From: a virus | Strand: one strand, 5' to 3' | Virus genome (UHGV): UHGV-0108244 | DNA: 45,507 bases | Shown: positions 1-45,507 of the stretch, piece after piece | Numbering within the stretch: position 1 is the first letter of the stretch | How the letters are laid out: each line of letters begins with the position of its first letter | Made by a program: the position numbers and the translations under genes | The notes under the pieces: model-generated | Database searches by the model: none | What the model saw: only the letters and a program-made list of their open reading frames with translations | Told to the model about the DNA's origin: nothing

Positions 1-487
1 TGCCATTTTTTTTTGCTATTAAATTTATTACTTTTGGTAGGTTTCCTGGTAGGTTGCGAGTCAATGGCACGCCTGATGCAATCTTGAGTGCAACGCTTAT
101 TTGCGAGTCAAGCATGGAGACACTAAGATGCCCAGGAAGGAGAAACAAATTATTATTCTGACACTGAAATAGTTTTGCAGTATCGTTATTCACAAGATCT
201 TCAACAGAGGAACCATTCATCAATGTGTCAACGATAGACTCCATTGTTAGGTTGTATCTACTACTATAAAAGTTGTCTAGGCTTTCACTCACTGTTGTGT
301 AACCTAGCACCATGCCAGTTAAGTTGCATTGTGAGTCTAAGTCAACCAGCATTACTTTTTTCCCTGTACTAGCTAGACCCCATCCAATATTAAAGGCTGT
401 GGTTGTTTTGCTTACACCGCCTTTATGATTAAAAAAACAAATTGACTTAGGCATGGGTAATTGATCCTGTGTATTTTCTTCAAACAT
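1..487 (-). CDS. ParA/MinD-family P-loop ATPase, N-terminal part. The gene continues in frame across the window junction into 45507..44888, for an assembled length of about 369 aa.
   Basis: Deviant Walker A FFNHKGGVSKTTTAF near the N-terminus. An AAGGGA SD lies 5 nt upstream of the ATG at 487. The reading frame is open to position 1 with a partial codon that is completed by 45506-45507 (Ile). Confidence 0.8.
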   Translation of the reverse strand, partial: MFEENTQDQLPMPKSICFFNHKGGVSKTTTAFNIGWGLASTGKKVMLVDLDSQCNLTGMVLGYTTVSESLDNFYSSRYNLTMESIVDTLMNGSSVEDLVNNDTAKLFQCQNNNLFLLPGHLSVSMLDSQISVALKIASGVPLTRNLPGNLPKVINLIAKKNG

Positions 488-816
488 AATAATCCCTTTA
501 TTTTATATGAAAACTATGTTAATAGCACTAAAAATTCAATCAGTAATACTGATTATCTTTTCTTCATGCATTTCTTCTGCGGCACCTAAGTGCCTCATCA
601 GGCTACTGGCTTGCTACCCATGCTTCCTGTACGTCTTCGGCATTACCAAAAACACATCGAACTACCGGTCTGACTTATTCAAAGTCATCCCGCTCATCCT
701 TCCGCTTGAAGAAAACTTTATCCAGCCTGAGCACTATCCCAACCAGTCCGATAATCAGCAAAGTAATGAGTATTGGGATAATCAGATCAGACATGCTTCC
801 TCTGCGTGCTAAAGCT

Positions 817-1506
817 TTACCCATGCTTCCTGTACGTCTGCGGCATGCTGCCGATCACCTTGCCGAACACAAACACCCGGTTCATCTCGTCTTTTTCGAT
901 CGGGTCCCAGGCTGCATAGCTCTTGTTATCTGAGATAACCAGCAGCTTGTCTTTCATCTTCTGCAGGCGCTTGACGTGAGCAGTGTCGTCGTACAGGAAC
1001 GCATATATCCCGTCACCGTCAAAGCTCTTAACGCTGATATCCACGAACAGCAGATCACCCGGCTCAATCGTCCCAGACATGCTGTCGCCCCGGACGTTGA
1101 TGATCCGGATGTTCTCAGCCTTGCGCCCATCGAACATGTGGCGCGCTTCCGCTGGCGCATATTCAACGGAGTGGAGAATCTCCACGAACTCCTGATTCAC
1201 AATGCCCGGGCCGGCACTGACGGCCAGATCCAAAATGTCGACCCTGAACACATCATGATTTATGTGTGAAGGCTTCTTGTCATCTTCACCATCAGCCCTC
1301 ATGGCGCCAGTTCCCGAAGAAAGCCACTCAGGTCTCACCCTTAAAGCCTTGGCTATATCGAGCAATTTTGTGGTCTGAGCAGCCCTTCCAGTTTCAATCT
1401 TCTGGATCGCAGCCTGACTAACTCCAACAGCATCTCCCAGAGTCTTCTGGGTCATGCTGGCAGCCTTTCTGGCTTCTCTTAATCGTTCTGCAAGTGTCGT
1501 TTTCAT
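817..1506 (-). CDS. cI: CI-like phage repressor (N-terminal XRE HTH, C-terminal S24 LexA-type autopeptidase).
   Basis: HTH QKTLGDAVGVSQAAIQKIE at the N-terminus. C-terminal GDSM serine motif and a downstream VKRLQK lysine. Divergent from cro. Confidence 0.9.
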   Translation of the reverse strand: MKTTLAERLREARKAASMTQKTLGDAVGVSQAAIQKIETGRAAQTTKLLDIAKALRVRPEWLSSGTGAMRADGEDDKKPSHINHDVFRVDILDLAVSAGPGIVNQEFVEILHSVEYAPAEARHMFDGRKAENIRIINVRGDSMSGTIEPGDLLFVDISVKSFDGDGIYAFLYDDTAHVKRLQKMKDKLLVISDNKSYAAWDPIEKDEMNRVFVFGKVIGSMPQTYRKHG

Positions 1507-1516
1507 CTTCTCAATT

Positions 1517-1583
1517 TACAACCATGGTTTTATAGCGGCAAACGAAAATGGTTGTTGACTAAATACAACTAAGGTTTTATTCT
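1517..1583. promoter_or_regulatory. O_R/P_R region with three related operator-like sites, ACAACCATGGTTTT (1517-1530), AAAATGGTTGTTGA (1545-1558, inverted) and ACAACTAAGGTTTT (1566-1579), plus a P_R candidate (-35 TTGACT 1555-1560, 17 nt spacer, -10 TATTCT 1578-1583).
   Basis: Repeats read directly in the cI-cro intergenic region. AACCATGGTT is a perfect palindrome. Confidence 0.55.
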
Positions 1584-1610
1584 TTGTTTGTATTTACTAC
1601 GGAGGTTGTC

Positions 1611-1844
1611 ATGAACCCAACCATTAAAACCGCAATTAATATTGTCGGCTCTCAGAAAAAGCTTGGTGAAGCCTGCGATGTTTCTCAGCAGGCGGTTTAC
1701 AAGTGGCTCCACAACAAGGCAAAGGTTTCGCCTGAACATGTAAACAGCATCGTAAATGCAACTAATGGGGAGGTTCAGGCGCATCAAATTAGACCAGACC
1801 TTCCAAAACTATTCCCTTCTCCGAAGGGCGTTCCGGCCGCCTAA
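1611..1844 (+). CDS. cro: Cro-like HTH regulator
   Basis: GGAGG SD upstream of the ATG at 1611. HTH LGEACDVSQQAVYKW. Divergent from cI. Confidence 0.75.
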   Translation: MNPTIKTAINIVGSQKKLGEACDVSQQAVYKWLHNKAKVSPEHVNSIVNATNGEVQAHQIRPDLPKLFPSPKGVPAA

Positions 1845-1883
1845 CCAGCGGCCTCCCAATCAACACCAGAGGAAGTATCACAG

Positions 1884-2105
1884 ATGGAGAGTTCAACGAC
1901 ACGCAACAAAGTGGAGGCTCGCAGGATAGAAAGCTGGTTACACAGCCAGATAGCTGAACTGGGGACCACAACTATAGCCAAAGTGGCCGGAGTGAATAAG
2001 TCGACGGTGAGTCGCTGGCGGGAAAACCTGCTGCCGAACATGTCGCTGCTGCTGGCCATCCTGATTTCTAACAGACCGGGAGAGAAAGGTGACTTTGAAG
2101 CATAA
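1884..2105 (+). CDS. cII: CII-like transcriptional activator
   Basis: RIESWLHSQIAELGTTTIAKVAGVNKSTVSRW...MSLLLAIL aligns with lambda CII (RIESALLNKIAMLGTEKTAEAVGVDKSQISRW...FSMLLAVL). Confidence 0.85.
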   Translation: MESSTTRNKVEARRIESWLHSQIAELGTTTIAKVAGVNKSTVSRWRENLLPNMSLLLAILISNRPGEKGDFEA

Positions 2106-2232
2106 GTGGGAACAGAAAGGCGAAAGCCGCAGTGCGCTAACACTAACGGCTTTCAGGTGCAAAAACGAAGAGGTAATTGCGAGGTAATTATGCCTGGTAA
2201 ATCTGTAAGAGTAAACAATCCGGAGGTAGCAC

Positions 2233-2967
2233 GTGAGCATGTCACTTATGGCGAAAGCAATGGGGGTCAAAGTGGGAAACTCACTGCGTAAGCTCGTTCT
2301 TATCAAGCTGGCCGACAATGCCAACGACAAGGGCGAATGCTGGCCTTCGTATCAACACATTGCCGATCAGTGCGAATGCAGCAAATCCGCTGTTCGCAAC
2401 CATATTGATGCGCTTGAGGATATGGGGCTACTCAAGCGTGAAAATCGCGTTGGGGTTAACAACGGGAAAGGTAATACATCCAACGTATATTATCTGAACC
2501 TTGATGCTACCCCTATGCCATCAAAAAGCACAGGGGTATGCCATGAAATAGCACCCCCTATGCCATCTGATGGCACACCCCCTATGCCACCAGATGGCAC
2601 CAGAACCAGTCACTCTTTTGAACCAGTCACTGAACCAGACTCTCTCTCTGCGCGAGGGCAGTTTATCAGCGAGGCTGCAAAGCGACGGATCGGGATTTCA
2701 CCCAACGAGGAAATACCTTTCCCTCCTGCCTTCAAGCCATCGGCAGATCACATTGCGATTGCCTCGGAGAAAGGGATCAACATTGAAACCGAGTTGCTGA
2801 ACTTTCGTGATTATCACCAGGCCCGCGGCACAAAGCTGATCGACTGGAACTCGGCATTCCGGGTATGGCTCAGGAACGCGAGAGTTAATCCGCTTTCCGG
2901 GCGCCAGAGAAGCGAACCTGATTCCCCACACTGGAACAGCCCTGAAGGCTGGAAGGACTTCATATGA
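2233..2967 (+). CDS. Replication initiator, lambda O-like (N-terminal winged helix)
   Basis: GTG start with GGAGG SD. Sits immediately upstream of a P-like gene. A proline-rich repeat segment coincides with DNA iterons. Confidence 0.65.
   Translation: MSMSLMAKAMGVKVGNSLRKLVLIKLADNANDKGECWPSYQHIADQCECSKSAVRNHIDALEDMGLLKRENRVGVNNGKGNTSNVYYLNLDATPMPSKSTGVCHEIAPPMPSDGTPPMPPDGTRTSHSFEPVTEPDSLSARGQFISEAAKRRIGISPNEEIPFPPAFKPSADHIAIASEKGINIETELLNFRDYHQARGTKLIDWNSAFRVWLRNARVNPLSGRQRSEPDSPHWNSPEGWKDFI
2507..2600. repeat. ori-like iterons inside the O-like gene (CCCCTATGCCATC repeated three times, with GATGGCA/TGCCATC inverted elements).
   Basis: Direct repeats at about 2509, 2555 and 2580. Analogous to the lambda ori within gene O. 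Confidence 0.55.
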
Positions 2968-3740
2968 CCGCTCAGCTTATGACCGCGATCAGCAATCGCG
3001 ATGGTGATGCGCTGGCCAGAATGGCCGCAGGTAGCACGGAGCCGCAGAGGCTTCTCGATTTCGAAGCTGAAAGGCTGGTTGACTCCCTGTTCCGTCAGCT
3101 GAAGCAGATCTTCCCGGCGTCAACGCAAACCAATCTGCGCACCGACGCCGAAGAGAAGACAGCGAAGCGCCAATGGATTGCAGCTTTTGCCGAAAACGGG
3201 ATCCGCACCCGCGAGCAGTTATCCGCCGGAGTGCGACATGCGAGAGCCAGCGAATCGCCGTTCTGGCCATCGCCGGGCCAGTTCATCAAGTGGTGCAAGG
3301 ACAGCGGCACCGTGCTGGGAGTGACTCTTGTCGACGTGATGAACGAGTTCCACCGCTACAGCCGTGAAAAAGGGCTGCATACCGGCGGCGCTGAGCGCTT
3401 CCCGTGGTCTCACCCTGTCATGTACTGGGTGGTTACCGATACCCGGCGAGCAATGTACCAGCGCCAGCTCAGCGAGGCAGAAACCGAGAAATATGCCGCT
3501 AAAAAGCTGGAAGACTGGGCGCTGAAAGTCGCCGCCGGAGAACAAATACCGTCGCCGGTACTGGCTCTGGAGAACAACCAGGAAGCCATTCCGACAAACC
3601 ATGTCAGCCGGCAGCAGGGGTTTCACCCTGAAGGCAAAAGCTTCGGATGTATGCCAAGCGCGGCATCGCTCGGTGCGTTAACTCCGGCTCAGTGGCTGCG
3701 GGATGAATACCTGCGCGGGAAAGAGAGAGGGCTTATCTGA
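2964..3740 (+). CDS. Replication protein P-like helicase loader
   Basis: FPAS...RQWIAAFAENGIRTREQLSAGVRHAR...PFWPSPGQFIKWC matches lambda P (FPAS...RQWVLAFRENGITTMEQVNAGMRVAR...PFLPSPGQFVAWC). Confidence 0.85.
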   Translation: MTAQLMTAISNRDGDALARMAAGSTEPQRLLDFEAERLVDSLFRQLKQIFPASTQTNLRTDAEEKTAKRQWIAAFAENGIRTREQLSAGVRHARASESPFWPSPGQFIKWCKDSGTVLGVTLVDVMNEFHRYSREKGLHTGGAERFPWSHPVMYWVVTDTRRAMYQRQLSEAETEKYAAKKLEDWALKVAAGEQIPSPVLALENNQEAIPTNHVSRQQGFHPEGKSFGCMPSAASLGALTPAQWLRDEYLRGKERGLI

Positions 3741-4042
3741 TGAAAAAGAACTCGGGCAAACAAGCTGTTATTAACTTCATCGGCCAGCATCCTGGCTGCA
3801 GCTTTCAGGATATCCGCCGCGGTACCGGTCTTGACTCTTCAGTGGTCAACTCCTCCCTGTGGCAGATGCACCGTGACGGCCAGGTTAAGCGAGAAGGTGA
3901 GTGCAGGAGCTACCGCTACACCCTGATCGACACAACAGCCGTAACCGAAAGCGATCCGTCTGTTCAGTATCACCAGCGTCCTGGCGGCGTAAACCCAATG
4001 ACCAACCTGTTTAACCAGTGCCTGGCGGGAGTGAGGAAATGA
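3740..4042 (+). CDS. Hypothetical protein (possible winged-helix DNA binding)
   Basis: ORF with start overlapping the stop of P (ATGA). Confidence 0.4.
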   Translation: MKKNSGKQAVINFIGQHPGCSFQDIRRGTGLDSSVVNSSLWQMHRDGQVKREGECRSYRYTLIDTTAVTESDPSVQYHQRPGGVNPMTNLFNQCLAGVRK

Positions 4043-4263
4043 AATTTATCAAATTAAGCCAAAGGGGAACGGTAGAGCGCCAGGGCAAATATGGCTGGGA
4101 GCCTGAAACAGTCTACGAGCCTGTGTTTGTTGCCGCAGAGCATATTGTCAGCATGTATTTCGCTGGTCTGACAATCCTGAAAATGACCTCCGGAGAGCGC
4201 ATTGACGTAAAAGAGACCCCGGAAGAAATCATCGCCATGCTTACCGAAGGAGCCGCCAAATGA
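4039..4263 (+). CDS. Hypothetical protein
   Basis: ORF; the ATG at 4039 follows GGGAGTGAGG. Confidence 0.4.
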   Translation: MKFIKLSQRGTVERQGKYGWEPETVYEPVFVAAEHIVSMYFAGLTILKMTSGERIDVKETPEEIIAMLTEGAAK

Positions 4264-4673
4264 CTATCACACTACAGGCAGTAAACGAGCTCATCGCCTT
4301 CCTGGAGAGCGCAGGCGAGCTGTCAATCAGAGAGCAGAAGTTCCTGAAGCTGGCGAAAGCGTACCAGCAGCTGGCGGCGGAGAATGTGCAAATCAAAGCT
4401 ATGAACGATTGCTTGTCTGAGGAATTGCGTGGTTATGAGTCTGATGGCGCTTTTGAGGGGCCGAAGATGCATCTGCTGTGGTGGCAGGTCGAACCCCCCG
4501 CCACCGATCGCATCGTAGCCGGGATTAAGGCTGATGGGGTGGAGGATATGGCTAACCATTTTTTCAAATTAGCCAAAGATGAGGCGAATAGTTTGATTGC
4601 CGAGCAATGGCGCGAATCAGGTCGAGTTGCTAATGAGCAGGCCAAGCAGCTGCGCGATGGGGCCGACAAATGA
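4260..4673 (+). CDS. Hypothetical nin-region protein (Ead/Ea22-like)
   Basis: ORF, translationally coupled to its neighbours. Confidence 0.4.
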   Translation: MTITLQAVNELIAFLESAGELSIREQKFLKLAKAYQQLAAENVQIKAMNDCLSEELRGYESDGAFEGPKMHLLWWQVEPPATDRIVAGIKADGVEDMANHFFKLAKDEANSLIAEQWRESGRVANEQAKQLRDGADK

Positions 4674-4909
4674 GCATTCGAGCTAAGTACGGATTCGGAC
4701 CTGTGACTGTAGAGGTTAATTGGCTAGATAAGTGCCCTAATTGCAACAACAGAACAGTTAGGGTCACCGGTTGGTCTACCACTCCAGAAGCTCTATGGGC
4801 TGGCGATAAAGCTGAGTGCTCAAAATGCGGGCATAAAGGCGAGATTGGTGCCAATGGTGACAATGCTTGGGTGGAGTGGGATAGCGTAAAGGAGGCCAGC
4901 CATGACTGA
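4670..4909 (+). CDS. Hypothetical zinc-ribbon protein (CPNC...CSKC)
   Basis: Two CxxC pairs. Confidence 0.4.
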   Translation: MSIRAKYGFGPVTVEVNWLDKCPNCNNRTVRVTGWSTTPEALWAGDKAECSKCGHKGEIGANGDNAWVEWDSVKEASHD

Positions 4910-5390
4910 TATCACCGAACTGGCGCAGAGAGAGAAATTTGAAGCCTGGGCTCGTAGCCAGAAACTTGGCCTTTCTTATGGAGATTGTGGCTACGTTTTT
5001 TCCTCAACAGAAATGGCCTGGCGTGCATGGATGACATCATCCGCTGAGCTGGCAGAGGCGCTGGAGAAGGCGCAGCAGAGGATTGATGACCTGGAGAACG
5101 ATGAAGTTCGTCAGCGCTTGGCTAACGCAGAGCACCAACTCTACATGGCTAAACTGGCTAAAAATAATCTGAGAGCCAGTCGTAAGGCGCAGTTCCGCAA
5201 GCGCAAGGCGGCTGAGCAACGAATCGCCGAGCTGGAGTCCCGCACCGTGAAGCTGCCACAACGACTTCAACCCGGTGCTGATGGTTATGACGACTGGTAC
5301 GTTCACAGTGACGATGATGGGGAATATCTCAAGTTTGATGATGTGCTGGCAATGCTAACCGCCGCTGGCATCAAGGTGGAGGCTGAGTGA
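4902..5390 (+). CDS. Hypothetical coiled-coil protein
   Basis: ORF. Confidence 0.4.
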   Translation: MTDITELAQREKFEAWARSQKLGLSYGDCGYVFSSTEMAWRAWMTSSAELAEALEKAQQRIDDLENDEVRQRLANAEHQLYMAKLAKNNLRASRKAQFRKRKAAEQRIAELESRTVKLPQRLQPGADGYDDWYVHSDDDGEYLKFDDVLAMLTAAGIKVEAE

Positions 5391-5614
5391 TGAAAGTAGG
5401 ACAGAGGCAAAAACTGTTTCTTAAGGCTATCGCTCAGCAGGGAAACAGTGACTTTGTATTCTCGGGCGGGGTCACTGACCAACGTGTAAGAGAGGGATTA
5501 GAGAAGAAGGGGCTACTTAAAGTTGTGCGTCAATCTCCCGGCTATTACCCAATCTACGAACTGACCGAGGCTGGAAAAGTGTACTGCAAATTACACGGGT
5601 GGGAGGCTGAGTGA
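5387..5614 (+). CDS. Hypothetical protein
   Basis: ORF preceded by the GGAGGCTGAGTGATG coupling junction. Confidence 0.4.
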   Translation: MMKVGQRQKLFLKAIAQQGNSDFVFSGGVTDQRVREGLEKKGLLKVVRQSPGYYPIYELTEAGKVYCKLHGWEAE

Positions 5615-5742
5615 TGTTTAGTTCACATGGGTATGGAGCGGCGATTGTTATTTTTGCAATATTCTGCGCGGTGGTTGGCTGGGGAGTAATTGAGTTCATC
5701 CTCTGGCTGTTCTCATTCGTTCACATTTCATTCGGAGGCTGA
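5614..5742 (+). CDS. Small hydrophobic protein, 42 aa (MFSSHGYGAAIVIFAIFCAVVGWGVIEFILWLFSFVHISFGG)
   Basis: Not in the ORF track (<60 aa). Flanked on both sides by the GGAGGCTGAGTGATG junction. Confidence 0.35.
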   Translation: MFSSHGYGAAIVIFAIFCAVVGWGVIEFILWLFSFVHISFGG

Positions 5743-6126
5743 GTGATGGCACTGACCAAAAAACAGCGCGCAGAGCTGCGCATGAAGTTTGGCGGCCGCT
5801 GCGCTTACTGCGGCTGTGAGCTTGGCGATAAATGGCACGCTGACCACGTCGAAGCAGTACGAAGGAATATCAGTAACGGCTACGCAATGGACAGACCAGA
5901 AAACGACACGGTCAGCAACATGGTTCCGGCATGCATCCCCTGCAACCTGTTCAAAATGTGCAGCACGGTTGAGGATTTTCGCAATCGCATTGCAACGCAG
6001 GTTGATGTGACTCGCCGGGCATCGAGAAGCTACCGCACAGCTGAATCATTCGGCCTGGTTCAACCAACTAACGCGCCGGTAGTGTTCTGGTTCGAAAAGT
6101 ATCAGGCAGAAGGAGCCAACCAATGA
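5743..6126 (+). CDS. HNH endonuclease
   Basis: CAYCGC...HADH...CIPCN motif arrangement. Confidence 0.7.
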   Translation: MMALTKKQRAELRMKFGGRCAYCGCELGDKWHADHVEAVRRNISNGYAMDRPENDTVSNMVPACIPCNLFKMCSTVEDFRNRIATQVDVTRRASRSYRTAESFGLVQPTNAPVVFWFEKYQAEGANQ

Positions 6127-6797
6127 CCAAATCAACCATAACTAGGGAGCGCCTGGAAGAAATCAGGGATTGTTGTTGGATGGATGACCTCGGACTGAGT
6201 ATGTACGAGCTTTCTGAACTGGCCAGCATGGCGCTGGCCGCAATGGACAGCGAGTCTTGGTGTTTGCCTCTCGACTACTTACAGGGACACAAAGACGGTC
6301 TGGGATGGGCCGCCCAACTGGCAGAAGCCAATCACCCTGACACCGGAGACTGGCTTTACGATGACCCTATCGAGCTGGCAAAAGCCATTCGCAAAGGTCC
6401 AGATATGCTGCCAGTGCAGCCGGTAGCGGACAGCGAGCCAGTAGGATACCTTTTCCATAACGAATACGGTGCGGTTTTATACTCAATTTCCGATGATGCT
6501 ACCGAGGGATTCTCGCTAATTGGGCCAATATACTCCGTACCGCAGCCAGCGCCGGTAGTGCCTGGTAAATGGATTCCGGTAAGCGAGCAGATGCCGGAAG
6601 TTGGCGACATCGTGCTTACCGCAATGGGAGGGGTAGTTAACGTTGGCGAAACGGAGTGCTCTGCTGCAAATTGTCGTTTCTTCACGTCAGTTATTTCCGG
6701 TAGAGAGTTACCGGCGACTCACTGGATGCCGCTGCCAGCAGCTCCGCAGGAGTCAAGCCTCGCCTGCATATCAAAGCGCAGCCAGCATCTAAGTTAA
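6123..6797 (+). CDS. DUF551-like nin-region protein
   Basis: C-terminal WIPVSEQMPE...HWMPLPAAP signature. Confidence 0.55.
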   Translation: MTKSTITRERLEEIRDCCWMDDLGLSMYELSELASMALAAMDSESWCLPLDYLQGHKDGLGWAAQLAEANHPDTGDWLYDDPIELAKAIRKGPDMLPVQPVADSEPVGYLFHNEYGAVLYSISDDATEGFSLIGPIYSVPQPAPVVPGKWIPVSEQMPEVGDIVLTAMGGVVNVGETECSAANCRFFTSVISGRELPATHWMPLPAAPQESSLACISKRSQHLS

Positions 6798-6906
6798 AAC
6801 ATGATCTCACTTGAGTATTTTTATTTTTAGCCACGCTATTATAGGGTGTTTTCTAAAGTAGGGAACACCCTAAATTTTTATATAAATCAAAGGAATAAGC
6901 ATAATC

Positions 6907-7833
6907 ATGCCACAGCAGAGATCGACCTATTTGAGGACAATTCCTCTCGATTTAGAGGTTAAACAAGAAGCGGTAATAAATGGTATTGAGATGGGGGTTC
7001 TTGATAACGGGATTCCATACCTCACACAAAGTGGGCTTGCAAACGTCTGTGGTGTTCAGCGATTAAGGATTAAGGAAATTACTGACGAATGGGCACAGTC
7101 AGTCGAACATGGAATCTTCCGGAAAGGAAGGATGACATTTATTGGTACATACCTTCTGAATGAAGGGTTTACTGATGAAAAATTGTATATCCCGGTCATT
7201 CGCAATGGTGTTGAGTATCATGCTTATCCAGATATCGTCTGCATGGCAATTTTGGAATATTATGCATTCGAGGCTAAGCAGGCTGAAAGTGAAACTGCTA
7301 TCAGATCATACCGTGAACTGGCAAAAAAAGGCCTTAAAGCTTTCATCTATGAAGCTCTAAAATATCAGCCTGAAGACCCATGGCGGCATTATCACGACAG
7401 GGTTTCTCTGCTCAAAGATAAGGGCTCAATCCCTGACGGCTACTTTATCATCTTCAACGAAATTGCAGGTATGATGGTTGATCTTATCAACGCTGGCTTG
7501 GCTATAAACCAGCACACTGTCCCTGATGGAAGTGTCGGAAGTTGCTGGGCTCGCCATTGGAACAGCCAAGAGTTGAGCCGCGAATTTGGTGAACGGGTGG
7601 ATTGTGAGCATTATTACCCCGAAGATTTCCTTCAAGCTCGGTCTAATCCGCAAATAATCAATGCTTATCCTGACGGGGCCCTATCTGAATTTCGTCGATG
7701 GTTCAAACATCAGTATCTTACAACTAAATTCCCTCCGTATATTCTTAAAAAGTCAAATGTACTTCCTGGGGGGAGAGAAGACGCCACTCGCTTGATCGAG
7801 GCATTTAAACAGGCAGGTATCGAAGGTAAATAA
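6907..7833 (+). CDS. Moron: 308 aa protein with a probable N-terminal Bro-N/KilA-N-like domain (antirepressor-like) and a C-terminus of unknown function.
   Basis: Lies in an AT-rich island with an upstream 8-bp inverted repeat (AGGGTGTT...AACACCCT) and a downstream hairpin. The N-terminus IEMGVLDNGIPYLTQSGLANVCGV resembles the Bro-N pattern. Confidence 0.5.
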   Translation: MPQQRSTYLRTIPLDLEVKQEAVINGIEMGVLDNGIPYLTQSGLANVCGVQRLRIKEITDEWAQSVEHGIFRKGRMTFIGTYLLNEGFTDEKLYIPVIRNGVEYHAYPDIVCMAILEYYAFEAKQAESETAIRSYRELAKKGLKAFIYEALKYQPEDPWRHYHDRVSLLKDKGSIPDGYFIIFNEIAGMMVDLINAGLAINQHTVPDGSVGSCWARHWNSQELSREFGERVDCEHYYPEDFLQARSNPQIINAYPDGALSEFRRWFKHQYLTTKFPPYILKKSNVLPGGREDATRLIEAFKQAGIEGK

Positions 7834-7884
7834 TACCTGACAGGTACGCAAATCCGCGCAGTAAGCCAATCCGTGATATAAAAT

Positions 7885-7903
7885 CCCCTCTACAGCAGAG
7901 GGG
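7885..7903 (+). terminator. Hairpin CCCCTCT-ACAGC-AGAGGGG after the moron gene. Its 3' arm also serves as the SD for the next gene.
   Basis: Read directly from the sequence. The trailing T-run is weak. Confidence 0.4.
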
Positions 7904-7909
7904 GTTTCT

Positions 7910-8167
7910 ATGTCTGATTTCAACATCGCATCAAAGTCAAAAGACGAGCAGGACAAGGTCAATGTCGACCTGGCAGCCTCCGGCGTCGCCTACAAAGAGC
8001 GCCTGAACATGCCGGTTGTCGCCGAAGTGGTCGCCAGAGAGCAGCCAGAGCACCTGAGAAACTACTTCATGGAGCGCGTCAGCCACTACCGAGAGCAGAG
8101 TATCCAGCTCCCGCGCGCCTCCGATCCGCGCTACATTGAGATGGCCAGTCAGAACGAGAAAAAATAG
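7910..8167 (+). CDS. Hypothetical protein
   Basis: ORF. Confidence 0.4.
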
Positions 8168-8357
8168 CCTATGCTCGTTTTGCAATTCGGGATTTAGCCC
8201 GTCATAATTACTTCGTCAGTCTGGACAACTGACAACTTTACCCCGGCGCCAAGTGGGGACACATGGCGCACAAAACCTTACAGCAATTCCTGTCACCGAT
8301 GGCGAAAACCACCGGCGATTTTCTGCATTCAGCGTTTAGCCTCTGCGGAGGTGAAGC

Positions 8358-8813
8358 GTGAACATCCCTCAATGCGGCATCAAACTGCACAGCGGCAACT
8401 TCAGCGCTATAGGCAAGATTCTTCAGGAGCATCTCTCTGACGGGAAATGCCTGCGCCTGCAGGTCAAAGAGTGGCGTGAAAAACGCAGCCTGAGCCAGAA
8501 CGCACTCAGTCACATGTGGTACGCGGAAATCAGCGAATATCTGATTAACTCCGGACGTACCGACGCAACTCCTGAGTGGGTTAAGCGCAATCTCAAAAAG
8601 ACCTATCTCGGCTGCGAAGAGGTGACCTACACGGACTTCATCACCGGTGAGAAAACCACAACCTGGGAACCCCGGCATACCTCCGATCTTGATACCGGCG
8701 AAATGCACATCTTCCTGACCAAAGTTGAGGCCTGGTGCGCTCAGTTTGGTCTGGCTCTGACTATCCCTTTCGATTGCCAATACCAGAAATTGAAGGAGTC
8801 TCAGGATGCCTAA
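8358..8813 (+). CDS. ninB: NinB-like recombination protein
   Basis: REKRSLSQNALSHMWYAEIS matches the lambda NinB motif RNRSLDQNRKLWA. Confidence 0.65.
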   Translation: MNIPQCGIKLHSGNFSAIGKILQEHLSDGKCLRLQVKEWREKRSLSQNALSHMWYAEISEYLINSGRTDATPEWVKRNLKKTYLGCEEVTYTDFITGEKTTTWEPRHTSDLDTGEMHIFLTKVEAWCAQFGLALTIPFDCQYQKLKESQDA

Positions 8814-9327
8814 CTGGAATGAAATATTCTCAATCGTAGATGGCAACCTTGTATGGGCCATAAAGCCAGCAAACCGAGTCAAGATTGGTGACATTGCAGG
8901 TCATCTTAATAATGGATACAGAAGAGTTGAATATGCAGGAGGGCAATATCAGGCCCATAGAATTGTATGGGAAATGGTGAAAGGGCCAATTCCTGAAGGT
9001 CTGGAAGTTGACCATATAAACCATGTCCGATCCGATAACAGGATTGAAAATCTTAGACTGATAATTCAGTCGGATAACATGCGCAATAAATCACTTCCTA
9101 GCACCAATAAGTCAGGTGAGATTGGAATCCATTGGAATAAAAAACTCCGCAAGTGGCATGTTCAGATCAGCGCTGATGGAAAAAGAAAATTCGTGGGTGT
9201 TTACGAGAGCATGGAAGCTGCAAAGGAGGCTAGAGACAAGGCAAAGGCTGAACATGGTTACCATGCCAACCATGGACTGCCTAATAGTCATAGCTATCAG
9301 CAACTGCAGCAAAAGCAGGAGGCCTGA
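8806..9327 (+). CDS. HNH homing endonuclease with a C-terminal AP2 domain
   Basis: [21 protein letters not shown]_3 motif and [17 protein letters not shown]2-like segment. Paralogue of the gene at 22333..22875. Confidence 0.75.
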
Positions 9328-9497
9328 TGAGCAGCCTTCTCGCCAAAGTAATGGAGCGCGGCATCTTCCGCGTGCCGGCGCGCCGCAAACGCAAAGTTGA
9401 AGTTAAACCTTCCGACATCCCGACATTTCACTATACGGCTCACCTGGCAGATGTCCGCTGGCTGCGCCGCGCTGCCCGGAGGAAAAGCCATGGCTGA
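9327..9497 (+). CDS. Small hypothetical protein, 56 aa
   Basis: ORF below the track threshold, coupled to the next gene. Confidence 0.3.
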
Positions 9498-9780
9498 TTT
9501 ACGCAAAGCAGCTCGCGGTCGCGAATGTCAGGTTCGCATCCCTGGCGTCTGCAACGGCAACCCTGAGACCACGGTATTGGCCCATATCCGCATTGCTGGA
9601 TTGTGCGGGACCGGAATTAAGCCGCCTGATCTGATCGCAGCTATCGCCTGTTCATCCTGTCACGATGAAATAGACCGCCGCACGCGCCTGGTAGATGCGG
9701 AGTATGCGAAAGAGTGCGCACTGGAGGGAATGGCCCGAACGCAGGTTATCTGGATGAAAGAGGGGTTGATAAAAGCATGA
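9490..9780 (+). CDS. DUF1364-like nin-region protein ([23 protein letters not shown])
   Basis: Conserved N-terminus and cysteine pairs; starts at an internal Met of the longer supplied ORF. Confidence 0.55.
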
Positions 9781-10139
9781 ACCAATATCGCATTTCTTTA
9801 CCCTGGCCACCCAGCAACAACCGCTACTACCGACACAACCGGGGGCGCACTCACATTAGCGCGGAAGGGCAGGCATACCGAGACAGCGTCGCCAGAATCA
9901 TCAAAGACTCGATGCTTGATATCGGCCTGGCCACGCCACTGAAAATCCGTATTGAGTGCCACATGCCGGATCGCCGGCGCCGTGACCTGGACAACCTGCA
10001 AAAGGCTGCATTCGATGCTCTGACGAAGTCAGGTTTCTGGCTCGATGACCAGCAGGTTGATTATTACAGCGTGAAGAGAATGCCTGTCGTCAAAGGTGGG
10101 CGGCTTGAGCTGACCGTTACCGAAATGGAGGCCGCATGA
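9777..10139 (+). CDS. rusA: RusA Holliday-junction resolvase
   Basis: [31 protein letters not shown] is near-identical to the RusA consensus. Confidence 0.9.
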
Positions 10140-10276
10140 GCCGTGACGTTATCGAACGCATCCGCGACCGTTGGCAAAAGCTCCGCCTCTGCCGGCACCG
10201 CGGCACCGTACTGGTTGACTACCGCATACTGAGAAATTTCGTTCGCATCTATCAGACCCTGGGAGAGACAGCATGA
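10136..10276 (+). CDS. Small hypothetical protein, 46 aa
   Basis: Coupled ORF between rusA and Q. Confidence 0.3.
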
Positions 10277-10773
10277 AACTGGAATTAACCAACGAACAGC
10301 ACCAGTGGATAGATCAGTGGCTCCAGCTTTGGGGCGCATGGTGCCAGACAGGGAAGATAGACAAGGCGATGATAAATATGATCGCCAAGTTCATGGCCAC
10401 CGTTGAGCCGCAAGCACCATCAAGGCCTGTATGCAGCGATGATGATGGGTTGCTGATTGATGCCGTCATCCGACATTACCTGAAAAACGTAGATGAGAAC
10501 GCATGGAAGGTGATTTTTGCCTATTACGTCTGTAACTCAAGCGAGATAAGGATCGCTTCATGGCAGCATGCTGTGAGCAAACCTCGCCTGATGAAGACCC
10601 GCGCCGGAAACCAGTATAAGCACCCGAGCATTTCAACCATCCGCCGGGAAGTTAAGCAGGTTATCAACGCGGCACTCTTTTGCCTGTACCAGCCGCTGCA
10701 AAATGCGTTTAACGATCGCGAAAGTGTGAGGAAAATTGCAAAAAATAGTCATAACGTGCTTGCATTTCAATGA
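10273..10773 (+). CDS. Q: Late-gene antiterminator Q-like
   Basis: WLQLWGAWCQ motif. Position immediately upstream of the terminator and lysis genes. Confidence 0.6.
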   Translation: MKLELTNEQHQWIDQWLQLWGAWCQTGKIDKAMINMIAKFMATVEPQAPSRPVCSDDDGLLIDAVIRHYLKNVDENAWKVIFAYYVCNSSEIRIASWQHAVSKPRLMKTRAGNQYKHPSISTIRREVKQVINAALFCLYQPLQNAFNDRESVRKIAKNSHNVLAFQ

Positions 10774-10835
10774 ACAAATGAGCAATATATTTAGTGTAGG
10801 TTGCCGTATTTGCGTTTGACCTATCAGAACACCGA

Positions 10836-10861
10836 GCCTCGCCATCGTGCGGGGCTTTTTT
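10836..10861 (+). terminator. tR'-like intrinsic terminator (GCCTCGC-CATCGT-GCGGGGC-TTTTTT)
   Basis: Hairpin plus T-run directly after Q. Confidence 0.7.
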
Positions 10862-10948
10862 ACGCCTGCGATCCGGTCAAGGCTCTTGGGTAAAGACGTG
10901 CTGCACGACACGTCGACACCCGCCGCGCAAGAGCCCCGACCAGATTGA

Positions 10949-11023
10949 GGGTCGATCGTATAAAGGTCATTACGGCAGGCTGTTAACCTGCTTATCGTGG
11001 TTCGATTCCACGTCGTCCCGCCA
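10949..11023 (+). tRNA. tRNA, probably Asn (anticodon GTT)
   Basis: Manual cloverleaf: acceptor GGGTCGA/TCGTCCC, T-arm CGTGG-TTCGATT-CCACG, discriminator then CCA. Confidence 0.6.
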
Positions 11024-11029
11024 AATTAC

Positions 11030-11105
11030 GGAGCTCTGGCGTAGATGGTTCGCGCGGATGCCTGAAGAGTATCAGGAGATGGTTCGATTCCATCGGGCTC
11101 CACCA
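11030..11105 (+). tRNA. tRNA, tentatively Phe (anticodon GAA)
   Basis: Acceptor GGAGCTC/GGGCTCC, T-arm GATGG-TTCGATT-CCATC, CCA end. Confidence 0.5.
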
Positions 11106-11110
11106 AATTA

Positions 11111-11186
11111 GCCGGCTTAGCTCCAATGGTAGAGCAGTCGCCTTGTAAGCGAATGGGTAGCGGTTCAAGTCCGTTAGCCGGCACCA
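11111..11186 (+). tRNA. tRNA, probably Thr (anticodon TGT)
   Basis: Acceptor GCCGGCT/AGCCGGC, anticodon loop CTTGTAA, CCA end. Confidence 0.6.
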
Positions 11187-11191
11187 ATTCA

Positions 11192-11268
11192 GCGCCATTA
11201 GCTCAACCGGATAGAGCAATAGCCTTCTAAGCTATCGGTTTCAGGTTCGAGTCCTGAATGGTGCACCA
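11192..11268 (+). tRNA. tRNA, probably Arg (anticodon TCT)
   Basis: Acceptor GCGCCAT/ATGGTGC, anticodon loop CTTCTAA, T-arm TCAGG-TTCGAGT-CCTGA, CCA end. Confidence 0.6.
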
Positions 11269-11402
11269 GATAAAGGCCTGACCTGATGACGGGCTCATAA
11301 CCCAACTTATCAGGGGCGCTGCTGCAACAGCGTCACAGGCCGCCAGACCCAGCCAGGGTATTTTCGGTCATCACCGACATTGCTATTACCCTCATGCTTA
11401 TT

Positions 11403-11427
11403 GCCCGCCTTTTTGCGGGCTTTTTTA
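11403..11427 (+). terminator. Intrinsic terminator GCCCGC-CTTTTT-GCGGGC-TTTTTT
   Basis: Hairpin plus T-run upstream of the holin. Confidence 0.6.
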
Positions 11428-11538
11428 TTATCAGGTCCCGCGGGAATCATCATCGACACGCTTCGTTGTTAAATCCAGCCCGACGGGCCTGACTCTTTCA
11501 AACGCACACAGCACCCGCTAACAACGCGAGGTGAGAGT

Positions 11539-11763
11539 ATGTATCGCATGGAAAAGATAACCACTGGTGCTGCCTATGGCGCTTCAGCCGGGAGCATCCT
11601 TAACGGCATGCTAAATGCCTATAGCCCCGAGCAGTGGAATGCCATCGGCGTACTGGTGGGCATTGTCATCGCCGTACTTACGTATCTGACGAATTTGTAC
11701 TTCAAGATTCGCGAAGACAATCGACGTAGCAGGAGCCGAGATGAACCCGACGCTGAGGAATAA
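11539..11763 (+). CDS. Holin
   Basis: [13 protein letters not shown]...[17 protein letters not shown] matches an enterobacterial phage holin family. One or two TM segments. Confidence 0.75.
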
Positions 11764-12235
11764 GCTGATTGGTGCGATCGCCGGCGGTTCGGGCGCGATA
11801 GCCATTGCTTCCGTCATGCTTGGTAATGCCGACGGCCTGGAAGGAAGGCGTTATTACGCCTATCAGGATGTTGTCGGCGTCTGGACTGTTTGTGATGGTC
11901 ACACTGGCGCTGATATTCGCCGCGGCCACCGTTACACCGACAGAGAATGCGACAACCTGCTGAAGGCAGATCTGCGGAAGGTGGCAAGTGCAATTGACCC
12001 GCTTATCAAAGTCCGCATTCCTGATCCTACCCGCGCCGCGCTTTACTCATTCACCTACAACGTTGGCTCTGGAGCTTTCGCCAGTTCCACGCTGCTGAAG
12101 AAACTGAATGCTGGAGATGTGCCGGGCGCGTGCAAGGAACTGCAGCGCTGGACGTATGCCGGTGGCAAGCAGTGGAAGGGACTGATCACCAGGCGCGAGA
12201 TTGAGCGTGAAGTCTGCGAGTGGGGCCAGAAATGA
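11741..12235 (+). CDS. SAR endolysin (GH24 T4-like lysozyme with N-terminal signal-anchor-release domain)
   Basis: [22 protein letters not shown] segment; catalytic E...D...T context [22 protein letters not shown]. Confidence 0.85.
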
Positions 12236-12582
12236 GCCGATTAACCGCAATCATCAGCGCTGTAGTCATCCTGCTGCTTTCCTGCTTTTTCTCGTGGCGT
12301 TCTGGCTGGAATTCTCACGCTGACCATATCAACGCCCTTGCGGCGAAGAAGAAAGAGAAAGCCGAAAAGACTATCCAGCCAGTTGAGCAAAAGGCTGCTG
12401 CCGCTACAGAAGAGGGCAAGGTCATCTACCGAACCATAACCCGCGACGTGGTGAAATATGTCCAGTCTCCGAATCGTACTGTGTGCCGGTTTGACGATGA
12501 TGCTGTGCAGTTGCGCCAGCGAGCTATCGACGCTGCCAACGCCATCCCCGGATTTGATGAGCCCTCCGTGCAAAGCAAGTGA
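12232..12582 (+). CDS. Rz-like i-spanin
   Basis: N-terminal TM, then a charged coiled region. Follows the endolysin. Confidence 0.55.
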
Positions 12583-12700
12583 CGCAGGGAAAGATACCGA
12601 CGAAGACCTGCAATCGGACGTCGAAACCGCTCAATGTCTGCGCCAACTGCGGTTGGATAAGTACCGCTGGCAGGCCTACTACCGGGCAATCAGCCAGTAG
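12458..12700 (+). CDS. Rz1-like o-spanin lipoprotein in the +1 frame, overlapping the Rz 3' end
   Basis: Lipobox-like [10 protein letters not shown] and a proline-rich mature part. Overlapping rather than embedded architecture. True start uncertain. Confidence 0.45.
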   Translation: MSSLRIVLCAGLTMMLCSCASELSTLPTPSPDLMSPPCKASDAGKDTDEDLQSDVETAQCLRQLRLDKYRWQAYYRAISQ

Positions 12701-12949
12701 CAGGAATACATCACCATGCAGTGTCTGAGGTGAAGATGTTGATACTCTTCATTCTTCTGTCGATCTGGCTCTGTCGACTGTCGGAGAGGCCTGGCTGGTT
12801 TAAGGTCAGCCATATTATCTCAATACTGGCGCTCGAAGAAGAGCATCCGGCGCGCAGAAAAGGGCTGCGCTGAGATAAGAGCCTGCATTACAAGAGCCAT
12901 TCCATAGAGTGGCTTCGATAATGAAAAGGGCGATAGCTCGCCCTTAATG

Positions 12950-13201
12950 TTAACCGCGCGCCTCCCTTCCTGGTTCGTCTTCAGCGACTCGGTATCGCCA
13001 GTATTTTTCAGGTTTAACCCAAACTACATTTTCACCGCTATCATCGCGAAACCTATTGATCACTTTAGTTGATAGCGCTTGGTTACCATCAGCATTTTCT
13101 TTTAGATGTTGTTCGTTGCTATTTTTAACGAGATAGTCGACAACATCTTGTTGGTAAAGACACTTTGATGACTGCAGATTAAACATCATCCAAGATGACA
13201 C
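12950..13201 (-). CDS. Opposite-strand moron, hypothetical 83 aa protein
   Basis: AT-rich ORF between the lysis and packaging modules. Confidence 0.4.
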   Translation of the reverse strand: MSSWMMFNLQSSKCLYQQDVVDYLVKNSNEQHLKENADGNQALSTKVINRFRDDSGENVVWVKPEKYWRYRVAEDEPGREARG

Positions 13202-13233
13202 GTCAGAAACTGATAGTCTTTGTGTGTTTGGGG

Positions 13234-13437
13234 TTACGGCTTTGGGGTTGGGACCATTAAAGAAGCTTCCGGGAATATTCCGCTATCAAGTTTCTTCCCC
13301 GCGAACCATTGGCATTTGTAAGAAAGTAATTTCTCTCCATATTGAGATGGCAAAATAACATCTTTGATAGTCATATCAGGGCCACCGGATTTAAGAGTAA
13401 CTATATCTCCAGCGGCATATTTAGCTTTGCTGCTCAT
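13234..13437 (-). CDS. DUF2158-like small protein (YodC-like)
   Basis: MSSKAKYAAGDIVTLKSGGPDMTI...KCQWF pattern. Confidence 0.5.
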   Translation of the reverse strand: MSSKAKYAAGDIVTLKSGGPDMTIKDVILPSQYGEKLLSYKCQWFAGKKLDSGIFPEASLMVPTPKP

Positions 13438-13463
13438 AAACACTCCCTACAATGAGATTTCCC

Positions 13464-13979
13464 ATGGCACTCACCGACAAGCAAGAGATGTTCTGTCGCG
13501 AGTACCTCATCGATTTAAACGCCACACGGGCGGCTATTCGGGCGGGGTACAGCGAAAAGACTGCTAACCGCACCGCATCCGAAAACCTGTCAAAACCTGA
13601 CATCCAGTCAAGAATTGCTGAACTCAAAGCGCAGCGCAATGATCTGGTTGGTATAAATGCGACATACGTCCTGAATCGTCTTGTTGAGATAGACCAGATG
13701 GACGTTCTCGACATCCTGACCTCGGCTGGAGAGCTAAAACCAGTAACTCAATGGCCGAAGGTCTGGAGGACGACGCTCTCCGGGCTGGATGTCATCGAGA
13801 TGGCAGCGGAGGGAAACACAACAACGCTGCTTAAGAAGATTAAGTGGCCTGATAAGGTGAAGAACCTTGAGCTTATTGGTAAGCACATCGACGTGCAGGC
13901 CTTCCGTGAGCAGGTGAAAACCGAGCTCGTCGTTGAATCAATTTCAGACCTTATGGATTCACTGTCTCAGGGGGCGTAA
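13464..13979 (+). CDS. Terminase small subunit (P27/Terminase_2 family)
   Basis: LTDKQEMFCREYLIDLNATRAAIRAGYSEKTA motif. Directly upstream of TerL. Confidence 0.7.
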   Translation: MALTDKQEMFCREYLIDLNATRAAIRAGYSEKTANRTASENLSKPDIQSRIAELKAQRNDLVGINATYVLNRLVEIDQMDVLDILTSAGELKPVTQWPKVWRTTLSGLDVIEMAAEGNTTTLLKKIKWPDKVKNLELIGKHIDVQAFREQVKTELVVESISDLMDSLSQGA

Positions 13980-15451
13980 TGAAACCTGAGCATCTAAAGC
14001 TGCTAGCTGATAAAGACTGGCGGCTGAACAATCTTTACTGGATCACCGACAAAGAAGGTAAGCCGACCCGCTTCAGAATGACGCCGGAGCAGCGGGAATA
14101 CTTCGAGGGGATTCACACCCGAAACATCATCCTGAAAGCTCGTCAGCTCGGCTTCACCACAGAGGTGTGCATCATCCAGCTCGACGCTGCTCTGTTCGAG
14201 TCGGCAAAGTGCGCGCTGATCGCCCACACGCTGAATGACGCAAAGCGCCTGTTCCGGGAAAAGGTGAAATATGCCTACGACAAGCTGCCGGCCGAGATAA
14301 AGGCAGCCAACCCGGCGAGTAACGACTCGGCCGGTGAGCTGGTCTTTAAGAAGGGCGGTTCTCTCTACGTCAGCACCTCATTTCGTGGCGGCACGCTGCG
14401 TTACCTGCATGTTTCCGAGTTCGGGAAGATATGCGCCAAGTATCCGGATAAAGCCCGGGAAATTGTCACTGGTGCGTTTGAGGCGGTATCGACAGGATGC
14501 TTCGCTACTATCGAGAGCACCGCAGAGGGCCGGGCGGGTTACTTCTTCGATTACTGCCAGACGGCAGAGAAAGCGCTGATGCAGGGCAAGCCGTTATCTG
14601 CGCTGGACTGGAAGTTTTTCTTCTTCTCCTGGTGGAAGAATCCACAGTACGCAATTGACCCGGTAGAACCGCTGCCGGCGCGCCTGCTTGAATACTTCGC
14701 TGAGATGGAGGCGAAACACGGCGTAGTCGTTAACGAACGGCAGAAGGCGTGGTATTACGCCAAAGAAAAGACGCTCGGCGACGACATGAAGCGCGAATAC
14801 CCGACCATTCCTGCAGAGGCGTTCCAGCAGTCGGTCGAGGGCGCGTACTACGCCAAACAATTCCGCTGGCTCTACACCAACAAGCGGATCGGCAAAATCC
14901 CAGATAACTCGCATCTACCGGTTCACACGTTCTGGGATATTGGTGTGGGCGACTCCACGGCGATCTGGTTCGTTCGCGAGGTCGGCGAAGAGTTTCACAT
15001 CATCGACTACTACGAAAACTCCGGCGAGGGGCTTCGGCACTACATGAAGGTGCTGAAAGACCGCGGCTATGAGTACGGTGAGCACTGGGGCCCGCACGAC
15101 ATCGAGAACCGCGAGTTTGCAGCTGATGCGAAGTCTCGCAAAGAGCTGGCGCGCGAGGGATACGAGATTGACGGCCGGATGTATTCGATGAACTTCCGCG
15201 TTGTGCCGAAAGCGGGGATCGATACCGGCATCGAGTCGGTGCGTGAAATCCTCAAATCCTGCGTTTTCGATGAGGAGAAGTGCGCTGTTGGCATCTCCCA
15301 CCTCGAAGGTTACCGCAAGGAGTGGGACGACAAGCGCGGCTGCTGGAAAGATAAACCCCTTCACGACTTCACATCGCACGGCGCCGACAGCTTTCGTTAC
15401 TTTGCCGTGGCGAAGAACAACCGCAAGCAGGTCGGCACAGTATTCTTCTAA
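13979..15451 (+). CDS. Terminase large subunit
   Basis: Walker A-like ILKARQLGFTT, 490 aa, coupled to the TerS stop (TAATGA). Confidence 0.85.
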   Translation: MKPEHLKLLADKDWRLNNLYWITDKEGKPTRFRMTPEQREYFEGIHTRNIILKARQLGFTTEVCIIQLDAALFESAKCALIAHTLNDAKRLFREKVKYAYDKLPAEIKAANPASNDSAGELVFKKGGSLYVSTSFRGGTLRYLHVSEFGKICAKYPDKAREIVTGAFEAVSTGCFATIESTAEGRAGYFFDYCQTAEKALMQGKPLSALDWKFFFFSWWKNPQYAIDPVEPLPARLLEYFAEMEAKHGVVVNERQKAWYYAKEKTLGDDMKREYPTIPAEAFQQSVEGAYYAKQFRWLYTNKRIGKIPDNSHLPVHTFWDIGVGDSTAIWFVREVGEEFHIIDYYENSGEGLRHYMKVLKDRGYEYGEHWGPHDIENREFAADAKSRKELAREGYEIDGRMYSMNFRVVPKAGIDTGIESVREILKSCVFDEEKCAVGISHLEGYRKEWDDKRGCWKDKPLHDFTSHGADSFRYFAVAKNNRKQVGTVFF

Positions 15452-15463
15452 GGAGCATCGCCA

Positions 15464-16927
15464 GTGAGCGAACAAGATAACGGCCTTCAACTGGCTGTGA
15501 ACAATCTCGCCACTGAAATGCGGCGAGCGAATTACCTTAACGCCATCGGTATCGGCGGGGGCAATACCAAGCGCCCGACGCTCTATCAGGAATTTGGCTA
15601 CCCGCGAACCATTACTTTCCATGACTTCTACAACATGTACCGGCGCAACGCAGTCGGCTTCGCTGTGGTGCACCGTCTTCTGGATGGTTGCTGGCAGGAC
15701 TATCCGGTTATCGTTGACGGTGATGTGTCCAAGAAGGCGAAGAAAACTAACCCATGGGAAAAGAAAGTCACCAGGTTTATGAAGAAATGGTGGCCAAAGG
15801 TGAAGGATGCCGATCGCCGCAATATGGTGGGGCGCTACTCCGCGCTGTTACTGCAGATCAAAGATAACCGGCCATGGAATGAGGAAGTCGACACTTCCCT
15901 TGTAAGGAGTCTCGGCGAGGCAGCGCTGGTTAAGCTGATCCCTGTATGGGAGCCGCAGCTGACAGTTGCTGAATGGGATAACGATCGCCAGTCCGAGACC
16001 TTCGGCCAGCCGAAGATGTTCAACTTCAACGAGCAGCCGGTTGGAGACGAGGCGTTCGTCGGTCCTACGCGCGGTGAGCCTGTGCATCCCGGCAGGGTGA
16101 TCCTGTTCTGCGAAGGTTCAGAGGATGACAACGTTCTGTCAGGTATCCCGCTGCTTGAGGCCGGATACAACAAAGGGCTCGACCTTGAGAAGATTTCCGG
16201 CGGTGGTGCTGAGGGCTTCCTGAAGAATGCCAGCCGGCAGATCGCGGTCGAGTTCAGCAAAGAAACAGACATGGCCACGTTAGCCGACCAGGCAAAGAAA
16301 GCTGGTTATGCCGACCTCGGCGAAGCGATGGGCGACAAGGTCAACAAGCTTAACCGCGGCACCGATGCGGCGGCGGTCATGCAGGCCGGGCAGATGCACG
16401 TTCTGAGCGTGACACCCGGCGACCCGGGGCCGACGTGGGAGGTCACCGCGAACGAACTGGCGGCATCAGTGCAAATCCCTTTCACCATCCTGTTTGGACA
16501 GCAGACCGGGCGCCTGGCGAGCGATGAGGATAAAACCGACTGGGCCATTCGCCGCAATACCCGCCGCAACGGCTTCCTTACTGACCGAATCACAGCCTTG
16601 CTGGAGCGCTTCTGGACCCTGGGCATTATCGATCCGCCGACAAATCGAGAGGTCACCATTTCATGGACCGACCTGCTGGCTCCCGGAGAGAAGGAGAAAA
16701 TCGAGAACGCTTCGAAACTGGCCGATATCGTTCAGAAAACTTCTGGCTTCTACGGTGGCGAACCGCCATTCACGGCCAACGAACTTCGCGAGATTGTAGG
16801 CCTCGACCCTCTGCCTGAGCCAAAGCAACCACCTAACCCGAATGACAAGGTGACAACCGATGATCCACTGGCCGATGACACCGGAGCAGACGGCAAAGGT
16901 GGGGCTGCCGATAGTTCCGCGCAGTAA
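15464..16927 (+). CDS. Portal protein (DUF1073-like)
   Basis: Size and position after TerL. Confidence 0.6.
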   Translation: MSEQDNGLQLAVNNLATEMRRANYLNAIGIGGGNTKRPTLYQEFGYPRTITFHDFYNMYRRNAVGFAVVHRLLDGCWQDYPVIVDGDVSKKAKKTNPWEKKVTRFMKKWWPKVKDADRRNMVGRYSALLLQIKDNRPWNEEVDTSLVRSLGEAALVKLIPVWEPQLTVAEWDNDRQSETFGQPKMFNFNEQPVGDEAFVGPTRGEPVHPGRVILFCEGSEDDNVLSGIPLLEAGYNKGLDLEKISGGGAEGFLKNASRQIAVEFSKETDMATLADQAKKAGYADLGEAMGDKVNKLNRGTDAAAVMQAGQMHVLSVTPGDPGPTWEVTANELAASVQIPFTILFGQQTGRLASDEDKTDWAIRRNTRRNGFLTDRITALLERFWTLGIIDPPTNREVTISWTDLLAPGEKEKIENASKLADIVQKTSGFYGGEPPFTANELREIVGLDPLPEPKQPPNPNDKVTTDDPLADDTGADGKGGAADSSAQ

Positions 16928-17861
16928 GGTTGACCCGACTCGATCAGCGAAGCAGGTCAGCGAGATGTTCCGGGATATCGAGGACCGGTATCTCGGCATC
17001 AAGCGCGCTCTGAAAACGCTCTTCGACCAGCGTCTGACCGGGAGAGAGCGAGAGGTTAACAGCCACAGCTGGCACTTCCTGTGCCACGACCACGGCGAGG
17101 ATGTGCGGCTTTACCAGGTCAACGCCGGCAAGTTTATCTACGACATGTCAGCGCAGGAACTGGCCGACCTGCTCGAAGCGGTACAGTCCATTCTCGACGA
17201 TTACCTACTGGAAGGCGGCGAACAAAACCTCTGGGCGATGGATTACGTCGCCGCAGAGGCGCAGCGCGGAACGCTTGAGGCCTTCAACAACCTCTCGCAG
17301 CAGTCGCAGGTGTACGCCAGCCAGACGACGTTACAGCAGCTTTTAAGCAGCCCTGGTCACCTTAATCAGGTGGCAGCCGCCAGACTAACAACGTTCAGTG
17401 ACTGGAAGGTCATCAGCGACACCGCTCGCGGCGATCTGACCAACATCATCACCGATGCGGTCGCGCGCGGGGTGAATCCTCGCGAGACGGCCAGCGTCAT
17501 CAGTAAGCGCCTCGACGTATCGATGTCGAAGGCCAAGACCATCGCTCAGACTGAGCAGGTCGGCGCGCTGCGCCAGGCGCAATGGAATGAAACTGATTGG
17601 GCCGCTGACCGGCTGGGGCTGAATACCGGCCTGCTATGGCTATCGGCACTCAAACCGACGACGCGCAGCTGGCACGCCAGCCGTCATGGCAAGGTCTACA
17701 CCACCGAGCAGGTGCGAGACTTCTACGCAGAAAACGGCAACCGGTACAACTGCTATTGCAGCCAGATTCCAGTGCTGCTCAACGACGACGGCAGCATTTT
17801 CAATCAGGGGTTAGCTGAGAAGCTGGCAAAAGAGCGCCAGCTTTGGAAGGGGGCTAATTGA
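16860..17861 (+). CDS. Head morphogenesis protein (Mu F / SPP1 gp7-like). Start uncertain: 16860, 16875 or 16965.
   Basis: Position after the portal; overlaps the portal 3' end. Confidence 0.55.
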   Translation: MIHWPMTPEQTAKVGLPIVPRSKVDPTRSAKQVSEMFRDIEDRYLGIKRALKTLFDQRLTGREREVNSHSWHFLCHDHGEDVRLYQVNAGKFIYDMSAQELADLLEAVQSILDDYLLEGGEQNLWAMDYVAAEAQRGTLEAFNNLSQQSQVYASQTTLQQLLSSPGHLNQVAAARLTTFSDWKVISDTARGDLTNIITDAVARGVNPRETASVISKRLDVSMSKAKTIAQTEQVGALRQAQWNETDWAADRLGLNTGLLWLSALKPTTRSWHASRHGKVYTTEQVRDFYAENGNRYNCYCSQIPVLLNDDGSIFNQGLAEKLAKERQLWKGAN

Positions 17862-18054
17862 TTGCGGTAACCATTACAACTCTCAGTCCATTGATAGATG
17901 TTGCGCTTGAAGCTGGGGTGTAATGAACAGAATCACGCATCGCTGCCTGAATAACCTCTTCATCAAATTTGGTTAATTCTTTATCGCTACTGACATTGAC
18001 ATCCCTGAAAGTTGGATCCCCATTAACCAGATAAGTAACCTTAAATAAAGCCAT
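17854..18054 (-). CDS. Small opposite-strand moron, 66 aa
   Basis: Strong GGAGG SD 7 nt upstream of the ATG. AT-rich. Sits between the MuF-like and DUF2213-like genes. Confidence 0.4.
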   Translation of the reverse strand: MALFKVTYLVNGDPTFRDVNVSSDKELTKFDEEVIQAAMRDSVHYTPASSATSINGLRVVMVTAIN

Positions 18055-18131
18055 TGTAATCCTCCATGTGTGTGCGGCTTAAACAAATTACTGCCCGCTG
18101 ATTAAGCGATCAAGAAACCTGAGGAATAATC

Positions 18132-19511
18132 GTGAAGCTATCCAGCATCCACGTTAAATCCCTCGCCATCAACGCCTCCAACATCTCAACGACAACCATC
18201 AACGGCCAGGAGCATTACGTCATTCGTGGTGCGGTTCCGATCGTCGATGACATTGTTATGAATGGCGGCCTGTACCCGGCGGAGGAGATTAACAACAGCT
18301 ACCAGACGATGGAAGGCAAGCTGATGCCTCTTCCGCACCCGATGGTAGATGGCAAGTATGTCAGCGCCAATGACCCGCGGGCCATTAACAGCTATCACGT
18401 CGGTGCATGGGCGCAGAACGTCAGTAAGTCAGGCGACCAGGTTGTCATGGACGTTTATATCAATAAGGCGGTCGCCGAGACAAAGCCTGACGGTAAGCGA
18501 CTGATTAATCGCCTTGATGAGATGATCGCTGGCACCAACACCGACCCGATCCACCTCTCTACCGGCTTACTCACGAACAAAGAGAGAAAATCAGGCGAGT
18601 CGAAGCAGAAGAAATACTCATGGATCGCTCGAAATATGCAGTTCGACCATATCGCTATCCTGCTCGATGAGCCGGGTGCCGGTACTCCAGAAGAAGGCGT
18701 CGGCATGTTCGTGAATGCCGATGGTCAGGAAGGCGAAGTCGAAACTGCAAGCCTCGTTGAAGCCGCAAATAGCCTCAAAGATGGCCTGCTGAACAAAGTG
18801 AAGTTCTTCCTCACCCACAACTCAGATGCCTCATTCGATGAAATCTACCAGATGCTGCGTGAAGCCATTCGCGCGCCGTCAGGCAGCGATGTGTATCGCT
18901 ATGTCGTGACCGTGTGGCCAGACAAATTCATCTTCGAAGAGGGCAATAAGCTCTTCCAGCAAAAATACCTCATCGACGACAGCACAGTCACGCTGGTCGG
19001 CGATCCAGTAGAGGTCGTGCGCAAACCCACTGAGTACGAAGTCAAAACCAACGGAGAAACAAACCCGATGAAAGAGAAGATGATCGCCGCGCTCAATGCC
19101 GCAGGCGTTAAAACCGAGGGGCTGACCGACGATCAGGTCTGGGATGCCTATAACCAGCAGGTTCAGAAGAAAGCAGGCGACCAGCCGGGTACTCAGATTA
19201 ACTCTGACGCGATTACTGCGGCAGTAAATCTGGCAATTAAGCCGCTGACTGACGAGATCAGCACGCTGAAAACTCAGCTGCAGGCCAACGCTGAAAAAGA
19301 CCTCAAGACCAAGCGTGAAGCGGTCAAAGCGAAATTCCCGTTCATGACCGAAGCGGCGATCAACTCGCTGGCCGGCGAAGCGCTGAACGACATGTATGCA
19401 CAGTGCCAAACCAGCACAGGTTTGAACCCATCTTTCCAGCAGGCCAATGCTGAAAATGACCAGTGGAAAGACTATGACCTCAACGCTGGCATCGATCAGG
19501 AGAAAAAATAA
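18132..19511 (+). CDS. DUF2213-like prohead protease/scaffold protein
   Basis: GTG start with GAGGA SD. 459 aa. Position before the capsid genes. Confidence 0.5.
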
Positions 19512-19945
19512 TGGCTAACGTCATCTATCGTGGCCCGGTCGAGCGTGAGCCGGAAACCATCAACCTTCCTGTCGCATCTGCTCTCAATCCTGGGGTTGCC
19601 GTAAAAATCGCTTCCGGCAAGTTGGCGGCATCTGCAGACACTACCGGCCGCTGGTTCATCCTCGGAAATCGGCGCTTCATCGGTCAGGCGATTACTACTG
19701 CCTACGCAGCTAACGAGACTGGTGTGGCATATCGCGTGGAAGGGGAGCAGGAATATAACGTTCGCCTGGCAGCTGCAGCCTATACGGTAGGCCAGGAGCT
19801 GACCATCGGTACCGGCGGCGTATTCAAAGCGGCCGCAACCGGCAACCAGGTCGTCGCAACGTTCGACGAAAAAGCAGGGCGCACTCTGGCGGCGGAAGGT
19901 TTTGCCGACGTGGTGATCCTCTCCACTCCGTACGCCAAGGCATAA
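19511..19945 (+). CDS. Head structural protein (possible decoration or scaffold), 144 aa
   Basis: AGGAG SD. Ala/Gly-rich. Sits between the DUF2213-like gene and the major capsid gene. Confidence 0.45.
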
Positions 19946-19956
19946 GGAAAACAAGA

Positions 19957-20988
19957 ATGTTAAAGTTTACTCCACAGCAGCAAAAGCTGATTCTCAATGC
20001 CCGCCGTCGCTGGGACATGATGCAGCGCAATATGGCTGCACAGCATGGCTTTGCAGTCAACGATACGAACGGTCAGTTCATTGCGTTTGATGAGCTTGTC
20101 GGTAACGCCTCCGTGCTGCCGAAAGATGTCTGGGGCGAATGGGACCGCTCTGCGATTACCGTTCAGCGTGACGTGCTGTCAGTGTTTAACGACCTGGCTG
20201 CCAGCGTTTCCCGCCCTATGGCGCTCGGTAAGATCGTCCATTACTTCATGACCCTGTCCGATTCCGGCGATGTAAACATCAGCCTGGATGGACGCGGCAA
20301 GGCGAAGGGCGATCAGCCTGTCATGGATTACGAAGGCACGCCGCTGCCGATCATCGACAGTGAGCTGACTTTCGGCTGGCGCCAGATGCTGGCAGCGCAG
20401 ACTGAAGGCTACTCTCTGGACAGCGACGCCATCTCCAACCATCAGCGCAAAGTGGCTGAGAAGCTCGAAGACATGGTGCTGAACGGCGATCCAAACATCA
20501 ACGTCGGAGGCGCGACCATTTATGGACTGCGTACTGCCCCTAACCGCGGAACCGGAACTCACGGCCTGACCCTGAACGGTGCCAGCGGCGCGCAGTGGGT
20601 TGCGGCAATCTCCGACCTGATTAACCTGCTGCATAACGAAAACTTCTATGCACCGGTGACGATCTACCTGAACTACAAAGACTGGTTCTACGCATCGGTT
20701 AACGACTATGCCGCGAACTATCCGAAGACCATCCTGTCCCGCATCATGGAAATTCCAGGCGTGGCCGCGCTGGTTCCGGCCTCCAGAGTTCCGACCGATG
20801 AACTGCTTGGCGTTGTTAAACGCCCCGACGTCGTTCAGATCCTGAATGGCATGCCGATGACCATGCGTCCGAAAGCACGCCTTAACCCGGAAGATGATTA
20901 TGTCTTCTCGGTTCTGGCCGCCGCGGCTCCGCAGTTCAAACACGATGCAAATGGCCAGGCTGGTTACGTTCAGCTGACCAAAGCATAA
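19957..20988 (+). CDS. Major capsid protein (DUF2184 family)
   Basis: 343 aa. Followed by a strong intrinsic terminator. Confidence 0.65.
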
Positions 20989-20992
20989 CCTG

Positions 20993-21017
20993 TGGGGCTT
21001 CGGCCCCATCTTTTTTA
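20993..21017 (+). terminator. Intrinsic terminator TGGGGC-TTCG-GCCCCA-TCTTTTTT
   Basis: Perfect 6-bp stem with GNRA-like loop and T-run after the major capsid gene. Confidence 0.75.
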
Positions 21018-21027
21018 CGGAGGCCGC

Positions 21028-21315
21028 ATGGCTGGTAAAGAACAACAATGGCTGCTCACCCATGACAGCCACGAACTTAAAAAGGGCGAAGTTTACAAAG
21101 GTGAAACTCTCCCGCTTTGGCTGGTTGGTAAGGCAATCCCCGTGGGAGATCAGGTGCTGGAGGTGGCGACCCCGGCCGATCTGCAAAAGCTGCAGGCTGA
21201 CCTCGACGAGGCTAACGGCAAAGTAGAATCGCTAACCGCTGGTAATGCCAAGCTGCAGGCTGACCTCGACGAGGCTCAGAAACAAATCGACGAGCTGAAG
21301 AAAAAGGCGAAATAA
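21028..21315 (+). CDS. Hypothetical coiled-coil head protein; contains a duplicated KLQADLDEA segment
   Basis: GGAGG SD. The 27-nt direct repeat AAGCTGCAGGCTGACCTCGACGAGGCT occurs twice (about 21187 and 21250). Confidence 0.45.
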   Translation: MAGKEQQWLLTHDSHELKKGEVYKGETLPLWLVGKAIPVGDQVLEVATPADLQKLQADLDEANGKVESLTAGNAKLQADLDEAQKQIDELKKKAK

Positions 21316-21317
21316 CC

Positions 21318-21698
21318 ATGGCTGACCCAATCACAGCGGCAGACGTGCAGGCGTTCCTCGGTGAATTGGGTTACGCCATCCCCGCCGCGCTGCTCGATCC
21401 GATTCTCTGCGTGGTGAACAAGATTATCCCGTGCCTTGATGGTGCGGGGTATGACGAATGCACGGCAAAGCTCATTCTGATGTATGCCGCTGCGCTCATG
21501 GCGACGTCTTCTGGTGCCCGGCGAATAAAATCGCAGGGAGCGCCATCAGGCGCGTCGCGCTCGTTCGATTATGGAGATGACGGCATTACCTGGCTGCGTG
21601 ACTCGCTGGCGAAACTGGATACCAGCGGCTGCACCAGTGAACTACCTATCAGCGCCGGGAACAGTGTCGGCCTGTTTATGGTGGTCGGGGGCTGTTAA
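21318..21698 (+). CDS. Head-tail connector (DUF4054-like)
   Basis: Position and size. Confidence 0.45.
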   Translation: MADPITAADVQAFLGELGYAIPAALLDPILCVVNKIIPCLDGAGYDECTAKLILMYAAALMATSSGARRIKSQGAPSGASRSFDYGDDGITWLRDSLAKLDTSGCTSELPISAGNSVGLFMVVGGC

Positions 21699-21871
21699 TG
21701 GCATGGGTTTCAGTTCAGCAACGGCTGCCGCGGACGTTTACCCGGGTGTGGGTTATCACCGATACCGGCCAGCAAACGACGGCGTACGTGAAGAGCGACG
21801 GCGAGTGGTTCATTAACTGCGACCGCATACGCGCCACAGGCGCCGTTGTGCTGCGATGGAGGGATGACTGA
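21698..21871 (+). CDS. Small hypothetical protein, 57 aa
   Basis: Coupled ORF (ATGA overlap with the next gene). Confidence 0.3.
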   Translation: MAWVSVQQRLPRTFTRVWVITDTGQQTTAYVKSDGEWFINCDRIRATGAVVLRWRDD

Positions 21872-22233
21872 TGTCTTCGGTAGCTAATTGGTCATACACC
21901 GCGACGGCGACAATCTGGCGGCGCATACGCGATGCTGACGGTAGTGATACCGACGGCGGAGGTCAGCCGTATGGGTGGGAAGCGCCGATCGCTATCCTCT
22001 GCGACTACCAGGGTGGTCTCTCTGCAAAAATCGGTGACCTTGGCCGGGAGCTCGTTGTTAAAAACACGATATGGACCGAGTACGCAACGGCGCGGGAGGG
22101 AGATTACATCCTTATTGGCGCTTCGACCGATGCCGCACCGCCGGATGAGGCCGATGAGATTCGGCAGATCGTCCAGTTCGCAGATACTTTCGAGCGACTG
22201 GCGGACGATTATGCGATTATCACCGGCGCGTGA
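21871..22233 (+). CDS. Head-tail joining protein, hypothetical
   Basis: Position. Confidence 0.4.
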   Translation: MSSVANWSYTATATIWRRIRDADGSDTDGGGQPYGWEAPIAILCDYQGGLSAKIGDLGRELVVKNTIWTEYATAREGDYILIGASTDAAPPDEADEIRQIVQFADTFERLADDYAIITGA

Positions 22234-22332
22234 TAAAATGTAATGGCGCGGCTAGACCGGCCAGTCGAAAGCAGAGAACACAGACTCTGTTGCCGCGCAC
22301 CTCTCTCTGTGAAACCTACTGTGAGGTTTGTT

Positions 22333-22875
22333 ATGGCTAATGACCCTGATATCGATTTTTTACATCAATGTTTCAGTTATAACCCAAAAACTGGAATTAT
22401 TACCTGGAAACCTAGACCAAGGATTCATTTTTCAACCGAAAGGGTATTCAATACTTGGCACTCTAGATTTTGCGGGAAAGAAGCAGGTTGCTTGAACATC
22501 AATGGATATTTAGAGATTGGTATTCAAGGTAGGCTTATGAAGGCTCATCGTATAGCTTGGGCGCTATCTTACAGAGCCTATCCAGAGGGCTTCATTGACC
22601 ACATCAATGGTGTCAGAAACGATAATCGCCTAATTAATTTAAGGGATGTCGACAGGGTTGGTAATGGAAGGAATTCGGCAAGGCATAAAAATAATATCTC
22701 TGGCGTTTGCGGGGTACATTGGCGCTTAAGGGATAATCGTTGGGTTGCTTCGATTAACCATGCGGGTGGGCAGATTCACCTCGGATATTATGAGAGCCTG
22801 ATTGATGCTGTTGCTGCAAGAAAGTCAGCAGAATTTAAGTATGGCTACCATGAAAACCATGGGCGAGCCCAATAA
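22333..22875 (+). CDS. HNH-AP2 homing endonuclease inserted in the structural module (paralogue of 8806..9327)
   Basis: FIDHINGVRNDNRLINLRD and GVHWRLRDNRWVASI...GYYESLIDAVAARK. AT-rich, with its own GAGG SD. Confidence 0.7.
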   Translation: MANDPDIDFLHQCFSYNPKTGIITWKPRPRIHFSTERVFNTWHSRFCGKEAGCLNINGYLEIGIQGRLMKAHRIAWALSYRAYPEGFIDHINGVRNDNRLINLRDVDRVGNGRNSARHKNNISGVCGVHWRLRDNRWVASINHAGGQIHLGYYESLIDAVAARKSAEFKYGYHENHGRAQ

Positions 22876-22926
22876 TTCACAAAACAAGGTCGCTACGGCG
22901 GCCTTTTTTACGTCTGGAGTCTGATT

Positions 22927-23295
22927 ATGGGCGCTAAAGTTCGCGGCATCCGCCAGGCCAAGGCCAACCTCGATCGCATCATCAAAGACGTCCAGGGGCG
23001 TAAAGCCGTGCGGGCAATCCAGTCTGCGATGCTTATCGGCAGCGCGCAGGCAGCACTTTACACCCCGATCGATACGTCGACGCTCATCAACAGCCAGTTC
23101 CGCGAAATCATGGCTAACGGCACCAGGGTAACCGGGCGCGTTGGTTACTCCGCCAACTATGCGGTTTATGTTCACGACCCGGCAGTGAAGCAGAACTTCA
23201 CGCGAGCAACGGCCCGTAAGGAGTTCTTAACGAAGGGCTTCGAAGATACCCGCAGCCAGATTGACGCGGTGGTGAAGAAGGAGCTTTCGCTATGA
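22927..23295 (+). CDS. HK97 gp10-like tail completion/connector protein
   Basis: Size and position; sequence resembles the gp10 family. Confidence 0.5.
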   Translation: MGAKVRGIRQAKANLDRIIKDVQGRKAVRAIQSAMLIGSAQAALYTPIDTSTLINSQFREIMANGTRVTGRVGYSANYAVYVHDPAVKQNFTRATARKEFLTKGFEDTRSQIDAVVKKELSL

Positions 23296-23675
23296 CGCCC
23301 CCCATGTACATGCGCCTCAAAGACCTGTTTGTGGATGAGGGGCTTACCGCGGGGTTTAAGGTCCAGTGGCGGCAATGGCGCGACACCGGGAAAGATACCG
23401 ATCAGTTCATCGTGTTCCGGTCTTCCGGCGGTACCGATATCACCTTTGACCTCGGCGGCGACTGGTATGTGATGGTTGATGTGATCTCCTCGAAGGCGAA
23501 TCCCGATGCTGCGGACGCCGCGGTAAACGCCATTGTCGAGTATATCAGCGCGCAATCCGGCGCCGATGATTGCGTAGGCGCGCTACGGCTTGTCGGCAAT
23601 GTCCCGGCGCCGATCCCCACCGAAGAGGGCCGGTTAGTAACCCGGCTGCTCGTATCCTGCACATACGGCGAATAA
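23292..23675 (+). CDS. Tail terminator-like protein
   Basis: Position immediately before the major tail protein. Confidence 0.4.
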   Translation: MTPPMYMRLKDLFVDEGLTAGFKVQWRQWRDTGKDTDQFIVFRSSGGTDITFDLGGDWYVMVDVISSKANPDAADAAVNAIVEYISAQSGADDCVGALRLVGNVPAPIPTEEGRLVTRLLVSCTYGE

Positions 23676-23733
23676 TCGTCAGAATCACCCATCAGGCTGC
23701 CATATGGCGGCCTTTTTTAATTGAGAGGCATAC

Positions 23734-24498
23734 ATGCAAGGCTGCGCTAATGACACCGGCAAGCTGATTGGTAAGGTGGCCGTGCTCCGCATGGCTTTTG
23801 GCTGTGCTGATACGGTTCCTGCGCTTTCCGAATGGAAGCGACTCGGCGCCATGACCACCAAGGGCTTCGACTACTCCATGAATACCGTCACCTCTGAGGC
23901 TGACGATACGAAAGGTATGGTTGAGAACCTGGTCAACAATATGGACGTCACCATCTCCGGAGAAGGTGAGTTCCGTAAAAAAGACAAGACGACTGAAGTT
24001 GGCGCTATTGCCATCTCGAAATATATTTTCGATGAGGTGCAGGCCGGCCGTCAGCCGACAGTCTGGGTCCGCTTCGACTTCACTGGTGAAGACGCTGGCA
24101 CTTATATCATGGGCTACTTCAACACCACCTCCTGGTCTGGTGATTTCGGCACCACGGATATTTCGACCTTCTCCGGGGAATGGAAAGTCTACGATGCAGA
24201 CACCGTGGAATTTGAGGTCGCCCCTCCGGCGCTGGCGTTTACCACAAACCAGCCGACGACCAAGAGCGTGGTTGCCGGATCGGCTCTGAATATGTCGGTC
24301 GTGGTTGAGGGTGGCACTTCGCCTTACACCTACGTCTGGAAGAAAGACGGCACGGTTGTCAGCGGGCAAACAACGGCGACCTTCAACAAGGCCAGCGCTG
24401 CTTCTGGTGATGCCGGGGTTTATACCTGTGAAGTCACCGACTCTTCCGCGACACCAGTCAAGATCACGTCTGCATCCTGCACGGTCACTATCAGTTAA
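23734..24498 (+). CDS. Major tail protein with C-terminal Ig-like domain
   Basis: C-terminal GVYTCEVTD Ig motif. Confidence 0.7.
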   Translation: MQGCANDTGKLIGKVAVLRMAFGCADTVPALSEWKRLGAMTTKGFDYSMNTVTSEADDTKGMVENLVNNMDVTISGEGEFRKKDKTTEVGAIAISKYIFDEVQAGRQPTVWVRFDFTGEDAGTYIMGYFNTTSWSGDFGTTDISTFSGEWKVYDADTVEFEVAPPALAFTTNQPTTKSVVAGSALNMSVVVEGGTSPYTYVWKKDGTVVSGQTTATFNKASAASGDAGVYTCEVTDSSATPVKITSASCTVTIS

Positions 24499-24566
24499 CC
24501 GCCAGGCCATTTCGTGAATAGTACAAAGGGCGTTTACGCGCCCTTGATACTGTTTATGGAGCGACT

Positions 24567-25262
24567 ATGACCCCGATTAAAGAATTAGGCGAATGCGTTA
24601 TCGGTACCGGTGATCGGGAATTCTTTTTCCGGCCATCGTTTCGCAACATGGCGAGAATTGGTGAGCCCGAGGAGATTGTTCAGGCATTCTATGACCTGTG
24701 CAATGACGAGGCTACGCCATTCGCGCAGCGCGCAGCTGAGGCCTATATCCGCGATGAGTACAGCCGCCTTCCTGATTGCGTCATGCGGTTTATGCAAAGC
24801 GGGCTCCTGTCACGCAAAGCGATCATGGCGGCTCACACGGTACTGACAGCCTGCTGTGACGACGATATCGGCGATCTGGTTGGCTGGATGAAACCGGGGA
24901 AATCACGTAAGCGTGGCTTTGTCTGGCGCCCGGGCAGCATGCCGCCGGAAAGCATGGTCATCGTCGCGCAAAACCTGATGATGCACGGCATCATCGGCAA
25001 GGCGAAGGTGCGCAAGCTGCAGCGTTACGAAACGAATGAGACAACCGCAGAATTCCGCGCAGCCGACTACATCATGGCGGCGCGTAACCATTTCGGCATA
25101 AGCCGGGAAGAGGCTGAGAACCTCACGATGACAGAGTTCGCCATGATGATTAACGCCAAATACCCAAATCAGAACGGCTTCACGCGCGAAGAGTACGACA
25201 CGGTCATGGACGAAGACGATCGCCGCTGGCAGGCGATGATGGAAAGTCAGACAAATCATTAA
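24567..25262 (+). CDS. Putative tail assembly chaperone
   Basis: Position between the major tail protein and the tape measure. No G/GT frameshift site was found. Confidence 0.4.
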   Translation: MTPIKELGECVIGTGDREFFFRPSFRNMARIGEPEEIVQAFYDLCNDEATPFAQRAAEAYIRDEYSRLPDCVMRFMQSGLLSRKAIMAAHTVLTACCDDDIGDLVGWMKPGKSRKRGFVWRPGSMPPESMVIVAQNLMMHGIIGKAKVRKLQRYETNETTAEFRAADYIMAARNHFGISREEAENLTMTEFAMMINAKYPNQNGFTREEYDTVMDEDDRRWQAMMESQTNH

Positions 25263-25456
25263 GCGAGAAATTAGCAATTCGTGCTATTGAAAAAATTTTT
25301 TTCATTCATTCTGGTTCACCATGGTTAATCACATCTCATCATAGTTAATGATAGATAACTTATCGTAAATGGATGAAATTTATAGCCTATTTACATGAGC
25401 GTCCGCAGGCGATTTAATGAATCCAGCAGGCGCTCTTTAACAATTAGTTGCGAGTT

Positions 25457-25819
25457 TTACTTTTCGTCATCCAGATATCCCATGCGTCTACCAAGTATTG
25501 CTGCAAGTCTCCTGGCGTGCTCTTCACCTTCGCGCAGGATTTCCGCCGTGAACGGATCTTTTTTCGCAAGAGTGGTTAAGAATATTTCTTTTTCTTCAGG
25601 CGTTGAGGTGGCATTAAAAGCAGCCTGAGTTGAGTCGAAGTCAACCAGATCGCTTTCAGAAATAGCCTTATCGGTATCAAGCGCCTCTTGAAGTATCTGA
25701 ACGATCTCTGAGTTCATTGACCTGCCGTTGGCCTTGGCGCGCTCAGCTATTGCTTCACGCATTCCTGAGGGCAGCCTTACGTTAAACCTGTCCATTTCTT
25801 GGCTAGGGAATCTGCTCAT
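25457..25819 (-). CDS. mnt: Mnt-like ribbon-helix-helix repressor (Arc/MetJ family)
   Basis: FNVRLPSGMREAIAERAKANGRSMNSEIVQILQEAL matches P22 Mnt FNFRMPMEVREKLKFRAEANGRSMNSELLQIVQDAL. Confidence 0.7.
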   Translation of the reverse strand: MSRFPSQEMDRFNVRLPSGMREAIAERAKANGRSMNSEIVQILQEALDTDKAISESDLVDFDSTQAAFNATSTPEEKEIFLTTLAKKDPFTAEILREGEEHARRLAAILGRRMGYLDDEK

Positions 25820-25837
25820 AAGTCCTCAAATTTGCAA

Positions 25838-25916
25838 TTATGACGACAAATAATAGCACCAACTTGACATCGTTTAAAATGGTGCTAAATTGGTTGTAGA
25901 ACCAAGTTGACACCAT
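25838..25916. promoter_or_regulatory. Divergent operator/promoter region: inverted repeat ATAGCACCA...TGGTGCTA around TTGACA, and direct repeats ACCAACTTGACA / ACCAAGTTGACA
   Basis: Repeats read directly in the mnt-arc intergenic region. Confidence 0.5.
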
Positions 25917-25931
25917 AGAAGGAGATAGTAG

Positions 25932-26105
25932 ATGCAAGACGTACTCTATACCGGCCGCAAGAACGACAGTTTCCAGCTTCGTCTGCCAGAGCGAATGAAG
26001 GAGGATATCCGGCGCTTAGCTGAAATGGATGGGATTTCGATTAACTCTGCAATTGTGCAGCGTTTGGCAAAAAGCCTGCGTGAGGAGCGCATGAATGGTC
26101 AGTAA
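25932..26105 (+). CDS. arc: Arc-like RHH repressor, 57 aa
   Basis: FQLRLPERMKEDIRRLAEMDGISINSAIVQRL matches P22 Arc FNLRWPREVLDLVRKVAEENGRSVNSEIYQRV. AAGGAG SD. Below the ORF-track threshold. Confidence 0.65.
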   Translation: MQDVLYTGRKNDSFQLRLPERMKEDIRRLAEMDGISINSAIVQRLAKSLREERMNGQ

Positions 26106-26799
26106 AAACGACGAAGCCCTAACTACTTGCGATAGTCAGGGCTCCTTATCGAACAAATCCCGGAAAGGAAATATCGACATGATTATTGTACAGAACAAAG
26201 AGCTAAGTTTCCACAATACCAATTTTTCATATATGGAAATGGGCGGTCAGGTCTGGCTTACGGCTGCTGAGGTTGGTCAGGCTCTGGAGTACGCTGACGA
26301 TAAAGCCGTGCAGCGCATCTACTCACGCCATGCTGATGAATTTACAGCACAAATGACAGGGGTGGTCAAACTGACCACCCCTTCAGGAAAGCAGGAAGCG
26401 CGCGTTTTTTCTCTGCGTGGCGCCCATCTTGTAGCGATGTTTGCTCGCACGCCAAAGGCCAAAGAGTTCCGCCGCTGGGTGCTGGATATTCTGGATCGGG
26501 AAATGGCGCATTCGCCGATTGCGAAGCAGTTCAGTGACGAAGAGCTTTGCTCTCTGGCATGGTTATGGCGGGCCAGCGACGTCATGCTCAAAGCCTGCAA
26601 TAGCGTAACACCTTTACTGAGAGTGGCAGAGCATCGCCAGGCGGGACACTTTCATTCAATCGGTCAGGAGTATCCGAGGTCGATTAACAAGGCAAGAGAA
26701 GTGATTAAGCGCGAGACAGCGCATATCGAATTTCACCCATGGAAGGATGATAACTGGAGCAGGGTATTACCGCACCTGCGTCAGGAGATGTTGCAATGA
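26095..26799 (+). CDS. ant: Antirepressor with Bro-N domain (Ant-like). Start may be 26095 (coupled to the arc stop) or 26179.
   Basis: LSFHNTNFSYMEMGGQVWLTAAEVGQALEY Bro-N signature. Confidence 0.65.
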   Translation: MVSKNDEALTTCDSQGSLSNKSRKGNIDMIIVQNKELSFHNTNFSYMEMGGQVWLTAAEVGQALEYADDKAVQRIYSRHADEFTAQMTGVVKLTTPSGKQEARVFSLRGAHLVAMFARTPKAKEFRRWVLDILDREMAHSPIAKQFSDEELCSLAWLWRASDVMLKACNSVTPLLRVAEHRQAGHFHSIGQEYPRSINKAREVIKRETAHIEFHPWKDDNWSRVLPHLRQEMLQ

Positions 26800-26868
26800 T
26801 GCATAAATAGAAAAGCCGACAGTTCGCAGCTGCCGGCTATCCATAAATCTGTCATAAGGGTCCAACTA

Positions 26869-27621
26869 ATGACTTCATTAAATTTAGCACCAAAAAGCAG
26901 TGTTGTCACCGATAAAACCATTGATAGCCAGTCTTTGCTGATGATGGTTAATCAGGCTCGCAAGCAGTGCGGGGAGCCAGAGGTACGCAACAATAAGTTC
27001 ATTGAAAAAGTAGTCGACGAACTTGATGGGGAGTTTTACACAAAAAGTGTAAAACCCTCCGGCACCAATGGCGGCCGTCCTGTTGAGGTAATTGACATGA
27101 CGATCAAGCAGGCCCTTCGCGTGGCGGCCCGTGAGTCTAAAGCTGTTCGCCGCTCTTTGGTTGATAAGCTGGAAGACATGCAGGCTATCCAGGTGCCTAC
27201 TAAAAGCACTTCAGGACTTACTGAATACCGGCTTGCCAAAGCTGAACAACTCAAAGCTCAGGCGCTGGAGAAAAACATCGCATCGGCCCGTGAGCTGATG
27301 TCAATGTTCCCGCGGCTTGGTGAATCGGCTAACCAGGTGATCGTTGCCACCCTTGTTAACCCACTTCTCGGCCACGAAGTTGTGCCACTGCCGGCGATTG
27401 AAGAGCATTACTCAACGGCGGGTGAAGTAGCGGCGCAGCTCGGTTGCACTGCGAACAAGATCGGTCGCGTAGCCAATAAACACAACCTGAAAACTGAGCA
27501 GTACGGCAAGTTCTTTCTGGATAAGTCGAGACACTCAGATAAGCAGGTTGAGGCGTTTCGCTACAACGCCGAGGGAGTTCAGGCACTTCGCCATCTGATT
27601 AACGGTGCTGATGTTGCCTAA
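26869..27621 (+). CDS. Second regulatory protein, Rha/KilAC-antirepressor-like
   Basis: Weak resemblance to the Rha N-terminal pattern. Sits in the same island. Confidence 0.35.
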   Translation: MTSLNLAPKSSVVTDKTIDSQSLLMMVNQARKQCGEPEVRNNKFIEKVVDELDGEFYTKSVKPSGTNGGRPVEVIDMTIKQALRVAARESKAVRRSLVDKLEDMQAIQVPTKSTSGLTEYRLAKAEQLKAQALEKNIASARELMSMFPRLGESANQVIVATLVNPLLGHEVVPLPAIEEHYSTAGEVAAQLGCTANKIGRVANKHNLKTEQYGKFFLDKSRHSDKQVEAFRYNAEGVQALRHLINGADVA

Positions 27622-27666
27622 CTGCCTGATAATAAATCGAAGCACTAATTAGTGCTTTGGTCTCTC

Positions 27667-27689
27667 AAACCCGCTTAACTGCGGGTTTT
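27667..27689 (+). terminator. Hairpin AAACCCGC-TTAACT-GCGGGTTTT, a member of a repeated family
   Basis: Read directly from the sequence. Confidence 0.55.
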
Positions 27690-27714
27690 GTCGTTACCGC
27701 TAGATGGTGAAAAA

Positions 27715-27927
27715 ATGAATAATAAAATAAACGGCATTGTGGATGTAGGTGAAAAACAAGAGAGTCCAACCCCAGGCGAGCCCGCGGAGCTTGGTGGTAT
27801 AGGGGCCGATATTAAGTCCATGGAAAACAGGATTGTTGACAAAATGGACGAAAATCAGAAGTGGCTGGTTGGCCTTTTGGTGTCGGCAATACTGGTGCCT
27901 TTGTTCATCGCGTTGGTTACTAAGTAG
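27715..27927 (+). CDS. Small protein with C-terminal TM (XhlA/holin-like or tail-associated membrane protein)
   Basis: ENQKWLVGLLVSAILVPLFIALVTK hydrophobic tail. Confidence 0.35.
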   Translation: MNNKINGIVDVGEKQESPTPGEPAELGGIGADIKSMENRIVDKMDENQKWLVGLLVSAILVPLFIALVTK

Positions 27928-28001
27928 CGCTGCGGCGGGTTTTGTCGTATCGCTCCCCCTCTGCTACGATTGCCGCATCATTTACTGATGGGGATAGGGA
28001 T

Positions 28002-28403
28002 ATGAAACGCATCACGGCAGTGGCATTGCTTTCTCTCGCGTTAACCGGTTGCTATAAGTCCGCGCCAACTGAGCAAGAGGCGATCGATACGGCTAAAAAA
28101 GAAGTATTGATGGCTGTATGCGGTGATAAAAACAATAGTTGCGTAGATATTAGCGGTGGGAATGCACATGTCGCTGATCGAAGAAATGACAATACCAACC
28201 AAGTTACTGTTACTTTCAAAACAATCAAAGCCAATGGTGACGCACAGAAATCAAATGCTGTAAACGTAGATGCAGGCATGGTGGTCTACGACTTCGACGC
28301 CAAAACAGGTGAGACGTACATTAAACAACTTTCGCTCTGGTCCGATGATGGCAAGCACTCTATAGAACTATGCGGACATGATTATAAGTTTTGTCGAAAG
28401 TAA
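28002..28403 (+). CDS. Lipoprotein moron (signal peptide MKRITAVALLSLALTGC). Candidate superinfection-exclusion lipoprotein.
   Basis: Lipobox LTGC. AT-rich. Bracketed by hairpin terminators. Confidence 0.6.
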   Translation: MKRITAVALLSLALTGCYKSAPTEQEAIDTAKKEVLMAVCGDKNNSCVDISGGNAHVADRRNDNTNQVTVTFKTIKANGDAQKSNAVNVDAGMVVYDFDAKTGETYIKQLSLWSDDGKHSIELCGHDYKFCRK

Positions 28404-28416
28404 ATATTAACTCCCT

Positions 28417-28441
28417 AAAACCCGCTCCGGCGGGTTTTTTT
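28417..28441 (+). terminator. Bidirectional hairpin AAAACCCGC-TCCG-GCGGGTTTTTT
   Basis: Read directly from the sequence. Confidence 0.65.
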
Positions 28442-28457
28442 ATGCCCGGAGATTTGT

Positions 28458-31109
28458 ATGGCTGAAAAAGTTGGTGATCTTTACTATGACGTTGATATAG
28501 AAACGGCCAAGTTAATCAGTGGCAGTAGAAAGGCTTCTGATGTCCTCGGGGCGATGGATAAGAGCGCAAGAGGTGCAAGTGCGGGAATTGATAAGTTAGA
28601 TAATTCCGGGCAGAAGGCTGCCGGATCAATGGATGTTCTTAAATCGGCTTTATCCGGGGTAGCAAGTGCTATCACCGTCTCGTTAATTATTGATTACGGT
28701 AAAGCATTCCTTGAGGTTGCCGACAATGTAACTCAACTGCAGTCAAGGATCGCAAGGCTATCTTCTGGCGCTGATGAAGCTAAAGTTACCTTTTCTGCTT
28801 TGGCGCAGATTGCATCAAACACGGGAGCAAGTCTTCAAAATACGCAAAGCTTATGGGAGAAGTTGACATCATCGCTTAAAGGAACAGGCGCCACCAATAG
28901 CCAAATTCTCTTTCTGACCGACACGCTTCAAAAAATAGGGCGAGTTGGCGGTAGTTCAGCAGAGGAAATGGCTACAGCTTTGCGGCAATTTGGTCAATCG
29001 ATAGATGGTGGTGTTGTCCGAGCAGAAGAATTCAACTCCGTGGTTGAAAGCATGCCTGAGTTAGCCAGGCAAATGGCGGCTGGCCTGGGTTTGTCCATGG
29101 GTCAGTTACGACAGGCAATGCTTGATGGAAAAATCACAGCCGAGGCCGCCCTTAACGCTATCGCCAAACAATCTGCGGTTGTTAATCAGGAGTTTAATAA
29201 ACTCCCCAGGACAATGGAGCAGGCCAGCAATAGCCTTACCGTCTCTCTTTCCTTACTGGTCGGGAAAATGAACGAAGCCACCGGCGCCAGTACAACGATG
29301 GTAGCCATCATTGATTCTATAAGTGCAGCCATAGACAGGTTGAGTGGAAGGACTGAGACGGCGGCGCAAAAAATTGCTGATTTAACATCAACTGCTGAAA
29401 TGTACAGCAAAAGAGCAAGGACGTGGTCATGGCTCGGTCTTGATGGTTGGTCTCAACAAAATAAGGCGCTTTCAGTGCTAAGCACCAAGGCGGCCACCCT
29501 TGCCGGTGATCTTAGTGCCGTAGGTAAAGCTTCTGAGGATGCCGCTAATTCGCAGAAGGGGTTTGGTGGTGTAAACGCGGCCAACCCCAAACAAGACAAT
29601 CTCATCAAAATATCTGAGCGCCGTCTTGCATTGGCCAAACTTGAAGGCGAGGCGCGAGCCAGGCTTCAGGCCCAATATGATGCAGCTGATGCTGGGGTGA
29701 CCGATCCTAAGCGAATAAAAGCGCTGCAGGACGAATACGCCGAAACCTACCGGGTTACGGAGGCCAGGAAGGAAAGCGACAAAGCCGGGAAGCAGTCTGC
29801 TTCCACCGCTGAGTCTATAGCTCAAAAACTCGAAAACCTTCGCCAGCAGTCTGAGCTTGCAGCGGACTCAACTCAGGAGTTGAGCCGTGAGCAGGCGATA
29901 TTGCGTGCGCAGCAGTCTCTCGGTAAATCAGCTACTCAGGCTCAAATCCAGGAAGCTGGTAAATACGCAGCAGCCGCATGGGATGCAGCCGCAGCGGCGA
30001 AGGGGGTAACAGAGGCGCTTAATGCCATTCCGGAACAGGCTGAGAATAAATCCTACGCTGAATCCATGCAGAACCTGAAAGCGGCGCTGAACGCCGGGAA
30101 GATTGATCTGCAGGAGTACAACGCAGCCACTGAGCAGATGGAGCAGCAGCATCAGGCCAACCTTGCCAAAATACGCTCGCAGCAGGTGGTTAACCCCACC
30201 CAGCAGGCACTTGCCGAAGTTGACCCGGTGCAGCAGTTGGCCAACCAGCACGCGCAGGAGCTGGCGCTGATTCAGCAGTTCGAGCAACAAGGAGTTCTCG
30301 CCCATGAGAATGCATTGGCGCTGAAAAATGCCGCTGACCGGCAGTATGAGCAGCAGCGGATCGCAGCTCAATGGGAAATCCTGAGCCAGCAAAGCCTCGG
30401 CTATAACATGCTGACGAGTGCGGTGGATGCCTTTAGTGGGAATGCCTCCAATGCGATCACCGGTCTGCTAACCGGCACAATGTCAGCACAGGAGGCGATG
30501 CGGTCGCTAGGTAACACCATCCTGAACAGCGTGATCAACAGCATTGTTCAGGTTGGCGTCGAAGCGCTGAAAAACTACATCCTCGGTCAGACGCTCGGTG
30601 CCGCATCGGTGGCGACCTCAGTCGGACTGGCGGCAACTACCGCTTCCGCCTGGGCTCCTGCGGCCGCGATGGCATCGCTCGCCTCGTTCGGCGCTAACGC
30701 TGGCCCGGCTGCAGCTGGTATCAGTTCGACAGTGGGGCTTGCTAACGGGCTTGCGCTCGCCGGCGCTCGCTACAACGGCGGCCCGGTATCAGCCGGCGGC
30801 CTGTATCAGGTCGGCGAGAAAGGCAAGCCAGAGATCTACCAGGCCAGCACCGGCAAGCAGTACATGATCCCCGGCGATAACGGGAAGGTCATCAGCAATA
30901 AGGATATGCAGTCAGGAGGAGGGATCAGCGTGCAGGTGAACGTCATAAACCAGTCTACCGGTGCCACTGTACAGAGTGCCGATGGCTACATGCAGGACGG
31001 TAGCGCAGTTGTGGACTTGCTGATCACCGACATAGAAAGAGGCGGCCCGGTATCCTCTCAGATGCAGCAGACATTTGGATTAAGTCGTAAAGCGCAAGGC
31101 GCTTACTAA
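28458..31109 (+). CDS. Tail tape measure protein
   Basis: 883 aa, Ala/Gln-rich coiled-coil, canonical position. Confidence 0.85.
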   Translation: MAEKVGDLYYDVDIETAKLISGSRKASDVLGAMDKSARGASAGIDKLDNSGQKAAGSMDVLKSALSGVASAITVSLIIDYGKAFLEVADNVTQLQSRIARLSSGADEAKVTFSALAQIASNTGASLQNTQSLWEKLTSSLKGTGATNSQILFLTDTLQKIGRVGGSSAEEMATALRQFGQSIDGGVVRAEEFNSVVESMPELARQMAAGLGLSMGQLRQAMLDGKITAEAALNAIAKQSAVVNQEFNKLPRTMEQASNSLTVSLSLLVGKMNEATGASTTMVAIIDSISAAIDRLSGRTETAAQKIADLTSTAEMYSKRARTWSWLGLDGWSQQNKALSVLSTKAATLAGDLSAVGKASEDAANSQKGFGGVNAANPKQDNLIKISERRLALAKLEGEARARLQAQYDAADAGVTDPKRIKALQDEYAETYRVTEARKESDKAGKQSASTAESIAQKLENLRQQSELAADSTQELSREQAILRAQQSLGKSATQAQIQEAGKYAAAAWDAAAAAKGVTEALNAIPEQAENKSYAESMQNLKAALNAGKIDLQEYNAATEQMEQQHQANLAKIRSQQVVNPTQQALAEVDPVQQLANQHAQELALIQQFEQQGVLAHENALALKNAADRQYEQQRIAAQWEILSQQSLGYNMLTSAVDAFSGNASNAITGLLTGTMSAQEAMRSLGNTILNSVINSIVQVGVEALKNYILGQTLGAASVATSVGLAATTASAWAPAAAMASLASFGANAGPAAAGISSTVGLANGLALAGARYNGGPVSAGGLYQVGEKGKPEIYQASTGKQYMIPGDNGKVISNKDMQSGGGISVQVNVINQSTGATVQSADGYMQDGSAVVDLLITDIERGGPVSSQMQQTFGLSRKAQGAY

Positions 31110-31127
31110 GCCAAACCCGCTTCGGCG
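31101..31127 (+). terminator. Hairpin CCAAACCCGC-TTCG-GCGGGTTTTTT
   Basis: Read directly from the sequence. Confidence 0.6.
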
Positions 31128-31149
31128 GGTTTTTTAATGGGTGAATATT

Positions 31150-31329
31150 ATGAAAGTAGCAATCGAAGTGAATGGCGAGGTTATCTGGTACCGCGACAGC
31201 GATAAACAGGAGGGGGTGGCGTCGTTGGGCTACTTGAAGGACGGCACACAGCAGAAAATCATTGCCGCCCTTGAGGAGGCTTTATTCCAGGCGAAAGGGC
31301 AGATGCTATTGCCTGATTACGTTGATTGA
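31150..31329 (+). CDS. Small hypothetical protein, 59 aa
   Basis: ORF. Its 3' end overlaps the convergent gene by 24 nt. Confidence 0.35.
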   Translation: MKVAIEVNGEVIWYRDSDKQEGVASLGYLKDGTQQKIIAALEEALFQAKGQMLLPDYVD

Positions 31330-31572
31330 ATATCTGTATGTAGCGCGATGCCCGGCAGGGAGAGCCAGAACGACATTCCAGTGACCGGAGTGCGGCACCA
31401 CAATGTTGGCAGGAAATTGTTTATAGAACCCTCCGTAGACCTTGCAACTTTCACCTCGCTTATATCGGTTATAAGCAGCGTCATCCATAACAAGGACGTT
31501 GATTTGGTGGGAGCACTGAACGGAAACTATTGATCCTCCCTCCATGTAATCCCTGCTGTGCGTGTAAGACAT
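31306..31572 (-). CDS. Opposite-strand moron, hypothetical 88 aa protein
   Basis: AGAGAGG SD. AT-rich. Convergent with 31150..31329. Confidence 0.45.
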   Translation of the reverse strand: MSYTHSRDYMEGGSIVSVQCSHQINVLVMDDAAYNRYKRGESCKVYGGFYKQFPANIVVPHSGHWNVVLALPAGHRATYRYSINVIRQ

Positions 31573-31648
31573 ATGACCTCTCTTGCTGTGTGTGAAAAAT
31601 ACACAGTATCAGCGAGACACATTTAGTAACATCCTGATAAAAGATCAG

Positions 31649-31670
31649 TGCCGCAGCCGCGGCATTTTTT
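31649..31670 (+). terminator. Hairpin TGCCGC-AGCC-GCGGCA-TTTTTT followed by the conserved ATGCCCGGAG junction
   Basis: Read directly from the sequence. Confidence 0.55.
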
Positions 31671-31685
31671 ATGCCCGGAGGAAAC

Positions 31686-32162
31686 GTGGCAACAGTTCAA
31701 TACCCTCCGTTCCTGCCGCTTCCCCAGCGCGCCGATCAGAATATGACGCAGGATACAGCCTGGCAGACGACGCAGACGGCAGTCGGTCCATTGATAATCA
31801 CGCCGATCACTACGGACCTTAAAGCAACCTGGACGCTGCAGTGGATATTCACGCTTGCCCAGGCCGAGCGGTTTAAGTCATGGCTGCGATCGCCGACCTA
31901 CTGCGACCGCGGACGCAACTGGTTCCAGATGCCGATCGACCTGGGTGATACGCAGGGCGTTCAGCAGCAGACGCTGCATTTCGTCGACATGCCGGTGCAG
32001 ACCAGCAAAAACGGCAACATTGTCACCTGGACCGCAACGGTCATCAGCAACGGTATCGAGGACATTACTGAGGACTACGACGACTGGATTGTTGAGGCTC
32101 AGCCTGGCTATGGATACTGGCTGGATTACCTGATTACCGAAGTTATGCCGAGGGCCGACTGA
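31686..32162 (+). CDS. Minor tail protein (first tail-tip gene after the tape measure)
   Basis: GTG start after GGAGGA. Position. Confidence 0.5.
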   Translation: MATVQYPPFLPLPQRADQNMTQDTAWQTTQTAVGPLIITPITTDLKATWTLQWIFTLAQAERFKSWLRSPTYCDRGRNWFQMPIDLGDTQGVQQQTLHFVDMPVQTSKNGNIVTWTATVISNGIEDITEDYDDWIVEAQPGYGYWLDYLITEVMPRAD

Positions 32163-32632
32163 TGCCGACATTGAGAGAGTGGAAGGAGCGCCGGCCGGCG
32201 AGCGATATCAAACAGACGGTGGAATTTTATCATCCTGCGTTTGGTTATTACCGGGTGGTCAATAACCTGTTTCGCCCGGCGACGTTTGGTGGCAACTCAT
32301 TCGAGCCTGCGCGGTTCAGCGTAACAGAACCGGCGCAGGACGGAACGGCAGTGATATCCATGACGATCACCTTTGTCGCTGCGACGGAGCATGTCCGGCA
32401 GACACTGAAAAGCTGGCGCGGGGCGGCGCGTATGACGCCGATAAAGTGCCTGTATCAGCAGTGGAATGCGATCGGTGATGCATCATCCCTGAAAGACTGG
32501 ACGCTGTATGTGAGTGACATCTCTGCTGACGCAAACAATGTGACGGTTGACGCCGGGTTCACCAACCCTTTGACGCTAGCCAACCCGATTATTTACACAA
32601 CAGAACTTTATCCAGGACTGAAAACTTCATGA
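32162..32632 (+). CDS. Minor tail protein
   Basis: Coupled ORF (ATGA overlap). Confidence 0.5.
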   Translation: MPTLREWKERRPASDIKQTVEFYHPAFGYYRVVNNLFRPATFGGNSFEPARFSVTEPAQDGTAVISMTITFVAATEHVRQTLKSWRGAARMTPIKCLYQQWNAIGDASSLKDWTLYVSDISADANNVTVDAGFTNPLTLANPIIYTTELYPGLKTS

Positions 32633-33024
32633 CGCAAGACGAATTTATCCGGCTTGTTACCGGCAAGCCTTGGGCTAACCGCTCCTGCAGTTTTGGCTCG
32701 ATGGATTGTTGGGCGCTGGTTGTTCTGTATTACCGGCATGTGCTGGGAATTGAGTTGCACCATATTCCAGCGTATGAAGCCGGGGCTGACTTCATTACTT
32801 GCCATGAGCAGGAGGTGGAGCATTGGAGAACGATACCAGCAGCGGTGTCGGGTTGCATTGCGGTTTTCTATCGTGGTGAAGTCCCGGCGCATATTGGCGT
32901 AATGACAAGCCCCGTTAAGTGCCTGCATTCCCGTGGGGAGTTTGGTTTCGTGCGCAGCGACAACCCGCTGGCGCTTCTTAAAGTATACAGCCGCGTGGAG
33001 TATATGGTGCATGGTTCGATATGA
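32629..33024 (+). CDS. NlpC/P60 cysteine peptidase tail protein (gpK-like)
   Basis: Conserved Cys (SMDCWALV) and His (HIGVM). Confidence 0.7.
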   Translation: MTQDEFIRLVTGKPWANRSCSFGSMDCWALVVLYYRHVLGIELHHIPAYEAGADFITCHEQEVEHWRTIPAAVSGCIAVFYRGEVPAHIGVMTSPVKCLHSRGEFGFVRSDNPLALLKVYSRVEYMVHGSI

Positions 33025-35482
33025 ATTACAACGCCTTCCTGGCGCGCCAAAGCATCGTGGAGTTGCGGAGGAAGGAACGCCGCTAGCTGAGTTACTTGAT
33101 TCTCTGAATTTGCACAATGATGTGGTAGTTAAGCTTAACGGCAGAGAACTTGATGACGACTTCGAGATAACTTATCCGCTGTGCAGAAATGATGTAGTCC
33201 TTATATTCGACCAGCCTGAGGGTGGGGTAGGGAAACTGATCAACACCATATTACGACCGGTCACAAAAATTCTCTCTGGCGCAATGAAATTGCTCGGTCT
33301 TGCACCAAAATCCGGAGGCGTTTCTGTTGCAACTGGAGAGTCGCCCAACAATGATGTCACCCAGCAGACCAACCGGGCCCGTCTATATAAAGGGAGGCCG
33401 AATATTTATGGTCAAGTACGAGCCTATCCAGACCTCATACAGGAATCGATGTTTGAATACATCAGTAATAATAAAATGGTTACAGAGTGGATGGAGATAG
33501 GCTATGGACACTACAATATTTCATCAGTGCGTTATTCCGAATCTTCTCTGGTAGCTATGGCCGGCGCCAGCTATGAAGTTTATCATCCAGGCACGGTAAT
33601 ACCAGAGATTATTCAGGGATATGCCTTTGACGATGTTGATGGGCAGGAGCTTCCTGGCACCAACGAGCAGACATCAAATATCGTTAATCAAGCCACGACG
33701 AATAATTTGCTGGCTGGTAGTTTCGCTGGAGGCCAGTTTTATGCAAAAATTGAAAAACAAAATGAGTTTGATGTTTTCTATGACTCTCCAAAACCATTTT
33801 CGGTCACAATCACTGTAAATGTGTCATATAATACAGCCAGTGGGCTGGTAACAAAAAACATTAATGTATCTGCTAGTTTGTTTAACTCTGCGCTATCAGA
33901 TGATGGGACACTTATCGATCCGCAACAATTCTATGAGTTTTGGTTTAACTATTTGTCTGGTCCAGACTTTGAGGGATTGCCAGCAGACGCCACGGTAAAC
34001 AGCACTCTTTTCACTCTGACTCAGTATTCGACTATTGCGGTTGGGCCATTTTTTGCGGCGCTCCCTGGTGATCAGCTTTGGGTGCACCTCTACGCGAATG
34101 AAGCTGGCGGATATGACGGGCCTGCCCGTATCACATGGTGGCAGGTCGACACCGATAACAACCAGATACCTGGTACCGAAGAGAGCATTGATGTAAACGT
34201 GCATAACGATGGAGGCAATCAGGATTACATTTACCGGACATACAAAATAACACCAGGTGCGGGTTTTGGACGTTATGCCTTTAGAGCTGAGCGAACCAAT
34301 AACTCGGCCAGCAACTCAGTGCTGTATTTGTCCGGCGCGCATGCTGTAACCATCCGTAAAAACGTAGTATATACCGATGACACAATTGTCAGGGTCACTG
34401 TCAGACAGACGGAAACACAGACTGTAGCGTCAGATCGTAAATATAACTGTCTTGTGCAGAGGAGGGTCATATCATGGACGCCAAGCGGCATTGACTTTGC
34501 ATTGCGGCCCAGCAGGTCATTTGCTGACGCCGTACTACATGAGTGGGTGATCATTGGCAAACAGGATCCATCCAGGCTTGATTTACCTTCGCTTTACGCC
34601 ATTAAAGACTCGCTGCCAGATGCTCAGCTAGGTTATTTTGACTGGACATTTTCCGATGAAAATCAGCCGCTAGGTGAGCGAATACAGACTATCTGTAACG
34701 TAGCTCGCGTTAATTTTAACTGGATCGGTGATGTTCTTACGTTCTGGCGTGATGAAAGGGTTTCTAACCCAGATGCGGTTTTCGCCCGTTCGAATATGTT
34801 CTGGGAAGATTACAAGTTGTCATGGAAAATGTCTTTACCTGGTGGGTATGACGGCGTGACGCTCGACTACGTCGACCCTTCAACTAACAAAAAGACCTAC
34901 ATATACCTAAGCGTGGGCACCTCCGGAATAAGTGAAGTTTCCGACGCTACTGTTAACGCGATGCAGATCAGCCTGGACGGCTGCCGCAACGCCACTCAGG
35001 CAACCGATCGGGCCTGGCTTGAGGCGAGGAAAATCCTTTACTCACGCCTGACCATGACAGTGAAAGTGCTGGAGTCGACGCAGGTGGTGCGCGGTACGGT
35101 GGTTCAGTGTCCGGACATGTACGACAACGCGCAGCAAACCGGCTACATCACAGGGCGATCCGGGGATGTGTTCTCGACCTCTGAACGAATCGACTTTTCC
35201 CTCGGCGATATGTGGGTGGTGATGACCGACAGCCTCGGAAATTACCGCGGGCGCTGGCGAGCTTATCCGGTAAGTGGCAAGCCCAAAGCATTCCAGGCTG
35301 CAGCCGATACCTTCGATCTGAACATTTATGACCGCAGCAGGGTGCAAAACCCCAGCCGGTATTTCATCGCTACCGACTCGGAACTCAACTCCACAATCTG
35401 GCGCGTCGATAGCGCAAAACCAAACGGTGACGATACTCAAACGCTATCCCTGACTGAGTATTCAGACTCGATTTATCAGTAA
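33011..35482 (+). CDS. Tail-tip host-specificity protein (TipJ/gpJ-like with gpI-like N-terminal region)
   Basis: 823 aa. The N-terminus resembles lambda I. Follows the NlpC/P60 gene. Confidence 0.55.
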   Translation: MVRYELQRLPGAPKHRGVAEEGTPLAELLDSLNLHNDVVVKLNGRELDDDFEITYPLCRNDVVLIFDQPEGGVGKLINTILRPVTKILSGAMKLLGLAPKSGGVSVATGESPNNDVTQQTNRARLYKGRPNIYGQVRAYPDLIQESMFEYISNNKMVTEWMEIGYGHYNISSVRYSESSLVAMAGASYEVYHPGTVIPEIIQGYAFDDVDGQELPGTNEQTSNIVNQATTNNLLAGSFAGGQFYAKIEKQNEFDVFYDSPKPFSVTITVNVSYNTASGLVTKNINVSASLFNSALSDDGTLIDPQQFYEFWFNYLSGPDFEGLPADATVNSTLFTLTQYSTIAVGPFFAALPGDQLWVHLYANEAGGYDGPARITWWQVDTDNNQIPGTEESIDVNVHNDGGNQDYIYRTYKITPGAGFGRYAFRAERTNNSASNSVLYLSGAHAVTIRKNVVYTDDTIVRVTVRQTETQTVASDRKYNCLVQRRVISWTPSGIDFALRPSRSFADAVLHEWVIIGKQDPSRLDLPSLYAIKDSLPDAQLGYFDWTFSDENQPLGERIQTICNVARVNFNWIGDVLTFWRDERVSNPDAVFARSNMFWEDYKLSWKMSLPGGYDGVTLDYVDPSTNKKTYIYLSVGTSGISEVSDATVNAMQISLDGCRNATQATDRAWLEARKILYSRLTMTVKVLESTQVVRGTVVQCPDMYDNAQQTGYITGRSGDVFSTSERIDFSLGDMWVVMTDSLGNYRGRWRAYPVSGKPKAFQAAADTFDLNIYDRSRVQNPSRYFIATDSELNSTIWRVDSAKPNGDDTQTLSLTEYSDSIYQ

Positions 35483-35568
35483 CACACGGCAGTAATTACC
35501 AACCTTCGCGCACACCATCAGATTAATTTCTGAGGGTTTCGTGCGCCTTTTATAGGGCGACATGCACA

Positions 35569-37752
35569 ATGGCAGAAGTACCGTTACCAACTCCAACCGA
35601 CAACCCGGTACCCAGCACTGATATCCGGGACGCAGTTTATGCAGGCGCCATGCTGGATAAAGTTGTCACCAGTACAGAGCTGACATACACCGATCGCCTC
35701 GGCGGAGAGCACTACACCGTAGACGGAATTAAGGCGGAAGGGGATAAAGTCGTTGAAGAAACGCGACAGAACCTGATCCCTCTTAGCCGGCAGTATATGA
35801 CCTTAGCGGAAGCGCAAGCGGATATCGCTAATATTCCAGAAGGCAGCAGCACCTATGTGCGTAGCCAGGACAGCAGCGCGCTGGCTGACGAGTACATGAA
35901 TGTGGCTGGGACGCTGACAGCAACCGGGCGTAGAATGCCTTCTCAAGCGGCCATCCAGGCAGTTCTTGACTATATCTCATCTCTCATTGCTACTGATGAT
36001 GCTGATTCTCCTTTACTGACACTTAATGATGAGGCGGGGTTTCGTCTGGCGGCATTCGGCCTGAATGCAATTCAGAGCAATGCGATGACGGCTGAGTATG
36101 ATGAGTTTATTGATGGTTTTGTGTTCCGGGATAGCGTCGGATTCGTTATTCAGCAAATAGGGGCTCCTCTGCTCAGCTCTGTTGACAGTGTTCAGCCTGT
36201 CGTTGAGCAGCAGCGATTGGTGACTGAGGCATTCAGTGCTGAATCTGACGCGGATATTTCTGGTTTTGTATTTCGCGACAGTGTGGGATTTGTCCTGATG
36301 AATCTCAATGGTGAGCAAAGCGATCAGAATAACGATGGGGGAGATGACATTTCACGCAGAAATGCAGCAAATCTGGCCGCTGCTGCTGCCGCACGAGACG
36401 AAATTAATACGCGTATTGCTCGGCCGGTTTACGATTACAATATTCTGATCACAGACGGCCAGTCGCTGAGTAACGGGAATGAGGGATGGGCTGCACTGAG
36501 CAAGGACATTCGCGCTACTCTGAACATTAATATGCTCGGTGACTCCGTCCGGCCAAAAAATGAGAATGGTTCAACATTTACGCCGTTGAACGGAGCTGAA
36601 ATCAGATCAGCCCGTGCGGTGGTGCAGGATTTAATCGCCCCTCCTGACGGCGGAAACCTTATGACCGATGAGGCTGTGGCCGCACTGCCTCGTGGGGCTA
36701 ACAATTTCGGTGAAACCGTCGATATTGGCGCGATGTGGATGTGGCGGGAAATGCAGTTACAGTTCCGGGGAGTGGTAACGGATGAGCGCAAAATTGTGGC
36801 TGTGAACTGCGGTGTGGGCGGGCAGATTATTGAACATCTCTCTAAAGGCCATTCCTGGGGATTCTACAACCGGATCATTTCAGCCGTTACCCAGATTAAA
36901 GCCATTGCTGATGCCGAAGGTAAAACCTGCGGCGTGGTGGGTTTTTTATATCTTGGCAATGAATATAACTATGACAGCACAAAAGGAGGGGCGACAGACC
37001 GCGCAGAATACAGAGCACTCCTGAGAAAGCTCATTGATGATGTCATTACCGATACTACCGCTATCACCGGGCAGACAGAGCCCCCCCTGACTGTGCTGTA
37101 TCAGACCAGCGGCAGCTGGACGCGCGACAGCACGAATATGAGCATTGGCGAGGCTCAGCTCGATATCTGTGCAGCAGATGCAAACGTAATGATGGCATCA
37201 CCGGCGTATGCTGTCACCGACAAGGGTGGCCATCTTGACGCGAACGGCTACCGCTGGCTGGGAATGCAGTTCGGAAAAGTGCTCCATCGTGCAATTGATC
37301 GTCGCCAGAACTGGCGTCCACTGCAACCCCTGTCAGTCACGCTGAGCGGAACATTCCTGCGTGCGGATTTCCTGGTGTGGAGCCCGCCGCTTCAGTTTCG
37401 ATCATGCTACGTGGGTTCATCTCCGACGACGTATGCCGCAAAAGGATTCAGAGTCACTGACGATGCCGGGGACGTTCCGGTGACGCGTGTCGAAATTGTA
37501 GCCGATACCGTAGTCGATATTACGCTGGGGCGTGAAACGACCGGCGATGTTTATCTATGGTACGCCAGCCAGACCGGAAGTAACGGTAACGGAAATCTGT
37601 TTGACAGCGACACAACGGTCGCTGTTGCGAATTACGAATTTCATGAAGGGACAGGGCAATATCCGGAATCAAATATTCCAGAGCTGGTAAACCGTCCATA
37701 CCCACTGAATAACCCCTGTGTGGCATTTCGTCGCCAGGCAATCGCTATTTAA
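35569..37752 (+). CDS. Tailspike/tail fibre protein with SGNH/SASA-type carbohydrate esterase domain
   Basis: NILITDGQSLSNG (GQS block I) and GGHLDANGYRWLG (DxxH block V). Internal duplicated GFVFRDSVGFV segment. Confidence 0.6.
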   Translation: MAEVPLPTPTDNPVPSTDIRDAVYAGAMLDKVVTSTELTYTDRLGGEHYTVDGIKAEGDKVVEETRQNLIPLSRQYMTLAEAQADIANIPEGSSTYVRSQDSSALADEYMNVAGTLTATGRRMPSQAAIQAVLDYISSLIATDDADSPLLTLNDEAGFRLAAFGLNAIQSNAMTAEYDEFIDGFVFRDSVGFVIQQIGAPLLSSVDSVQPVVEQQRLVTEAFSAESDADISGFVFRDSVGFVLMNLNGEQSDQNNDGGDDISRRNAANLAAAAAARDEINTRIARPVYDYNILITDGQSLSNGNEGWAALSKDIRATLNINMLGDSVRPKNENGSTFTPLNGAEIRSARAVVQDLIAPPDGGNLMTDEAVAALPRGANNFGETVDIGAMWMWREMQLQFRGVVTDERKIVAVNCGVGGQIIEHLSKGHSWGFYNRIISAVTQIKAIADAEGKTCGVVGFLYLGNEYNYDSTKGGATDRAEYRALLRKLIDDVITDTTAITGQTEPPLTVLYQTSGSWTRDSTNMSIGEAQLDICAADANVMMASPAYAVTDKGGHLDANGYRWLGMQFGKVLHRAIDRRQNWRPLQPLSVTLSGTFLRADFLVWSPPLQFRSCYVGSSPTTYAAKGFRVTDDAGDVPVTRVEIVADTVVDITLGRETTGDVYLWYASQTGSNGNGNLFDSDTTVAVANYEFHEGTGQYPESNIPELVNRPYPLNNPCVAFRRQAIAI

Positions 37753-37764
37753 GGAAAACAAATT

Positions 37765-38499
37765 ATGGGTTCGCGTATTATTGTTCCGGGTTATTTTGGT
37801 GATAAAGGCCTGGGTTTTGACCCGCTCGTTCGCCGTGGCCTGAAATATTTGAATTTTTATGGAGAGGCAGATAAAACCGGTCGAAACCTCGCACCGGATG
37901 GGGTAGCTGCAACGGTACTGGGTTCGCCTGTTGTGCAGGAAAATGGCGTCCAGTTTACGCCTGCAGGCACATTGCTTGATACGGGTATTCTTCAGCCTCT
38001 GGACTTTACTTTTTTCACAATCTTCAACTGTCCGACCCTTTCACAGATTCTGCTGCTCAGCAATTTTAACGGGCCCCGGCAATCTGGCTCAGGAACCACG
38101 CAGGGCGTAGTGCTCAGAACGCAGCCTGGATCTACCAGCATGACCCTGAACTTTTCGGTAAACACTCTCAACGGTAGCGTGTCGACGCAGCGTACAGTCG
38201 CGCTCGGTGGGTTGCTGGCAAACACAAACTATTTAGTGTGCGCGCGTTTTAAATCGGGACAAAAAATGGACTTTCAAATCCTGAACAAAGCTCTGTCAGC
38301 AGAGAAAACAACAGATATGGGCGACCCGGCGGATTTGGGGGCAAAACTGCGTATCGGCGGTAGTTACCAGGCTGATCTAACGAACGCAGGGATTCACCGA
38401 TTTTCTGCTTTACACACTGTTGCGTTGACAGATGATGAAATTACAAAAGCCGCCACTCAGTGGATGGCGTGGGCTAAGGCTGTAGGTGTTCCGCTCTAG
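37765..38499 (+). CDS. ConA/LamG-like lectin-fold tail-associated protein
   Basis: YLVCARFKSG...LRIGG pattern typical of Laminin_G_3. Confidence 0.45.
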   Translation: MGSRIIVPGYFGDKGLGFDPLVRRGLKYLNFYGEADKTGRNLAPDGVAATVLGSPVVQENGVQFTPAGTLLDTGILQPLDFTFFTIFNCPTLSQILLLSNFNGPRQSGSGTTQGVVLRTQPGSTSMTLNFSVNTLNGSVSTQRTVALGGLLANTNYLVCARFKSGQKMDFQILNKALSAEKTTDMGDPADLGAKLRIGGSYQADLTNAGIHRFSALHTVALTDDEITKAATQWMAWAKAVGVPL

Positions 38500-38517
38500 G
38501 ATTTCTGCGGTTACGTT

Positions 38518-38724
38518 GTGCTGGATATCTCCCTGAAGCCAAAGCAGGGAAGTCAGGTTCTGATCCAGCACGGCGGCGGGACGGAACTTGCCACATTGAG
38601 AGGAAAGTCGCTGATTACCGAAGATGGTGAAGCGATCGAGGGTGAAGCCCTGGACAATGTTACTGTCATCGGCATCGTGACGTTTACTATCTGCGATGTG
38701 CGCCAGGACAATGCGGTTATTTAG
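38518..38724 (+). CDS. Small hypothetical protein
   Basis: ORF. Confidence 0.3.
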   Translation: MLDISLKPKQGSQVLIQHGGGTELATLRGKSLITEDGEAIEGEALDNVTVIGIVTFTICDVRQDNAVI

Positions 38725-38810
38725 TTGCTGTCAATGAGTGGAAGAGTTCGTGGTTTCTGTGTCGTAGATGTGGCGTGACAGGAATGCACGATAAAGACAG
38801 GGATGTATTC

Positions 38811-38835
38811 AAACGACACGAAACGACACAAAACC
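38811..38835. repeat. attP P-arm: two direct copies of ACGACAC(G/A)AA (candidate integrase arm-type sites)
   Basis: Direct repeats read in the sequence. Copies inverted relative to these occur at 38984..39008. Confidence 0.5.
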
Positions 38836-38889
38836 GGATGCGAACGCGGAAAACATGTGTGATTACAGTGTGTTATTTAACGCTCTACT

Positions 38890-38936
38890 TTCTTCTAAGC
38901 CGTAGGTCACAGGTTCGAATCCTGTAGGGCGTGCCA
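38890..38936 (+). other. attP core: 3' portion (anticodon loop to CCA) of an argU-like tRNA-Arg(UCU). Not a full tRNA gene.
   Basis: CTTCTAAGCCGTAGGTCACAGGTTCGAATCCTGTAGGGCGTGCCA. No 5' half upstream. Adjacent to int. Confidence 0.7.
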
Positions 38937-38951
38937 TTAAGAAACAAGCAC

Positions 38952-40115
38952 TTACGCAAGTTTCAAACCAGCCTGATTTCCTCCTTGTGTCGTATTTGTG
39001 TCGCTAGCGCCAAAAATGGCGTCAATTTTCCGTGCATGTTCGGTCAGGTGGTTCGGTGCCAGGTGAGCATAACGACGCACCATCTCGATGCTTTCCCATC
39101 CTCCCATTTCCTGTAAAACAGAAAGCGGGACGCCGGACTGGATCAGCCAACTCGCCCAGGTGTGCCGAAGGTCGTGAAAACGGAAATCCTCGATCCCCGC
39201 TTTTTTCAACCCGGCGCGCCAGGCGTTATTGTCATCCACCCGCATTTTTCTAACTGCGGGCGTTAGTGTTCCATCCGGGCGATGTTTTGCCGTGGTGTGA
39301 ACGAACACCCATCGGGAGTGCTTCCCTATCTGATCCCTTAATACCCTGCATGCGGTATCATTCAGAGCTACGCCTATCGCCTTGCCCGCTTTTGCGTTCT
39401 CCGGATTTACCCATGCAACCTTTCTCTGCATATCGACCTGCTGCCACTCAAGCCCGATGATGTTTGAGCGGCGCAGGCCGGTTGCCAGTGCAAATATCAC
39501 CACTGGCTTAATGCTCTCCGGCATGCACTCGATCAACCGCTCAGCTTCTTCTCTGGTCAGCCACCGTATCCGCTTACTGATCGGCTTGCGGGTTTTGATA
39601 ACAGGGGCTGTTTTTATCCAGCCCCAGTCATTCGCCGCGGCCCTGAGAAGGGAGCGAATGAAGGAAAGGTGTTGAGCCTTCGTAGCCTGCGAAACCTGCC
39701 GTGGTTTGTACTCCGGAACCGGCTTTCCCTTCCTCATCGCGGCATCACGCTTACTCTCCCAGACCTGCAGGTGTTTACGGTTGATCATCCCGTTAACGGC
39801 TTCGTGAACTTCCTCCGCCGTTATCTTCGAGACATCACGGCCGGAAAAATGCTGCAGCCAAAACTCAATTTTGGTTTTGTCATCATCCAGCGATCGCTTA
39901 TGGTCCTTTTCCCGCAACCACCGGATACAGCATTCTTCGAAGGTTCTGACGGGCAGATCGCCGATCTGGTCAACCCGCCACGCTTCCGCCTTCAGCTTGT
40001 CGTGGAGCTCCTGAGCCTGCTTTTTGTCCCCCGTGCCAAGAGATCGCCTAACTCTTTTTCCTGACGGCGTAAAGAAATGACAGTGCCACACGCCGCCCCT
40101 GAGGGTGATTGACAT
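38952..40115 (-). CDS. int: Tyrosine integrase
   Basis: [39 protein letters not shown] (R-H-R-Y catalytic set). Confidence 0.95.
38984..39008. repeat. attP P'-arm: two TTGTGTCG copies (inverse of the P-arm repeat) within the int 3' end
   Basis: Read directly from the sequence. Confidence 0.45.
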
Positions 40116-40327
40116 AAAACTTCTCCTTTATGTTCACCCGCGTTCGCGATGACAGGATCGCGCGGGGTTTTCAAATATGCAATACACGCAGCCTCGGTCG
40201 TTCTGTACTTATTGCCGACCTTGCGGCCGGCGAGCTCCCCAGACTCAATCAGGCGGTAGATCACCCGCGCCGACACGATGAGCAAATCGGCGGCCTGCTG
40301 TGCTGTAATCGGTCTATCAGATGCCAT
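39992..40327 (-). CDS. xis: Excisionase-like HTH protein
   Basis: [29 protein letters not shown]. The ORF overlaps the int start by about 124 nt. Confidence 0.5.
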
Positions 40328-40328
40328 A

Positions 40329-40547
40329 TCACCTCCGATGCTTACCGCGTAATTCCTCTTCTTCTTGGCAATCAGCGCAGCGCTGACAGCCCGCCACCAG
40401 TTCCCTGCGCCGCTCGGGTATCTCTTCCCCGCAGTCGCGGCAGTGAGTAGCTGAAACCGCCGAATGGTTGATGCGCATGTTCTGGATGGTCATTTCCAGC
40501 CGGCGCTCTGCCAGCTCGTTGGCCTGATCGATGATTTCTGCGCTCAT
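40329..40547 (-). CDS. TraR/DksA-family C4 zinc-finger protein
   Basis: CRDCGEEIP...CQRCADC. Confidence 0.55.
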   Translation of the reverse strand: MSAEIIDQANELAERRLEMTIQNMRINHSAVSATHCRDCGEEIPERRRELVAGCQRCADCQEEEELRGKHRR

Positions 40548-40921
40548 ACTGCACCTTCCAGTTCATCAGGCAGCTCAATTTCATCGCCAAACTTTGCGAA
40601 GACGACAGCGCGACATACAGCCACACGGGGATTGTCTGCAGTGAGCCCGCGGCGACGTCCTGGTGCTACAAGCTCATTAACTCCAACCCAGTGATAAACT
40701 TTTCCTGTTGCCGGGTCTGCTGACTGGTAACAGCTGATAGAGTATTTCTCCATCAGCTCACCACATTGGTCCCATTTTGCGGATGGAGAAAACACTTTCA
40801 TTGCCATCTCAACGAATAATGTTTCCGAGGTGATGTGCAGTATTGGCTGGCTCATGTTGATAGAGCATGCAACCGCGTAATCAAGCTGCACACCACTTAG
40901 ATTTGCTGTTTTAACTTTCAT
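40544..40921 (-). CDS. DUF2591-like phage protein
   Basis: N-terminal MKVKTANLSGVQLDYAVA pattern. Confidence 0.4.
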   Translation of the reverse strand: MKVKTANLSGVQLDYAVACSINMSQPILHITSETLFVEMAMKVFSPSAKWDQCGELMEKYSISCYQSADPATGKVYHWVGVNELVAPGRRRGLTADNPRVAVCRAVVFAKFGDEIELPDELEGAV

Positions 40922-41484
40922 GCTGCACCACCTTCAACGCGCTTGAACTCGATAACCCAAACCCAGGGGTTGGCATTCCAACTTTCGGCGCCATAGATGG
41001 ATTTCCACAACTCCTCCCATACCTGAAAGCCATGAGTGGCAGGTCGAAAATCATAAAGACCGCATCCAACCTCTTTGCAGATATCCCCAAGGGTAATGGA
41101 CTGCAACCGCTCAACGCGCACATTGGTGATTTCCAGCAGAATGCGGCTGGCCCAGCGCGGCATGTGGATTGATGGCACCCACTTGGCAGTGCAAACCTTT
41201 TCCTTGCGCATATCACCAATCCAGTCGTGGTCTGCGCGATAGGTGAGGAGTCCGCCATATTTATTCCATGTTTCACGGACCCAGATGCGGTCGCCTGGCT
41301 TGCCAAATGCGCTGTTCAGATAGTTCCCTGCCGACAGCTCCCCGGCCAGTTCATTGCCAGCCAGTTCGCACCCAAGGTTTTTATCATGCACAGGGAATTT
41401 CACTGGGCGCCGGGTCTGCGTCTTCCGGCCGTCGAGAATTGCTCGCGTCATTTCCCCGTTAAAAATCATTCCGCGTTCTTTCAT
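40918..41484 (-). CDS. ASCH-domain-like protein
   Basis: MIFNGEMTRAILDGRKTQTRRP N-terminus. Confidence 0.45.
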   Translation of the reverse strand: MKERGMIFNGEMTRAILDGRKTQTRRPVKFPVHDKNLGCELAGNELAGELSAGNYLNSAFGKPGDRIWVRETWNKYGGLLTYRADHDWIGDMRKEKVCTAKWVPSIHMPRWASRILLEITNVRVERLQSITLGDICKEVGCGLYDFRPATHGFQVWEELWKSIYGAESWNANPWVWVIEFKRVEGGAA

Positions 41485-41702
41485 GATTCCACCCCATAGC
41501 GGCCGCTAAGCCGCCCAATAACACTGACAAATTTGACTAAGCTGACGCCCATCGGCTTTACCTTCTCGTAGTGCTTGCGAAGGATGGGGGGGCATACAGC
41601 GTTCCACTTCGGTTTAGGCTTTACGCTCATCGCTTTGGTTATCTCTTCTGCGCAGCGACGAGCCTGGGCGCGGAGAGCGTTTTCTTTTTCTTCAGGCGTC
41701 AT
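41481..41702 (-). CDS. Hypothetical protein
   Basis: Coupled ORF. Confidence 0.35.
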   Translation of the reverse strand: MTPEEKENALRAQARRCAEEITKAMSVKPKPKWNAVCPPILRKHYEKVKPMGVSLVKFVSVIGRLSGRYGVES

Positions 41703-42265
41703 GCTGCCTCCAGATTCCCGATCCGCTTTAACTCAGCCAGCGATAAGGACGTAATGATGTGTCGCGGGGTGATGTACGGGCGCCAGATAAACAGGATCGA
41801 GCCTTTAGGGTTGCTCATGCGCTTTCCTGTAACAGATGCCGGAACAAACTGAACACGGCCGCCAGTTATGAGCCTGAGTTCATCAGCTGATTGCATGGCT
41901 GAAATAAACCAGCCAGTAGAGATGTCAGCCGGTAGCAACATCACTACGACCTGAGACTGCGCCCGGGATTGCTCAGCAGCTTTTTCCACCCACGGCCCAA
42001 TATTGGAATAGGGAGGGTTACACCAGATCGCCCCGTATGACGTCCATTCGCTGTTCAGCGAGTCATCCAGCTCAGTGAGATAGTGAGCGCATAGCGCGTT
42101 ACTCTCAGAGGCTGCAGCATCCAGCCAGAAGCCAAACTCGCGGTCGAGCGCGTTGAAAATTTCAATCGGCGTTTGCCAGTAGTCACGTTCATTTTTTGGA
42201 GTTTTCGATCCGCCATAATCAGTCATTGCGCACCTCGTTTCGTGTCTGCCTTTCTCATGCGGCAT
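41699..42265 (-). CDS. Phage N6-adenine DNA methyltransferase (Dam_2 family)
   Basis: YWQTP...FWLDAAASESNALC...WCNPPYS motifs. Confidence 0.7.
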   Translation of the reverse strand: MPHEKGRHETRCAMTDYGGSKTPKNERDYWQTPIEIFNALDREFGFWLDAAASESNALCAHYLTELDDSLNSEWTSYGAIWCNPPYSNIGPWVEKAAEQSRAQSQVVVMLLPADISTGWFISAMQSADELRLITGGRVQFVPASVTGKRMSNPKGSILFIWRPYITPRHIITSLSLAELKRIGNLEAA

Positions 42266-42878
42266 GGTCGTGGTTTTTTATGCTGGAAATCTCTTTCTCC
42301 AGCTCTTCCAGAAACTTTTTCACTTCGGACTGAATCTCATTTGCCAGTGCTTCGTCGAAGTGAATGCGCTTTTTGAAATAGGCGAGGTCTGGCGGTAGAC
42401 GATCGTCGAAACTAACGAAATCACACCATTTACGCCCTGTGCACATCATCTGAGCGTGCATCTGCAGCAAGTACTGACGTTTTGGCTCGCCAGTTTTTAA
42501 GGTCTCAAGATGAGTCCAGGTGTTGGGGCACTTAATTTCGATAAGTCCATCACCATTAACAAGCCCATCAGGACTTGCTGCGAATCCTGGTATAGTTGGG
42601 TGATCGATAAGCCCCACCTCGGTGATTTCGGCATCGAACTCATTCAGCGCATACATTTCGCGCGCTACTGGCTCGAGTTCTGTTCCGCGTATCATTGCGG
42701 CGTTGGAGAAACCTTCTTCAAGCTTCCCGGTGAGGCGCTGGCAAATCAGCTCGGCCATGTAGTTCTGTCGGCTTGCTGCATAGCCAGACTTGGTTCTGGC
42801 CATGACGTCAGCAAGGCGGCTGGCTGTGACTTTTCCGCAGCGAGCGGCAAACCATTCTGGGGTGCGTTGTTCCATCAT
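42255..42878 (-). CDS. YqaJ-type recombination exonuclease
   Basis: MEQRTPEWFAARCGKVTASRL...KCP signature. Confidence 0.8.
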   Translation of the reverse strand: MMEQRTPEWFAARCGKVTASRLADVMARTKSGYAASRQNYMAELICQRLTGKLEEGFSNAAMIRGTELEPVAREMYALNEFDAEITEVGLIDHPTIPGFAASPDGLVNGDGLIEIKCPNTWTHLETLKTGEPKRQYLLQMHAQMMCTGRKWCDFVSFDDRLPPDLAYFKKRIHFDEALANEIQSEVKKFLEELEKEISSIKNHDHAA

Positions 42879-43621
42879 TTATCCTCCGTCGCTGCGGCAT
42901 CGACAGGTTCTGCGTTGTCTACTGCAAGACTCATGTCATACATGCGACGCTTCTCAACCGCGCCGATAACTTGTTTCTCTTCTGCGCTTAACGCCACCCA
43001 GAATTCCTGATACTTAACAGTTCCAAGGCGTGCGGCAGACTCGCCTTTTGCGATCAGTTCCGGGCGGCGACTATCAGATTCATGCCCTACATGAACCTCT
43101 GCCGCACTCCCTTCAATCACACGCTCGGCTTCGTCCTGATCGAAGATGCCAGCAAACCCAAATGCGAGACGCGCACACTGGATCAGCGTCTTGTGACGAA
43201 GCATACGGGTAGGGTGGGACTGCCATGGCTGAGTGTTGCGTTTACACTCTCCCATGTACTCAGTAACGATGGTCGGGTGTGTGCGGTCTTTCCGGTATAT
43301 CTTGCAGGTACACGCGCCTTCTTCCTTGTCGTAGGAAAACTCCATTCCATCAAACTGAGGATGTTCGTTGATGATTCGAGCCCAGCCATCAACGCCGACA
43401 ACCGGAACAATTCCGCCTTTATCCGGGAATGCATAAATCTCTTTCGTCCACGGATTTAGTCCGTACTGGTTGGCGACGATCAGCAGTGCCGTGAACTGCT
43501 CATCAGTGACATTCCCACCCTTAAATGCTGTATTTTTCAGAGTGTTCATCAGGTCAGTTCCGGCATCCATGCCGAGGCGGGAGGCAAGCTTCCCGGCCAT
43601 TGTAGAAAGTGCTGTGCTCAT
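42875..43621 (-). CDS. recT: RecT/Bet-family single-strand annealing protein
   Basis: Paired with the YqaJ exonuclease. Conserved GVDGWARI core. Confidence 0.75.
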   Translation of the reverse strand: MSTALSTMAGKLASRLGMDAGTDLMNTLKNTAFKGGNVTDEQFTALLIVANQYGLNPWTKEIYAFPDKGGIVPVVGVDGWARIINEHPQFDGMEFSYDKEEGACTCKIYRKDRTHPTIVTEYMGECKRNTQPWQSHPTRMLRHKTLIQCARLAFGFAGIFDQDEAERVIEGSAAEVHVGHESDSRRPELIAKGESAARLGTVKYQEFWVALSAEEKQVIGAVEKRRMYDMSLAVDNAEPVDAAATEDK

Positions 43622-43637
43622 AGAATTCCCCTCAAAG

Positions 43638-43922
43638 TTAAAACGGGCAGCCGGTGCGGTGATCCCAGTCGTATTCCGCCTGGGCGTAAGCTACTGCCGA
43701 AATGAGATCGTTATATGCCTCGCCAGCTGCATCGCTGCGGAGGCCTTCGTATGGGCTTTTGTCCATCGGTACAGAGAAGCGGAACAGGCCTGACGGCTCT
43801 TTCGGCAGGGCGTCGATAATTTCCTGCGCCCGATCGTCAATCCACTTTTGCTTTTCTTCGGTGAGCGACTGTTCAGCCCATTTCCGTTCTTCGATAGCGT
43901 CGTATGCGCGGTATGCGTTCAT
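43638..43922 (-). CDS. Hypothetical protein
   Basis: ORF. Confidence 0.35.
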   Translation of the reverse strand: MNAYRAYDAIEERKWAEQSLTEEKQKWIDDRAQEIIDALPKEPSGLFRFSVPMDKSPYEGLRSDAAGEAYNDLISAVAYAQAEYDWDHRTGCPF

Positions 43923-44002
43923 AGCTCGCTCCTGAAATTTGGTTGTAAGAATCCCGGCACCGTATTGGCTGCCTGATAGCTCAGTTAAATTCTTCGTTTC
44001 GA

Positions 44003-44209
44003 TTACCGGCTGAGACCTTGTCCCAACCCGTTCAGATAAACTTCAACCAGCAAGTCGGTTGTGTAAGTCCGCTCAATCCCGCGATGCAGGTACAGGCGGC
44101 CGCGTTTATTTGCTGATGCTGTCCAGGTGCTTTCCCGATGCTTAACGAGCATCCCTGGCAGAACGGCGCCGCGGTTAACGGTCTGTGTCCCGTAATGATG
44201 ACTAACCAT
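44003..44209 (-). CDS. Basic hypothetical protein, 68 aa
   Basis: ORF coupled to an upstream small peptide. Confidence 0.35.
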   Translation of the reverse strand: MVSHHYGTQTVNRGAVLPGMLVKHRESTWTASANKRGRLYLHRGIERTYTTDLLVEVYLNGLGQGLSR

Positions 44210-44312
44210 TGAACACCCCCGTAACGTGCAGAATTTTGATAATCAACGCTGTCCAGATAACGCCGCAGATCAGCAGGCAGTAAATCAGTGAACGAAGGCC
44301 ATTTCTGCTCAT
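44202..44312 (-). CDS. Small hydrophobic peptide, 36 aa (MSRNGLRSLIYCLLICGVIWTALIIKILHVTGVFNG)
   Basis: GGTGG SD. Predicted single TM. Confidence 0.35.
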   Translation of the reverse strand: MSRNGLRSLIYCLLICGVIWTALIIKILHVTGVFNG

Positions 44313-44425
44313 GCTGAACCACCAGGCATCAGGCAGAACGCGCTTGCTATCAGTACGCATACGACGATGGCGAATGCGTGTGCCAGAAACTTAAACCACT
44401 CAGTTTTATCTTCTTCGCGGATCAT
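44309..44425 (-). CDS. Small hydrophobic peptide, 38 aa (MIREEDKTEWFKFLAHAFAIVVCVLIASAFCLMPGGSA)
   Basis: AAGGTGA SD. First ORF downstream of the presumed P_L. Confidence 0.35.
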   Translation of the reverse strand: MIREEDKTEWFKFLAHAFAIVVCVLIASAFCLMPGGSA

Positions 44426-44508
44426 CTCTTCACCTTTGCCTTATCGCGGCTAACGGGACGTTTTGACTTCACCCCGGCGTTGCCGGTGTTGTTTGGATGA
44501 GTCAATTT

Positions 44509-44588
44509 AAAACCATAGTTGTTTTGTAGTCAACAACAATAGTTGTTTAAATGGCTGGAATGGTTTTATTTAGTTGTTTTTATTGGTT
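44509..44588. promoter_or_regulatory. O_L/P_L candidate region: AAAACCATAGTTGTTTT, CAACAACAATAGTTGTTT and TTTAGTTGTTTT share the O_R half-site
   Basis: The half-site ACAACCAT/ATGGTTGT from O_R recurs here. Located between the leftward early genes and the immunity region. Confidence 0.45.
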
Positions 44589-44645
44589 ATTTATTTTTGT
44601 AAAGCGTGCTGGTAAGCTCAAAAAAACGCCAAAGAGGGTAGCGCC

Positions 44646-44849
44646 ATGTCGAATGAGGATGAGTTTTTCGCAGAGATGCACCCGCAGATTGCGCAGGTTA
44701 TCGGGATAGCGGTTATGCAGCTGCTGGTTGAGAAGCGCGAGCCATCAAGAGAGGCGCTGATAGAGATGATTCAGGTGTTGTGGCAGGGTGGCCAGGTAGA
44801 TCTGGCAGTAGAGCTTGCACTGGATGTGCTGATGCTGAGGGAAGAGTAG
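44646..44849 (+). CDS. Small acidic hypothetical protein, 67 aa, convergent with the ParA-like gene
   Basis: AGAGGG SD. Followed by a shared hairpin. Confidence 0.4.
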   Translation: MSNEDEFFAEMHPQIAQVIGIAVMQLLVEKREPSREALIEMIQVLWQGGQVDLAVELALDVLMLREE

Positions 44850-44861
44850 GACAGTAAAAAC

Positions 44862-44879
44862 CCGGCGCGGTGGCCGGGA
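44862..44879. terminator. Hairpin CCCGGC-GCGGTG-GCCGGG between the convergent 3' ends
   Basis: Read directly from the sequence. No strong T-run. Confidence 0.35.
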
Positions 44880-44887
44880 TTGAGTAT

Positions 44888-45507
44888 TTAAGCGGTTAAA
44901 ATCAGTACACGTTGGCAAAGTCTTTCAAATTGCTGGAGGAAAAGATTTCTATTCTCACTCATCGTATCAAACACGTTACCCGCCTTCCCATCATCTCTCA
45001 AATCTTGATCAGTGATAGCAAAAACCGGTTTTGAGAGCTTTTGGCTTATTGCAATTAAAGAATTGAAATCTGATATTTGCGCAAGGTCATAGGCCTTCAG
45101 ATGCGACGTATCTGTCAAATCGAGAGATTTTTGTATTTCATGCTCGGTTGCTGAGCAACCAATACGATGGAGAGCGGGAGCCAGTACACTATTTACTGCG
45201 CCGTGAATCTCTTTAACCCAATGTTCAAACGATTTAACTGGCATTCCATTTCGTGGCCTGTAACGCTGATGTATCGCGCCAATGAACTTAGGTTTATTTG
45301 AAATATTTGCGGCAGTATTGGATCGAGAAGTTTGTTTGAAAAACTCTAACTCAGCATGCCATGCAGTGATTGTTTCAGAAAGAGAATTTATCGCTTGCCA
45401 ACAGAAGAAGTCAGGAGTCGCTGGAACAATAAAGTAATCACTTGACATAAGTGCTATTTCATTTAACCCACCGACACTTGGGCTTAAATCATAAACTATA
45501 TAATCGA
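44888..45507 (-). CDS. C-terminal part of the same ParA-like ATPase (ParA motif IDYIVYDLSPSVGG...SDYFIVPATPDFF plus a ~150 aa C-terminal extension).
   Basis: The frame is open from 45507 down to the stop at 44888. The supplied ORF begins at an internal Met (45448), but the upstream codons NG-IDYIVYDLSPSVGGLNEIAL join seamlessly to the fragment at the window start. Confidence 0.75.
   Translation of the reverse strand, partial: DYIVYDLSPSVGGLNEIALMSSDYFIVPATPDFFCWQAINSLSETITAWHAELEFFKQTSRSNTAANISNKPKFIGAIHQRYRPRNGMPVKSFEHWVKEIHGAVNSVLAPALHRIGCSATEHEIQKSLDLTDTSHLKAYDLAQISDFNSLIAISQKLSKPVFAITDQDLRDDGKAGNVFDTMSENRNLFLQQFERLCQRVLILTA

Follow-up and report, generated by a model that had tools for sequence, protein, structure and literature searches.

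The window, i.e. the whole stretch of 45,507 nt that was analysed, is very probably (about 0.85) one full-length genome of a lambda-like temperate siphovirus of Klebsiella, in unintegrated form and opened arbitrarily inside an accessory ParA-like gene, for which we infer a role in conflict. The cut through this gene is an arbitrary linearisation, which is ordinary and carries no new biology: the assembler or the database would have opened a circularly closed sequence at an arbitrary base, by chance inside a gene. Judged from its letters, the sequence is a circularly closed assembly; physically, the molecule may have been an excised circle, virion DNA in circular permutation or a concatemer.

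Joint between the window ends

The ParA-like gene is distributed over the two ends of the window in this way:

1..487 (-): ParA-like ATPase CDS, 5′ part, codons 1-162 and the first base of Ile163, with the deviant Walker A KGGVSKT (residues 22-28) and the Walker A′ DLD (residues 49-51)
44888..45507 (-): ParA-like ATPase CDS, 3′ part, from the last two bases of Ile163 onward, with the Walker B Asp169, a helical C-terminal third and the stop codon (44888-44890)

Precisely, the minus-strand ORF from the ATG at 487 is open to position 1 (487 bases, that is 162 codons and 1 base), as the original prediction had stated. Positions 1, 45507 and 45506, in complement ATC, make up the split codon, Ile163, six codons ahead of the Walker B Asp; the frame then stays open across 45449-45507 into the ORF 44888..45448, again as claimed. 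This listed ORF is only the internal-ATG (M183) portion of the gene. The motif across the joint, ...PKVINLIAKKNG-I-DYIVYDLSPSVGGLNEIALMSSDYFIVPATPDFF..., matches the one that had been quoted. The joined CDS is 1,107 nt long, a multiple of 3, and codes for 368 aa plus a stop; its product is a ParA/AAA_31 ATPase. We estimated the chance of a random 369-codon frame being open at about (61/64)^369, or 2e-8, and lower still in DNA of 39% GC. The in-frame rejoining is well beyond chance.

A protein deposited independently at NCBI (P0002) has the same length as the joined product, with one difference, G250E. A chromosome contig of K. pneumoniae GCA_019927305.1 (hereafter L003) gave a single 3,461-bp alignment with 97% identity, running from window position 2154 through 1/45507 to 44203, and in the central 1,200 bp over the joint the identity was 99.83% with 0 gaps; this uninterrupted locus bridges the joint without a gap. 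The exact junction-spanning 40-mer was found in six IMG/VR contigs, all of which align over the joint, and the annotated relatives ST11-VIM1phi8.2, ST101-KPC2phi6.1 and NCTC418 'plasmid 3' are collinear over it. The proposal that position 45507 joins position 1 is borne out by L003, by these contigs and by the collinear relatives. A terminal overlap of at least 5 nt was absent when the window ends were compared; because of this, and because the joint is gapless against an uninterrupted homologous locus, the window is exactly one unit length.

Phage modules and attachment site

Every lambdoid module is represented among the PHROG/Pfam matches (O/P-type replication, Q, lysis, terminase, portal, head, tail, integrase and recombination). 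The main features outside the immunity region are:

2233-2967 (+): O-like initiator, replication module 2233..3740
2964-3740 (+): P-like helicase loader, same module
10273..10773 (+): Q-like antiterminator
10949-11268: four tRNA genes, after the Q-like antiterminator
13452-13979 (+): small terminase (Terminase_2)
13979-15451 (+): large terminase
15464..20988 (+): portal, head-morphogenesis protein, phrog_760 protein and capsid-like virion structural protein
28458-31109 (+): tape measure, tail module 28458..37752
32933-35482 (+): tail protein; the relative L004 has a counterpart annotated as TipJ family
35569-37752 (+): tail fibre, tail module
38892-38936 (+): attP common core, 45 nt equal to the anticodon-loop-to-CCA part of K. 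pneumoniae tRNA-Arg(UCU)
38952..40115 (-): tyrosine integrase
42255-42878 (-): 207-aa ORF, putatively a YqaJ-type exonuclease from an aligned YqaJ gene in L003
42875-43621 (-): Bet-like annealing protein (profile scan), early-left recombination genes 42255..43621

For the large terminase, the Pfam and PDB sequence searches gave no match. From this gene set, the phage DNA would circularise after injection and, by means of the tyrosine integrase and the 45-nt attP core, integrate into the host gene for tRNA-Arg(UCU) at its 3′ end; repression by cI at oR and oL would then keep the cell lysogenic.

The collinear relatives measure 44-48 kb, and the best one matches 45% of the window's first 25 kb at 94% identity; no record of the phage collection exceeds a coverage of 45% for this part or of 74% for the second half. 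Since the best whole-genome coverage stays at or below 45%, we judged the completeness of the genome by its gene content and not by an identical reference. By this coverage, the window is a new mosaic combination. Lambdoid Klebsiella phages and prophages such as Kp4856-1, 2b LV-2017, ST101-KPC2phi6.1, vB_Kpn_RAH1 and NCTC418 'plasmid 3' have the same order of modules, with 86-98% nucleotide identity over large blocks; several such relatives share the attP/integrase module and the tRNA-Arg site, and they have the same immunity layout with a variable slot after cI.

Within the window, phage genes flank the integrase gene and attP on either side, as had been noticed, and attP is intact, with a P-arm, the 45-nt tRNA-Arg core and a P′-arm. 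In an integrated relative (L012) the attP core is identical to the 3′ part of tRNA-Arg(UCU), and host DNA stands in place of the P-arm exactly at window position 38892; the matches of prophage-derived sequences to the window stop at the same position. The exact 71-mer over P-O-P′ was found in only 2 metagenome viral contigs, and the P-arm plus core, which is also present in attR, in 65. The intact attP, the comparison with L012, the distribution of the 71-mer and the lack of host flanks support the earlier reading of the window as an excised or virion permutation and not an integrated prophage. Relatives with the same integrase module sit integrated at tRNA-Arg in K. pneumoniae chromosomes. 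We also considered the phage-plasmid class (P1/N15/SSU5-like) for the window, and its plasmid-type maintenance without chromosomal integration does not fit, given the presence of integrase and attP and the integration of these relatives.

Immunity region and variable slot

Promoters and terminators were called by consensus scans. The features around the joint, apart from the ParA-like gene, are:

44504..44570 (-): candidate pL/oL, promoter-like TTGACT-18-TAAATT, with AACCATAGTTGTTT / AACAATAGTTGTTT repeats
44646..44849 (+): convergent 67-aa gene, phrog_3946, left border of the variable slot
44861..44878 (-): GC hairpin and TTTTT, terminator-like, 10 nt past the stop of the ParA-like gene (consensus scan)
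615..643: 29-nt copy of the cI 3′ end (other copy at 818-846), right border of the ParA-like cassette
675..824 (-): optional 49-aa ORF with a hydrophobic central stretch, directly downstream of cI
817..1506 (-): cI-type repressor (HTH and S24 peptidase)
1517..1583: oR/pR region, with TACAACCATGGTTTTAT / TACAACTAAGGTTTTAT repeats and a plus-strand promoter-like site TTGACT-17-TATTCT
1584..1844 (+): cro-like repressor

To judge from their repeats, both window ends are halves of one immunity region: operator-like repeats of oR/pR, at one end, recur in oL/pL, at the other, and GTTGTTGACTA (-35 context) and ATGGTTTTAT are common to the candidate pL/oL and to oR/pR. The order is pL/oL, the small convergent gene, the terminator, the ParA-like gene, the optional 49-aa ORF, cI, oR/pR and cro, and the terminator-like hairpin occupies the position of lambda tImm. 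The convergent gene is kept in relatives regardless of the cargo of the slot. At the other border, homology to relatives begins at the 29-nt repeat, and the relative L015 is without window segment 644-817, which holds most of the 49-aa ORF.

The ParA-like gene follows cI directly, shares its strand and stands where lambda has rexAB. The likeness to lambda rexA-rexB lies in the location between cI and pL, on the cI strand and followed by a terminator; the difference is that lambda has the two-gene RexA/RexB pair, whereas a single gene for a ParA-fold ATPase is found here. RexA reportedly biases the lambda switch. The same slot holds RexA/RexB in ST101-KPC2phi6.1 and a different ParA-like gene of 358 aa in ST11-VIM1phi8.2, and NCTC418 has HigB/HigA and a hypothetical gene there; an equivalent slot is used by prophages of Salmonella and Pseudomonas whose integrases differ. 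The GC content of the ParA-like gene is 39.2%, against 51.9% for the genome. The cassette is carried by the six IMG/VR contigs and L003, and the listed relatives of the phage collection are without a nucleotide-level match to it. Given its place directly downstream of cI, on the cI strand and in the rexAB position, the ParA-like gene most likely shares a transcript with cI in lysogens, where it may be expressed from the cI operon.

Role of the ParA-like gene and form of the genome

Residues K22, G23, G24, K27, T28, D49/D51 and D169 are invariant among 54 homologues. Foldseek assigned the product to the ParA/Soj/MinD fold with probability 1.00 (TM normalised to the target 0.7-0.78 for Soj), and in both structure and sequence it comes closest to the uncharacterised DIP2308 (PDB 3pg5). 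Pfam gave only P-loop NTPase families. No cutoff of the NCBIfam partition families (ParA_partition, RepA, PrgP) was reached: the best match, ParA_partition, scored 52.6 bits against a cutoff of 180 and covered only the P-loop (residues 16-54). Likewise, the PADLOC-DB v2 defence models gave no significant full-length match, and a weak one to the candidate PDC-M28B (32 bits) was limited to the P-loop (residues 9-51).

We searched for neighbouring ParB genes in the window, in L003, in loci of Salmonella, Mannheimia, Chromobacterium, Campylobacter, Pseudomonas and Megalodesulfovibrio, and in 80 species loci. No gene for ParB or another centromere-binding partner adjoins the ParA-like gene in the window or its homologues in these approximately 100 loci; in the window it is followed by the terminator-like hairpin and the convergent gene. 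Within about 1.6 kb on either side, the only repeats are the operator repeats and the 29-nt duplication of the cI end, in a scan that a distant or degenerate parS would escape. The protein thus shares with type I partition ParA (ParABS; Soj, P1 ParA, ParF) the fold, the deviant Walker A KGGxxK[ST], the Walker A′ and the Walker B, but it is about 100 residues longer, with a helical C-terminal third outside the Pfam coverage, and it has no ParB gene beside its own and no parS in the flanks scanned, and it stays below all NCBIfam partition cutoffs. The original label of ParA-like is therefore kept for fold and motifs, but not in the sense of a partition ParA, given the lack of an adjoining ParB and the scores below the NCBIfam cutoffs. 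A partition role for the gene is unlikely.

The family also occurs outside immunity regions, in satellites, in non-phage islands and in dyads with HEPN genes. Solo homologues occupy cargo spots of prophages and satellites: a P4-like island has such copies next to HicAB and DarT/Macro genes, and elsewhere there is a ParE toxin gene nearby. In 16 of the 80 diverse species loci a RiboL-PSP-HEPN gene is translationally coupled downstream, and three tested HEPN partners scored 30.7-45.9 bits on PF18735 (cutoff 28.4). The HEPN partner is confined to a branch with 35-41% identity to the phage protein, whose members are full-length homologues, and never occurs in the phage branch: all homologues with at least 47% identity, including the phage copy, are solo, and in the window a HEPN gene immediately downstream and co-oriented with the ATPase gene is absent. 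A parallel is the ParA/Soj-HEPN dyad, which names the MAE_18760 HEPN family and for which Anantharaman et al. 2013 (PMC3710099) predicted a toxin-antitoxin role. The partners found here differ in matching PF18735, against MAE_18760 in the published dyad, and both roles are predicted ones. By analogy with these neighbourhoods, a conflict (defence-type) function is more likely for the gene than DNA partition, and, through guilt by association, it would be accessory cargo in inter-element conflict (exclusion, defence or counter-defence).

A solo ParA-like ATPase could instead modulate the phage's own lysis-lysogeny behaviour or host physiology, with neither defence nor partition involved, which we consider improbable. 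The position directly downstream of cI, inside the immunity region, favours this possibility, as does the statement in PMC11077077 that RexA needs no RexB to act on the lambda switch. A further precedent is STM14_3218 of Gifsy-1, an orphan ParA-like ATPase without ParB, which belongs to the immunity region of a Salmonella prophage and is linked to effects on regulation and physiology (PMC9879122). The three-gene region STM14_3218-3220 moderates phage yield and triggers RtcR, and STM14_3218 is strain-variable and showed no mitomycin C induction (PMC9879122). However, STM14_3218 measures 840 bp (about 279 aa) against 1,107 bp here, belongs to that three-gene cassette, and is likened to our gene by description and not by sequence. 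Moreover, since the family occurs outside immunity regions, in satellites, islands and HEPN dyads, its function does not seem tied to a particular phage switch.

A phage-plasmid, in which the ATPase would partition a circular prophage as in the true extrachromosomal replicons P1, N15 or SSU5, is highly unlikely. The ParA/Soj fold with an intact deviant Walker A agrees with it, and PLSDB lists several related Klebsiella lambdoid sequences as circular 'plasmids', of which two have a ParA family gene in the slot; such records would, however, be readily explained by induced phage DNA in the sequenced cultures. Besides the missing partner gene, the absence of a parS-like array from the flanks scanned and the P-loop-only ParA_partition score, a functional-looking int/attP pair, close relatives integrated at tRNA-Arg and a slot interchangeable with RexAB and HigBA argue against it. 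In fact, of the circular replicon first proposed, the circular closure of the ends stands, and what they close is a temperate phage genome and no plasmid.

We give least credence to the window being one repeat unit of a tandem polylysogen or of a replication/packaging concatemer, with the rejoining due to head-to-tail copies: such arrays, too, would have attP restored and the ParA-like gene unbroken between units, exactly one unit of them would appear identical in sequence, and the Terminase_2 (SPP1-like) family of the small terminase is compatible with headful packaging from concatemers, but host sequence is absent throughout the window, and a precise single unit, with no base missing or duplicated, is the product of circular-contig trimming and would arise only by coincidence if a longer array had been cut.

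The joint between positions 45507 and 1

In the first 487 bases of the window, a minus-strand ORF with its ATG at 487-485 is still open at position 1, these bases corresponding to 162 codons plus one base. According to the original prediction, the last two bases of the window complete this codon as Ile and the frame then continues through the joint. Both points were confirmed: the complement of 1, 45507 and 45506 reads ATC (Ile163), and the frame runs on to a TAA stop at 44890-44888, giving a CDS of 1,107 nt (368 aa) for a ParA-like protein. The ORF listed as 44888..45448 is only the portion of this gene downstream of the internal Met183, and the Walker B aspartate (DYIVYD169) comes six codons after the joint. 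By our own estimate, the chance that a random frame is open over 369 codons is ~2e-8.

A homologous-protein search returned P0002, an NCBI "ParA family protein [Klebsiella pneumoniae]" of the same length (368 aa) and with a single difference, G250E. It is encoded in K. pneumoniae GCA_019927305.1 (locus L003) by an integrated prophage whose integrase has opp-type ABC transporter genes of the host beside it. When the window was rotated and aligned with this locus, we obtained one segment of 3,461 bp at 97% identity, extending from window position 2154 through 1/45507 to 44203, whose central 1,200 bp showed 99.83% identity and zero gaps, hence no base was lost or doubled at the joint. The exact junction 40-mer was also found in six IMG/VR contigs (4.4-49.9 kb), 6/6 of which align across the joint, and annotated relatives are collinear over it, with different cargo between the same flanks. 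No terminal direct repeats of 5-400 nt were found when the window ends were checked for shared sequence.

Judging from these comparisons, the joint 45507-1 is real sequence. The protein P0002, the prophage locus, the six contigs and the collinear relatives all bear out the circular closure that had been proposed for the two ends, so that both the observation and its interpretation were correct. We infer that the record is a circular assembly opened at an arbitrary point. Circularly closed phage assemblies routinely show this, so that the finding is in itself of low interest; no unusual event took place at the ends, the window can be used as a phage genome that is complete and circularly closed, and its two "truncated" end ORFs are to be merged as one gene.

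Gene content and unintegrated form

Gene identities were obtained from PHROG and Pfam scans, and the features are the following.

Features of phage UHGV-0108244 (from the PHROG/Pfam scans unless otherwise indicated; strand where assigned)
817..1506, - strand, cI
1584..1844, cro
2233..3740, O-like and P-like replication proteins
6907..7833, + strand, BstA abortive-infection homologue (phrog_6287, E 8.6e-130, full-length)
10273..10773, Q antiterminator
10949-11268, + strand, four tRNA genes shortly after Q (Asn-GTT, Phe-GAA, Thr-TGT, Arg-TCT)
11741..12235, endolysin
13452..15451, small and large terminase
15464..16927, portal
16860..17861, head morphogenesis
19957..20988, capsid-like virion structural protein
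28458..31109, tape measure
32933..35482, tail protein (counterpart in the relative L004 annotated as TipJ family)
35569..37752, tail fibre
38952..40115, - strand, integrase
42875..43621, - strand, Bet
44646..44849, + strand, phrog_3946 gene (67 aa, function unknown), convergent with the cargo slot downstream of cI

This gene set is that of a complete lambdoid phage, and the genome (45.5 kb) is within the 44-48 kb of its relatives. Megablast placed it among temperate Klebsiella phages and prophages of lambdoid type, namely Kp4856-1, 2b LV-2017, ST101-KPC2phi6.1, vB_Kpn_RAH1 and NCTC418 "plasmid 3", which are 86-98% identical in blocks, and the best coverage by any record was at most 45% for the first 25 kb and at most 74% for the second half. 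The phage combines known modules into a new mosaic and is a member of a well-known group. For cos versus headful typing, the large terminase gave neither a Pfam family nor a PDB sequence match, the small terminase (Terminase_2) being the only subunit placed.

The sequence GGTTCGAATCC...GCCA lies just beyond the integrase stop, where ARAGORN called no tRNA. Strain 176 of K. pneumoniae (L012) carries a prophage that has this int module and borders directly on a complete tRNA-Arg(UCU) gene beside folD. The window and this locus are identical from the anticodon loop to the CCA, continuing into the int side, whereas to the left of 38892 there is phage DNA in the window and the tRNA 5' half plus host DNA in strain 176; the limits of this alignment place the attP common core at 38892-38936 (45 nt). 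The attP/int pair is specific for tRNA-Arg(UCU). Prophage-derived sequence matches stop exactly at 38892. A 40-mer of the P-arm and part of the core was found in 65 contigs; the same string occurs in the attR of integrated prophages, so this count is non-discriminating. A 71-mer over P-arm, core and P'-arm was instead found in two contigs only, both metagenome-derived. An intact P-O-P', together with the host replacement at 38892 in strain 176, indicates that the window is in an excised or virion arrangement, as had been suggested against an integrated one. The phage has its own tRNA-Arg(UCU) gene and also integrates at that of the host.

Some other observations regard the cargo and the relatives. 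The BstA homologue, in the nin region, represents a second defence-type cargo gene of the phage. Between the head and tail genes, at 25457-26799, there is a P22 immI-like secondary immunity module, for which the NCTC418 record (98% identical) has annotated DNA-binding genes of the Arc family, with a Bro-N/P22_AR_C antirepressor at 26095-26799. Several of the circular PLSDB "plasmids" CP026278.1, NZ_CP146029.1, NZ_CP084855.1, NZ_CP077781.1, CP089956.1, NZ_CP127232.1, NZ_LR134212.1 and CP125156.1 are lambdoid Klebsiella phage sequences, and one 5.37-Mb chromosome carries the "plasmid" label among the same records; these labels look like assembly or labelling artefacts, able to mislead replicon typing.

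The immunity region and its cargo slot

The cI/cro intergenic region contains TACAACCATGGTTTTAT and TACAACTAAGGTTTTAT and a promoter-like TTGACT-17-TATTCT, and at the other window end the region 44504-44570 contains AACCATAGTTGTTT and AACAATAGTTGTTT and a minus-strand promoter-like TTGACT-18-TAAATT, both promoters being calls of a consensus scan. Since GTTGTTGACTA and ATGGTTTTAT are common to the two regions, a single immunity region spans both window ends. Leftward from pRM, the minus-strand order is cI, a 49-aa ORF (675..824), the ParA-like gene and a GC hairpin followed by a run of T (44878-44861, a terminator call also made by consensus scan), beyond which there are the convergent 67-aa gene and then pL/oL. 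This order matches the lambda layout, which is cI-rexA-rexB-tImm ... pL. The 67-aa gene is kept in the Klebsiella relatives regardless of cargo, and a 68-aa counterpart is similarly placed in Salmonella; between the slot and pL/oL, it occupies an unusual spot for a rightward gene.

The slot downstream of cI is a variable cargo hotspot: with the same flanks, it is occupied by RexA/RexB in ST101-KPC2phi6.1, by a different 358-aa ParA-like gene in ST11-VIM1phi8.2 and two PLSDB records, by HigB/HigA and a hypothetical gene in NCTC418, and by three hypothetical genes in strain 176. At 39.2% GC, the ParA-like cassette is AT-rich relative to the genome (51.9%). On the right it is bordered by a 29-nt direct repeat of the last codons of cI (615-643 and 818-846, 28/29 identical), and the two copies flank an optional segment, 644-817, containing most of the 49-aa ORF, which has a hydrophobic middle stretch. 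In an IMG/VR contig (L015) there is one copy of the repeat and the segment is missing, so that the repeat has the look of a mosaic boundary formed by recombination.

The ParA-like ATPase and its relatives

Pfam assigned AAA_31 (E 6e-29) and CbiA to residues 14-249 of the ParA-like protein. No NCBIfam model reached its cutoff (ParA_partition scored 52.6 vs 180, on the P-loop only), and PADLOC gave only sub-threshold, P-loop-limited matches. The top PDB match by sequence and structure was the uncharacterised 361-aa DIP2308 (3pg5), followed by Soj, ParA, MinD and McdA. A confident AF2 model (pLDDT 84.8, pTM 0.88) consists of a ParA core and a helical C-terminal third. As the ATPase-site residues K22, G23, G24, K27, T28, D49, D51 and D169 do not vary among 54 homologues, the protein is very probably an active dimerising ATPase. 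Relatives conserved over their full length were found in at least 554 species genomes, ranging from Proteobacteria to Firmicutes, Cyanobacteria, Chloroflexi and Acidobacteria.

Salmonella homologues (61% identity) occupy the same slot in several prophages differing in integrase and insertion site, in the order cI, ParA-like gene, convergent small gene, kilR/gam/recT. The gene immediately follows an S24 repressor in Pseudomonas capeferrum, adjoins Arc and antirepressor genes in Chromobacterium, is within a prophage in Campylobacter, and shares an island with ParE toxin and RepB primase genes in Mannheimia. In Megalodesulfovibrio gigas (L023/L024, 1-8726) it stands alone in a P4-like integrative island with Int, AlpA, a DUF3987 protein and a primase zinc-ribbon protein, directly upstream of HicA/B and DarT/Macro (DarTG-like) genes; satellite hotspots of this kind are known to gather defence systems. 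No ParB was present beside the gene in the loci of these six genera. We discarded as partner a ParB-type HTH protein (PF17762) of the GCA_019927305.1 prophage: it is encoded beside O in the replication module, ~1.7 kb off and on the other strand, and has no counterpart beside the window's gene. The ATPase is thus a solo ParA-fold protein without ParB, and partition, which the Soj and ParA matches would bring to mind, is a highly improbable role.

For the neighbours of the gene we clustered all ORFs of at least 60 aa in 80 species loci. Most of the recurrent clusters turned out to be shadow ORFs lying antisense within the ParA-like gene, and we set these aside. One real recurrent neighbour was left, a ~200-aa gene on the same strand that overlaps or abuts the ATPase stop in 16/80 loci (L136, L141, L143, L154-L158, L160-L164, L166, L168 and L170; about 5035-5700, + strand), all from a branch of 35-41% identity. 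The three neighbours tested matched Pfam RiboL-PSP-HEPN above cutoff and carry RRNxIAHE. This branch, in which the two genes are translationally coupled, occurs in Dehalococcoidia, Terriglobia, Pandoraea, cyanobacteria and others. In the phage branch the ATPase gene stands alone. PADLOC v2 does not contain the coupled pair, which is a candidate for a two-gene system of the toxin-antitoxin or abortive-infection type. Dyads of a ParA/Soj-like ATPase and HEPN (MAE_18760) were predicted as toxin-antitoxin, with the ATPase as antitoxin (Anantharaman et al. 2013, PMC3710099). Other downstream genes tightly linked to the ATPase gene in distant loci (L113-L115, L123, L127, L095) gave no Pfam family. 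In L123 (5050-5985) and L127 (5042-5974), a ~310-aa partner ends in an Rx4H-like motif (RNDAIHNG) and could represent another effector of HEPN type, joined to an N-terminal domain of unknown kind. The neighbours in L100 and L097 were rejected as housekeeping-like by eye (polyprenyl synthase-like and shikimate kinase-like).

We consider a conflict-related role (exclusion, defence or counter-defence) to be the main reading, with a probability of about 0.5: the ATPase would act between elements, not in partition. Its gene is probably transcribed together with cI in lysogens. Most of the other half goes to some unknown role, and a modulator of the switch or of physiology appears unlikely. More tentatively, the solo ATPase may belong to a pan-bacterial and as yet unrecognised family of cargo genes on mobile elements, solo in prophage or satellite spots or HEPN-coupled, that act in conflict. 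On this reading it could be a single-gene exclusion or defence factor in lysogens, or an orphan "antitoxin-like" ATPase neutralising host ParA-HEPN abortive-infection modules, in which case the gene would be a counter-defence one. A search of the literature on ParA-like proteins in prophage superinfection exclusion or anti-phage defence, and on RiboL-PSP, returned nothing on this family; the only related works regarded the predicted ParA/Soj-HEPN dyad (PMC3710099) and an orphan ParA-like gene of the Gifsy-1 immunity region, STM14_3218 (PMC9879122), which is a precedent for a gene so placed.

The cargo family, with its HEPN-coupled relatives, is a moderately interesting and testable secondary lead: an uncharacterised, extremely widespread ParA-fold ATPase that occupies the classic place of rexAB in lambdoid prophages of Klebsiella, Salmonella and Pseudomonas. 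Should it serve in defence or counter-defence, the ParA fold would join the catalogue of prophage-encoded conflict systems, and the "partition" labels that pipelines give to genes of integrative prophages would be explained.

Another database protein, P0001 (ENA, 472 aa, on a 3.2-kb contig), is 100% identical to the ParA-like protein over the aligned part and has at its N-terminus an unrelated stretch of ~105 aa that includes an additional domain (Pfam PF22746); either a chimeric assembly or a real fusion could account for it.

Follow-up and report, generated by a model that had tools for sequence, protein, structure and literature searches.

A single-gene ParA-like ATPase cassette in the rexAB slot of a Klebsiella lambdoid prophage as a probable defence cassette

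Layout of the cassette and the immunity region

The window, the whole 45,507-nucleotide stretch of UHGV-0108244 that was analysed, is the circularly permuted genome of a Klebsiella lambdoid prophage. A tyrosine integrase was located at 38952..40115, in keeping with the integration through int proposed in the preliminary description, and the phage carries four tRNA genes. On circularisation of the window, a minus-strand gene for a ParA/MinD-fold ATPase spans the junction (487..1 joined to 45507..44888). Joining 44888..45507 to 1..487 gives an unbroken open reading frame of 1107 nt, encoding 368 residues plus the stop; the gene is real and its product agrees with the assembled length of about 369 residues first given for it. 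The 5′ part (1..487, minus strand) holds the start codon (487..485), codons 1–162 and the first base of codon 163, and encodes the Walker A motif. The 3′ part (44888..45507, minus strand) runs from the last two bases of codon 163 to residue 368 and the stop codon (44890..44888), and encodes Walker B and the family-specific C-terminal motifs.

The gene occupies a self-contained, single-gene cassette of low GC content (44879..612). Its GC of 38.4%, against a window mean of 51.9%, is the lowest of all 1241-bp stretches in the window, and low GC is also seen in the GiPD474, RemAIN, and rexAB cassettes. The cassette leader comprises 125 nt with an RBS (488..612, minus strand), and homology to siblings that carry other cargo ends at 613. 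A short stretch directly 5′ of the ATG (ATTAACA...ATATAAAATAAAGG) is common to the SE1 and Pectobacterium homologues, and in our own reading the leader stretch contains a promoter-like xTGxCA-17-TAAAAT, a putative promoter. At the right edge of the cassette the 3′ end of cI recurs as a direct repeat (608..643, with its partner at 818–846), a probable recombination joint; the left edge is marked by what is predicted as a strong intrinsic terminator, a hairpin (44861..44878, minus strand) with six GC pairs followed by TTTTT, 10 nt past the stop codon.

Upstream of the ATPase gene and co-directional with it, as originally described, is a gene for a cI-type repressor of 229 residues (817..1506, minus strand), with no minus-strand terminator predicted between the two. 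The Pfam assignment of HTH_3 and Peptidase_S24 is that of the equal-length product encoded at this position in L110, a sibling locus, rather than of the window's cI. The cI region is the presumed origin of read-through transcription from P_RM into the ATPase gene, and we infer, from layout and analogy only, that the lysogen expresses the gene, using P_RM and/or a promoter of its own. A small membrane-type ORF of 49 residues, or 39 from the second Met (675..824, minus strand), lies between cI and the cassette; it belongs to the backbone of siblings L108 and L109 and is missing from L116.

Convergent with the cassette is an acidic 67-residue ORF (44646..44849, plus strand; phrog_3946). Its orientation and acidity are as first described, but it is not a neighbour specific to the ATPase gene: it is kept at 94–97% identity in siblings carrying rexAB or other cargo and is therefore a phage backbone gene rather than a ParA partner. 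The O_L/P_L-like region follows at 44504..44588 (minus strand), with a PL-like promoter (TTGACT-18-TAAATT, 44533..44504) and three exact copies of TAGTTGTTT at 44516, 44540, and 44571, which bear out the O_L-like repeats placed there initially.

The assignment of the cassette to the rexAB slot holds literally. Klebsiella phage ST101-KPC2phi6.1, whose cI and flanks are 97.5% identical to those of the window, carries annotated rexA-rexB in precise replacement of the cassette interval 44879..612, with identical flanks, and in phage RAH1 two small ORFs replace the cassette equally precisely, again between identical flanks. With no partner detected, the ATPase is rightly described as a ParA-like orphan in the rexAB position. 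Pfam assigns the product of the cassette to P-loop NTPase families only, and it is neither RexA nor RexB. The cassette shares with lambda RexA/RexB the genomic slot, and RexAB is likewise lysogen-expressed; it differs in being one gene rather than two, in having no membrane component, and in showing no sequence or fold kinship.

Fold of the ATPase and the partition question

All of the ParA core motifs first reported were located in the joined reading frame: the deviant Walker A with its signature lysine (KGGVSKTT, residues 22–29), Walker B (IDYIVYD, residues 163–169), and DYFIVP (residues 186–191). Across 54 homologues Lys22, Gly23, Gly24, Lys27, Thr28, and Thr29 are invariant, as are Asp49 and Asp51 (VDLDSQCN) and Asp169 (IDYIVYD), the switch/Walker A′ and Walker B aspartates; Asp164 is invariant in an 18-sequence alignment and nearly so among the 54. 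Judged by its motifs, the protein is a catalytically intact ATPase of the ParA/MinD (SIMIBI) type. Pfam returned P-loop NTPase families only (AAA_31, 6e-29; CbiA, 8e-12), and PHROG 164, named "ParA-like partition protein", matches residues 5–364 (9e-46).

The AlphaFold model of the ATPase is one compact domain (pLDDT 84.6, pTM 0.88). In Foldseek, ~355 columns align to the 264-residue Helicobacter pylori Soj (6iub; target TM 0.79), and the extra length is therefore accounted for by insertions and a long terminal helix. The best match in both sequence and fold is DIP2308 of Corynebacterium diphtheriae (361 residues; PDB 3pg5, a structural genomics entry), with a Foldseek target TM of 0.63–0.69 and an identity of about 20–24%. 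Positions 3–322 of the 356 in the family profile align to this entry (E 4.9e-28), nearly its full length and including the C-terminal motif. The motifs QQRYRPRN, DFNSLIAISQ, and PVFALT are conserved family-wide in the C-terminal part. The preliminary description had proposed some 150 residues with no ParA counterpart, forming a novel C-terminal domain. Modelling and comparison of the full product do not uphold this proposal, and the novel domain is rejected: the C-terminal 150 residues are the remainder of the ParA fold with insertions, present also in 3pg5. Neither Pfam nor the AlphaFold model revealed an HTH or other specific DNA-binding module in the ATPase; no effector domain or partner gene is present, and no nuclease is encoded within the cassette.

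Compared with the type Ib ParA/Soj partition ATPases of chromosomes and plasmids, the protein has the same fold, deviant Walker A, signature lysine, switch Asp, and Walker B. It differs in carrying ~100 extra residues as insertions and, in our own motif reading, in the replacement of IPRxxxxxEA by I-x-DFNSLIAISQ. The ParA fold and the PHROG name would fit a genuine DNA-partition ATPase segregating an extrachromosomal form of the prophage, and the replication module of sibling prophage L110 does include a ParB-N/HTH_ParB gene. That gene, however, gave no tblastn match to the window, the 13 window ORFs scanned against Pfam included no ParB, and none of the ~160 homologue loci examined has an adjoining ParB gene. 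The repeats inspected, the TAGTTGTTT triplet in O_L, are operator-like. The window family is found in integrated prophages and hardly ever on plasmids: relatives occur on 26 of 72,556 plasmids, and the two inspected adjoin umuDC and an Abi-family gene, or a PRTRC system, outside any par operon. A 99.7% identical gene sits in a chromosomally integrated prophage, L110 is integrated beside the host opp genes, and the window itself encodes the integrase. The ATPase gene is moreover interchangeable with rexAB. A role in partition, doubted from the outset for want of a nearby ParB, is accordingly very improbable and already largely refuted.

Homologues behind repressors and beside HEPN genes

Homologues of the ATPase gene were found directly behind repressors in P22-like SE1, in Gifsy-like Salmonella prophages, and in Escherichia coli, Pectobacterium, Morganella, and Pseudomonas, and these repressors are unrelated to one another. 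By our own count the gene lies behind a repressor in ~30 of 60 IMG/VR loci, which answers the suggestion that its homologues be surveyed for proximity to cI. HTH_3, with or without Peptidase_S24, was identified in eight of 10 distinct upstream proteins tested. A 99–100% identical gene follows at least four different repressors, and in Salmonella one and the same repressor and 70-residue flank enclose either GiPD474 or a homologue 61% identical to the window protein. These observations support an ATPase gene that behaves as a mobile single-gene moron behind many unrelated repressors. Against this, some members of the clade adjoin housekeeping genes or lie in phage structural and lysis regions, not behind repressors.

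Orphan ParA proteins such as McdA, PpfA, and BcsQ position non-DNA cargo. The gene could serve lysogeny in a way other than defence, as a regulator of maintenance or induction, by positioning cellular or phage cargo, or as a selfish passenger of no benefit. The homologues outside immunity regions are compatible with such a role, as is the annotation "regulatory protein" in GU573886 and AY324828 (ST160 and Pf1), but this label derives from similarity to Soj only. Given also that the protein has no specific DNA-binding module and that siblings sharing the cI do without the ATPase gene, with rexAB or other cargo in its place, we regard this alternative as unlikely.

More distant relatives are translationally coupled to, and operonic with, RiboL-PSP-HEPN RNases. 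An overlapping RiboL-PSP-HEPN gene was found in 26 of ~86 genomic loci and in the Pf1 prophage, where the partner is a 175-residue ORF, and the ATPases so linked, Pf1 included, are 32–40% identical to the window protein. The overlapping HEPN_RiboL-PSP genes, of ~200 codons, carry an R-x4-H motif. Pairs of ParA/Soj and HEPN genes were predicted as toxin-antitoxin systems by Anantharaman et al. 2013 (PMC3710099), who tied ParA/Soj to the MAE_18760 HEPN family, whereas RiboL-PSP-HEPN is the top Pfam match in the present analysis. The window family resembles these dyads through its 35–40% identical homologues, among them Pf1 Orf317, and differs in that the window gene and the whole clade of at least 47% identity have no HEPN gene overlapping or abutting the ATPase 3′ end. 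No conserved neighbour gene was seen in this clade.

The ATPase could accordingly be an orphan antitoxin or anti-defence protein, the ATPase half of a ParA-HEPN module that neutralises HEPN RNase toxins of the host or of rival prophages in trans; the phage or lysogen would then be shielded from abortive infection, and invaders would not be attacked. The distant homologues overlap their HEPN genes in the order antitoxin-toxin, the ParA/Soj partner was the predicted antitoxin in PMC3710099, the solo and HEPN-linked clades are alike in length and C-terminal motifs, and the four tRNA genes might relate to anticodon-nuclease conflicts. We nevertheless consider this distinctly improbable: the solo clade shares only 35–40% identity with the HEPN-linked ATPases, the sampled loci contained no HEPN-linked member from Enterobacterales, the immunity factor of RemAIN is a separate protein, RemI (PMC13043305), and the solo ParA-like GiPD474 defends by itself (PMC12724215).

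Relation to known prophage defence genes and proposed role

The ATPase had been put forward as an undescribed system. Like genes in the same slot were, in fact, published in 2024–2025, and the ParA/Soj and HEPN pair was predicted in 2013 (PMC3710099), so that a ParA-like prophage defence gene in the immunity slot (GiPD474, RemAIN) is an already known concept. GiPD474 is a single ParA-like defence gene of Gifsy-1 in Salmonella Typhimurium 4/74 (Bosma, Noireaux and Bowden 2025, PMC12724215). It is constitutively expressed and alone gives ~5-log protection against T4 and Alf5, with a phenotype covering T4, Alf5, and FO1 (PMC12724215). RemAIN, from Gifsy-1 of strain 14028s, consists of the RemA ATPase, the RemI immunity protein, and the HEPN anticodon nuclease RemN (Sargen and Helaine 2024), as described in PMC13043305, PMC12724215 and PMC9879122. 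STM14_3217-3220 stay at lysogenic levels while flanking genes are induced >32-fold by mitomycin C (PMC9879122).

Like GiPD474, the window gene is a single low-GC gene of ~360 codons directly downstream of a prophage repressor, and its product has an AAA_31 core of the ParA/MinD/Soj type followed by a C-terminal part. The two proteins are 22% identical over 281 residues (E 3e-12), far under the cut-off of at least 70% identity and at least 70% coverage that the GiPD474 authors applied to homologues (PMC12724215). With hhalign the window family aligned to GiPD474 over 301 columns, C-terminal region included, at a probability of 98.7%. The Walker A motif reads GGVGKT in GiPD474 and GGVSKT in the window protein, and a phenotype is reported for GiPD474 whereas the window protein is known from sequence. 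RemA (279 residues) is 28.6% identical over 206 residues (E 7e-16), aligned to residues 12–209 of the window protein only, and hhalign likewise matched the N-terminal core only (178 columns). The RemA gene also lies directly downstream of a repressor, and distant members of the window family also pair with HEPN RNases; RemAIN is expressed with lysogenic genes, whereas expression in the window is read from layout and analogy. RemI and RemN had no significant tblastn match in the circularised window, where a terminator follows the ATPase gene, and the RiboL-PSP-HEPN profile built for this analysis did not detect RemN. PADLOC gave a Walker-A-level match to a candidate model only. By sequence, then, GiPD474 and RemA are both no more than remote kin of the window protein; at 22 and 29% identity, respectively, the transfer of function therefore rests on position and architecture.

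By analogy with these two tested Salmonella prophage genes, which suggest a role in lysogen protection, the cassette is probably a defence cassette. We judge it reasonably probable that it is a horizontally mobile, lysogen-expressed single-gene moron that protects the lysogen against superinfecting or co-resident phages in the manner of GiPD474 and RemA.

ParA/MinD-type ATPases switch through ATP-dependent dimerisation. In the proposed mechanism, the ATPase would act as a sensor or switch that is idle in the lysogen until it meets some product or DNA state of an incoming phage and locks as an ATP-bound dimer. The locked dimer would then stop the infection at a post-adsorption step, through direct binding of nucleic acid or of a phage protein, or else by way of a conserved host factor. 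Protecting the lysogen in this way would thereby protect the prophage.

Gene structure and predicted fold of the ParA-like protein

The window is circularly permuted, and the ParA-like ORF is whole once 44888..45507 is joined to 1..487, which yields a single unbroken minus-strand reading frame of 368 codons plus a stop. The gene of about 369 aa assembled in the preliminary description is therefore a real ORF, and the motifs named there are all present in its product, with the deviant Walker A motif (KGGVSKTT) at residues 22–29, Walker B as IDYIVYD, and the DYFIVP motif; the switch aspartates lie in VDLDSQCN. The Pfam family AAA_31 matches the protein at 6e-29, CbiA also matches, and PHROG 164 ("ParA-like partition protein") aligns with residues 5–364 at 9e-46. 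Scores against the NCBIfam partition and MinD equivalogs were all far below their cut-offs. Membership of a defence system catalogued in PADLOC was considered and set aside, as the sole match (PDC-M28B) covers residues 9–51, the Walker A region, and is uninformative.

An AlphaFold model of the full product, with 54 homologues as input, revealed a single compact domain (pLDDT 84.6, pTM 0.88). In Foldseek, approximately 355 columns aligned with the 264-aa Soj of H. pylori at a target TM of 0.79, and the best match was DIP2308 (PDB code 3pg5), an uncharacterised protein of 361 aa. Positions 3–322 of the 356 in the family profile aligned with 3pg5 (E = 4.9e-28), including the DFNSLIAISQ..PVFALT segment. 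The model contains β-strands at residues 236–245 and 303–308 and a long terminal helix at 339–367, which by our own reading would belong to the late part of the ParA core; the ∼100 additional residues of the protein are insertions. The C-terminal features are retained throughout the family, with equal length in relatives that have a nuclease partner and in those that do not. The C-terminal region had been proposed as a novel domain, but the Soj-like model, the Foldseek matches, and the 3pg5 profile alignment argue against this, and the region is ordinary for its family.

The remainder of the window is that of a Klebsiella lambdoid siphophage. The repressor gene cI (817..1506) is on the minus strand, and the plus strand carries cro, cII, an O-like gene, and a P gene; a RecT/YqaJ recombination module and a tyrosine integrase (38952..40115) are also present. 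A region resembling P22 immI is located at 25457–27621, within the late region and just upstream of an 883-aa ORF (28458–31109); it comprises two Arc/Mnt-like ribbon-helix-helix ORFs identified by eye (25457..25819, minus; 25932..26105, plus) and a Bro-N/P22_AR_C antirepressor (26095..26799; Pfam, 2e-17). Four clustered phage tRNA genes (Asn-GTT, Phe-GAA, Thr-TGT, and Arg-TCT) lie at 10949–11268 on the plus strand, and an Rfam scan of the window returned these four tRNAs only, with no RNA element within the cassette. In a lineage whose immunity slot trades tRNA-cleaving systems, the four may stand in for tRNAs that anticodon nucleases have cleaved; the targets of HepS, for instance, are tRNA-Thr, -Ile, and -Ser.

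The rexAB slot and its cargo

Sibling Klebsiella phages that share this cI match the window up to position 44878 on the left, and the match restarts at 613/614 on the right. The interval holds annotated rexA and rexB in ST101-KPC2phi6.1, two small ORFs in RAH1, and the ParA-like gene with a 125-nt leader in the window, so that the earlier placement of the gene in the rexAB position is borne out by ST101-KPC2phi6.1. The GC content of the cassette (38.4%) is the lowest among all 1241-bp stretches of the window (mean 51.9%), and low GC is also found in the GiPD474, RemAIN, and rexAB cassettes. No minus-strand terminator is predicted from cI to the ParA-like gene, and 10 nt past its stop codon there is a hairpin with six GC pairs and then a T-run. 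A consensus scan for an independent cassette promoter gave weak matches only and this candidate was rejected; our own reading of the alignment identified a conserved, putative promoter-like element (xTGxCA-17-TAAAAT) 5′ of the gene. A short motif directly 5′ of the ATG is common to the window and to the SE1 and Pectobacterium homologues.

The 67-aa convergent ORF belongs to the phage backbone, as does the small membrane ORF adjoining cI; both occur with other cargo. The former had been noted as the only neighbour of the ParA-like gene, and as a dedicated partner or antidote it was rejected, since 94–97% identity is retained in siblings carrying rexAB or other cargo. Small acidic ORFs of 61–70 aa that separate the cargo slot from O_L/P_L and are convergent with the cargo recur in Klebsiella (phrog_3946; window 44646–44849, plus), SE1 (unannotated, L001:6147–6332, minus; DUF2767 by Pfam, 1.5e-32), and Gifsy-type prophages (L004:7139–7351, minus). 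No similarity was detectable among the three, and their adjacency to O_L suggests repressor-controlled expression.

On the other side, directly after cI, a 49-aa ORF of single-pass membrane type (675–824, minus) has a direct repeat of the cI 3′ end on either side (608–643 and 818–846; 29–36 nt). This ORF is missing from IMG/VR locus L116, whose cI and ParA cassette are the same as in the window, and the breakpoints are consistent with deletion or insertion between these repeats. In three further loci (L113, L115, and L119) the repressor genes differ; what they share with the window is the ParA cassette, the 49-aa ORF, and the final ∼40 nt of cI (818–858), beyond which the sequences diverge. 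Immunity swaps may use the conserved 3′ end of cI-type genes as a recombination linker.

Relatives of the ParA-like gene and their neighbours

One relative is gp23 of the P22-like phages SE1 and ST160 (85.6% identical to the ParA-like gene); in these phages, cI is followed by a DUF3024 gene, the ParA-like gene, and gene 24. Gifsy-like Salmonella prophages have a 61% homologue immediately after an HTH repressor of 155 aa, and E. coli has one, also at 61%, after an S24-type repressor; those of Pectobacterium, Morganella, and Pseudomonas likewise follow repressors. By our own count, this arrangement is found in approximately 30 of the 60 IMG/VR loci with at least 47% identity, and eight of ten distinct upstream proteins tested from IMG/VR were HTH_3 proteins with or without Peptidase_S24. 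A copy 99–100% identical occurs behind at least four different repressors. Further copies are found at other prophage sites, close to genes for tail, capsid, or lysis functions, or beside housekeeping genes; the ParA-like gene alone is common to these contexts. Another function in lysogeny is a less likely rival explanation.

True partition, the role implied by the PHROG annotation, is unlikely, as had been argued from the outset, given the integrase, a chromosomal sibling copy, the lack of a recurring ParB neighbour, and rarity on plasmids. A 99.7% identical gene resides in a chromosomally integrated K. pneumoniae prophage (L110, GCA_019927305.1), no ParB-type neighbour recurs in ∼160 loci, and relatives (E ≤ 1e-20) are present on 26 of 72,556 plasmids. 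Of two plasmids inspected, one has the gene beside umuDC and an Abi-family gene and the other beside a PRTRC system, with no par operon in either. The L110 prophage, which has the same immunity region and ParA-like gene as the window, encodes, in its replication module between cII and the O gene, a ParB-N/HTH_ParB protein of 265 aa (L110:7500–8297, minus), and this gene has no counterpart in the window.

The family comprises 5,598 protein clusters (E ≤ 1e-10) in Proteobacteria, Campylobacterota, Cyanobacteria, Chloroflexota, Acidobacteriota, and other phyla. At 26 of ∼86 loci, all 26 with 32–40% identity to the window protein, a co-directional gene for ∼200 aa overlaps the ATPase gene by 16, 7, or 3 nt, and its product matches Pfam HEPN_RiboL-PSP (1.2e-11) with the motif SRRNxIxHE. 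The Pf1 prophage (record AY324828) is among them: an unannotated 175-aa ORF (L002:6025–6552, plus) overlaps the stop codon of the ParA-like Orf317, matches HEPN_RiboL-PSP at 2.4e-9, and contains RRNSIVH, and the Pf1-type prophage therefore has a complete ATPase-HEPN pair. In other mid-distance relatives the next gene, inspected by eye, encodes a longer protein ending in RNDAIH or RNHIIH. The HEPN partner is absent from every sampled member of the clade at ≥47% identity. As dyads of ParA/Soj and HEPN proteins were predicted in 2013 to be toxin-antitoxin pairs (PMC3710099), an orphan antitoxin or anti-defence role is a less likely rival explanation for the solo genes, to be set beside the activity of the solo GiPD474 protein.

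Gifsy-1 precedents and possible function

In Gifsy-1 of Salmonella strain 4/74, the slot holds a single gene, gipd474, for a 361-aa ParA/MinD/Soj-like protein, which is strongly expressed in growing cells and which alone lowers plating of T4 and Alf5 by ∼5 logs and restricts Felix O1 (PMC12724215). In strain 14028s, the repressor gene gfoR is followed directly by STM14_3218-3220, which remain at lysogenic expression levels while their flanks are induced >32-fold. These genes are needed to generate the signal that activates RtcR after SOS induction, and this signal is predicted to be a tRNA cleaved to leave a 2′,3′-cyclic phosphate end (PMC9879122). Later reports name these genes RemAIN, for the RemA ATPase, the RemI immunity protein, and the RemN HEPN anticodon nuclease, and describe targeting of phages and co-resident prophages (PMC13043305, PMC12724215, PMC13492144).

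Both loci were recovered from IMG/VR with the published primers. GiPD474 and the Salmonella homologue of the window protein have identical neighbours, namely one repressor and one convergent ORF of 70 aa, and the two ParA-like genes thus alternate as cargo in a single slot. GiPD474 and the window protein share 22% identity (E = 3e-12), with an hhalign probability of 98.7% over 301 columns extending into the C-terminal region, and RemA is 28.6% identical across the N-terminal 206 residues. The possibility that the Salmonella homologue (P0014) is STM14_3218 (RemA) was ruled out, as RemA in the recovered locus is a different protein of 279 aa. Neither RemI nor RemN was found in the window, and RemN gave no match to the RiboL-PSP-HEPN profile.

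The preliminary description was largely correct in its observations and prescient in its defence-type interpretation. Its claim of an undescribed system without precedent does not stand, since GiPD474 (PMC12724215) and RemAIN (PMC13043305) already occupy the same slot, and neither does the novel domain. What is new here is the sequence family and the link of solo prophage ATPases to ATPase-HEPN modules.

Taken together, the simplest reading is that the cassette is a single gene expressed in lysogens for defence or prophage competition, and a function in defence or exclusion appears somewhat probable. The window protein would then be an intact dimerising ATPase serving as sensor and switch, and phage could be blocked either by direct binding to nucleic acid or a phage protein or through a conserved host factor. 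It is rather doubtful that the solo ATPase is a complete immune effector without a nuclease, whether as an ATP-locked dimer on phage DNA or protein that blocks replication or packaging or as a switch acting in trans on a conserved host RNase. Were this so, a widespread defence family of thousands of protein clusters in many phyla would derive from the ATPase half of ParA-HEPN modules, with a mechanism unlike all characterised defence ATPases (STAND, ABC/OLD, and AAA+).

If the cassette defends, it would represent a third sequence-distinct lineage of ParA-fold ATPases in the repressor-adjacent prophage defence hotspot, beside GiPD474 and RemA, and its family is far more widespread than GiPD474. 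Solo prophage genes tied to ATPase-HEPN modules offer a route to ask what triggers the ATPase and how a nuclease-free form would stop phage. For Klebsiella phage therapy, such cassettes would be practical determinants of host range.

Follow-up and report, generated by a model that had tools for sequence, protein, structure and literature searches.

A mobile cassette among the late tail genes of a lambdoid Klebsiella siphophage is probably a homologue of the P22 immI circuit

Why should a leftward, repressor-like gene and an antirepressor gene lie among the tail genes of a lambdoid phage? The question is raised by the virus genome UHGV-0108244, which we analysed as a single window of 45,507 nt. 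The genome is lambdoid, as an earlier sequence-only reading had supposed: a CI-like HTH+S24 repressor gene (817-1506), Cro/CII/O/P-like genes and a gene for a Q-like antiterminator are followed by lysis, terminase, head, and tail genes. This Klebsiella siphophage hosts, within its Q-dependent late tail operon, an island of four open reading frames, and the coordinates first given for all four were confirmed in the ORF list. The mnt-like gene is the sole leftward gene within a rightward late operon of about 25 kb. The island had been placed between the tail chaperone and the tape measure. The tape measure flank (28458-31109) stands, but the gene product on the other side, next to the major tail protein (both genes within 23734-25262), is an uncharacterised DUF6246 protein (phrog_791) that occupies the tail-chaperone position. 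The description of the island as AT-rich likewise survives in part, since strong AT-richness is confined to the intergenic parts (GC 0.35) whereas the whole island is only mildly so: its GC is 0.493, against 0.519 in the window as a whole and about 0.55 in the late genes on either side (a difference of 5-6 points), and corresponds to the 17th percentile among equal-sized windows. The features discussed below are as follows.

25263-25456, no strand: left junction, AT-rich (GC 0.351), from the DUF6246 gene to the end of the mnt-like gene
25457-25819, minus: mnt-like gene, 120 aa, N-terminal RHH and predicted three-helix C-terminal domain (Pfam Arc PF03869, E=2.9e-21)
25850-25878, minus: predicted Pmnt-like promoter, -35 TTTAAA (25878-73), TG-extended -10 TATTAT (25855-50), 9/12 in the consensus scan
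25854-25916, no strand: operator candidates from repeat analysis, namely five ACCA/TGGT-core boxes, an inverted repeat, and a near-palindrome
25864-25891, plus: predicted Pant-like promoter, -35 TTGACA, 16-nt spacer, TG-extended -10 TAAATT, 10/12 in the consensus scan
25932-26105, plus: arc-like gene, 57-aa RHH protein (PF03869, E=4.9e-12)
26105-26178, minus: predicted sar-like antisense RNA, about 70 nt (Rfam RF00262, covariation)
26179-26799, plus: ant, 206-aa predicted antirepressor with Bro-N and P22_AR_C (Pfam domains)
26185-26213, minus: predicted Psar-like promoter in the 5' end of ant, -35 TGGAAA, 17-nt spacer, -10 TACAAT (consensus scan)
26805-26874, minus: predicted antisense RNA 'sar2', about 70 nt (fold, covariation)
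26869-27621, plus: ORF4, second antirepressor-like gene, 250 aa (phrog_1726, fold-level matches)
26881-26909, minus: predicted Psar2 promoter in the 5' end of ORF4, -35 GTGACA, 17-nt spacer, TG-extended -10 TAAATT (consensus scan)
27640-27697, plus: hairpins 3' of ORF4, read from the sequence as a palindrome AAGCACTAATTAGTGCTT, then AAACCCGC-TTAACT-GCGGGTTT, then TGTCGTT

Our answer is that the cassette is probably a mobile homologue of the P22 immI ('ant moron') circuit, with functions predicted from homology. To that well-known circuit this variant adds another antirepressor-like gene, which has a predicted antisense RNA of its own.

The case begins with the two small proteins. Both match Pfam Arc above the gathering score and are encoded on opposite strands (minus and plus), which confirms the divergent pair of Arc/MetJ-family RHH proteins that had been noticed from the letters. 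Their naming as Mnt-like (leftward) and Arc-like (rightward) is borne out by reciprocal closeness to the P22 proteins. The Mnt-like protein is 51% identical to P22 Mnt over 43 aa of the RHH (E=1e-14) and in the PDB matches 1mnt at E=2e-8 and Arc at 6.5e-4; the Arc-like protein and P22 Arc share 40% identity over 43 aa (E=3e-10), with PDB matches of the former to Arc at 5e-5 and to Mnt at 0.028. Past residue 54, the Mnt-like protein has no sequence similarity to P22 Mnt or its tetramerisation domain, and we found no C-terminal coiled coil of the P22 Mnt type. An AF2 model instead predicts three helices in this part (residues 61-113, pLDDT 82-86), for which Foldseek gave no match in the PDB, and this domain is one of at least six alternatives among relatives. 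We accordingly regard it as a protein that resembles Mnt by its RHH and its location, but not as a Mnt orthologue over its full length.

The gene after arc had been read as a Bro-N antirepressor gene, and this too holds, its function being a prediction. The ORF at 26095-26799(+) matches Bro-N (PF02498, E=1.4e-11, 45.3 bits with a cut-off of 25.6) and P22_AR_C (PF10548, E=2e-17, 63.5 bits with a cut-off of 22.4); PDB sequence and NCBIfam searches gave nothing useful past these Pfam domains. P22 Ant is made up of P22_AR_N and P22_AR_C, and homology to it is limited to the C-terminal domain (25% identity over only 69 aa, E=6e-6), with Bro-N in place of P22_AR_N. Alignment with P22 Mnt, Arc, and Ant, which had been proposed as a check, thus succeeds for both RHH domains and the Ant C-domain but not for the Mnt C-domain or the Ant N-domain. 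The start of ant is most likely at 26179 rather than 26095, judging by conservation of the SD and ATG (GGAAATATCGACATG), which are near-universal in relatives. A 234-aa Ant starting from the in-frame ATG at 26095 was considered and rejected: although the upstream frame is open in 44 of 46 variants, its 28 codons are not conserved as protein, are frame-shifted by indels in two relatives (L006 and L027), and encode residues that alter radically wherever the hairpin alters on both sides, so that this stretch is probably non-coding. The position of the sar-like RNA, described next, also makes it likely that the start should be moved to 26179.

Between arc and ant lies a sar homologue, which the sequence-only reading had missed. 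Rfam RF00262 (sar) matches over its full length at 26109-26177(-) with 30.7 bits (E=0.002 in a 3.3-kb search), which is under the gathering score of 43 bits; relatives score 41.1 and 32 bits, and the P22 control 97.8 bits. In position, strand, and structure it corresponds to an antisense RNA that spans the spacer between arc and ant together with the ribosome-binding site of the latter: the 5' stem-loop carries an anti-SD for ant, and a terminator hairpin at 26113-26145 is followed by a U-run. Covariation across 45 relatives supports it: the terminator stem is 98.6% paired, with double changes in 6/9 pairs, a result reached by 0/500 shuffles, and pairing in the 5' stem is maintained through at least six arm variants. 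Because the 5' stems were misaligned, RNAalifold on MAFFT alignments recovered the terminator stems only, and the 5' stems were analysed sequence by sequence. The Psar-like promoter keeps its place in 41 of 43 unique relatives, and its -10 lies at nt 7-12 of ant, exactly like that of P22 Psar. By structure and position, 26105-26178(-) is a diverged member of the sar family, and a predicted RNA.

A comparable arrangement is predicted at the start of ORF4. The minus-strand sar2 would be complementary to the SD and start codon of that gene. Its two-hairpin fold is present in 42/42 unique variants (mean z -3.4), and a terminator hairpin at 26814-26838 precedes a U-run. The terminator stem is 100% paired, with double changes in 3/9 pairs and a covariation score reached by 0/500 shuffles; 42 G.U cells imply an RNA of minus-strand sense, and there was no match in Rfam. 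The Psar2 promoter has an identical position in 31/31 unique gene starts, 28 of which match 9/12 consensus positions, compared with 0.6% of random windows. ORF4 itself had been called Rha/KilAC-like. The resemblance is there at the level of fold, in a model of medium confidence (AF2, pLDDT 64, pTM 0.33) whose top BFVD matches are antirepressor, KilAC, KilA, and Rha proteins (E=3e-7 to 1e-3, low TM-scores), but membership of a family is not: there was no Pfam match at E<=5, Rha (PF09669) and KilAC included, and none in NCBIfam. A PDB sequence search gave nothing useful, and Foldseek against the PDB returned only weak MerR/RacA/Xis-like winged-helix matches over about 65 aa (best E=0.04). The protein matches phrog_1726, labelled 'anti-repressor', at E=5.7e-87, its C-terminal part matches the Ant phrogs 130 and 63 at about 1e-9, and an ant homologue lies directly upstream at 72 of 80 loci homologous to ORF4.

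In the control region, the predicted Pant-like and Pmnt-like promoters overlap divergently at 25850-25891, like the annotated Pant and Pmnt of P22, and the TTGACA -35 of the former is retained in nearly all operator types of the relatives. Scans of the region yielded numbers of promoters (5 vs 4.3) and terminators (6 vs 3.8) no richer than in shuffled sequence, so the case for these elements rests on their position and conservation. The ACCA/TGGT boxes lie at 25856-62, 25879-85, 25889-95, 25899-905, and 25910-16 (core spacing 22, 11, 10, and 11 bp), and strict RMACCAW boxes number 4 in 112 nt against 0.16 expected by the window's own frequency, an enrichment of about 25-fold. Of the repeats already noticed, the duplicated ACCAA(C/G)TTGACA proved to be part of a direct repeat of 16 nt (TAGCACCAACTTGACA at 25854-69 and TAGAACCAAGTTGACA at 25897-912, 88% identical), and the inverted repeat (TAGCACCA at 25854-61 and TGGTGCTA at 25880-87) is 100% complementary over 8 nt, but the ninth base included earlier is unpaired. 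The arms of the inverted repeat are 26 bp apart, centre to centre, unlike the 11-bp spacing of Arc half-sites. A 38-bp near-palindrome with 17-nt arms (25879-25916) spans the -10 and +1 of the rightward promoter, and is one of only two such sites in the 45.5 kb. Among relatives, the box sequence tracks the beta-strand of the Mnt-like protein (RFNVRLP with ACCA, KFMLRFP with TCAC, RFTVRMP with ATCA), and the KFMLRFP cassettes contain a palindrome, ATCATGTCACGGTGACATGAT, whose CACGGTG core also occurs in the P22 mnt operator. A search for an Arc operator as motifs common to cassettes with the same Arc beta-strand found only ATAGCA and the -35. The pairing of RHH protein to operator site is one that we infer. 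At the edges of the cassette, the left junction gave no family match for any ORF and no canonical leftward terminator in the terminator scan, and the hairpins 3' of ORF4, the first of which was also picked up by that scan, probably mark the end of the ant operon, by a loose analogy with the annotated P22 terminator after ant.

Set beside P22 immI, which sits between gene 16/sieA and the tailspike gene 9 in the annotated P22 genome and is the 'ant moron' of P22-like podophages (PMC2629481), the cassette has identical gene order and orientation. The likeness extends to homologous RHH repressors, predicted divergent overlapping promoters, of which that for ant has its -10 and +1 covered by a palindromic candidate operator, a predicted RNA of the sar type and length with its promoter inside ant and its terminator in the arc-ant spacer, P22_AR_C in Ant, a terminator-like hairpin after the antirepressor genes, and a location in the late operon between virion genes, beside small membrane or lipoprotein morons (sieA in P22). 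The immI logic proposed from the sequence is upheld, and more strongly than the letters alone could show, with functions predicted; the presumed second immunity circuit is indeed embedded among late genes, but this is no added oddity, since P22 immI shares the trait. The differences are a siphovirus host with the DUF6246|tape-measure slot (and a baseplate-gene slot in a second backbone), the Bro-N domain of Ant, the unrelated three-helix C-domain of Mnt, operators built of ACCA-core boxes rather than the GGTCCACGGTGGACC of P22, a diverged sar under the Rfam gathering score, and the extra ORF4 with its own predicted antisense RNA.

Other antirepressor loci offer more distant parallels. In the immI of P1/P7 (c4 antisense RNA, icd, ant1/ant2) and the corresponding loci of N15 and phiKO2, a small antisense RNA checks the antirepressor at its ribosome-binding region, in a secondary immunity region apart from the primary repressor, as is proposed here; c4, however, arises by processing of the same transcript, its targets are repeated sites recognised in trans, and a Mnt/Arc RHH pair is lacking. 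These loci are not known to be homologous to the cassette in sequence or structure. The Tum protein of coliphage 186, the antirepressors of Gifsy phages, and Ant of Salmonella SPC32H are small antirepressors that inactivate a maintenance repressor without cleavage. Antirepressors of this kind under LexA or CI-like control differ from the present cassette, which has an RHH Mnt-like repressor and no direct SOS link, and the proteins are not homologous as far as they were compared; the sister cassettes of the L038 type would have such control, with a leftward HTH+S24 (LexA/CI-like) repressor instead of mnt upstream of the sar-ant-ORF4 core.

The cassette occurs in about 80 viral contigs with two unrelated tail backbones, always inside a late tail operon; in the second backbone, which is of the baseplate type, it is flanked by baseplate genes. 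In close relatives the DUF6246|tape-measure slot is filled by other cargo, including, in some related phages, solitary KilA-N or antirepressor genes, and this, together with the presence of the cassette in the unrelated backbone, supports the earlier view of an inserted island. Identities differ gene by gene, as in a mosaic, and conservation among relatives is strong for both large ORFs as well as for the antisense units predicted at their starts. As a late-operon insert that is variably present, with its own predicted promoters and terminator-like hairpins, it has the character of a moron. PADLOC gave no defence-system match for any cassette protein. The literature searched, an incomplete sample that leaves absence unproven, contained no description of the cassette in siphovirus tail operons or of a double sar.

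We propose that, in the lysogen, the Mnt-like repressor made from Pmnt would bind the ACCA-core boxes and the near-palindrome over the Pant-like -10 and +1, silencing arc, ant, and ORF4. Upon infection, or when Mnt is lacking, Pant would fire and Arc would be made first; Arc would then re-close the promoter region, so that antirepressor would appear only in a burst. Ant, and probably ORF4 too, may bind and inactivate CI-type prophage repressors without cleavage, the target being perhaps the phage's own HTH+S24 repressor, a candidate encoded at 817-1506, or the repressors of prophages in the same cell. Only late transcripts that read through the island would reach the tape-measure gene and the tail genes beyond it, and two antisense RNAs would be made for that reason. 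Both would be transcribed leftward from the promoters inside the 5' ends of ant and ORF4, and each would pair with the ribosome-binding site of its target and block translation of read-through or leaky mRNA.

Not every Bro-N, KilA, or Rha protein is an antirepressor, and a cassette homologous to immI could carry a payload (the Bro-N Ant and ORF4) aimed elsewhere than at the phage's own CI: at the repressors of other prophages, in cross-talk or competition, or acting as DNA-binding regulators or toxic effectors, with the RHH pair and antisense RNAs only keeping it silent in the lysogen. We hold this to be possible, if on the unlikely side. P22 Ant is active against several lambdoid repressors, so that cross-talk need not exclude self-induction, P22_AR_C is common to both Ants, and PADLOC recognised no defence protein; yet the N-domain of Ant is swapped relative to P22, ORF4 falls in no curated family, the genes are mosaic, solitary KilA-N or antirepressor genes occupy the same slot in related phages, and the cassette shifts between unrelated backbones that likely have different primary repressors. 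Trans-acting antirepressors are, moreover, documented in Salmonella prophages, according to the passage of PMC12922286 that cites Lemire et al. 2011.

It is more doubtful that the chief role of the module is to gate the passage of late transcription to the tape-measure gene and the tail genes beyond it, with repressor binding, convergent Pmnt transcription, and terminators setting the dose of tail proteins and antirepression secondary or lost. Transcription from the late promoter does have no way to the tape-measure gene other than through the island, and the cassette is always within tail operons in its two backbones; for P22, transcription through the ant moron has been proposed as something that may set tailspike levels (PMC2629481). 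Sister phages, however, function with entirely different cargo in the slot, so gating cannot be essential, and the strong conservation of both large ORFs and of the predicted translation-blocking antisense units argues that the proteins matter. The RHH pair could also belong to a toxin-antitoxin, partition, or plasmid-type module (CopG/ParG/TprA-like), in which case the likeness to immI would be superficial. Weak RHH cross-matches to the Pfam antitoxin families FitA, HicB, and CopG, matching PHROGs labelled 'partition protein ATPase', and NCBIfam matches to TprA and BrnA far under their cut-offs point that way, but the best matches are Arc PF03869 and P22 Mnt and Arc, no toxin or ATPase gene adjoins, PADLOC found nothing, and the pair is followed, as in P22, by the sar homologue and then by the P22_AR_C Ant; we reject this reading as highly improbable.

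Returning to the immI homologue, a more specific version can be offered tentatively, as a rather unlikely extension. It would be a two-effector immI in which Ant and ORF4 are each insulated by their own cis-antisense RNA from Q-antiterminated late read-through, behind a swappable repressor pair (RHH Mnt/Arc with six or more operator specificities, or else a cleavable repressor of the LexA/CI-like type). The whole would move block-wise into slots in the tail operons of phages as unrelated as those of the siphovirus and the baseplate type, and its effectors would target different classes of repressor, making it a portable tool for inducing rival prophages and its own.

The P22 immI region is a textbook circuit, with its Arc and Mnt repressors and with sar among the first antisense RNAs described, and to our knowledge its study has been confined almost wholly to P22-like podophages. 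At this locus the complete circuit, with sar, is seen as a mosaic cassette that travels into tail operons, both of siphophages of Klebsiella and other Enterobacterales and of phages of the baseplate type. Should the second antisense-controlled, antirepressor-like gene be real, the use of antisense RNA to shield toxic or switch proteins from late read-through would be a design rule that can be reused. RHH specificity could be studied on what would be a natural set of six or more pairings of Mnt-type beta-strand and operator. In clinical Klebsiella lineages, antirepressor cassettes influence how prophages are induced and cross-induced, and such cassettes also matter for the safety of therapeutic phages derived from temperate ones.

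We find that the cassette at ~25263-27697 is a real immI-type module, and that its embedding among late genes is part of the P22 pattern, not a departure from it, because the annotated P22 genome likewise has immI within its late operon, flanked by injection gene 16/sieA on one side and tailspike gene 9 on the other. Casjens and colleagues named that region the "ant moron" and noted its high genetic flux (PMC2629481). Taken as a whole, the window is a lambdoid genome: Cro-, CII-, O-, and P-like genes come after a CI-like repressor, and lysis genes, terminase, head and tail genes, and the integrase after a Q-like antiterminator. From terminase to tail fibres every gene points rightward except the mnt-like gene, the sole leftward one in a stretch of ~25 kb. 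The sequence-only reading had seen here a second immunity-type module among late genes, and the island does lie inside the rightward late operon, as P22 immI does. The location that it gave, between tail chaperone and tape measure, also holds, with the correction that the "chaperone" is a DUF6246/phrog_791 protein in the chaperone position. All four ORFs that it had delimited are present.

Features of the window on which the analysis draws
817-1506, leftward: CI-like HTH+S24 repressor
10273-10773: Q-like antiterminator
23734-24498: major tail protein, upstream of the island
24567-25262: DUF6246/phrog_791 protein, upstream of the island
25457-25819, (-): mnt-like gene, 120 aa; Pfam Arc (PF03869), E=2.9e-21, well above gathering score
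25878-25850, leftward: Pmnt-like promoter; TTTAAA, 17-nt spacer, TATTAT; 9/12 positions (consensus scan)
25864-25891, rightward: Pant-like promoter; TTGACA, 16-nt spacer, TG-extended TAAATT; 10/12 positions (consensus scan)
25932-26105, (+): arc-like gene, 57 aa; Pfam Arc (PF03869), E=4.9e-12, well above gathering score
26095-26799, (+): ant ORF; Bro-N and P22_AR_C domains
26213-26185, (-): Psar-like promoter; TGGAAA, 17-nt spacer, TACAAT; same place in 41/43 unique gene starts
26838-26814, minus strand: predicted sar2 terminator hairpin, then U-run
26869-27621, (+): ORF4; phrog_1726 "anti-repressor", E=5.7e-87
26909-26881, leftward, within the first 41 nt of ORF4: predicted Psar2 promoter; GTGACA, 17-nt spacer, TG-extended TAAATT
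28458-31109: tape measure protein, downstream of the island

The slot between the DUF6246 gene and the tape measure gene (25263-28457) is, in this phage lineage, a hot spot where cargo varies; in sister phages that share the flanks it holds, for example, a KilA-N protein, a solitary antirepressor, or DUF4065 genes instead. The island had been called AT-rich, which applies mildly to the whole (GC 0.493 vs. 0.519 for the window, with flanking late genes at ~0.55) and strongly only to its intergenic pieces (0.35). Downstream of it, before the tape measure, stand a 79-aa membrane protein with weak XhlA/holin-like matches (phrog_6324) and a lipoprotein-like ORF matching phrog_20460, whose likely start is 28002 (MKRITAVALLSLALTGC, with lipobox). 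These two genes form a moron (27688-28443) separate from the cassette, and because it adjoins the immI-like module, as sieA does in P22, it may by analogy have a role in superinfection exclusion. The lipoprotein-like ORF is followed by a strong rightward terminator hairpin, AAACCCGC..GCGGGTTTTTTT (~28412-28443), which caused spurious Trp_leader and sRNA matches to Rfam. Elsewhere, a pair of HNH endonuclease genes, phrog_99 beside phrog_131 (8806-9780), occupies the nin-like region that precedes RusA and Q. The window has the look of an entire phage genome, circularly permuted, and not of a prophage with host flanks, because the integrase (38952-40115) is in mid-window and the early-left genes leave at the window end and continue from its start.

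Comparison with the annotated P22 genome and a search of the PDB agree on the identity of the divergent RHH pair, and bear out its earlier assignment as Mnt-like on the left and Arc-like on the right. The left protein shares 51% identity with P22 Mnt over the 43-aa RHH core (E=1e-14) and is nearer Mnt (2e-8) than Arc (6.5e-4) in the PDB; the right one shares 40% identity with P22 Arc (E=3e-10) and is nearer Arc (5e-5) than Mnt (0.028). Past residue 54 of the Mnt-like protein we found no similarity to P22 Mnt. Its C-terminal domain, predicted by AlphaFold as three helices (pLDDT 82-86), had no match in the PDB, and among relatives the Mnt-like RHH is fused to at least six unrelated C-terminal domains.

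The predicted promoters between the two genes overlap comparably to Pant and Pmnt of P22. The intergenic repeats reported earlier are real. Taken more widely, five boxes share an ACCA/TGGT core at spacings of 22, 11, 10, and 11 bp, and the motif RMACCAW fits four boxes in 112 nt vs. 0.16 expected. Four boxes build a 38-bp near-palindrome (25879-25916) that spans the -10 and +1 positions of the rightward promoter. The window has just one further near-palindrome of this quality, with 17-nt arms, at 2560-2600; it lies within the gene for the O-like replication initiator (2233-2967) and may be the replication origin. Relatives of the cassette have at least six types of control region, in which the box varies with the beta-strand by which the Mnt-like protein reads DNA (RFNVRLP with ACCA, KFMLRFP with TCAC, RFTVRMP with ATCA), while the Arc-like strand, SFQLRLP, is common to all three. 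Because the boxes change with the Mnt-like strand and the Arc-like one stays constant, the pattern points to the boxes as candidate Mnt-type operators. KFMLRFP-type cassettes (among them the viral-contig loci L009, L006, and L033) carry in the mnt-arc intergenic region the palindrome ATCATGTCACGGTGACATGAT; its core, CACGGTG, recurs unchanged at the centre of the P22 mnt operator, GGTCCACGGTGGACC. An Arc operator was looked for in the cassette control regions and none was identified.

The Bro-N antirepressor expected behind the arc-like gene is there, and P22_AR_C accompanies its Bro-N domain, whereas P22 Ant combines P22_AR_N with P22_AR_C; only the C-terminal 69 aa of the two proteins align (25% identity, E=6e-6). 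The full-length Rfam sar model (RF00262, 1-68) matches 26109-26177(-) at 30.7 bits (E=0.002 in a search space of 3.3 kb), below the gathering score of 43. The same model scores 97.8 bits on P22 itself and 41.1 and 32 bits on relatives of the cassette, and in view of these last values the sar family is continuous. The match fills the interval from the arc stop codon (26105) to an internal ATG at 26179 that has a strong SD, where the string GGAAATATCGACATG is almost invariant (45 unique relatives). Pairing in its terminator stem reaches 98.6%, six of nine pairs have double changes (values equaled in 0/500 shuffles), and ~54 cells, summed from pair-type counts, are minus-strand G.U pairs that in the mRNA would be C.A mismatches. 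In almost all variants the 5' stem starts at nucleotide 1, with at least six arm sequences, some of them P22-like. The -10 of the Psar-like promoter falls on nucleotides 7-12 of ant, exactly the position of P22's Psar. We consider, with some reserve, that ant starts at 26179, because the 28 codons upstream (26095-26178), although in frame and open in 44/46 unique variants, are not conserved as residues and are frame-shifted in two variants. A longer Ant isoform, coupled translationally to arc, is an alternative that we keep in view; in many relatives the 28-codon stretch has an ATG overlapping the arc end (ATGA-type coupling).

ORF4 belongs to a family of ~1900 proteins in Enterobacterales, nearly all labeled "hypothetical". 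Its C-terminal part matches PHROG Ant families 130 and 63 (~1e-9). The "Rha/KilAC-like" label once attached to it survives as a resemblance of fold, not as family membership: A Pfam search found no domain even at E<=5, and the top matches of its model (pLDDT 64, medium confidence) in a viral structure library are named antirepressor, KilAC, KilA, and Rha (E=3e-7 to 1e-3), with only weak MerR/Xis-like winged-helix matches in the PDB. The ant-ORF4 spacer repeats the design of the arc-ant spacer, and we predict a second antisense RNA, sar2, over the start of ORF4. Both leftward RNAs should measure ~70 nt, reaching from near 26178 to near 26105 for the sar homologue and from near 26874 to near 26805 for sar2. 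The position of Psar2 is identical in 31/31 unique gene starts, 28 of which match 9/12 consensus positions, a level reached by just 0.6% of random windows. All 42 unique variants of the sar2 region fold, by prediction, into a terminator and a 5' hairpin with the complement of the ORF4 SD and start codon (mean z -3.4). Pairing in the terminator stem is complete (100%), three of its pairs have double changes, 42 cells are minus-strand G.U pairs (summed from pair-type counts), and the covariation score is matched by no shuffle. Sar2 had no match in Rfam.

The homologous RHH pair, the overlapping predicted promoters, the sar match, and the shared P22_AR_C uphold the proposal that the island follows P22 immI logic, and such logic is most likely at work here; from the observed homology, layout, and conservation we infer each step of binding and activity. 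In the lysogen, Mnt would hold Pant closed; after infection, Arc would restrict the burst. Ant, probably with ORF4, would inactivate CI-type repressors. On late transcripts, which have to traverse the island before the tape-measure gene, the two antisense RNAs would keep the antirepressor genes from being translated. That the module chiefly gates tail-gene transcription seems to us unlikely. Somewhat more plausible, if still tentative, is a payload aimed at other prophages or with another regulatory or toxic role, a view compatible with P22-type control. A toxin-antitoxin or partition module is highly improbable, with the Pfam Arc domains and the sar match speaking against it, as does PADLOC, which assigned no cassette protein to a defence system. 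Loci resembling immI have been noted outside P22 (PMC6372524, PMC12922286, PMC2629481); we found no paper on the cassette in siphovirus tail operons or on the double sar arrangement.

By megablast, the cassette occurs in several Klebsiella phages and one E. coli prophage at 83-89% identity. Searched with ORF4, viral contigs yielded 80 loci, 72 of which have an ant homologue directly upstream of ORF4, and most a leftward mnt-like gene; gene-by-gene identities among them are mosaic. About 27 loci share the siphovirus setting (major tail protein, DUF6246, cassette, tape measure), and ~20 belong to an unrelated backbone of baseplate type (hub, cassette, baseplate J). At L038 (4158-5234), a leftward HTH+S24 LexA/CI-like repressor with a GDSM motif takes the place of mnt, and an unrelated 57-aa protein stands where arc would be; at L027 (4783-5262), a very diverged divergent RHH pair substitutes. 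Both keep sar-ant-ORF4. With mnt swapped in such cassettes, sar, ant, second RNA, and ORF4 make up the constant core and the repressor pair can be exchanged; an S24 repressor such as that of L038 would render antirepressor expression SOS-responsive.

Follow-up and report, generated by a model that had tools for sequence, protein, structure and literature searches.

Two adjacent genes in this phage genome, one encoding a long fibre-like protein and the other a much smaller protein, raise the question of whether their products act together on the host surface and, if so, what each contributes. The window (the whole stretch of 45,507 nt that was analysed) encodes an integrase and a siphovirus tail module, and hundreds of K. 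pneumoniae genome contigs carry an identical or near-identical 727-aa protein; the source is a temperate, siphovirus-type Klebsiella phage and the 727-aa protein is its receptor-binding tail fibre. An earlier note on this DNA had placed ORFs of 727 aa and 244 aa after a TipJ-like gene, and both are where it put them, separated by 12 nt and lying directly 3′ of an 849-aa tail hub ORF. Its podovirus-tailspike framing of the 727-aa protein had to be given up: the tail module here is of siphovirus type, so the protein is a fibre and not a podovirus tailspike. The reading that best explains the whole, to which we assign a probability of roughly 0.75, is that the two genes encode a receptor-binding device made of an esterase fibre and a LamG/ConA-like partner subunit. 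The features on which this reading draws are as follows.

32933..35482, + strand: upstream tail hub/GpJ-like protein, 849-aa ORF (phrog_469 'tail protein', E 3e-240)
35569..37752, + strand: tail-fibre receptor-binding protein with esterase domain, 727 aa (phrog_4201 'tail fiber protein', E 2e-212)
35569..35763, + strand: N-terminal anchor module of the fibre, about residues 1-65 (residues 8-56 match PDB 9occ_G, 'putative tail protein gp13')
35764..36420, + strand: shaft of the fibre, spanning about residues 66-284, in which D-x-x-G-F motifs recur (local self-alignment)
36022-36060, + strand: degenerate repeat copy, residues 152-164, preceding both GFVFRDSVGFV copies
36115..36147, + strand: GFVFRDSVGFV repeat copy 1, residues 183-193 (local self-alignment)
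36262..36294, + strand: GFVFRDSVGFV repeat copy 2, residues 232-242 (nucleotide comparison with copy 1)
36421..37308, + strand: SASA/CE20-like SGNH acetylesterase domain, about residues 285-580 (AF2 model, Foldseek, profile matches)
36463..36465, + strand: codon of Ser299, predicted nucleophile, in block I G-Q-S-L-S
37231..37233, + strand: codon of His555, predicted general base, in block V D551-K-G-G-H555-L-D557
37321..37752, + strand: C-terminal beta-sandwich domain, about residues 585-727, plus stop codon (all-beta segment 315-453 of the model)
37765..38499, + strand: 244-aa partner of the fibre, with a probable LamG/ConA-like beta-sandwich fold (phrog_4390; coupling to the fibre gene)

Because the match to phrog_469 starts only at residue 27 of the 849-aa ORF, the true start of the tail hub protein is probably the ATG at about 33011; on the equivalent upstream gene in related loci the Pfam family FNIII-A_GpJ was found. 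A scan for promoters and terminators around the fibre and partner genes gave nothing above the shuffled background.

The fibre has a modular build. Many PHROGs with differing C-termini match its residues 1-170, and its sequence diverges before about residue 66 from 164_08, an assayed Klebsiella prophage fibre considered below, and from 717-aa variants, and before residue 88 from Chronis gp23, a pattern by which the N-terminal anchor appears to be exchangeable between phages. In the shaft, the repeated DxxG is found in the family consensus as well, and similar motifs align in the tailspike gp14 of cyanophage Pan3. The internal tandem duplication of GFVFRDSVGFV that had been described for this protein proved to be half right, as the two copies exist, within a similarity that stretches over about 28 residues around them, but they stand 49 residues apart and are not in tandem. 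With that separation and 25 of 33 bases in common, a recent tandem duplication of the DNA is ruled out. The same repeat occurs in Chronis gp23 and 164_08, and it is an old element of the fibre shaft that is maintained at the protein level.

The C-terminal module of the fibre belongs, as its fold, profile matches and conservation support, to the SASA/CE20-like branch of SGNH hydrolases. An AF2 model of residues 271-727 (457 residues) has a pLDDT of 96.5 and a pTM of 0.95. When this model was used as a Foldseek query, the top match was the Pan3 tailspike (9vyh, 8.6e-22), followed by the CE20 acetylesterase XAC1771 (7kmm, 3.6e-13) and sialic acid esterase (8f9p, 5.7e-12; 8f9p/8f9o about 1e-11), with further matches to 2apj, 1zmb, 9ega and 9h4u; the alpha/beta SGNH fold was recovered with a Foldseek probability of 1.00 to CE20, SIAE, 2apj and 1zmb. 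Structure prediction, one of the checks proposed in the earlier note, returned a confident SGNH fold. The fibre family profile, compared with the PDB, matched 9vyh_m (8.7e-10) and 2apj_A (1.6e-4) as well as NanS, and hhalign aligned the esterase module with Pan3 gp14 (probability 98%, E 6.8e-14), whose C-terminal part also aligns with the beta-sandwich of the fibre. The Pfam SASA family (PF03629) is matched by 39 of 67 fibre relatives at E up to 0.01 (best 1.4e-9); for the 727-aa fibre and its C-terminal part, a Pfam search at E up to 1 returned nothing, and the SASA threshold was not reached. Direct Pfam and NCBIfam scans of both window proteins gave no match, and it was the profiles of relatives and structure, not direct family scans, that were informative.

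A near-identical fibre has already been assayed. 164_08-KL2 (WP_232162347.1) is an SGNH-domain tail fibre from a Klebsiella prophage that its authors annotate as SASA PF03629 and 8F9O-like, and it hydrolyses p-nitrophenyl acetate (pNPA) while depolymerising 0 of 118 capsule types (Otwinowska et al., PLoS Biol 2026, PMC13123978). In a BLASTP comparison with the 399 printed residues of 164_08, residues 30-409 of the window fibre aligned with 87% identity; the differences cluster before residue 66, and only three of them lie within residues 270-409. Beyond the printed residues, identity is judged from P0119, a relative of 717 aa that has 95% identity to the window fibre. The two fibres agree in their shaft, in both GFVFRDSVGFV repeats and in the beginning of the catalytic domain, but differ in the N-terminal anchor of about 60 residues and in length (717 aa for 164_08, 727 aa here). 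Its phrog_4201 assignment and its match to 164_08, together with the integrase and siphovirus tail of the window, place the window fibre in the Klebsiella prophage cluster of SGNH receptor-binding proteins that predict KL2. Since 164_08 is a pNPA esterase that lacks depolymerase activity, the esterase claim of the earlier note is supported and is at the same time already published; that the fibre would be an acetyl-esterase in place of a capsule-cutting enzyme is a reading that appears right but is not new.

On contact with the cell, the fibre would strip a surface polysaccharide, probably the capsule, of its O-acetyl groups without cutting the chain, and this deacetylation would let the phage bind, cross or leave the polysaccharide layer. 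The earlier note had suggested that the phage adsorbs by deacetylating capsule or O-antigen, and we infer that such a step may be part of the entry of this phage. It is possible, although we think it unlikely, that the esterase instead acts on O-acetylated O-antigen or another surface glycan, or that it destroys the receptor for release and superinfection control and has no part in entry. K2 is not among the K-types listed as O-acetylated (PMC13123978), even though the near-identical fibre predicts KL2; the tailspike of phage G7C sets a precedent for action on O-antigen; and a 2026 preprint calls the substrates of SGNH receptor-binding proteins undetermined. Arguing for the capsule, however, are the genome-wide association (GWAS) results in which 164_08 is a predictor for KL2 and the association with the K-locus persists after lineage correction, and the dominance of SGNH fibres among prophage receptor-binding proteins across many K-loci (PMC13123978).

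The 244-aa protein had been credited with a concanavalin/LamG pattern. The protein itself gave no match to Pfam Laminin_G_3 (PF13385; gathering threshold 27.6 bits), and its relatives score a sub-threshold 14-22 bits over positions 15-150 of the 151 in that model. The best PDB match of the partner family profile is 4qvs_A (E 0.0033), and the matched part of 4qvs_A is a true Laminin_G_3 domain (81.8 bits). The partner profile also matches gp22 of the Acinetobacter phage fLi-Aba02 (hhalign 88.8%, E 2.5e-6; HMM E 1.8e-10), a protein with the ConA-like InterPro matches Gene3D 2.60.120.200 and SSF49899 (PMC11058221). An AF2 model of the partner built from eight close relatives had a pLDDT of 37.6 and gave no usable fold, and Foldseek with this low-confidence model returned only insignificant jelly-roll matches. 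The profile comparisons support the pattern at moderate strength, and the partner is probably a LamG/ConA-like beta-sandwich, as judged from its relatives.

A role for the 244-aa protein as a carbohydrate-binding partner would agree with the strict gene coupling described below and with the structure entry for Pan3. In PDB 9vyh, gp14 and the Pan3 protein encoded downstream of it, the latter under the name 'tailspike gp15', are present as three chains each. Pan3 gp15 scored 14.5-15.2 bits with two partner profiles, a weak match that was equalled by 0 of 5000 shuffles; with a third profile it scored 11.1 bits, reached by 1 of 5000 shuffles, and hhalign of the partner profile with the single gp15 sequence gave a probability of 8.7%. 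When four more sequences were added to the partner profile, gp15 disappeared from the database-wide list (E up to 10), and for this reason we report the link as weak and as relying on the shuffle controls. A search of IMG/VR for relatives of gp15 found none. The similarity of gp15 to the partner profile is weak but reproducible. We regard the 244-aa protein as a probable subunit of the fibre. It would be translated from the same transcript as the fibre, join each fibre trimer in roughly three copies, the number seen in the gp14-gp15 entry, and add a lectin-like binding surface.

A rather improbable alternative is that the 244-aa protein is an assembly chaperone of the kind represented by lambda Tfa or T4 gp38/gp57, one that assists the folding or trimerisation of the esterase fibre and is absent from the mature virion. 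Its gene follows the fibre gene by 12 nt and overlaps it in some relatives, which is the classic position of a fibre chaperone; its fold could not be modelled; and two SGNH fibres including 164_08 were produced in active form with no co-expressed partner mentioned (PMC13123978), so the partner would be dispensable for catalysis. Nevertheless, searches for tail-assembly-chaperone families (Tfa/Caudo_TAP type) found none in Pfam at E up to 10, in NCBIfam or in the PHROG annotation, the weak matches that the partner does have are all to a carbohydrate-binding fold, and the syntenic Pan3 protein was deposited within the tailspike structure. In addition, the partner diverges faster than the esterase, as is usual for parts that contact a receptor.

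For the esterase, the earlier note had pointed to signatures of SGNH blocks I and V, and they lie where it claimed, with block I, ILITDGQSLSNG, at fibre residues 292-303 and block V, GGHLDANGYRWLG, at residues 553-565. Conservation was counted in 67 fibre relatives (35-50% identical), with the block I motif defined as in PMC12313940. Block I carries G297-Q298-S299-L-S, of the G-Q-S-N-M type, and its G297, Q298 and S299 are retained in 65-66 of the 67 relatives; Ser299, whose GQS is aligned with Ser31 of 2apj, is conserved in 65. His555, which the model places immediately ahead of the final helix of the esterase domain, is present in all 67, as is N559. The loss of the catalytic Ser and His that would have undone the earlier proposal is therefore not what these relatives display, and because G297/Q298/S299, H555 and N559 are kept at such divergence the motifs are not chance occurrences. 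The oxyanion hole in this branch is built by the Gly of block II and by block III. In block II, G418 is retained in 65/67. Block III reads Q-G-E in 54 relatives and G463-N464-E465 in the window fibre and seven others, with N464 occurring only together with G463. In block V, an aspartate precedes His555 by four residues (D551; 55/67) and another follows it by two (D557), and the canonical DxH/DxxH spacing is absent. Catalysis would then use Ser299 as nucleophile and His555 as base, with Asp551, a water molecule or a backbone carbonyl as the third element.

These departures, together with a score below the Pfam threshold, are what could be said for an SGNH domain that is catalytically inert and serves as a binding module only. 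We consider this very improbable, as Ser299 and His555 are intact, the same G-N-E variant of block III is found in Chronis gp23 and P0119, 164_08 is active on pNPA with three differences within residues 270-409, and relatives of the CE20 and SIAE type function with water-mediated triads or Ser-His dyads (PMC12313940).

The new observation made here is the strict coupling of the small downstream gene to the SASA-type esterase fibre. Among 80 metagenomic viral loci from IMG/VR, a gene of 238-279 aa directly follows the esterase fibre in every one, and in 77 it is a partner-profile-positive gene of about 240-260 aa. The other three (L053, L056 and L080) were considered as exceptions to the coupling and rejected as such, for each has a divergent gene of 243-279 aa with the same N-terminal pattern. 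The same gene pair is found in the phages Chronis, fLi-Aba02, KS10, Opt-155, PD-6A3, VvAW1 and Pan3; hosts beyond Klebsiella include Acinetobacter, Burkholderia, Serratia and Vibrio, and the tails are those of siphoviruses, myoviruses and podoviruses. From its location near the attachment-site end of the prophage, which is typical of morons, the 244-aa gene might be taken for a moron or lysogenic-conversion gene that has nothing to do with the fibre and only happens to lie between the fibre gene and the integrase. This is scarcely credible given the constancy of the pair and its retention in lytic as well as temperate phages regardless of the gene that comes after the partner.

For the window itself, the value of these results is mostly confirmatory, in that the fibre can be annotated with confidence as a KL2-associated acetyl-esterase tail fibre. 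Few receptor-binding proteins of Klebsiella prophages are commoner than SGNH esterase fibres, which makes these fibres relevant to host-range prediction and to the choice of therapeutic phages. If it is the partner that chooses the polysaccharide, the 244-aa gene would have at least as large a part as the fibre in setting the host range of these very common prophages. Current catalogues of receptor-binding proteins score the fibre and overlook this gene, and the 164_08 study leaves its downstream partner gene unmentioned (PMC13123978); leaving the partner out could be part of the reason that the fibre by itself is a poor predictor of capsule specificity. Receptor-binding-protein catalogues, GWAS, recombinant expression and structure prediction should all take in the small downstream gene.

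Pan3, the source of the best structural match, has the same gene order, with the 270-aa gp15 lying 2 nt downstream of gp14 (genome ON968454), but it is a cyanobacterial podovirus, its gp14 is only 18% identical to the window fibre, and block V of gp14 has the canonical DFVH at the place of His555. The Acinetobacter siphophages fLi-Aba02/03 share the order of the tail module and the pair of an esterase followed by a lectin-like protein, gp21 and gp22, which their authors already named as such (PMC11058221); gp21 (acetylxylan-esterase-like, SASA) shares 29% identity with the window fibre (E 6e-17). These phages differ in having a shorter fibre of 620 aa, another host and another shaft. The CE20/SASA acetylesterases (7kmm, Fl8CE20_II 9h4u, PpCE20_II 9ega and mammalian SIAE 8f9o) share with the window fibre the SGNH fold, a GQS-type block I and the block V His, and they too carry a beta-sandwich domain; their third catalytic residue is arranged in a non-canonical way, giving a water-mediated triad or a Ser-His dyad. 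Unlike the fibre, they are soluble metabolic or lysosomal enzymes and not virion proteins, they are 12-15% identical to it, and in the bacterial CE20 enzymes of PMC12313940 the ancillary domain sits as an insertion within the catalytic one, whereas the beta-sandwich of the window fibre follows it. In gp63.1, the podovirus tailspike of E. coli phage G7C, a virion SGNH esterase deacetylates O-antigen as the adsorption step (cited in PMC13123978), which provides a functional precedent for the window fibre; it probably belongs to another SGNH branch, since it is missing from the best 50 Foldseek matches of the esterase model. Taking these systems together, we tentatively suggest that SASA-type esterase fibres in all three tail types, those of cyanophages and of enterobacterial phages alike, may without exception be split bind-and-destroy devices in which a fast-evolving LamG-like lectin subunit, bound to the fibre at about 3:3, chooses the polysaccharide and the slower-evolving esterase strips its O-acetyl groups. 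Such a device would resemble the logic of haemagglutinin-esterase, with the lectin and the esterase carried on two polypeptides.

The gene for the 727-aa protein that an earlier note on this DNA had read as an SGNH/SASA esterase tailspike (hereafter the fibre) forms a pair with the gene for a 244-aa protein (the partner), and the pair is directly preceded by the gene for an 849-aa tail hub protein. The features concerned are as follows.

35569..37752, + strand: fibre ORF, 727 aa (ORF call)
37765..38499, + strand: partner ORF, 244 aa (ORF call), 12 nt after the fibre ORF
38952..40115, reverse strand: integrase gene, downstream of the fibre/partner pair

The mechanically called ORF of the hub protein has a GTG start and a 92-nt overlap with the preceding gene (window 32933-33024); because the family match begins at residue 27, the true start is probably an ATG near 33011. 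The tail module of the phage is of the siphovirus type, encoding a major tail protein, a tape measure protein and several minor tail proteins. Within it, between the genes following the major tail gene and the tape measure gene (28458), lie two anti-repressor (Ant-like) genes (phrog_245 and phrog_1726; window 26095-27621) and a 153-aa ORF with no assigned function (27942-28403), an odd site for regulatory genes. The interval from the tape measure gene to the following tail gene (window 31141-31572) holds a 62-aa ORF on the + strand, overlapped by an 88-aa ORF on the - strand (31306-31572), and one of the two may be a small moron within the tail operon. The partner gene is directly followed by a 68-aa ORF (window 38518-38724) that matches UmuD-like phrog_3469 at positions 39-103 of 106 only, i.e. 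its C-terminal two thirds; a 68-aa gene, gp25, occupies the same position in Chronis, and the ORF may be what remains of a truncated gene or may encode a small protein in its own right. Four tRNA genes (Asn-GTT, Phe-GAA, Thr-TGT and Arg-TCT) are clustered on the + strand at window 10949-11268. Klebsiella phage KpF5 shares 95% DNA identity with the window, and both fibre and partner are annotated as hypothetical there; identical or almost identical fibres are encoded by hundreds of K. pneumoniae genome contigs, where they are nearly always named hypothetical.

Direct scans of the fibre against Pfam and NCBIfam gave no match. Residues 271-727, however, belong to a large family (2668 cluster representatives at E up to 0.001) with highly diverse N-terminal parts, and Pfam SASA matches 39 of its 67 aligned members. 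The family profile matches the tailspike protein of cyanophage Pan3 (9vyh_m, 8.7e-10), the Arabidopsis SASA-type esterase 2apj (1.6e-4) and NanS, and aligns the GQS of the fibre family with Ser31 of 2apj. Structure prediction bore out the esterase domain: the AlphaFold2 model of residues 271-727 on the family alignment (pLDDT 96.5, pTM 0.95) has an alpha/beta domain at approximately residues 285-580 followed by a beta-sandwich at approximately 585-727, and its Foldseek matches in the PDB include the Pan3 tailspike (8.6e-22), the CE20 founder XAC1771 (3.6e-13), mammalian sialic acid esterases (~1e-11), 2apj, 1zmb and two more CE20 enzymes. A chain of approximately 1190 aa in the phage N4 tail complex (PDB 9lc0_N, 9yf5_LA) is also a significant Foldseek match to this model (1.8e-5), which hints that an N4 tail appendage bears a SASA-like domain too.

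Both motifs from which the esterase had been proposed are present, ILITDGQSLSNG at residues 292-303 and GGHLDANGYRWLG at residues 553-565, and the predicted catalytic Ser and His are conserved: of 67 relatives, 65-66 retain G297, Q298 and S299, all retain H555 and N559, 65 retain G418 and 64 retain E465. Block III reads G-N-E (residues 463-465, window 36955-36963) versus Q-G-E in the family, a paired swap seen in 8/67 relatives, with Asn464 found only alongside Gly463; this pattern suggests a compensated one-position shift of the oxyanion-hole amide. The Asp nearest His555 lies four residues upstream, compared with the canonical two or three. The third catalytic element varies in this clade, with a water-mediated triad in bacterial CE20 enzymes and a Ser-His dyad in SIAE (PMC12313940).

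PHROGs assigns the fibre as a tail fibre (phrog_4201, E 2e-212), and its first 170 residues match many PHROGs families with unrelated C-termini, the mark of a modular anchor. We note that one shaft-plus-esterase body is carried on at least four N-terminal anchors (window 35569-35830; 727, 725, 717-720 and 734-aa variants; P0098-P0120), while the Chronis version has an anchor of the myovirus type. The anchors switch at approximately residues 60-90, a stretch that appears to be a recombination hot spot moving one receptor-binding module between tail types. The sequence GFVFRDSVGFV, described previously as an internal tandem duplication, does occur twice in the fibre, and a further copy precedes these.

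residues 152-164: third, degenerate repeat copy, NDEAGFRLAAFGL
residues 183-193: GFVFRDSVGFV
residues 232-242: GFVFRDSVGFV

The similarity extends over approximately 28 residues. We rejected a recent tandem duplication since the two copies are 49 residues apart and alike at only 25/33 bases; it is instead an old shaft repeat retained at the protein level.

Close relatives of the partner are few and come exclusively from Klebsiella, and its two most distant matches (28-30% identity) directly follow esterase fibres 34-37% identical to the window fibre. Among 80 IMG/VR loci that carry an esterase module of 41% identity or more, the next gene specifies a 240-260-aa protein matching the partner-family profile in 77, and the remaining three have a downstream gene of 243-279 aa with the N-terminal pattern of the partner. 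Chronis, whose tail is of the baseplate-J type, encodes this pair too (60% identity for the fibre from residue 88 onward and 87% for the partner), as do fLi-Aba02, KS10 (Mu-like), Serratia Opt-155, PD-6A3 (Autographiviridae), Vibrio VvAW1 and Pan3; the downstream proteins of all these phages match the partner profile (E 9e-51 to 7.6e-4). Fibre-module identity correlates with partner identity (Spearman 0.78, 73 distinct loci), with the partner diverging faster (20-37% identity where the enzyme module has 45-55%). Discordant identity pairs show that each can recombine without the other. Universal pairing for this fibre family is apparently unstated in the accessible literature, and the partner is unmentioned in the two accessible Klebsiella papers; an esterase plus lectin-like pair was already recorded in Acinetobacter phages in 2020.

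The LamG/ConA-like assignment of the partner draws on sequence profiles; the AlphaFold2 model from a shallow alignment was of low confidence (pLDDT 37.6), and Foldseek on it was uninformative. Sub-threshold Laminin_G_3 matches, nearly full across the Pfam model, occur in 5 of 32 diverse partner-family members (best E 2.2e-4). The best PDB match of the partner profile is 4qvs_A (E 0.044, lowered to 0.0033 by widening the alignment), the matched part of which is a true Laminin_G_3 domain (81.8 bits). Moreover, fLi-Aba02 gp22, which has Gene3D and SUPERFAMILY ConA-like matches and was named lectin-like by its discoverers, aligns with the partner profile in hhalign (88.8%, E 2.5e-6). A LamG/ConA fold is therefore probable on these profile comparisons.

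A structure exists for the Pan3 pair. The second PDB match of the partner profile is 9vyh_q, 'tailspike gp15' of Pan3, from the same entry that gives the best structural match of the esterase module; this entry holds three chains each of gp14 and gp15, and in the Pan3 genome gp15 (270 aa) begins 2 nt after gp14. Scored against two partner profiles, gp15 reached 15.2 and 14.5 bits, values attained by none of 5000 shuffles, and against a third 11.1 bits, equalled by 1/5000; the sequence link is weak, gp15 being absent from the database-wide match list once the partner profile was widened. This weak link, together with synteny and a graded series of intermediates, makes it likely that the partner forms part of the fibre complex as a subunit. 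The partner may instead be a transient assembly chaperone, which is less likely; it is very unlikely to be an unrelated moron.

Fibres with an SGNH domain rank among the most frequent receptor-binding proteins in Klebsiella prophages (Otwinowska et al., PLoS Biol 2026, PMC13123978). Two of them, 164_08-KL2 and 174_38-KL55, hydrolysed p-nitrophenyl acetate and depolymerised none of 118 K-types, and K2 is absent from the K-types listed as O-acetylated (PMC13123978). The former (717 aa, WP_232162347.1) is annotated SASA PF03629 and 8F9O-like (PMC13123978). Over its first 399 residues, as printed in the supplement of that paper, 164_08 was 87% identical in BLASTP to residues 30-409 of the window fibre, a region spanning both repeats and block I; the differences cluster before residue 66, with only three within residues 270-409, so that in effect the N-terminal anchor alone appears to differ across the printed residues. 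A 717-aa relative sharing the 164_08 anchor matches the window fibre at 95% identity over 698 residues. Since 164_08 is near-identical across residues 270-409, the esterase reading, already favoured by fold and conservation, is right and, through 164_08, has experimental backing with a model substrate. As regards mechanism, the nearest functional precedent is G7C gp63.1, which lies outside the best 50 structural matches to the fibre model and probably represents another SGNH branch. The fibre is of a known, recently characterised kind.
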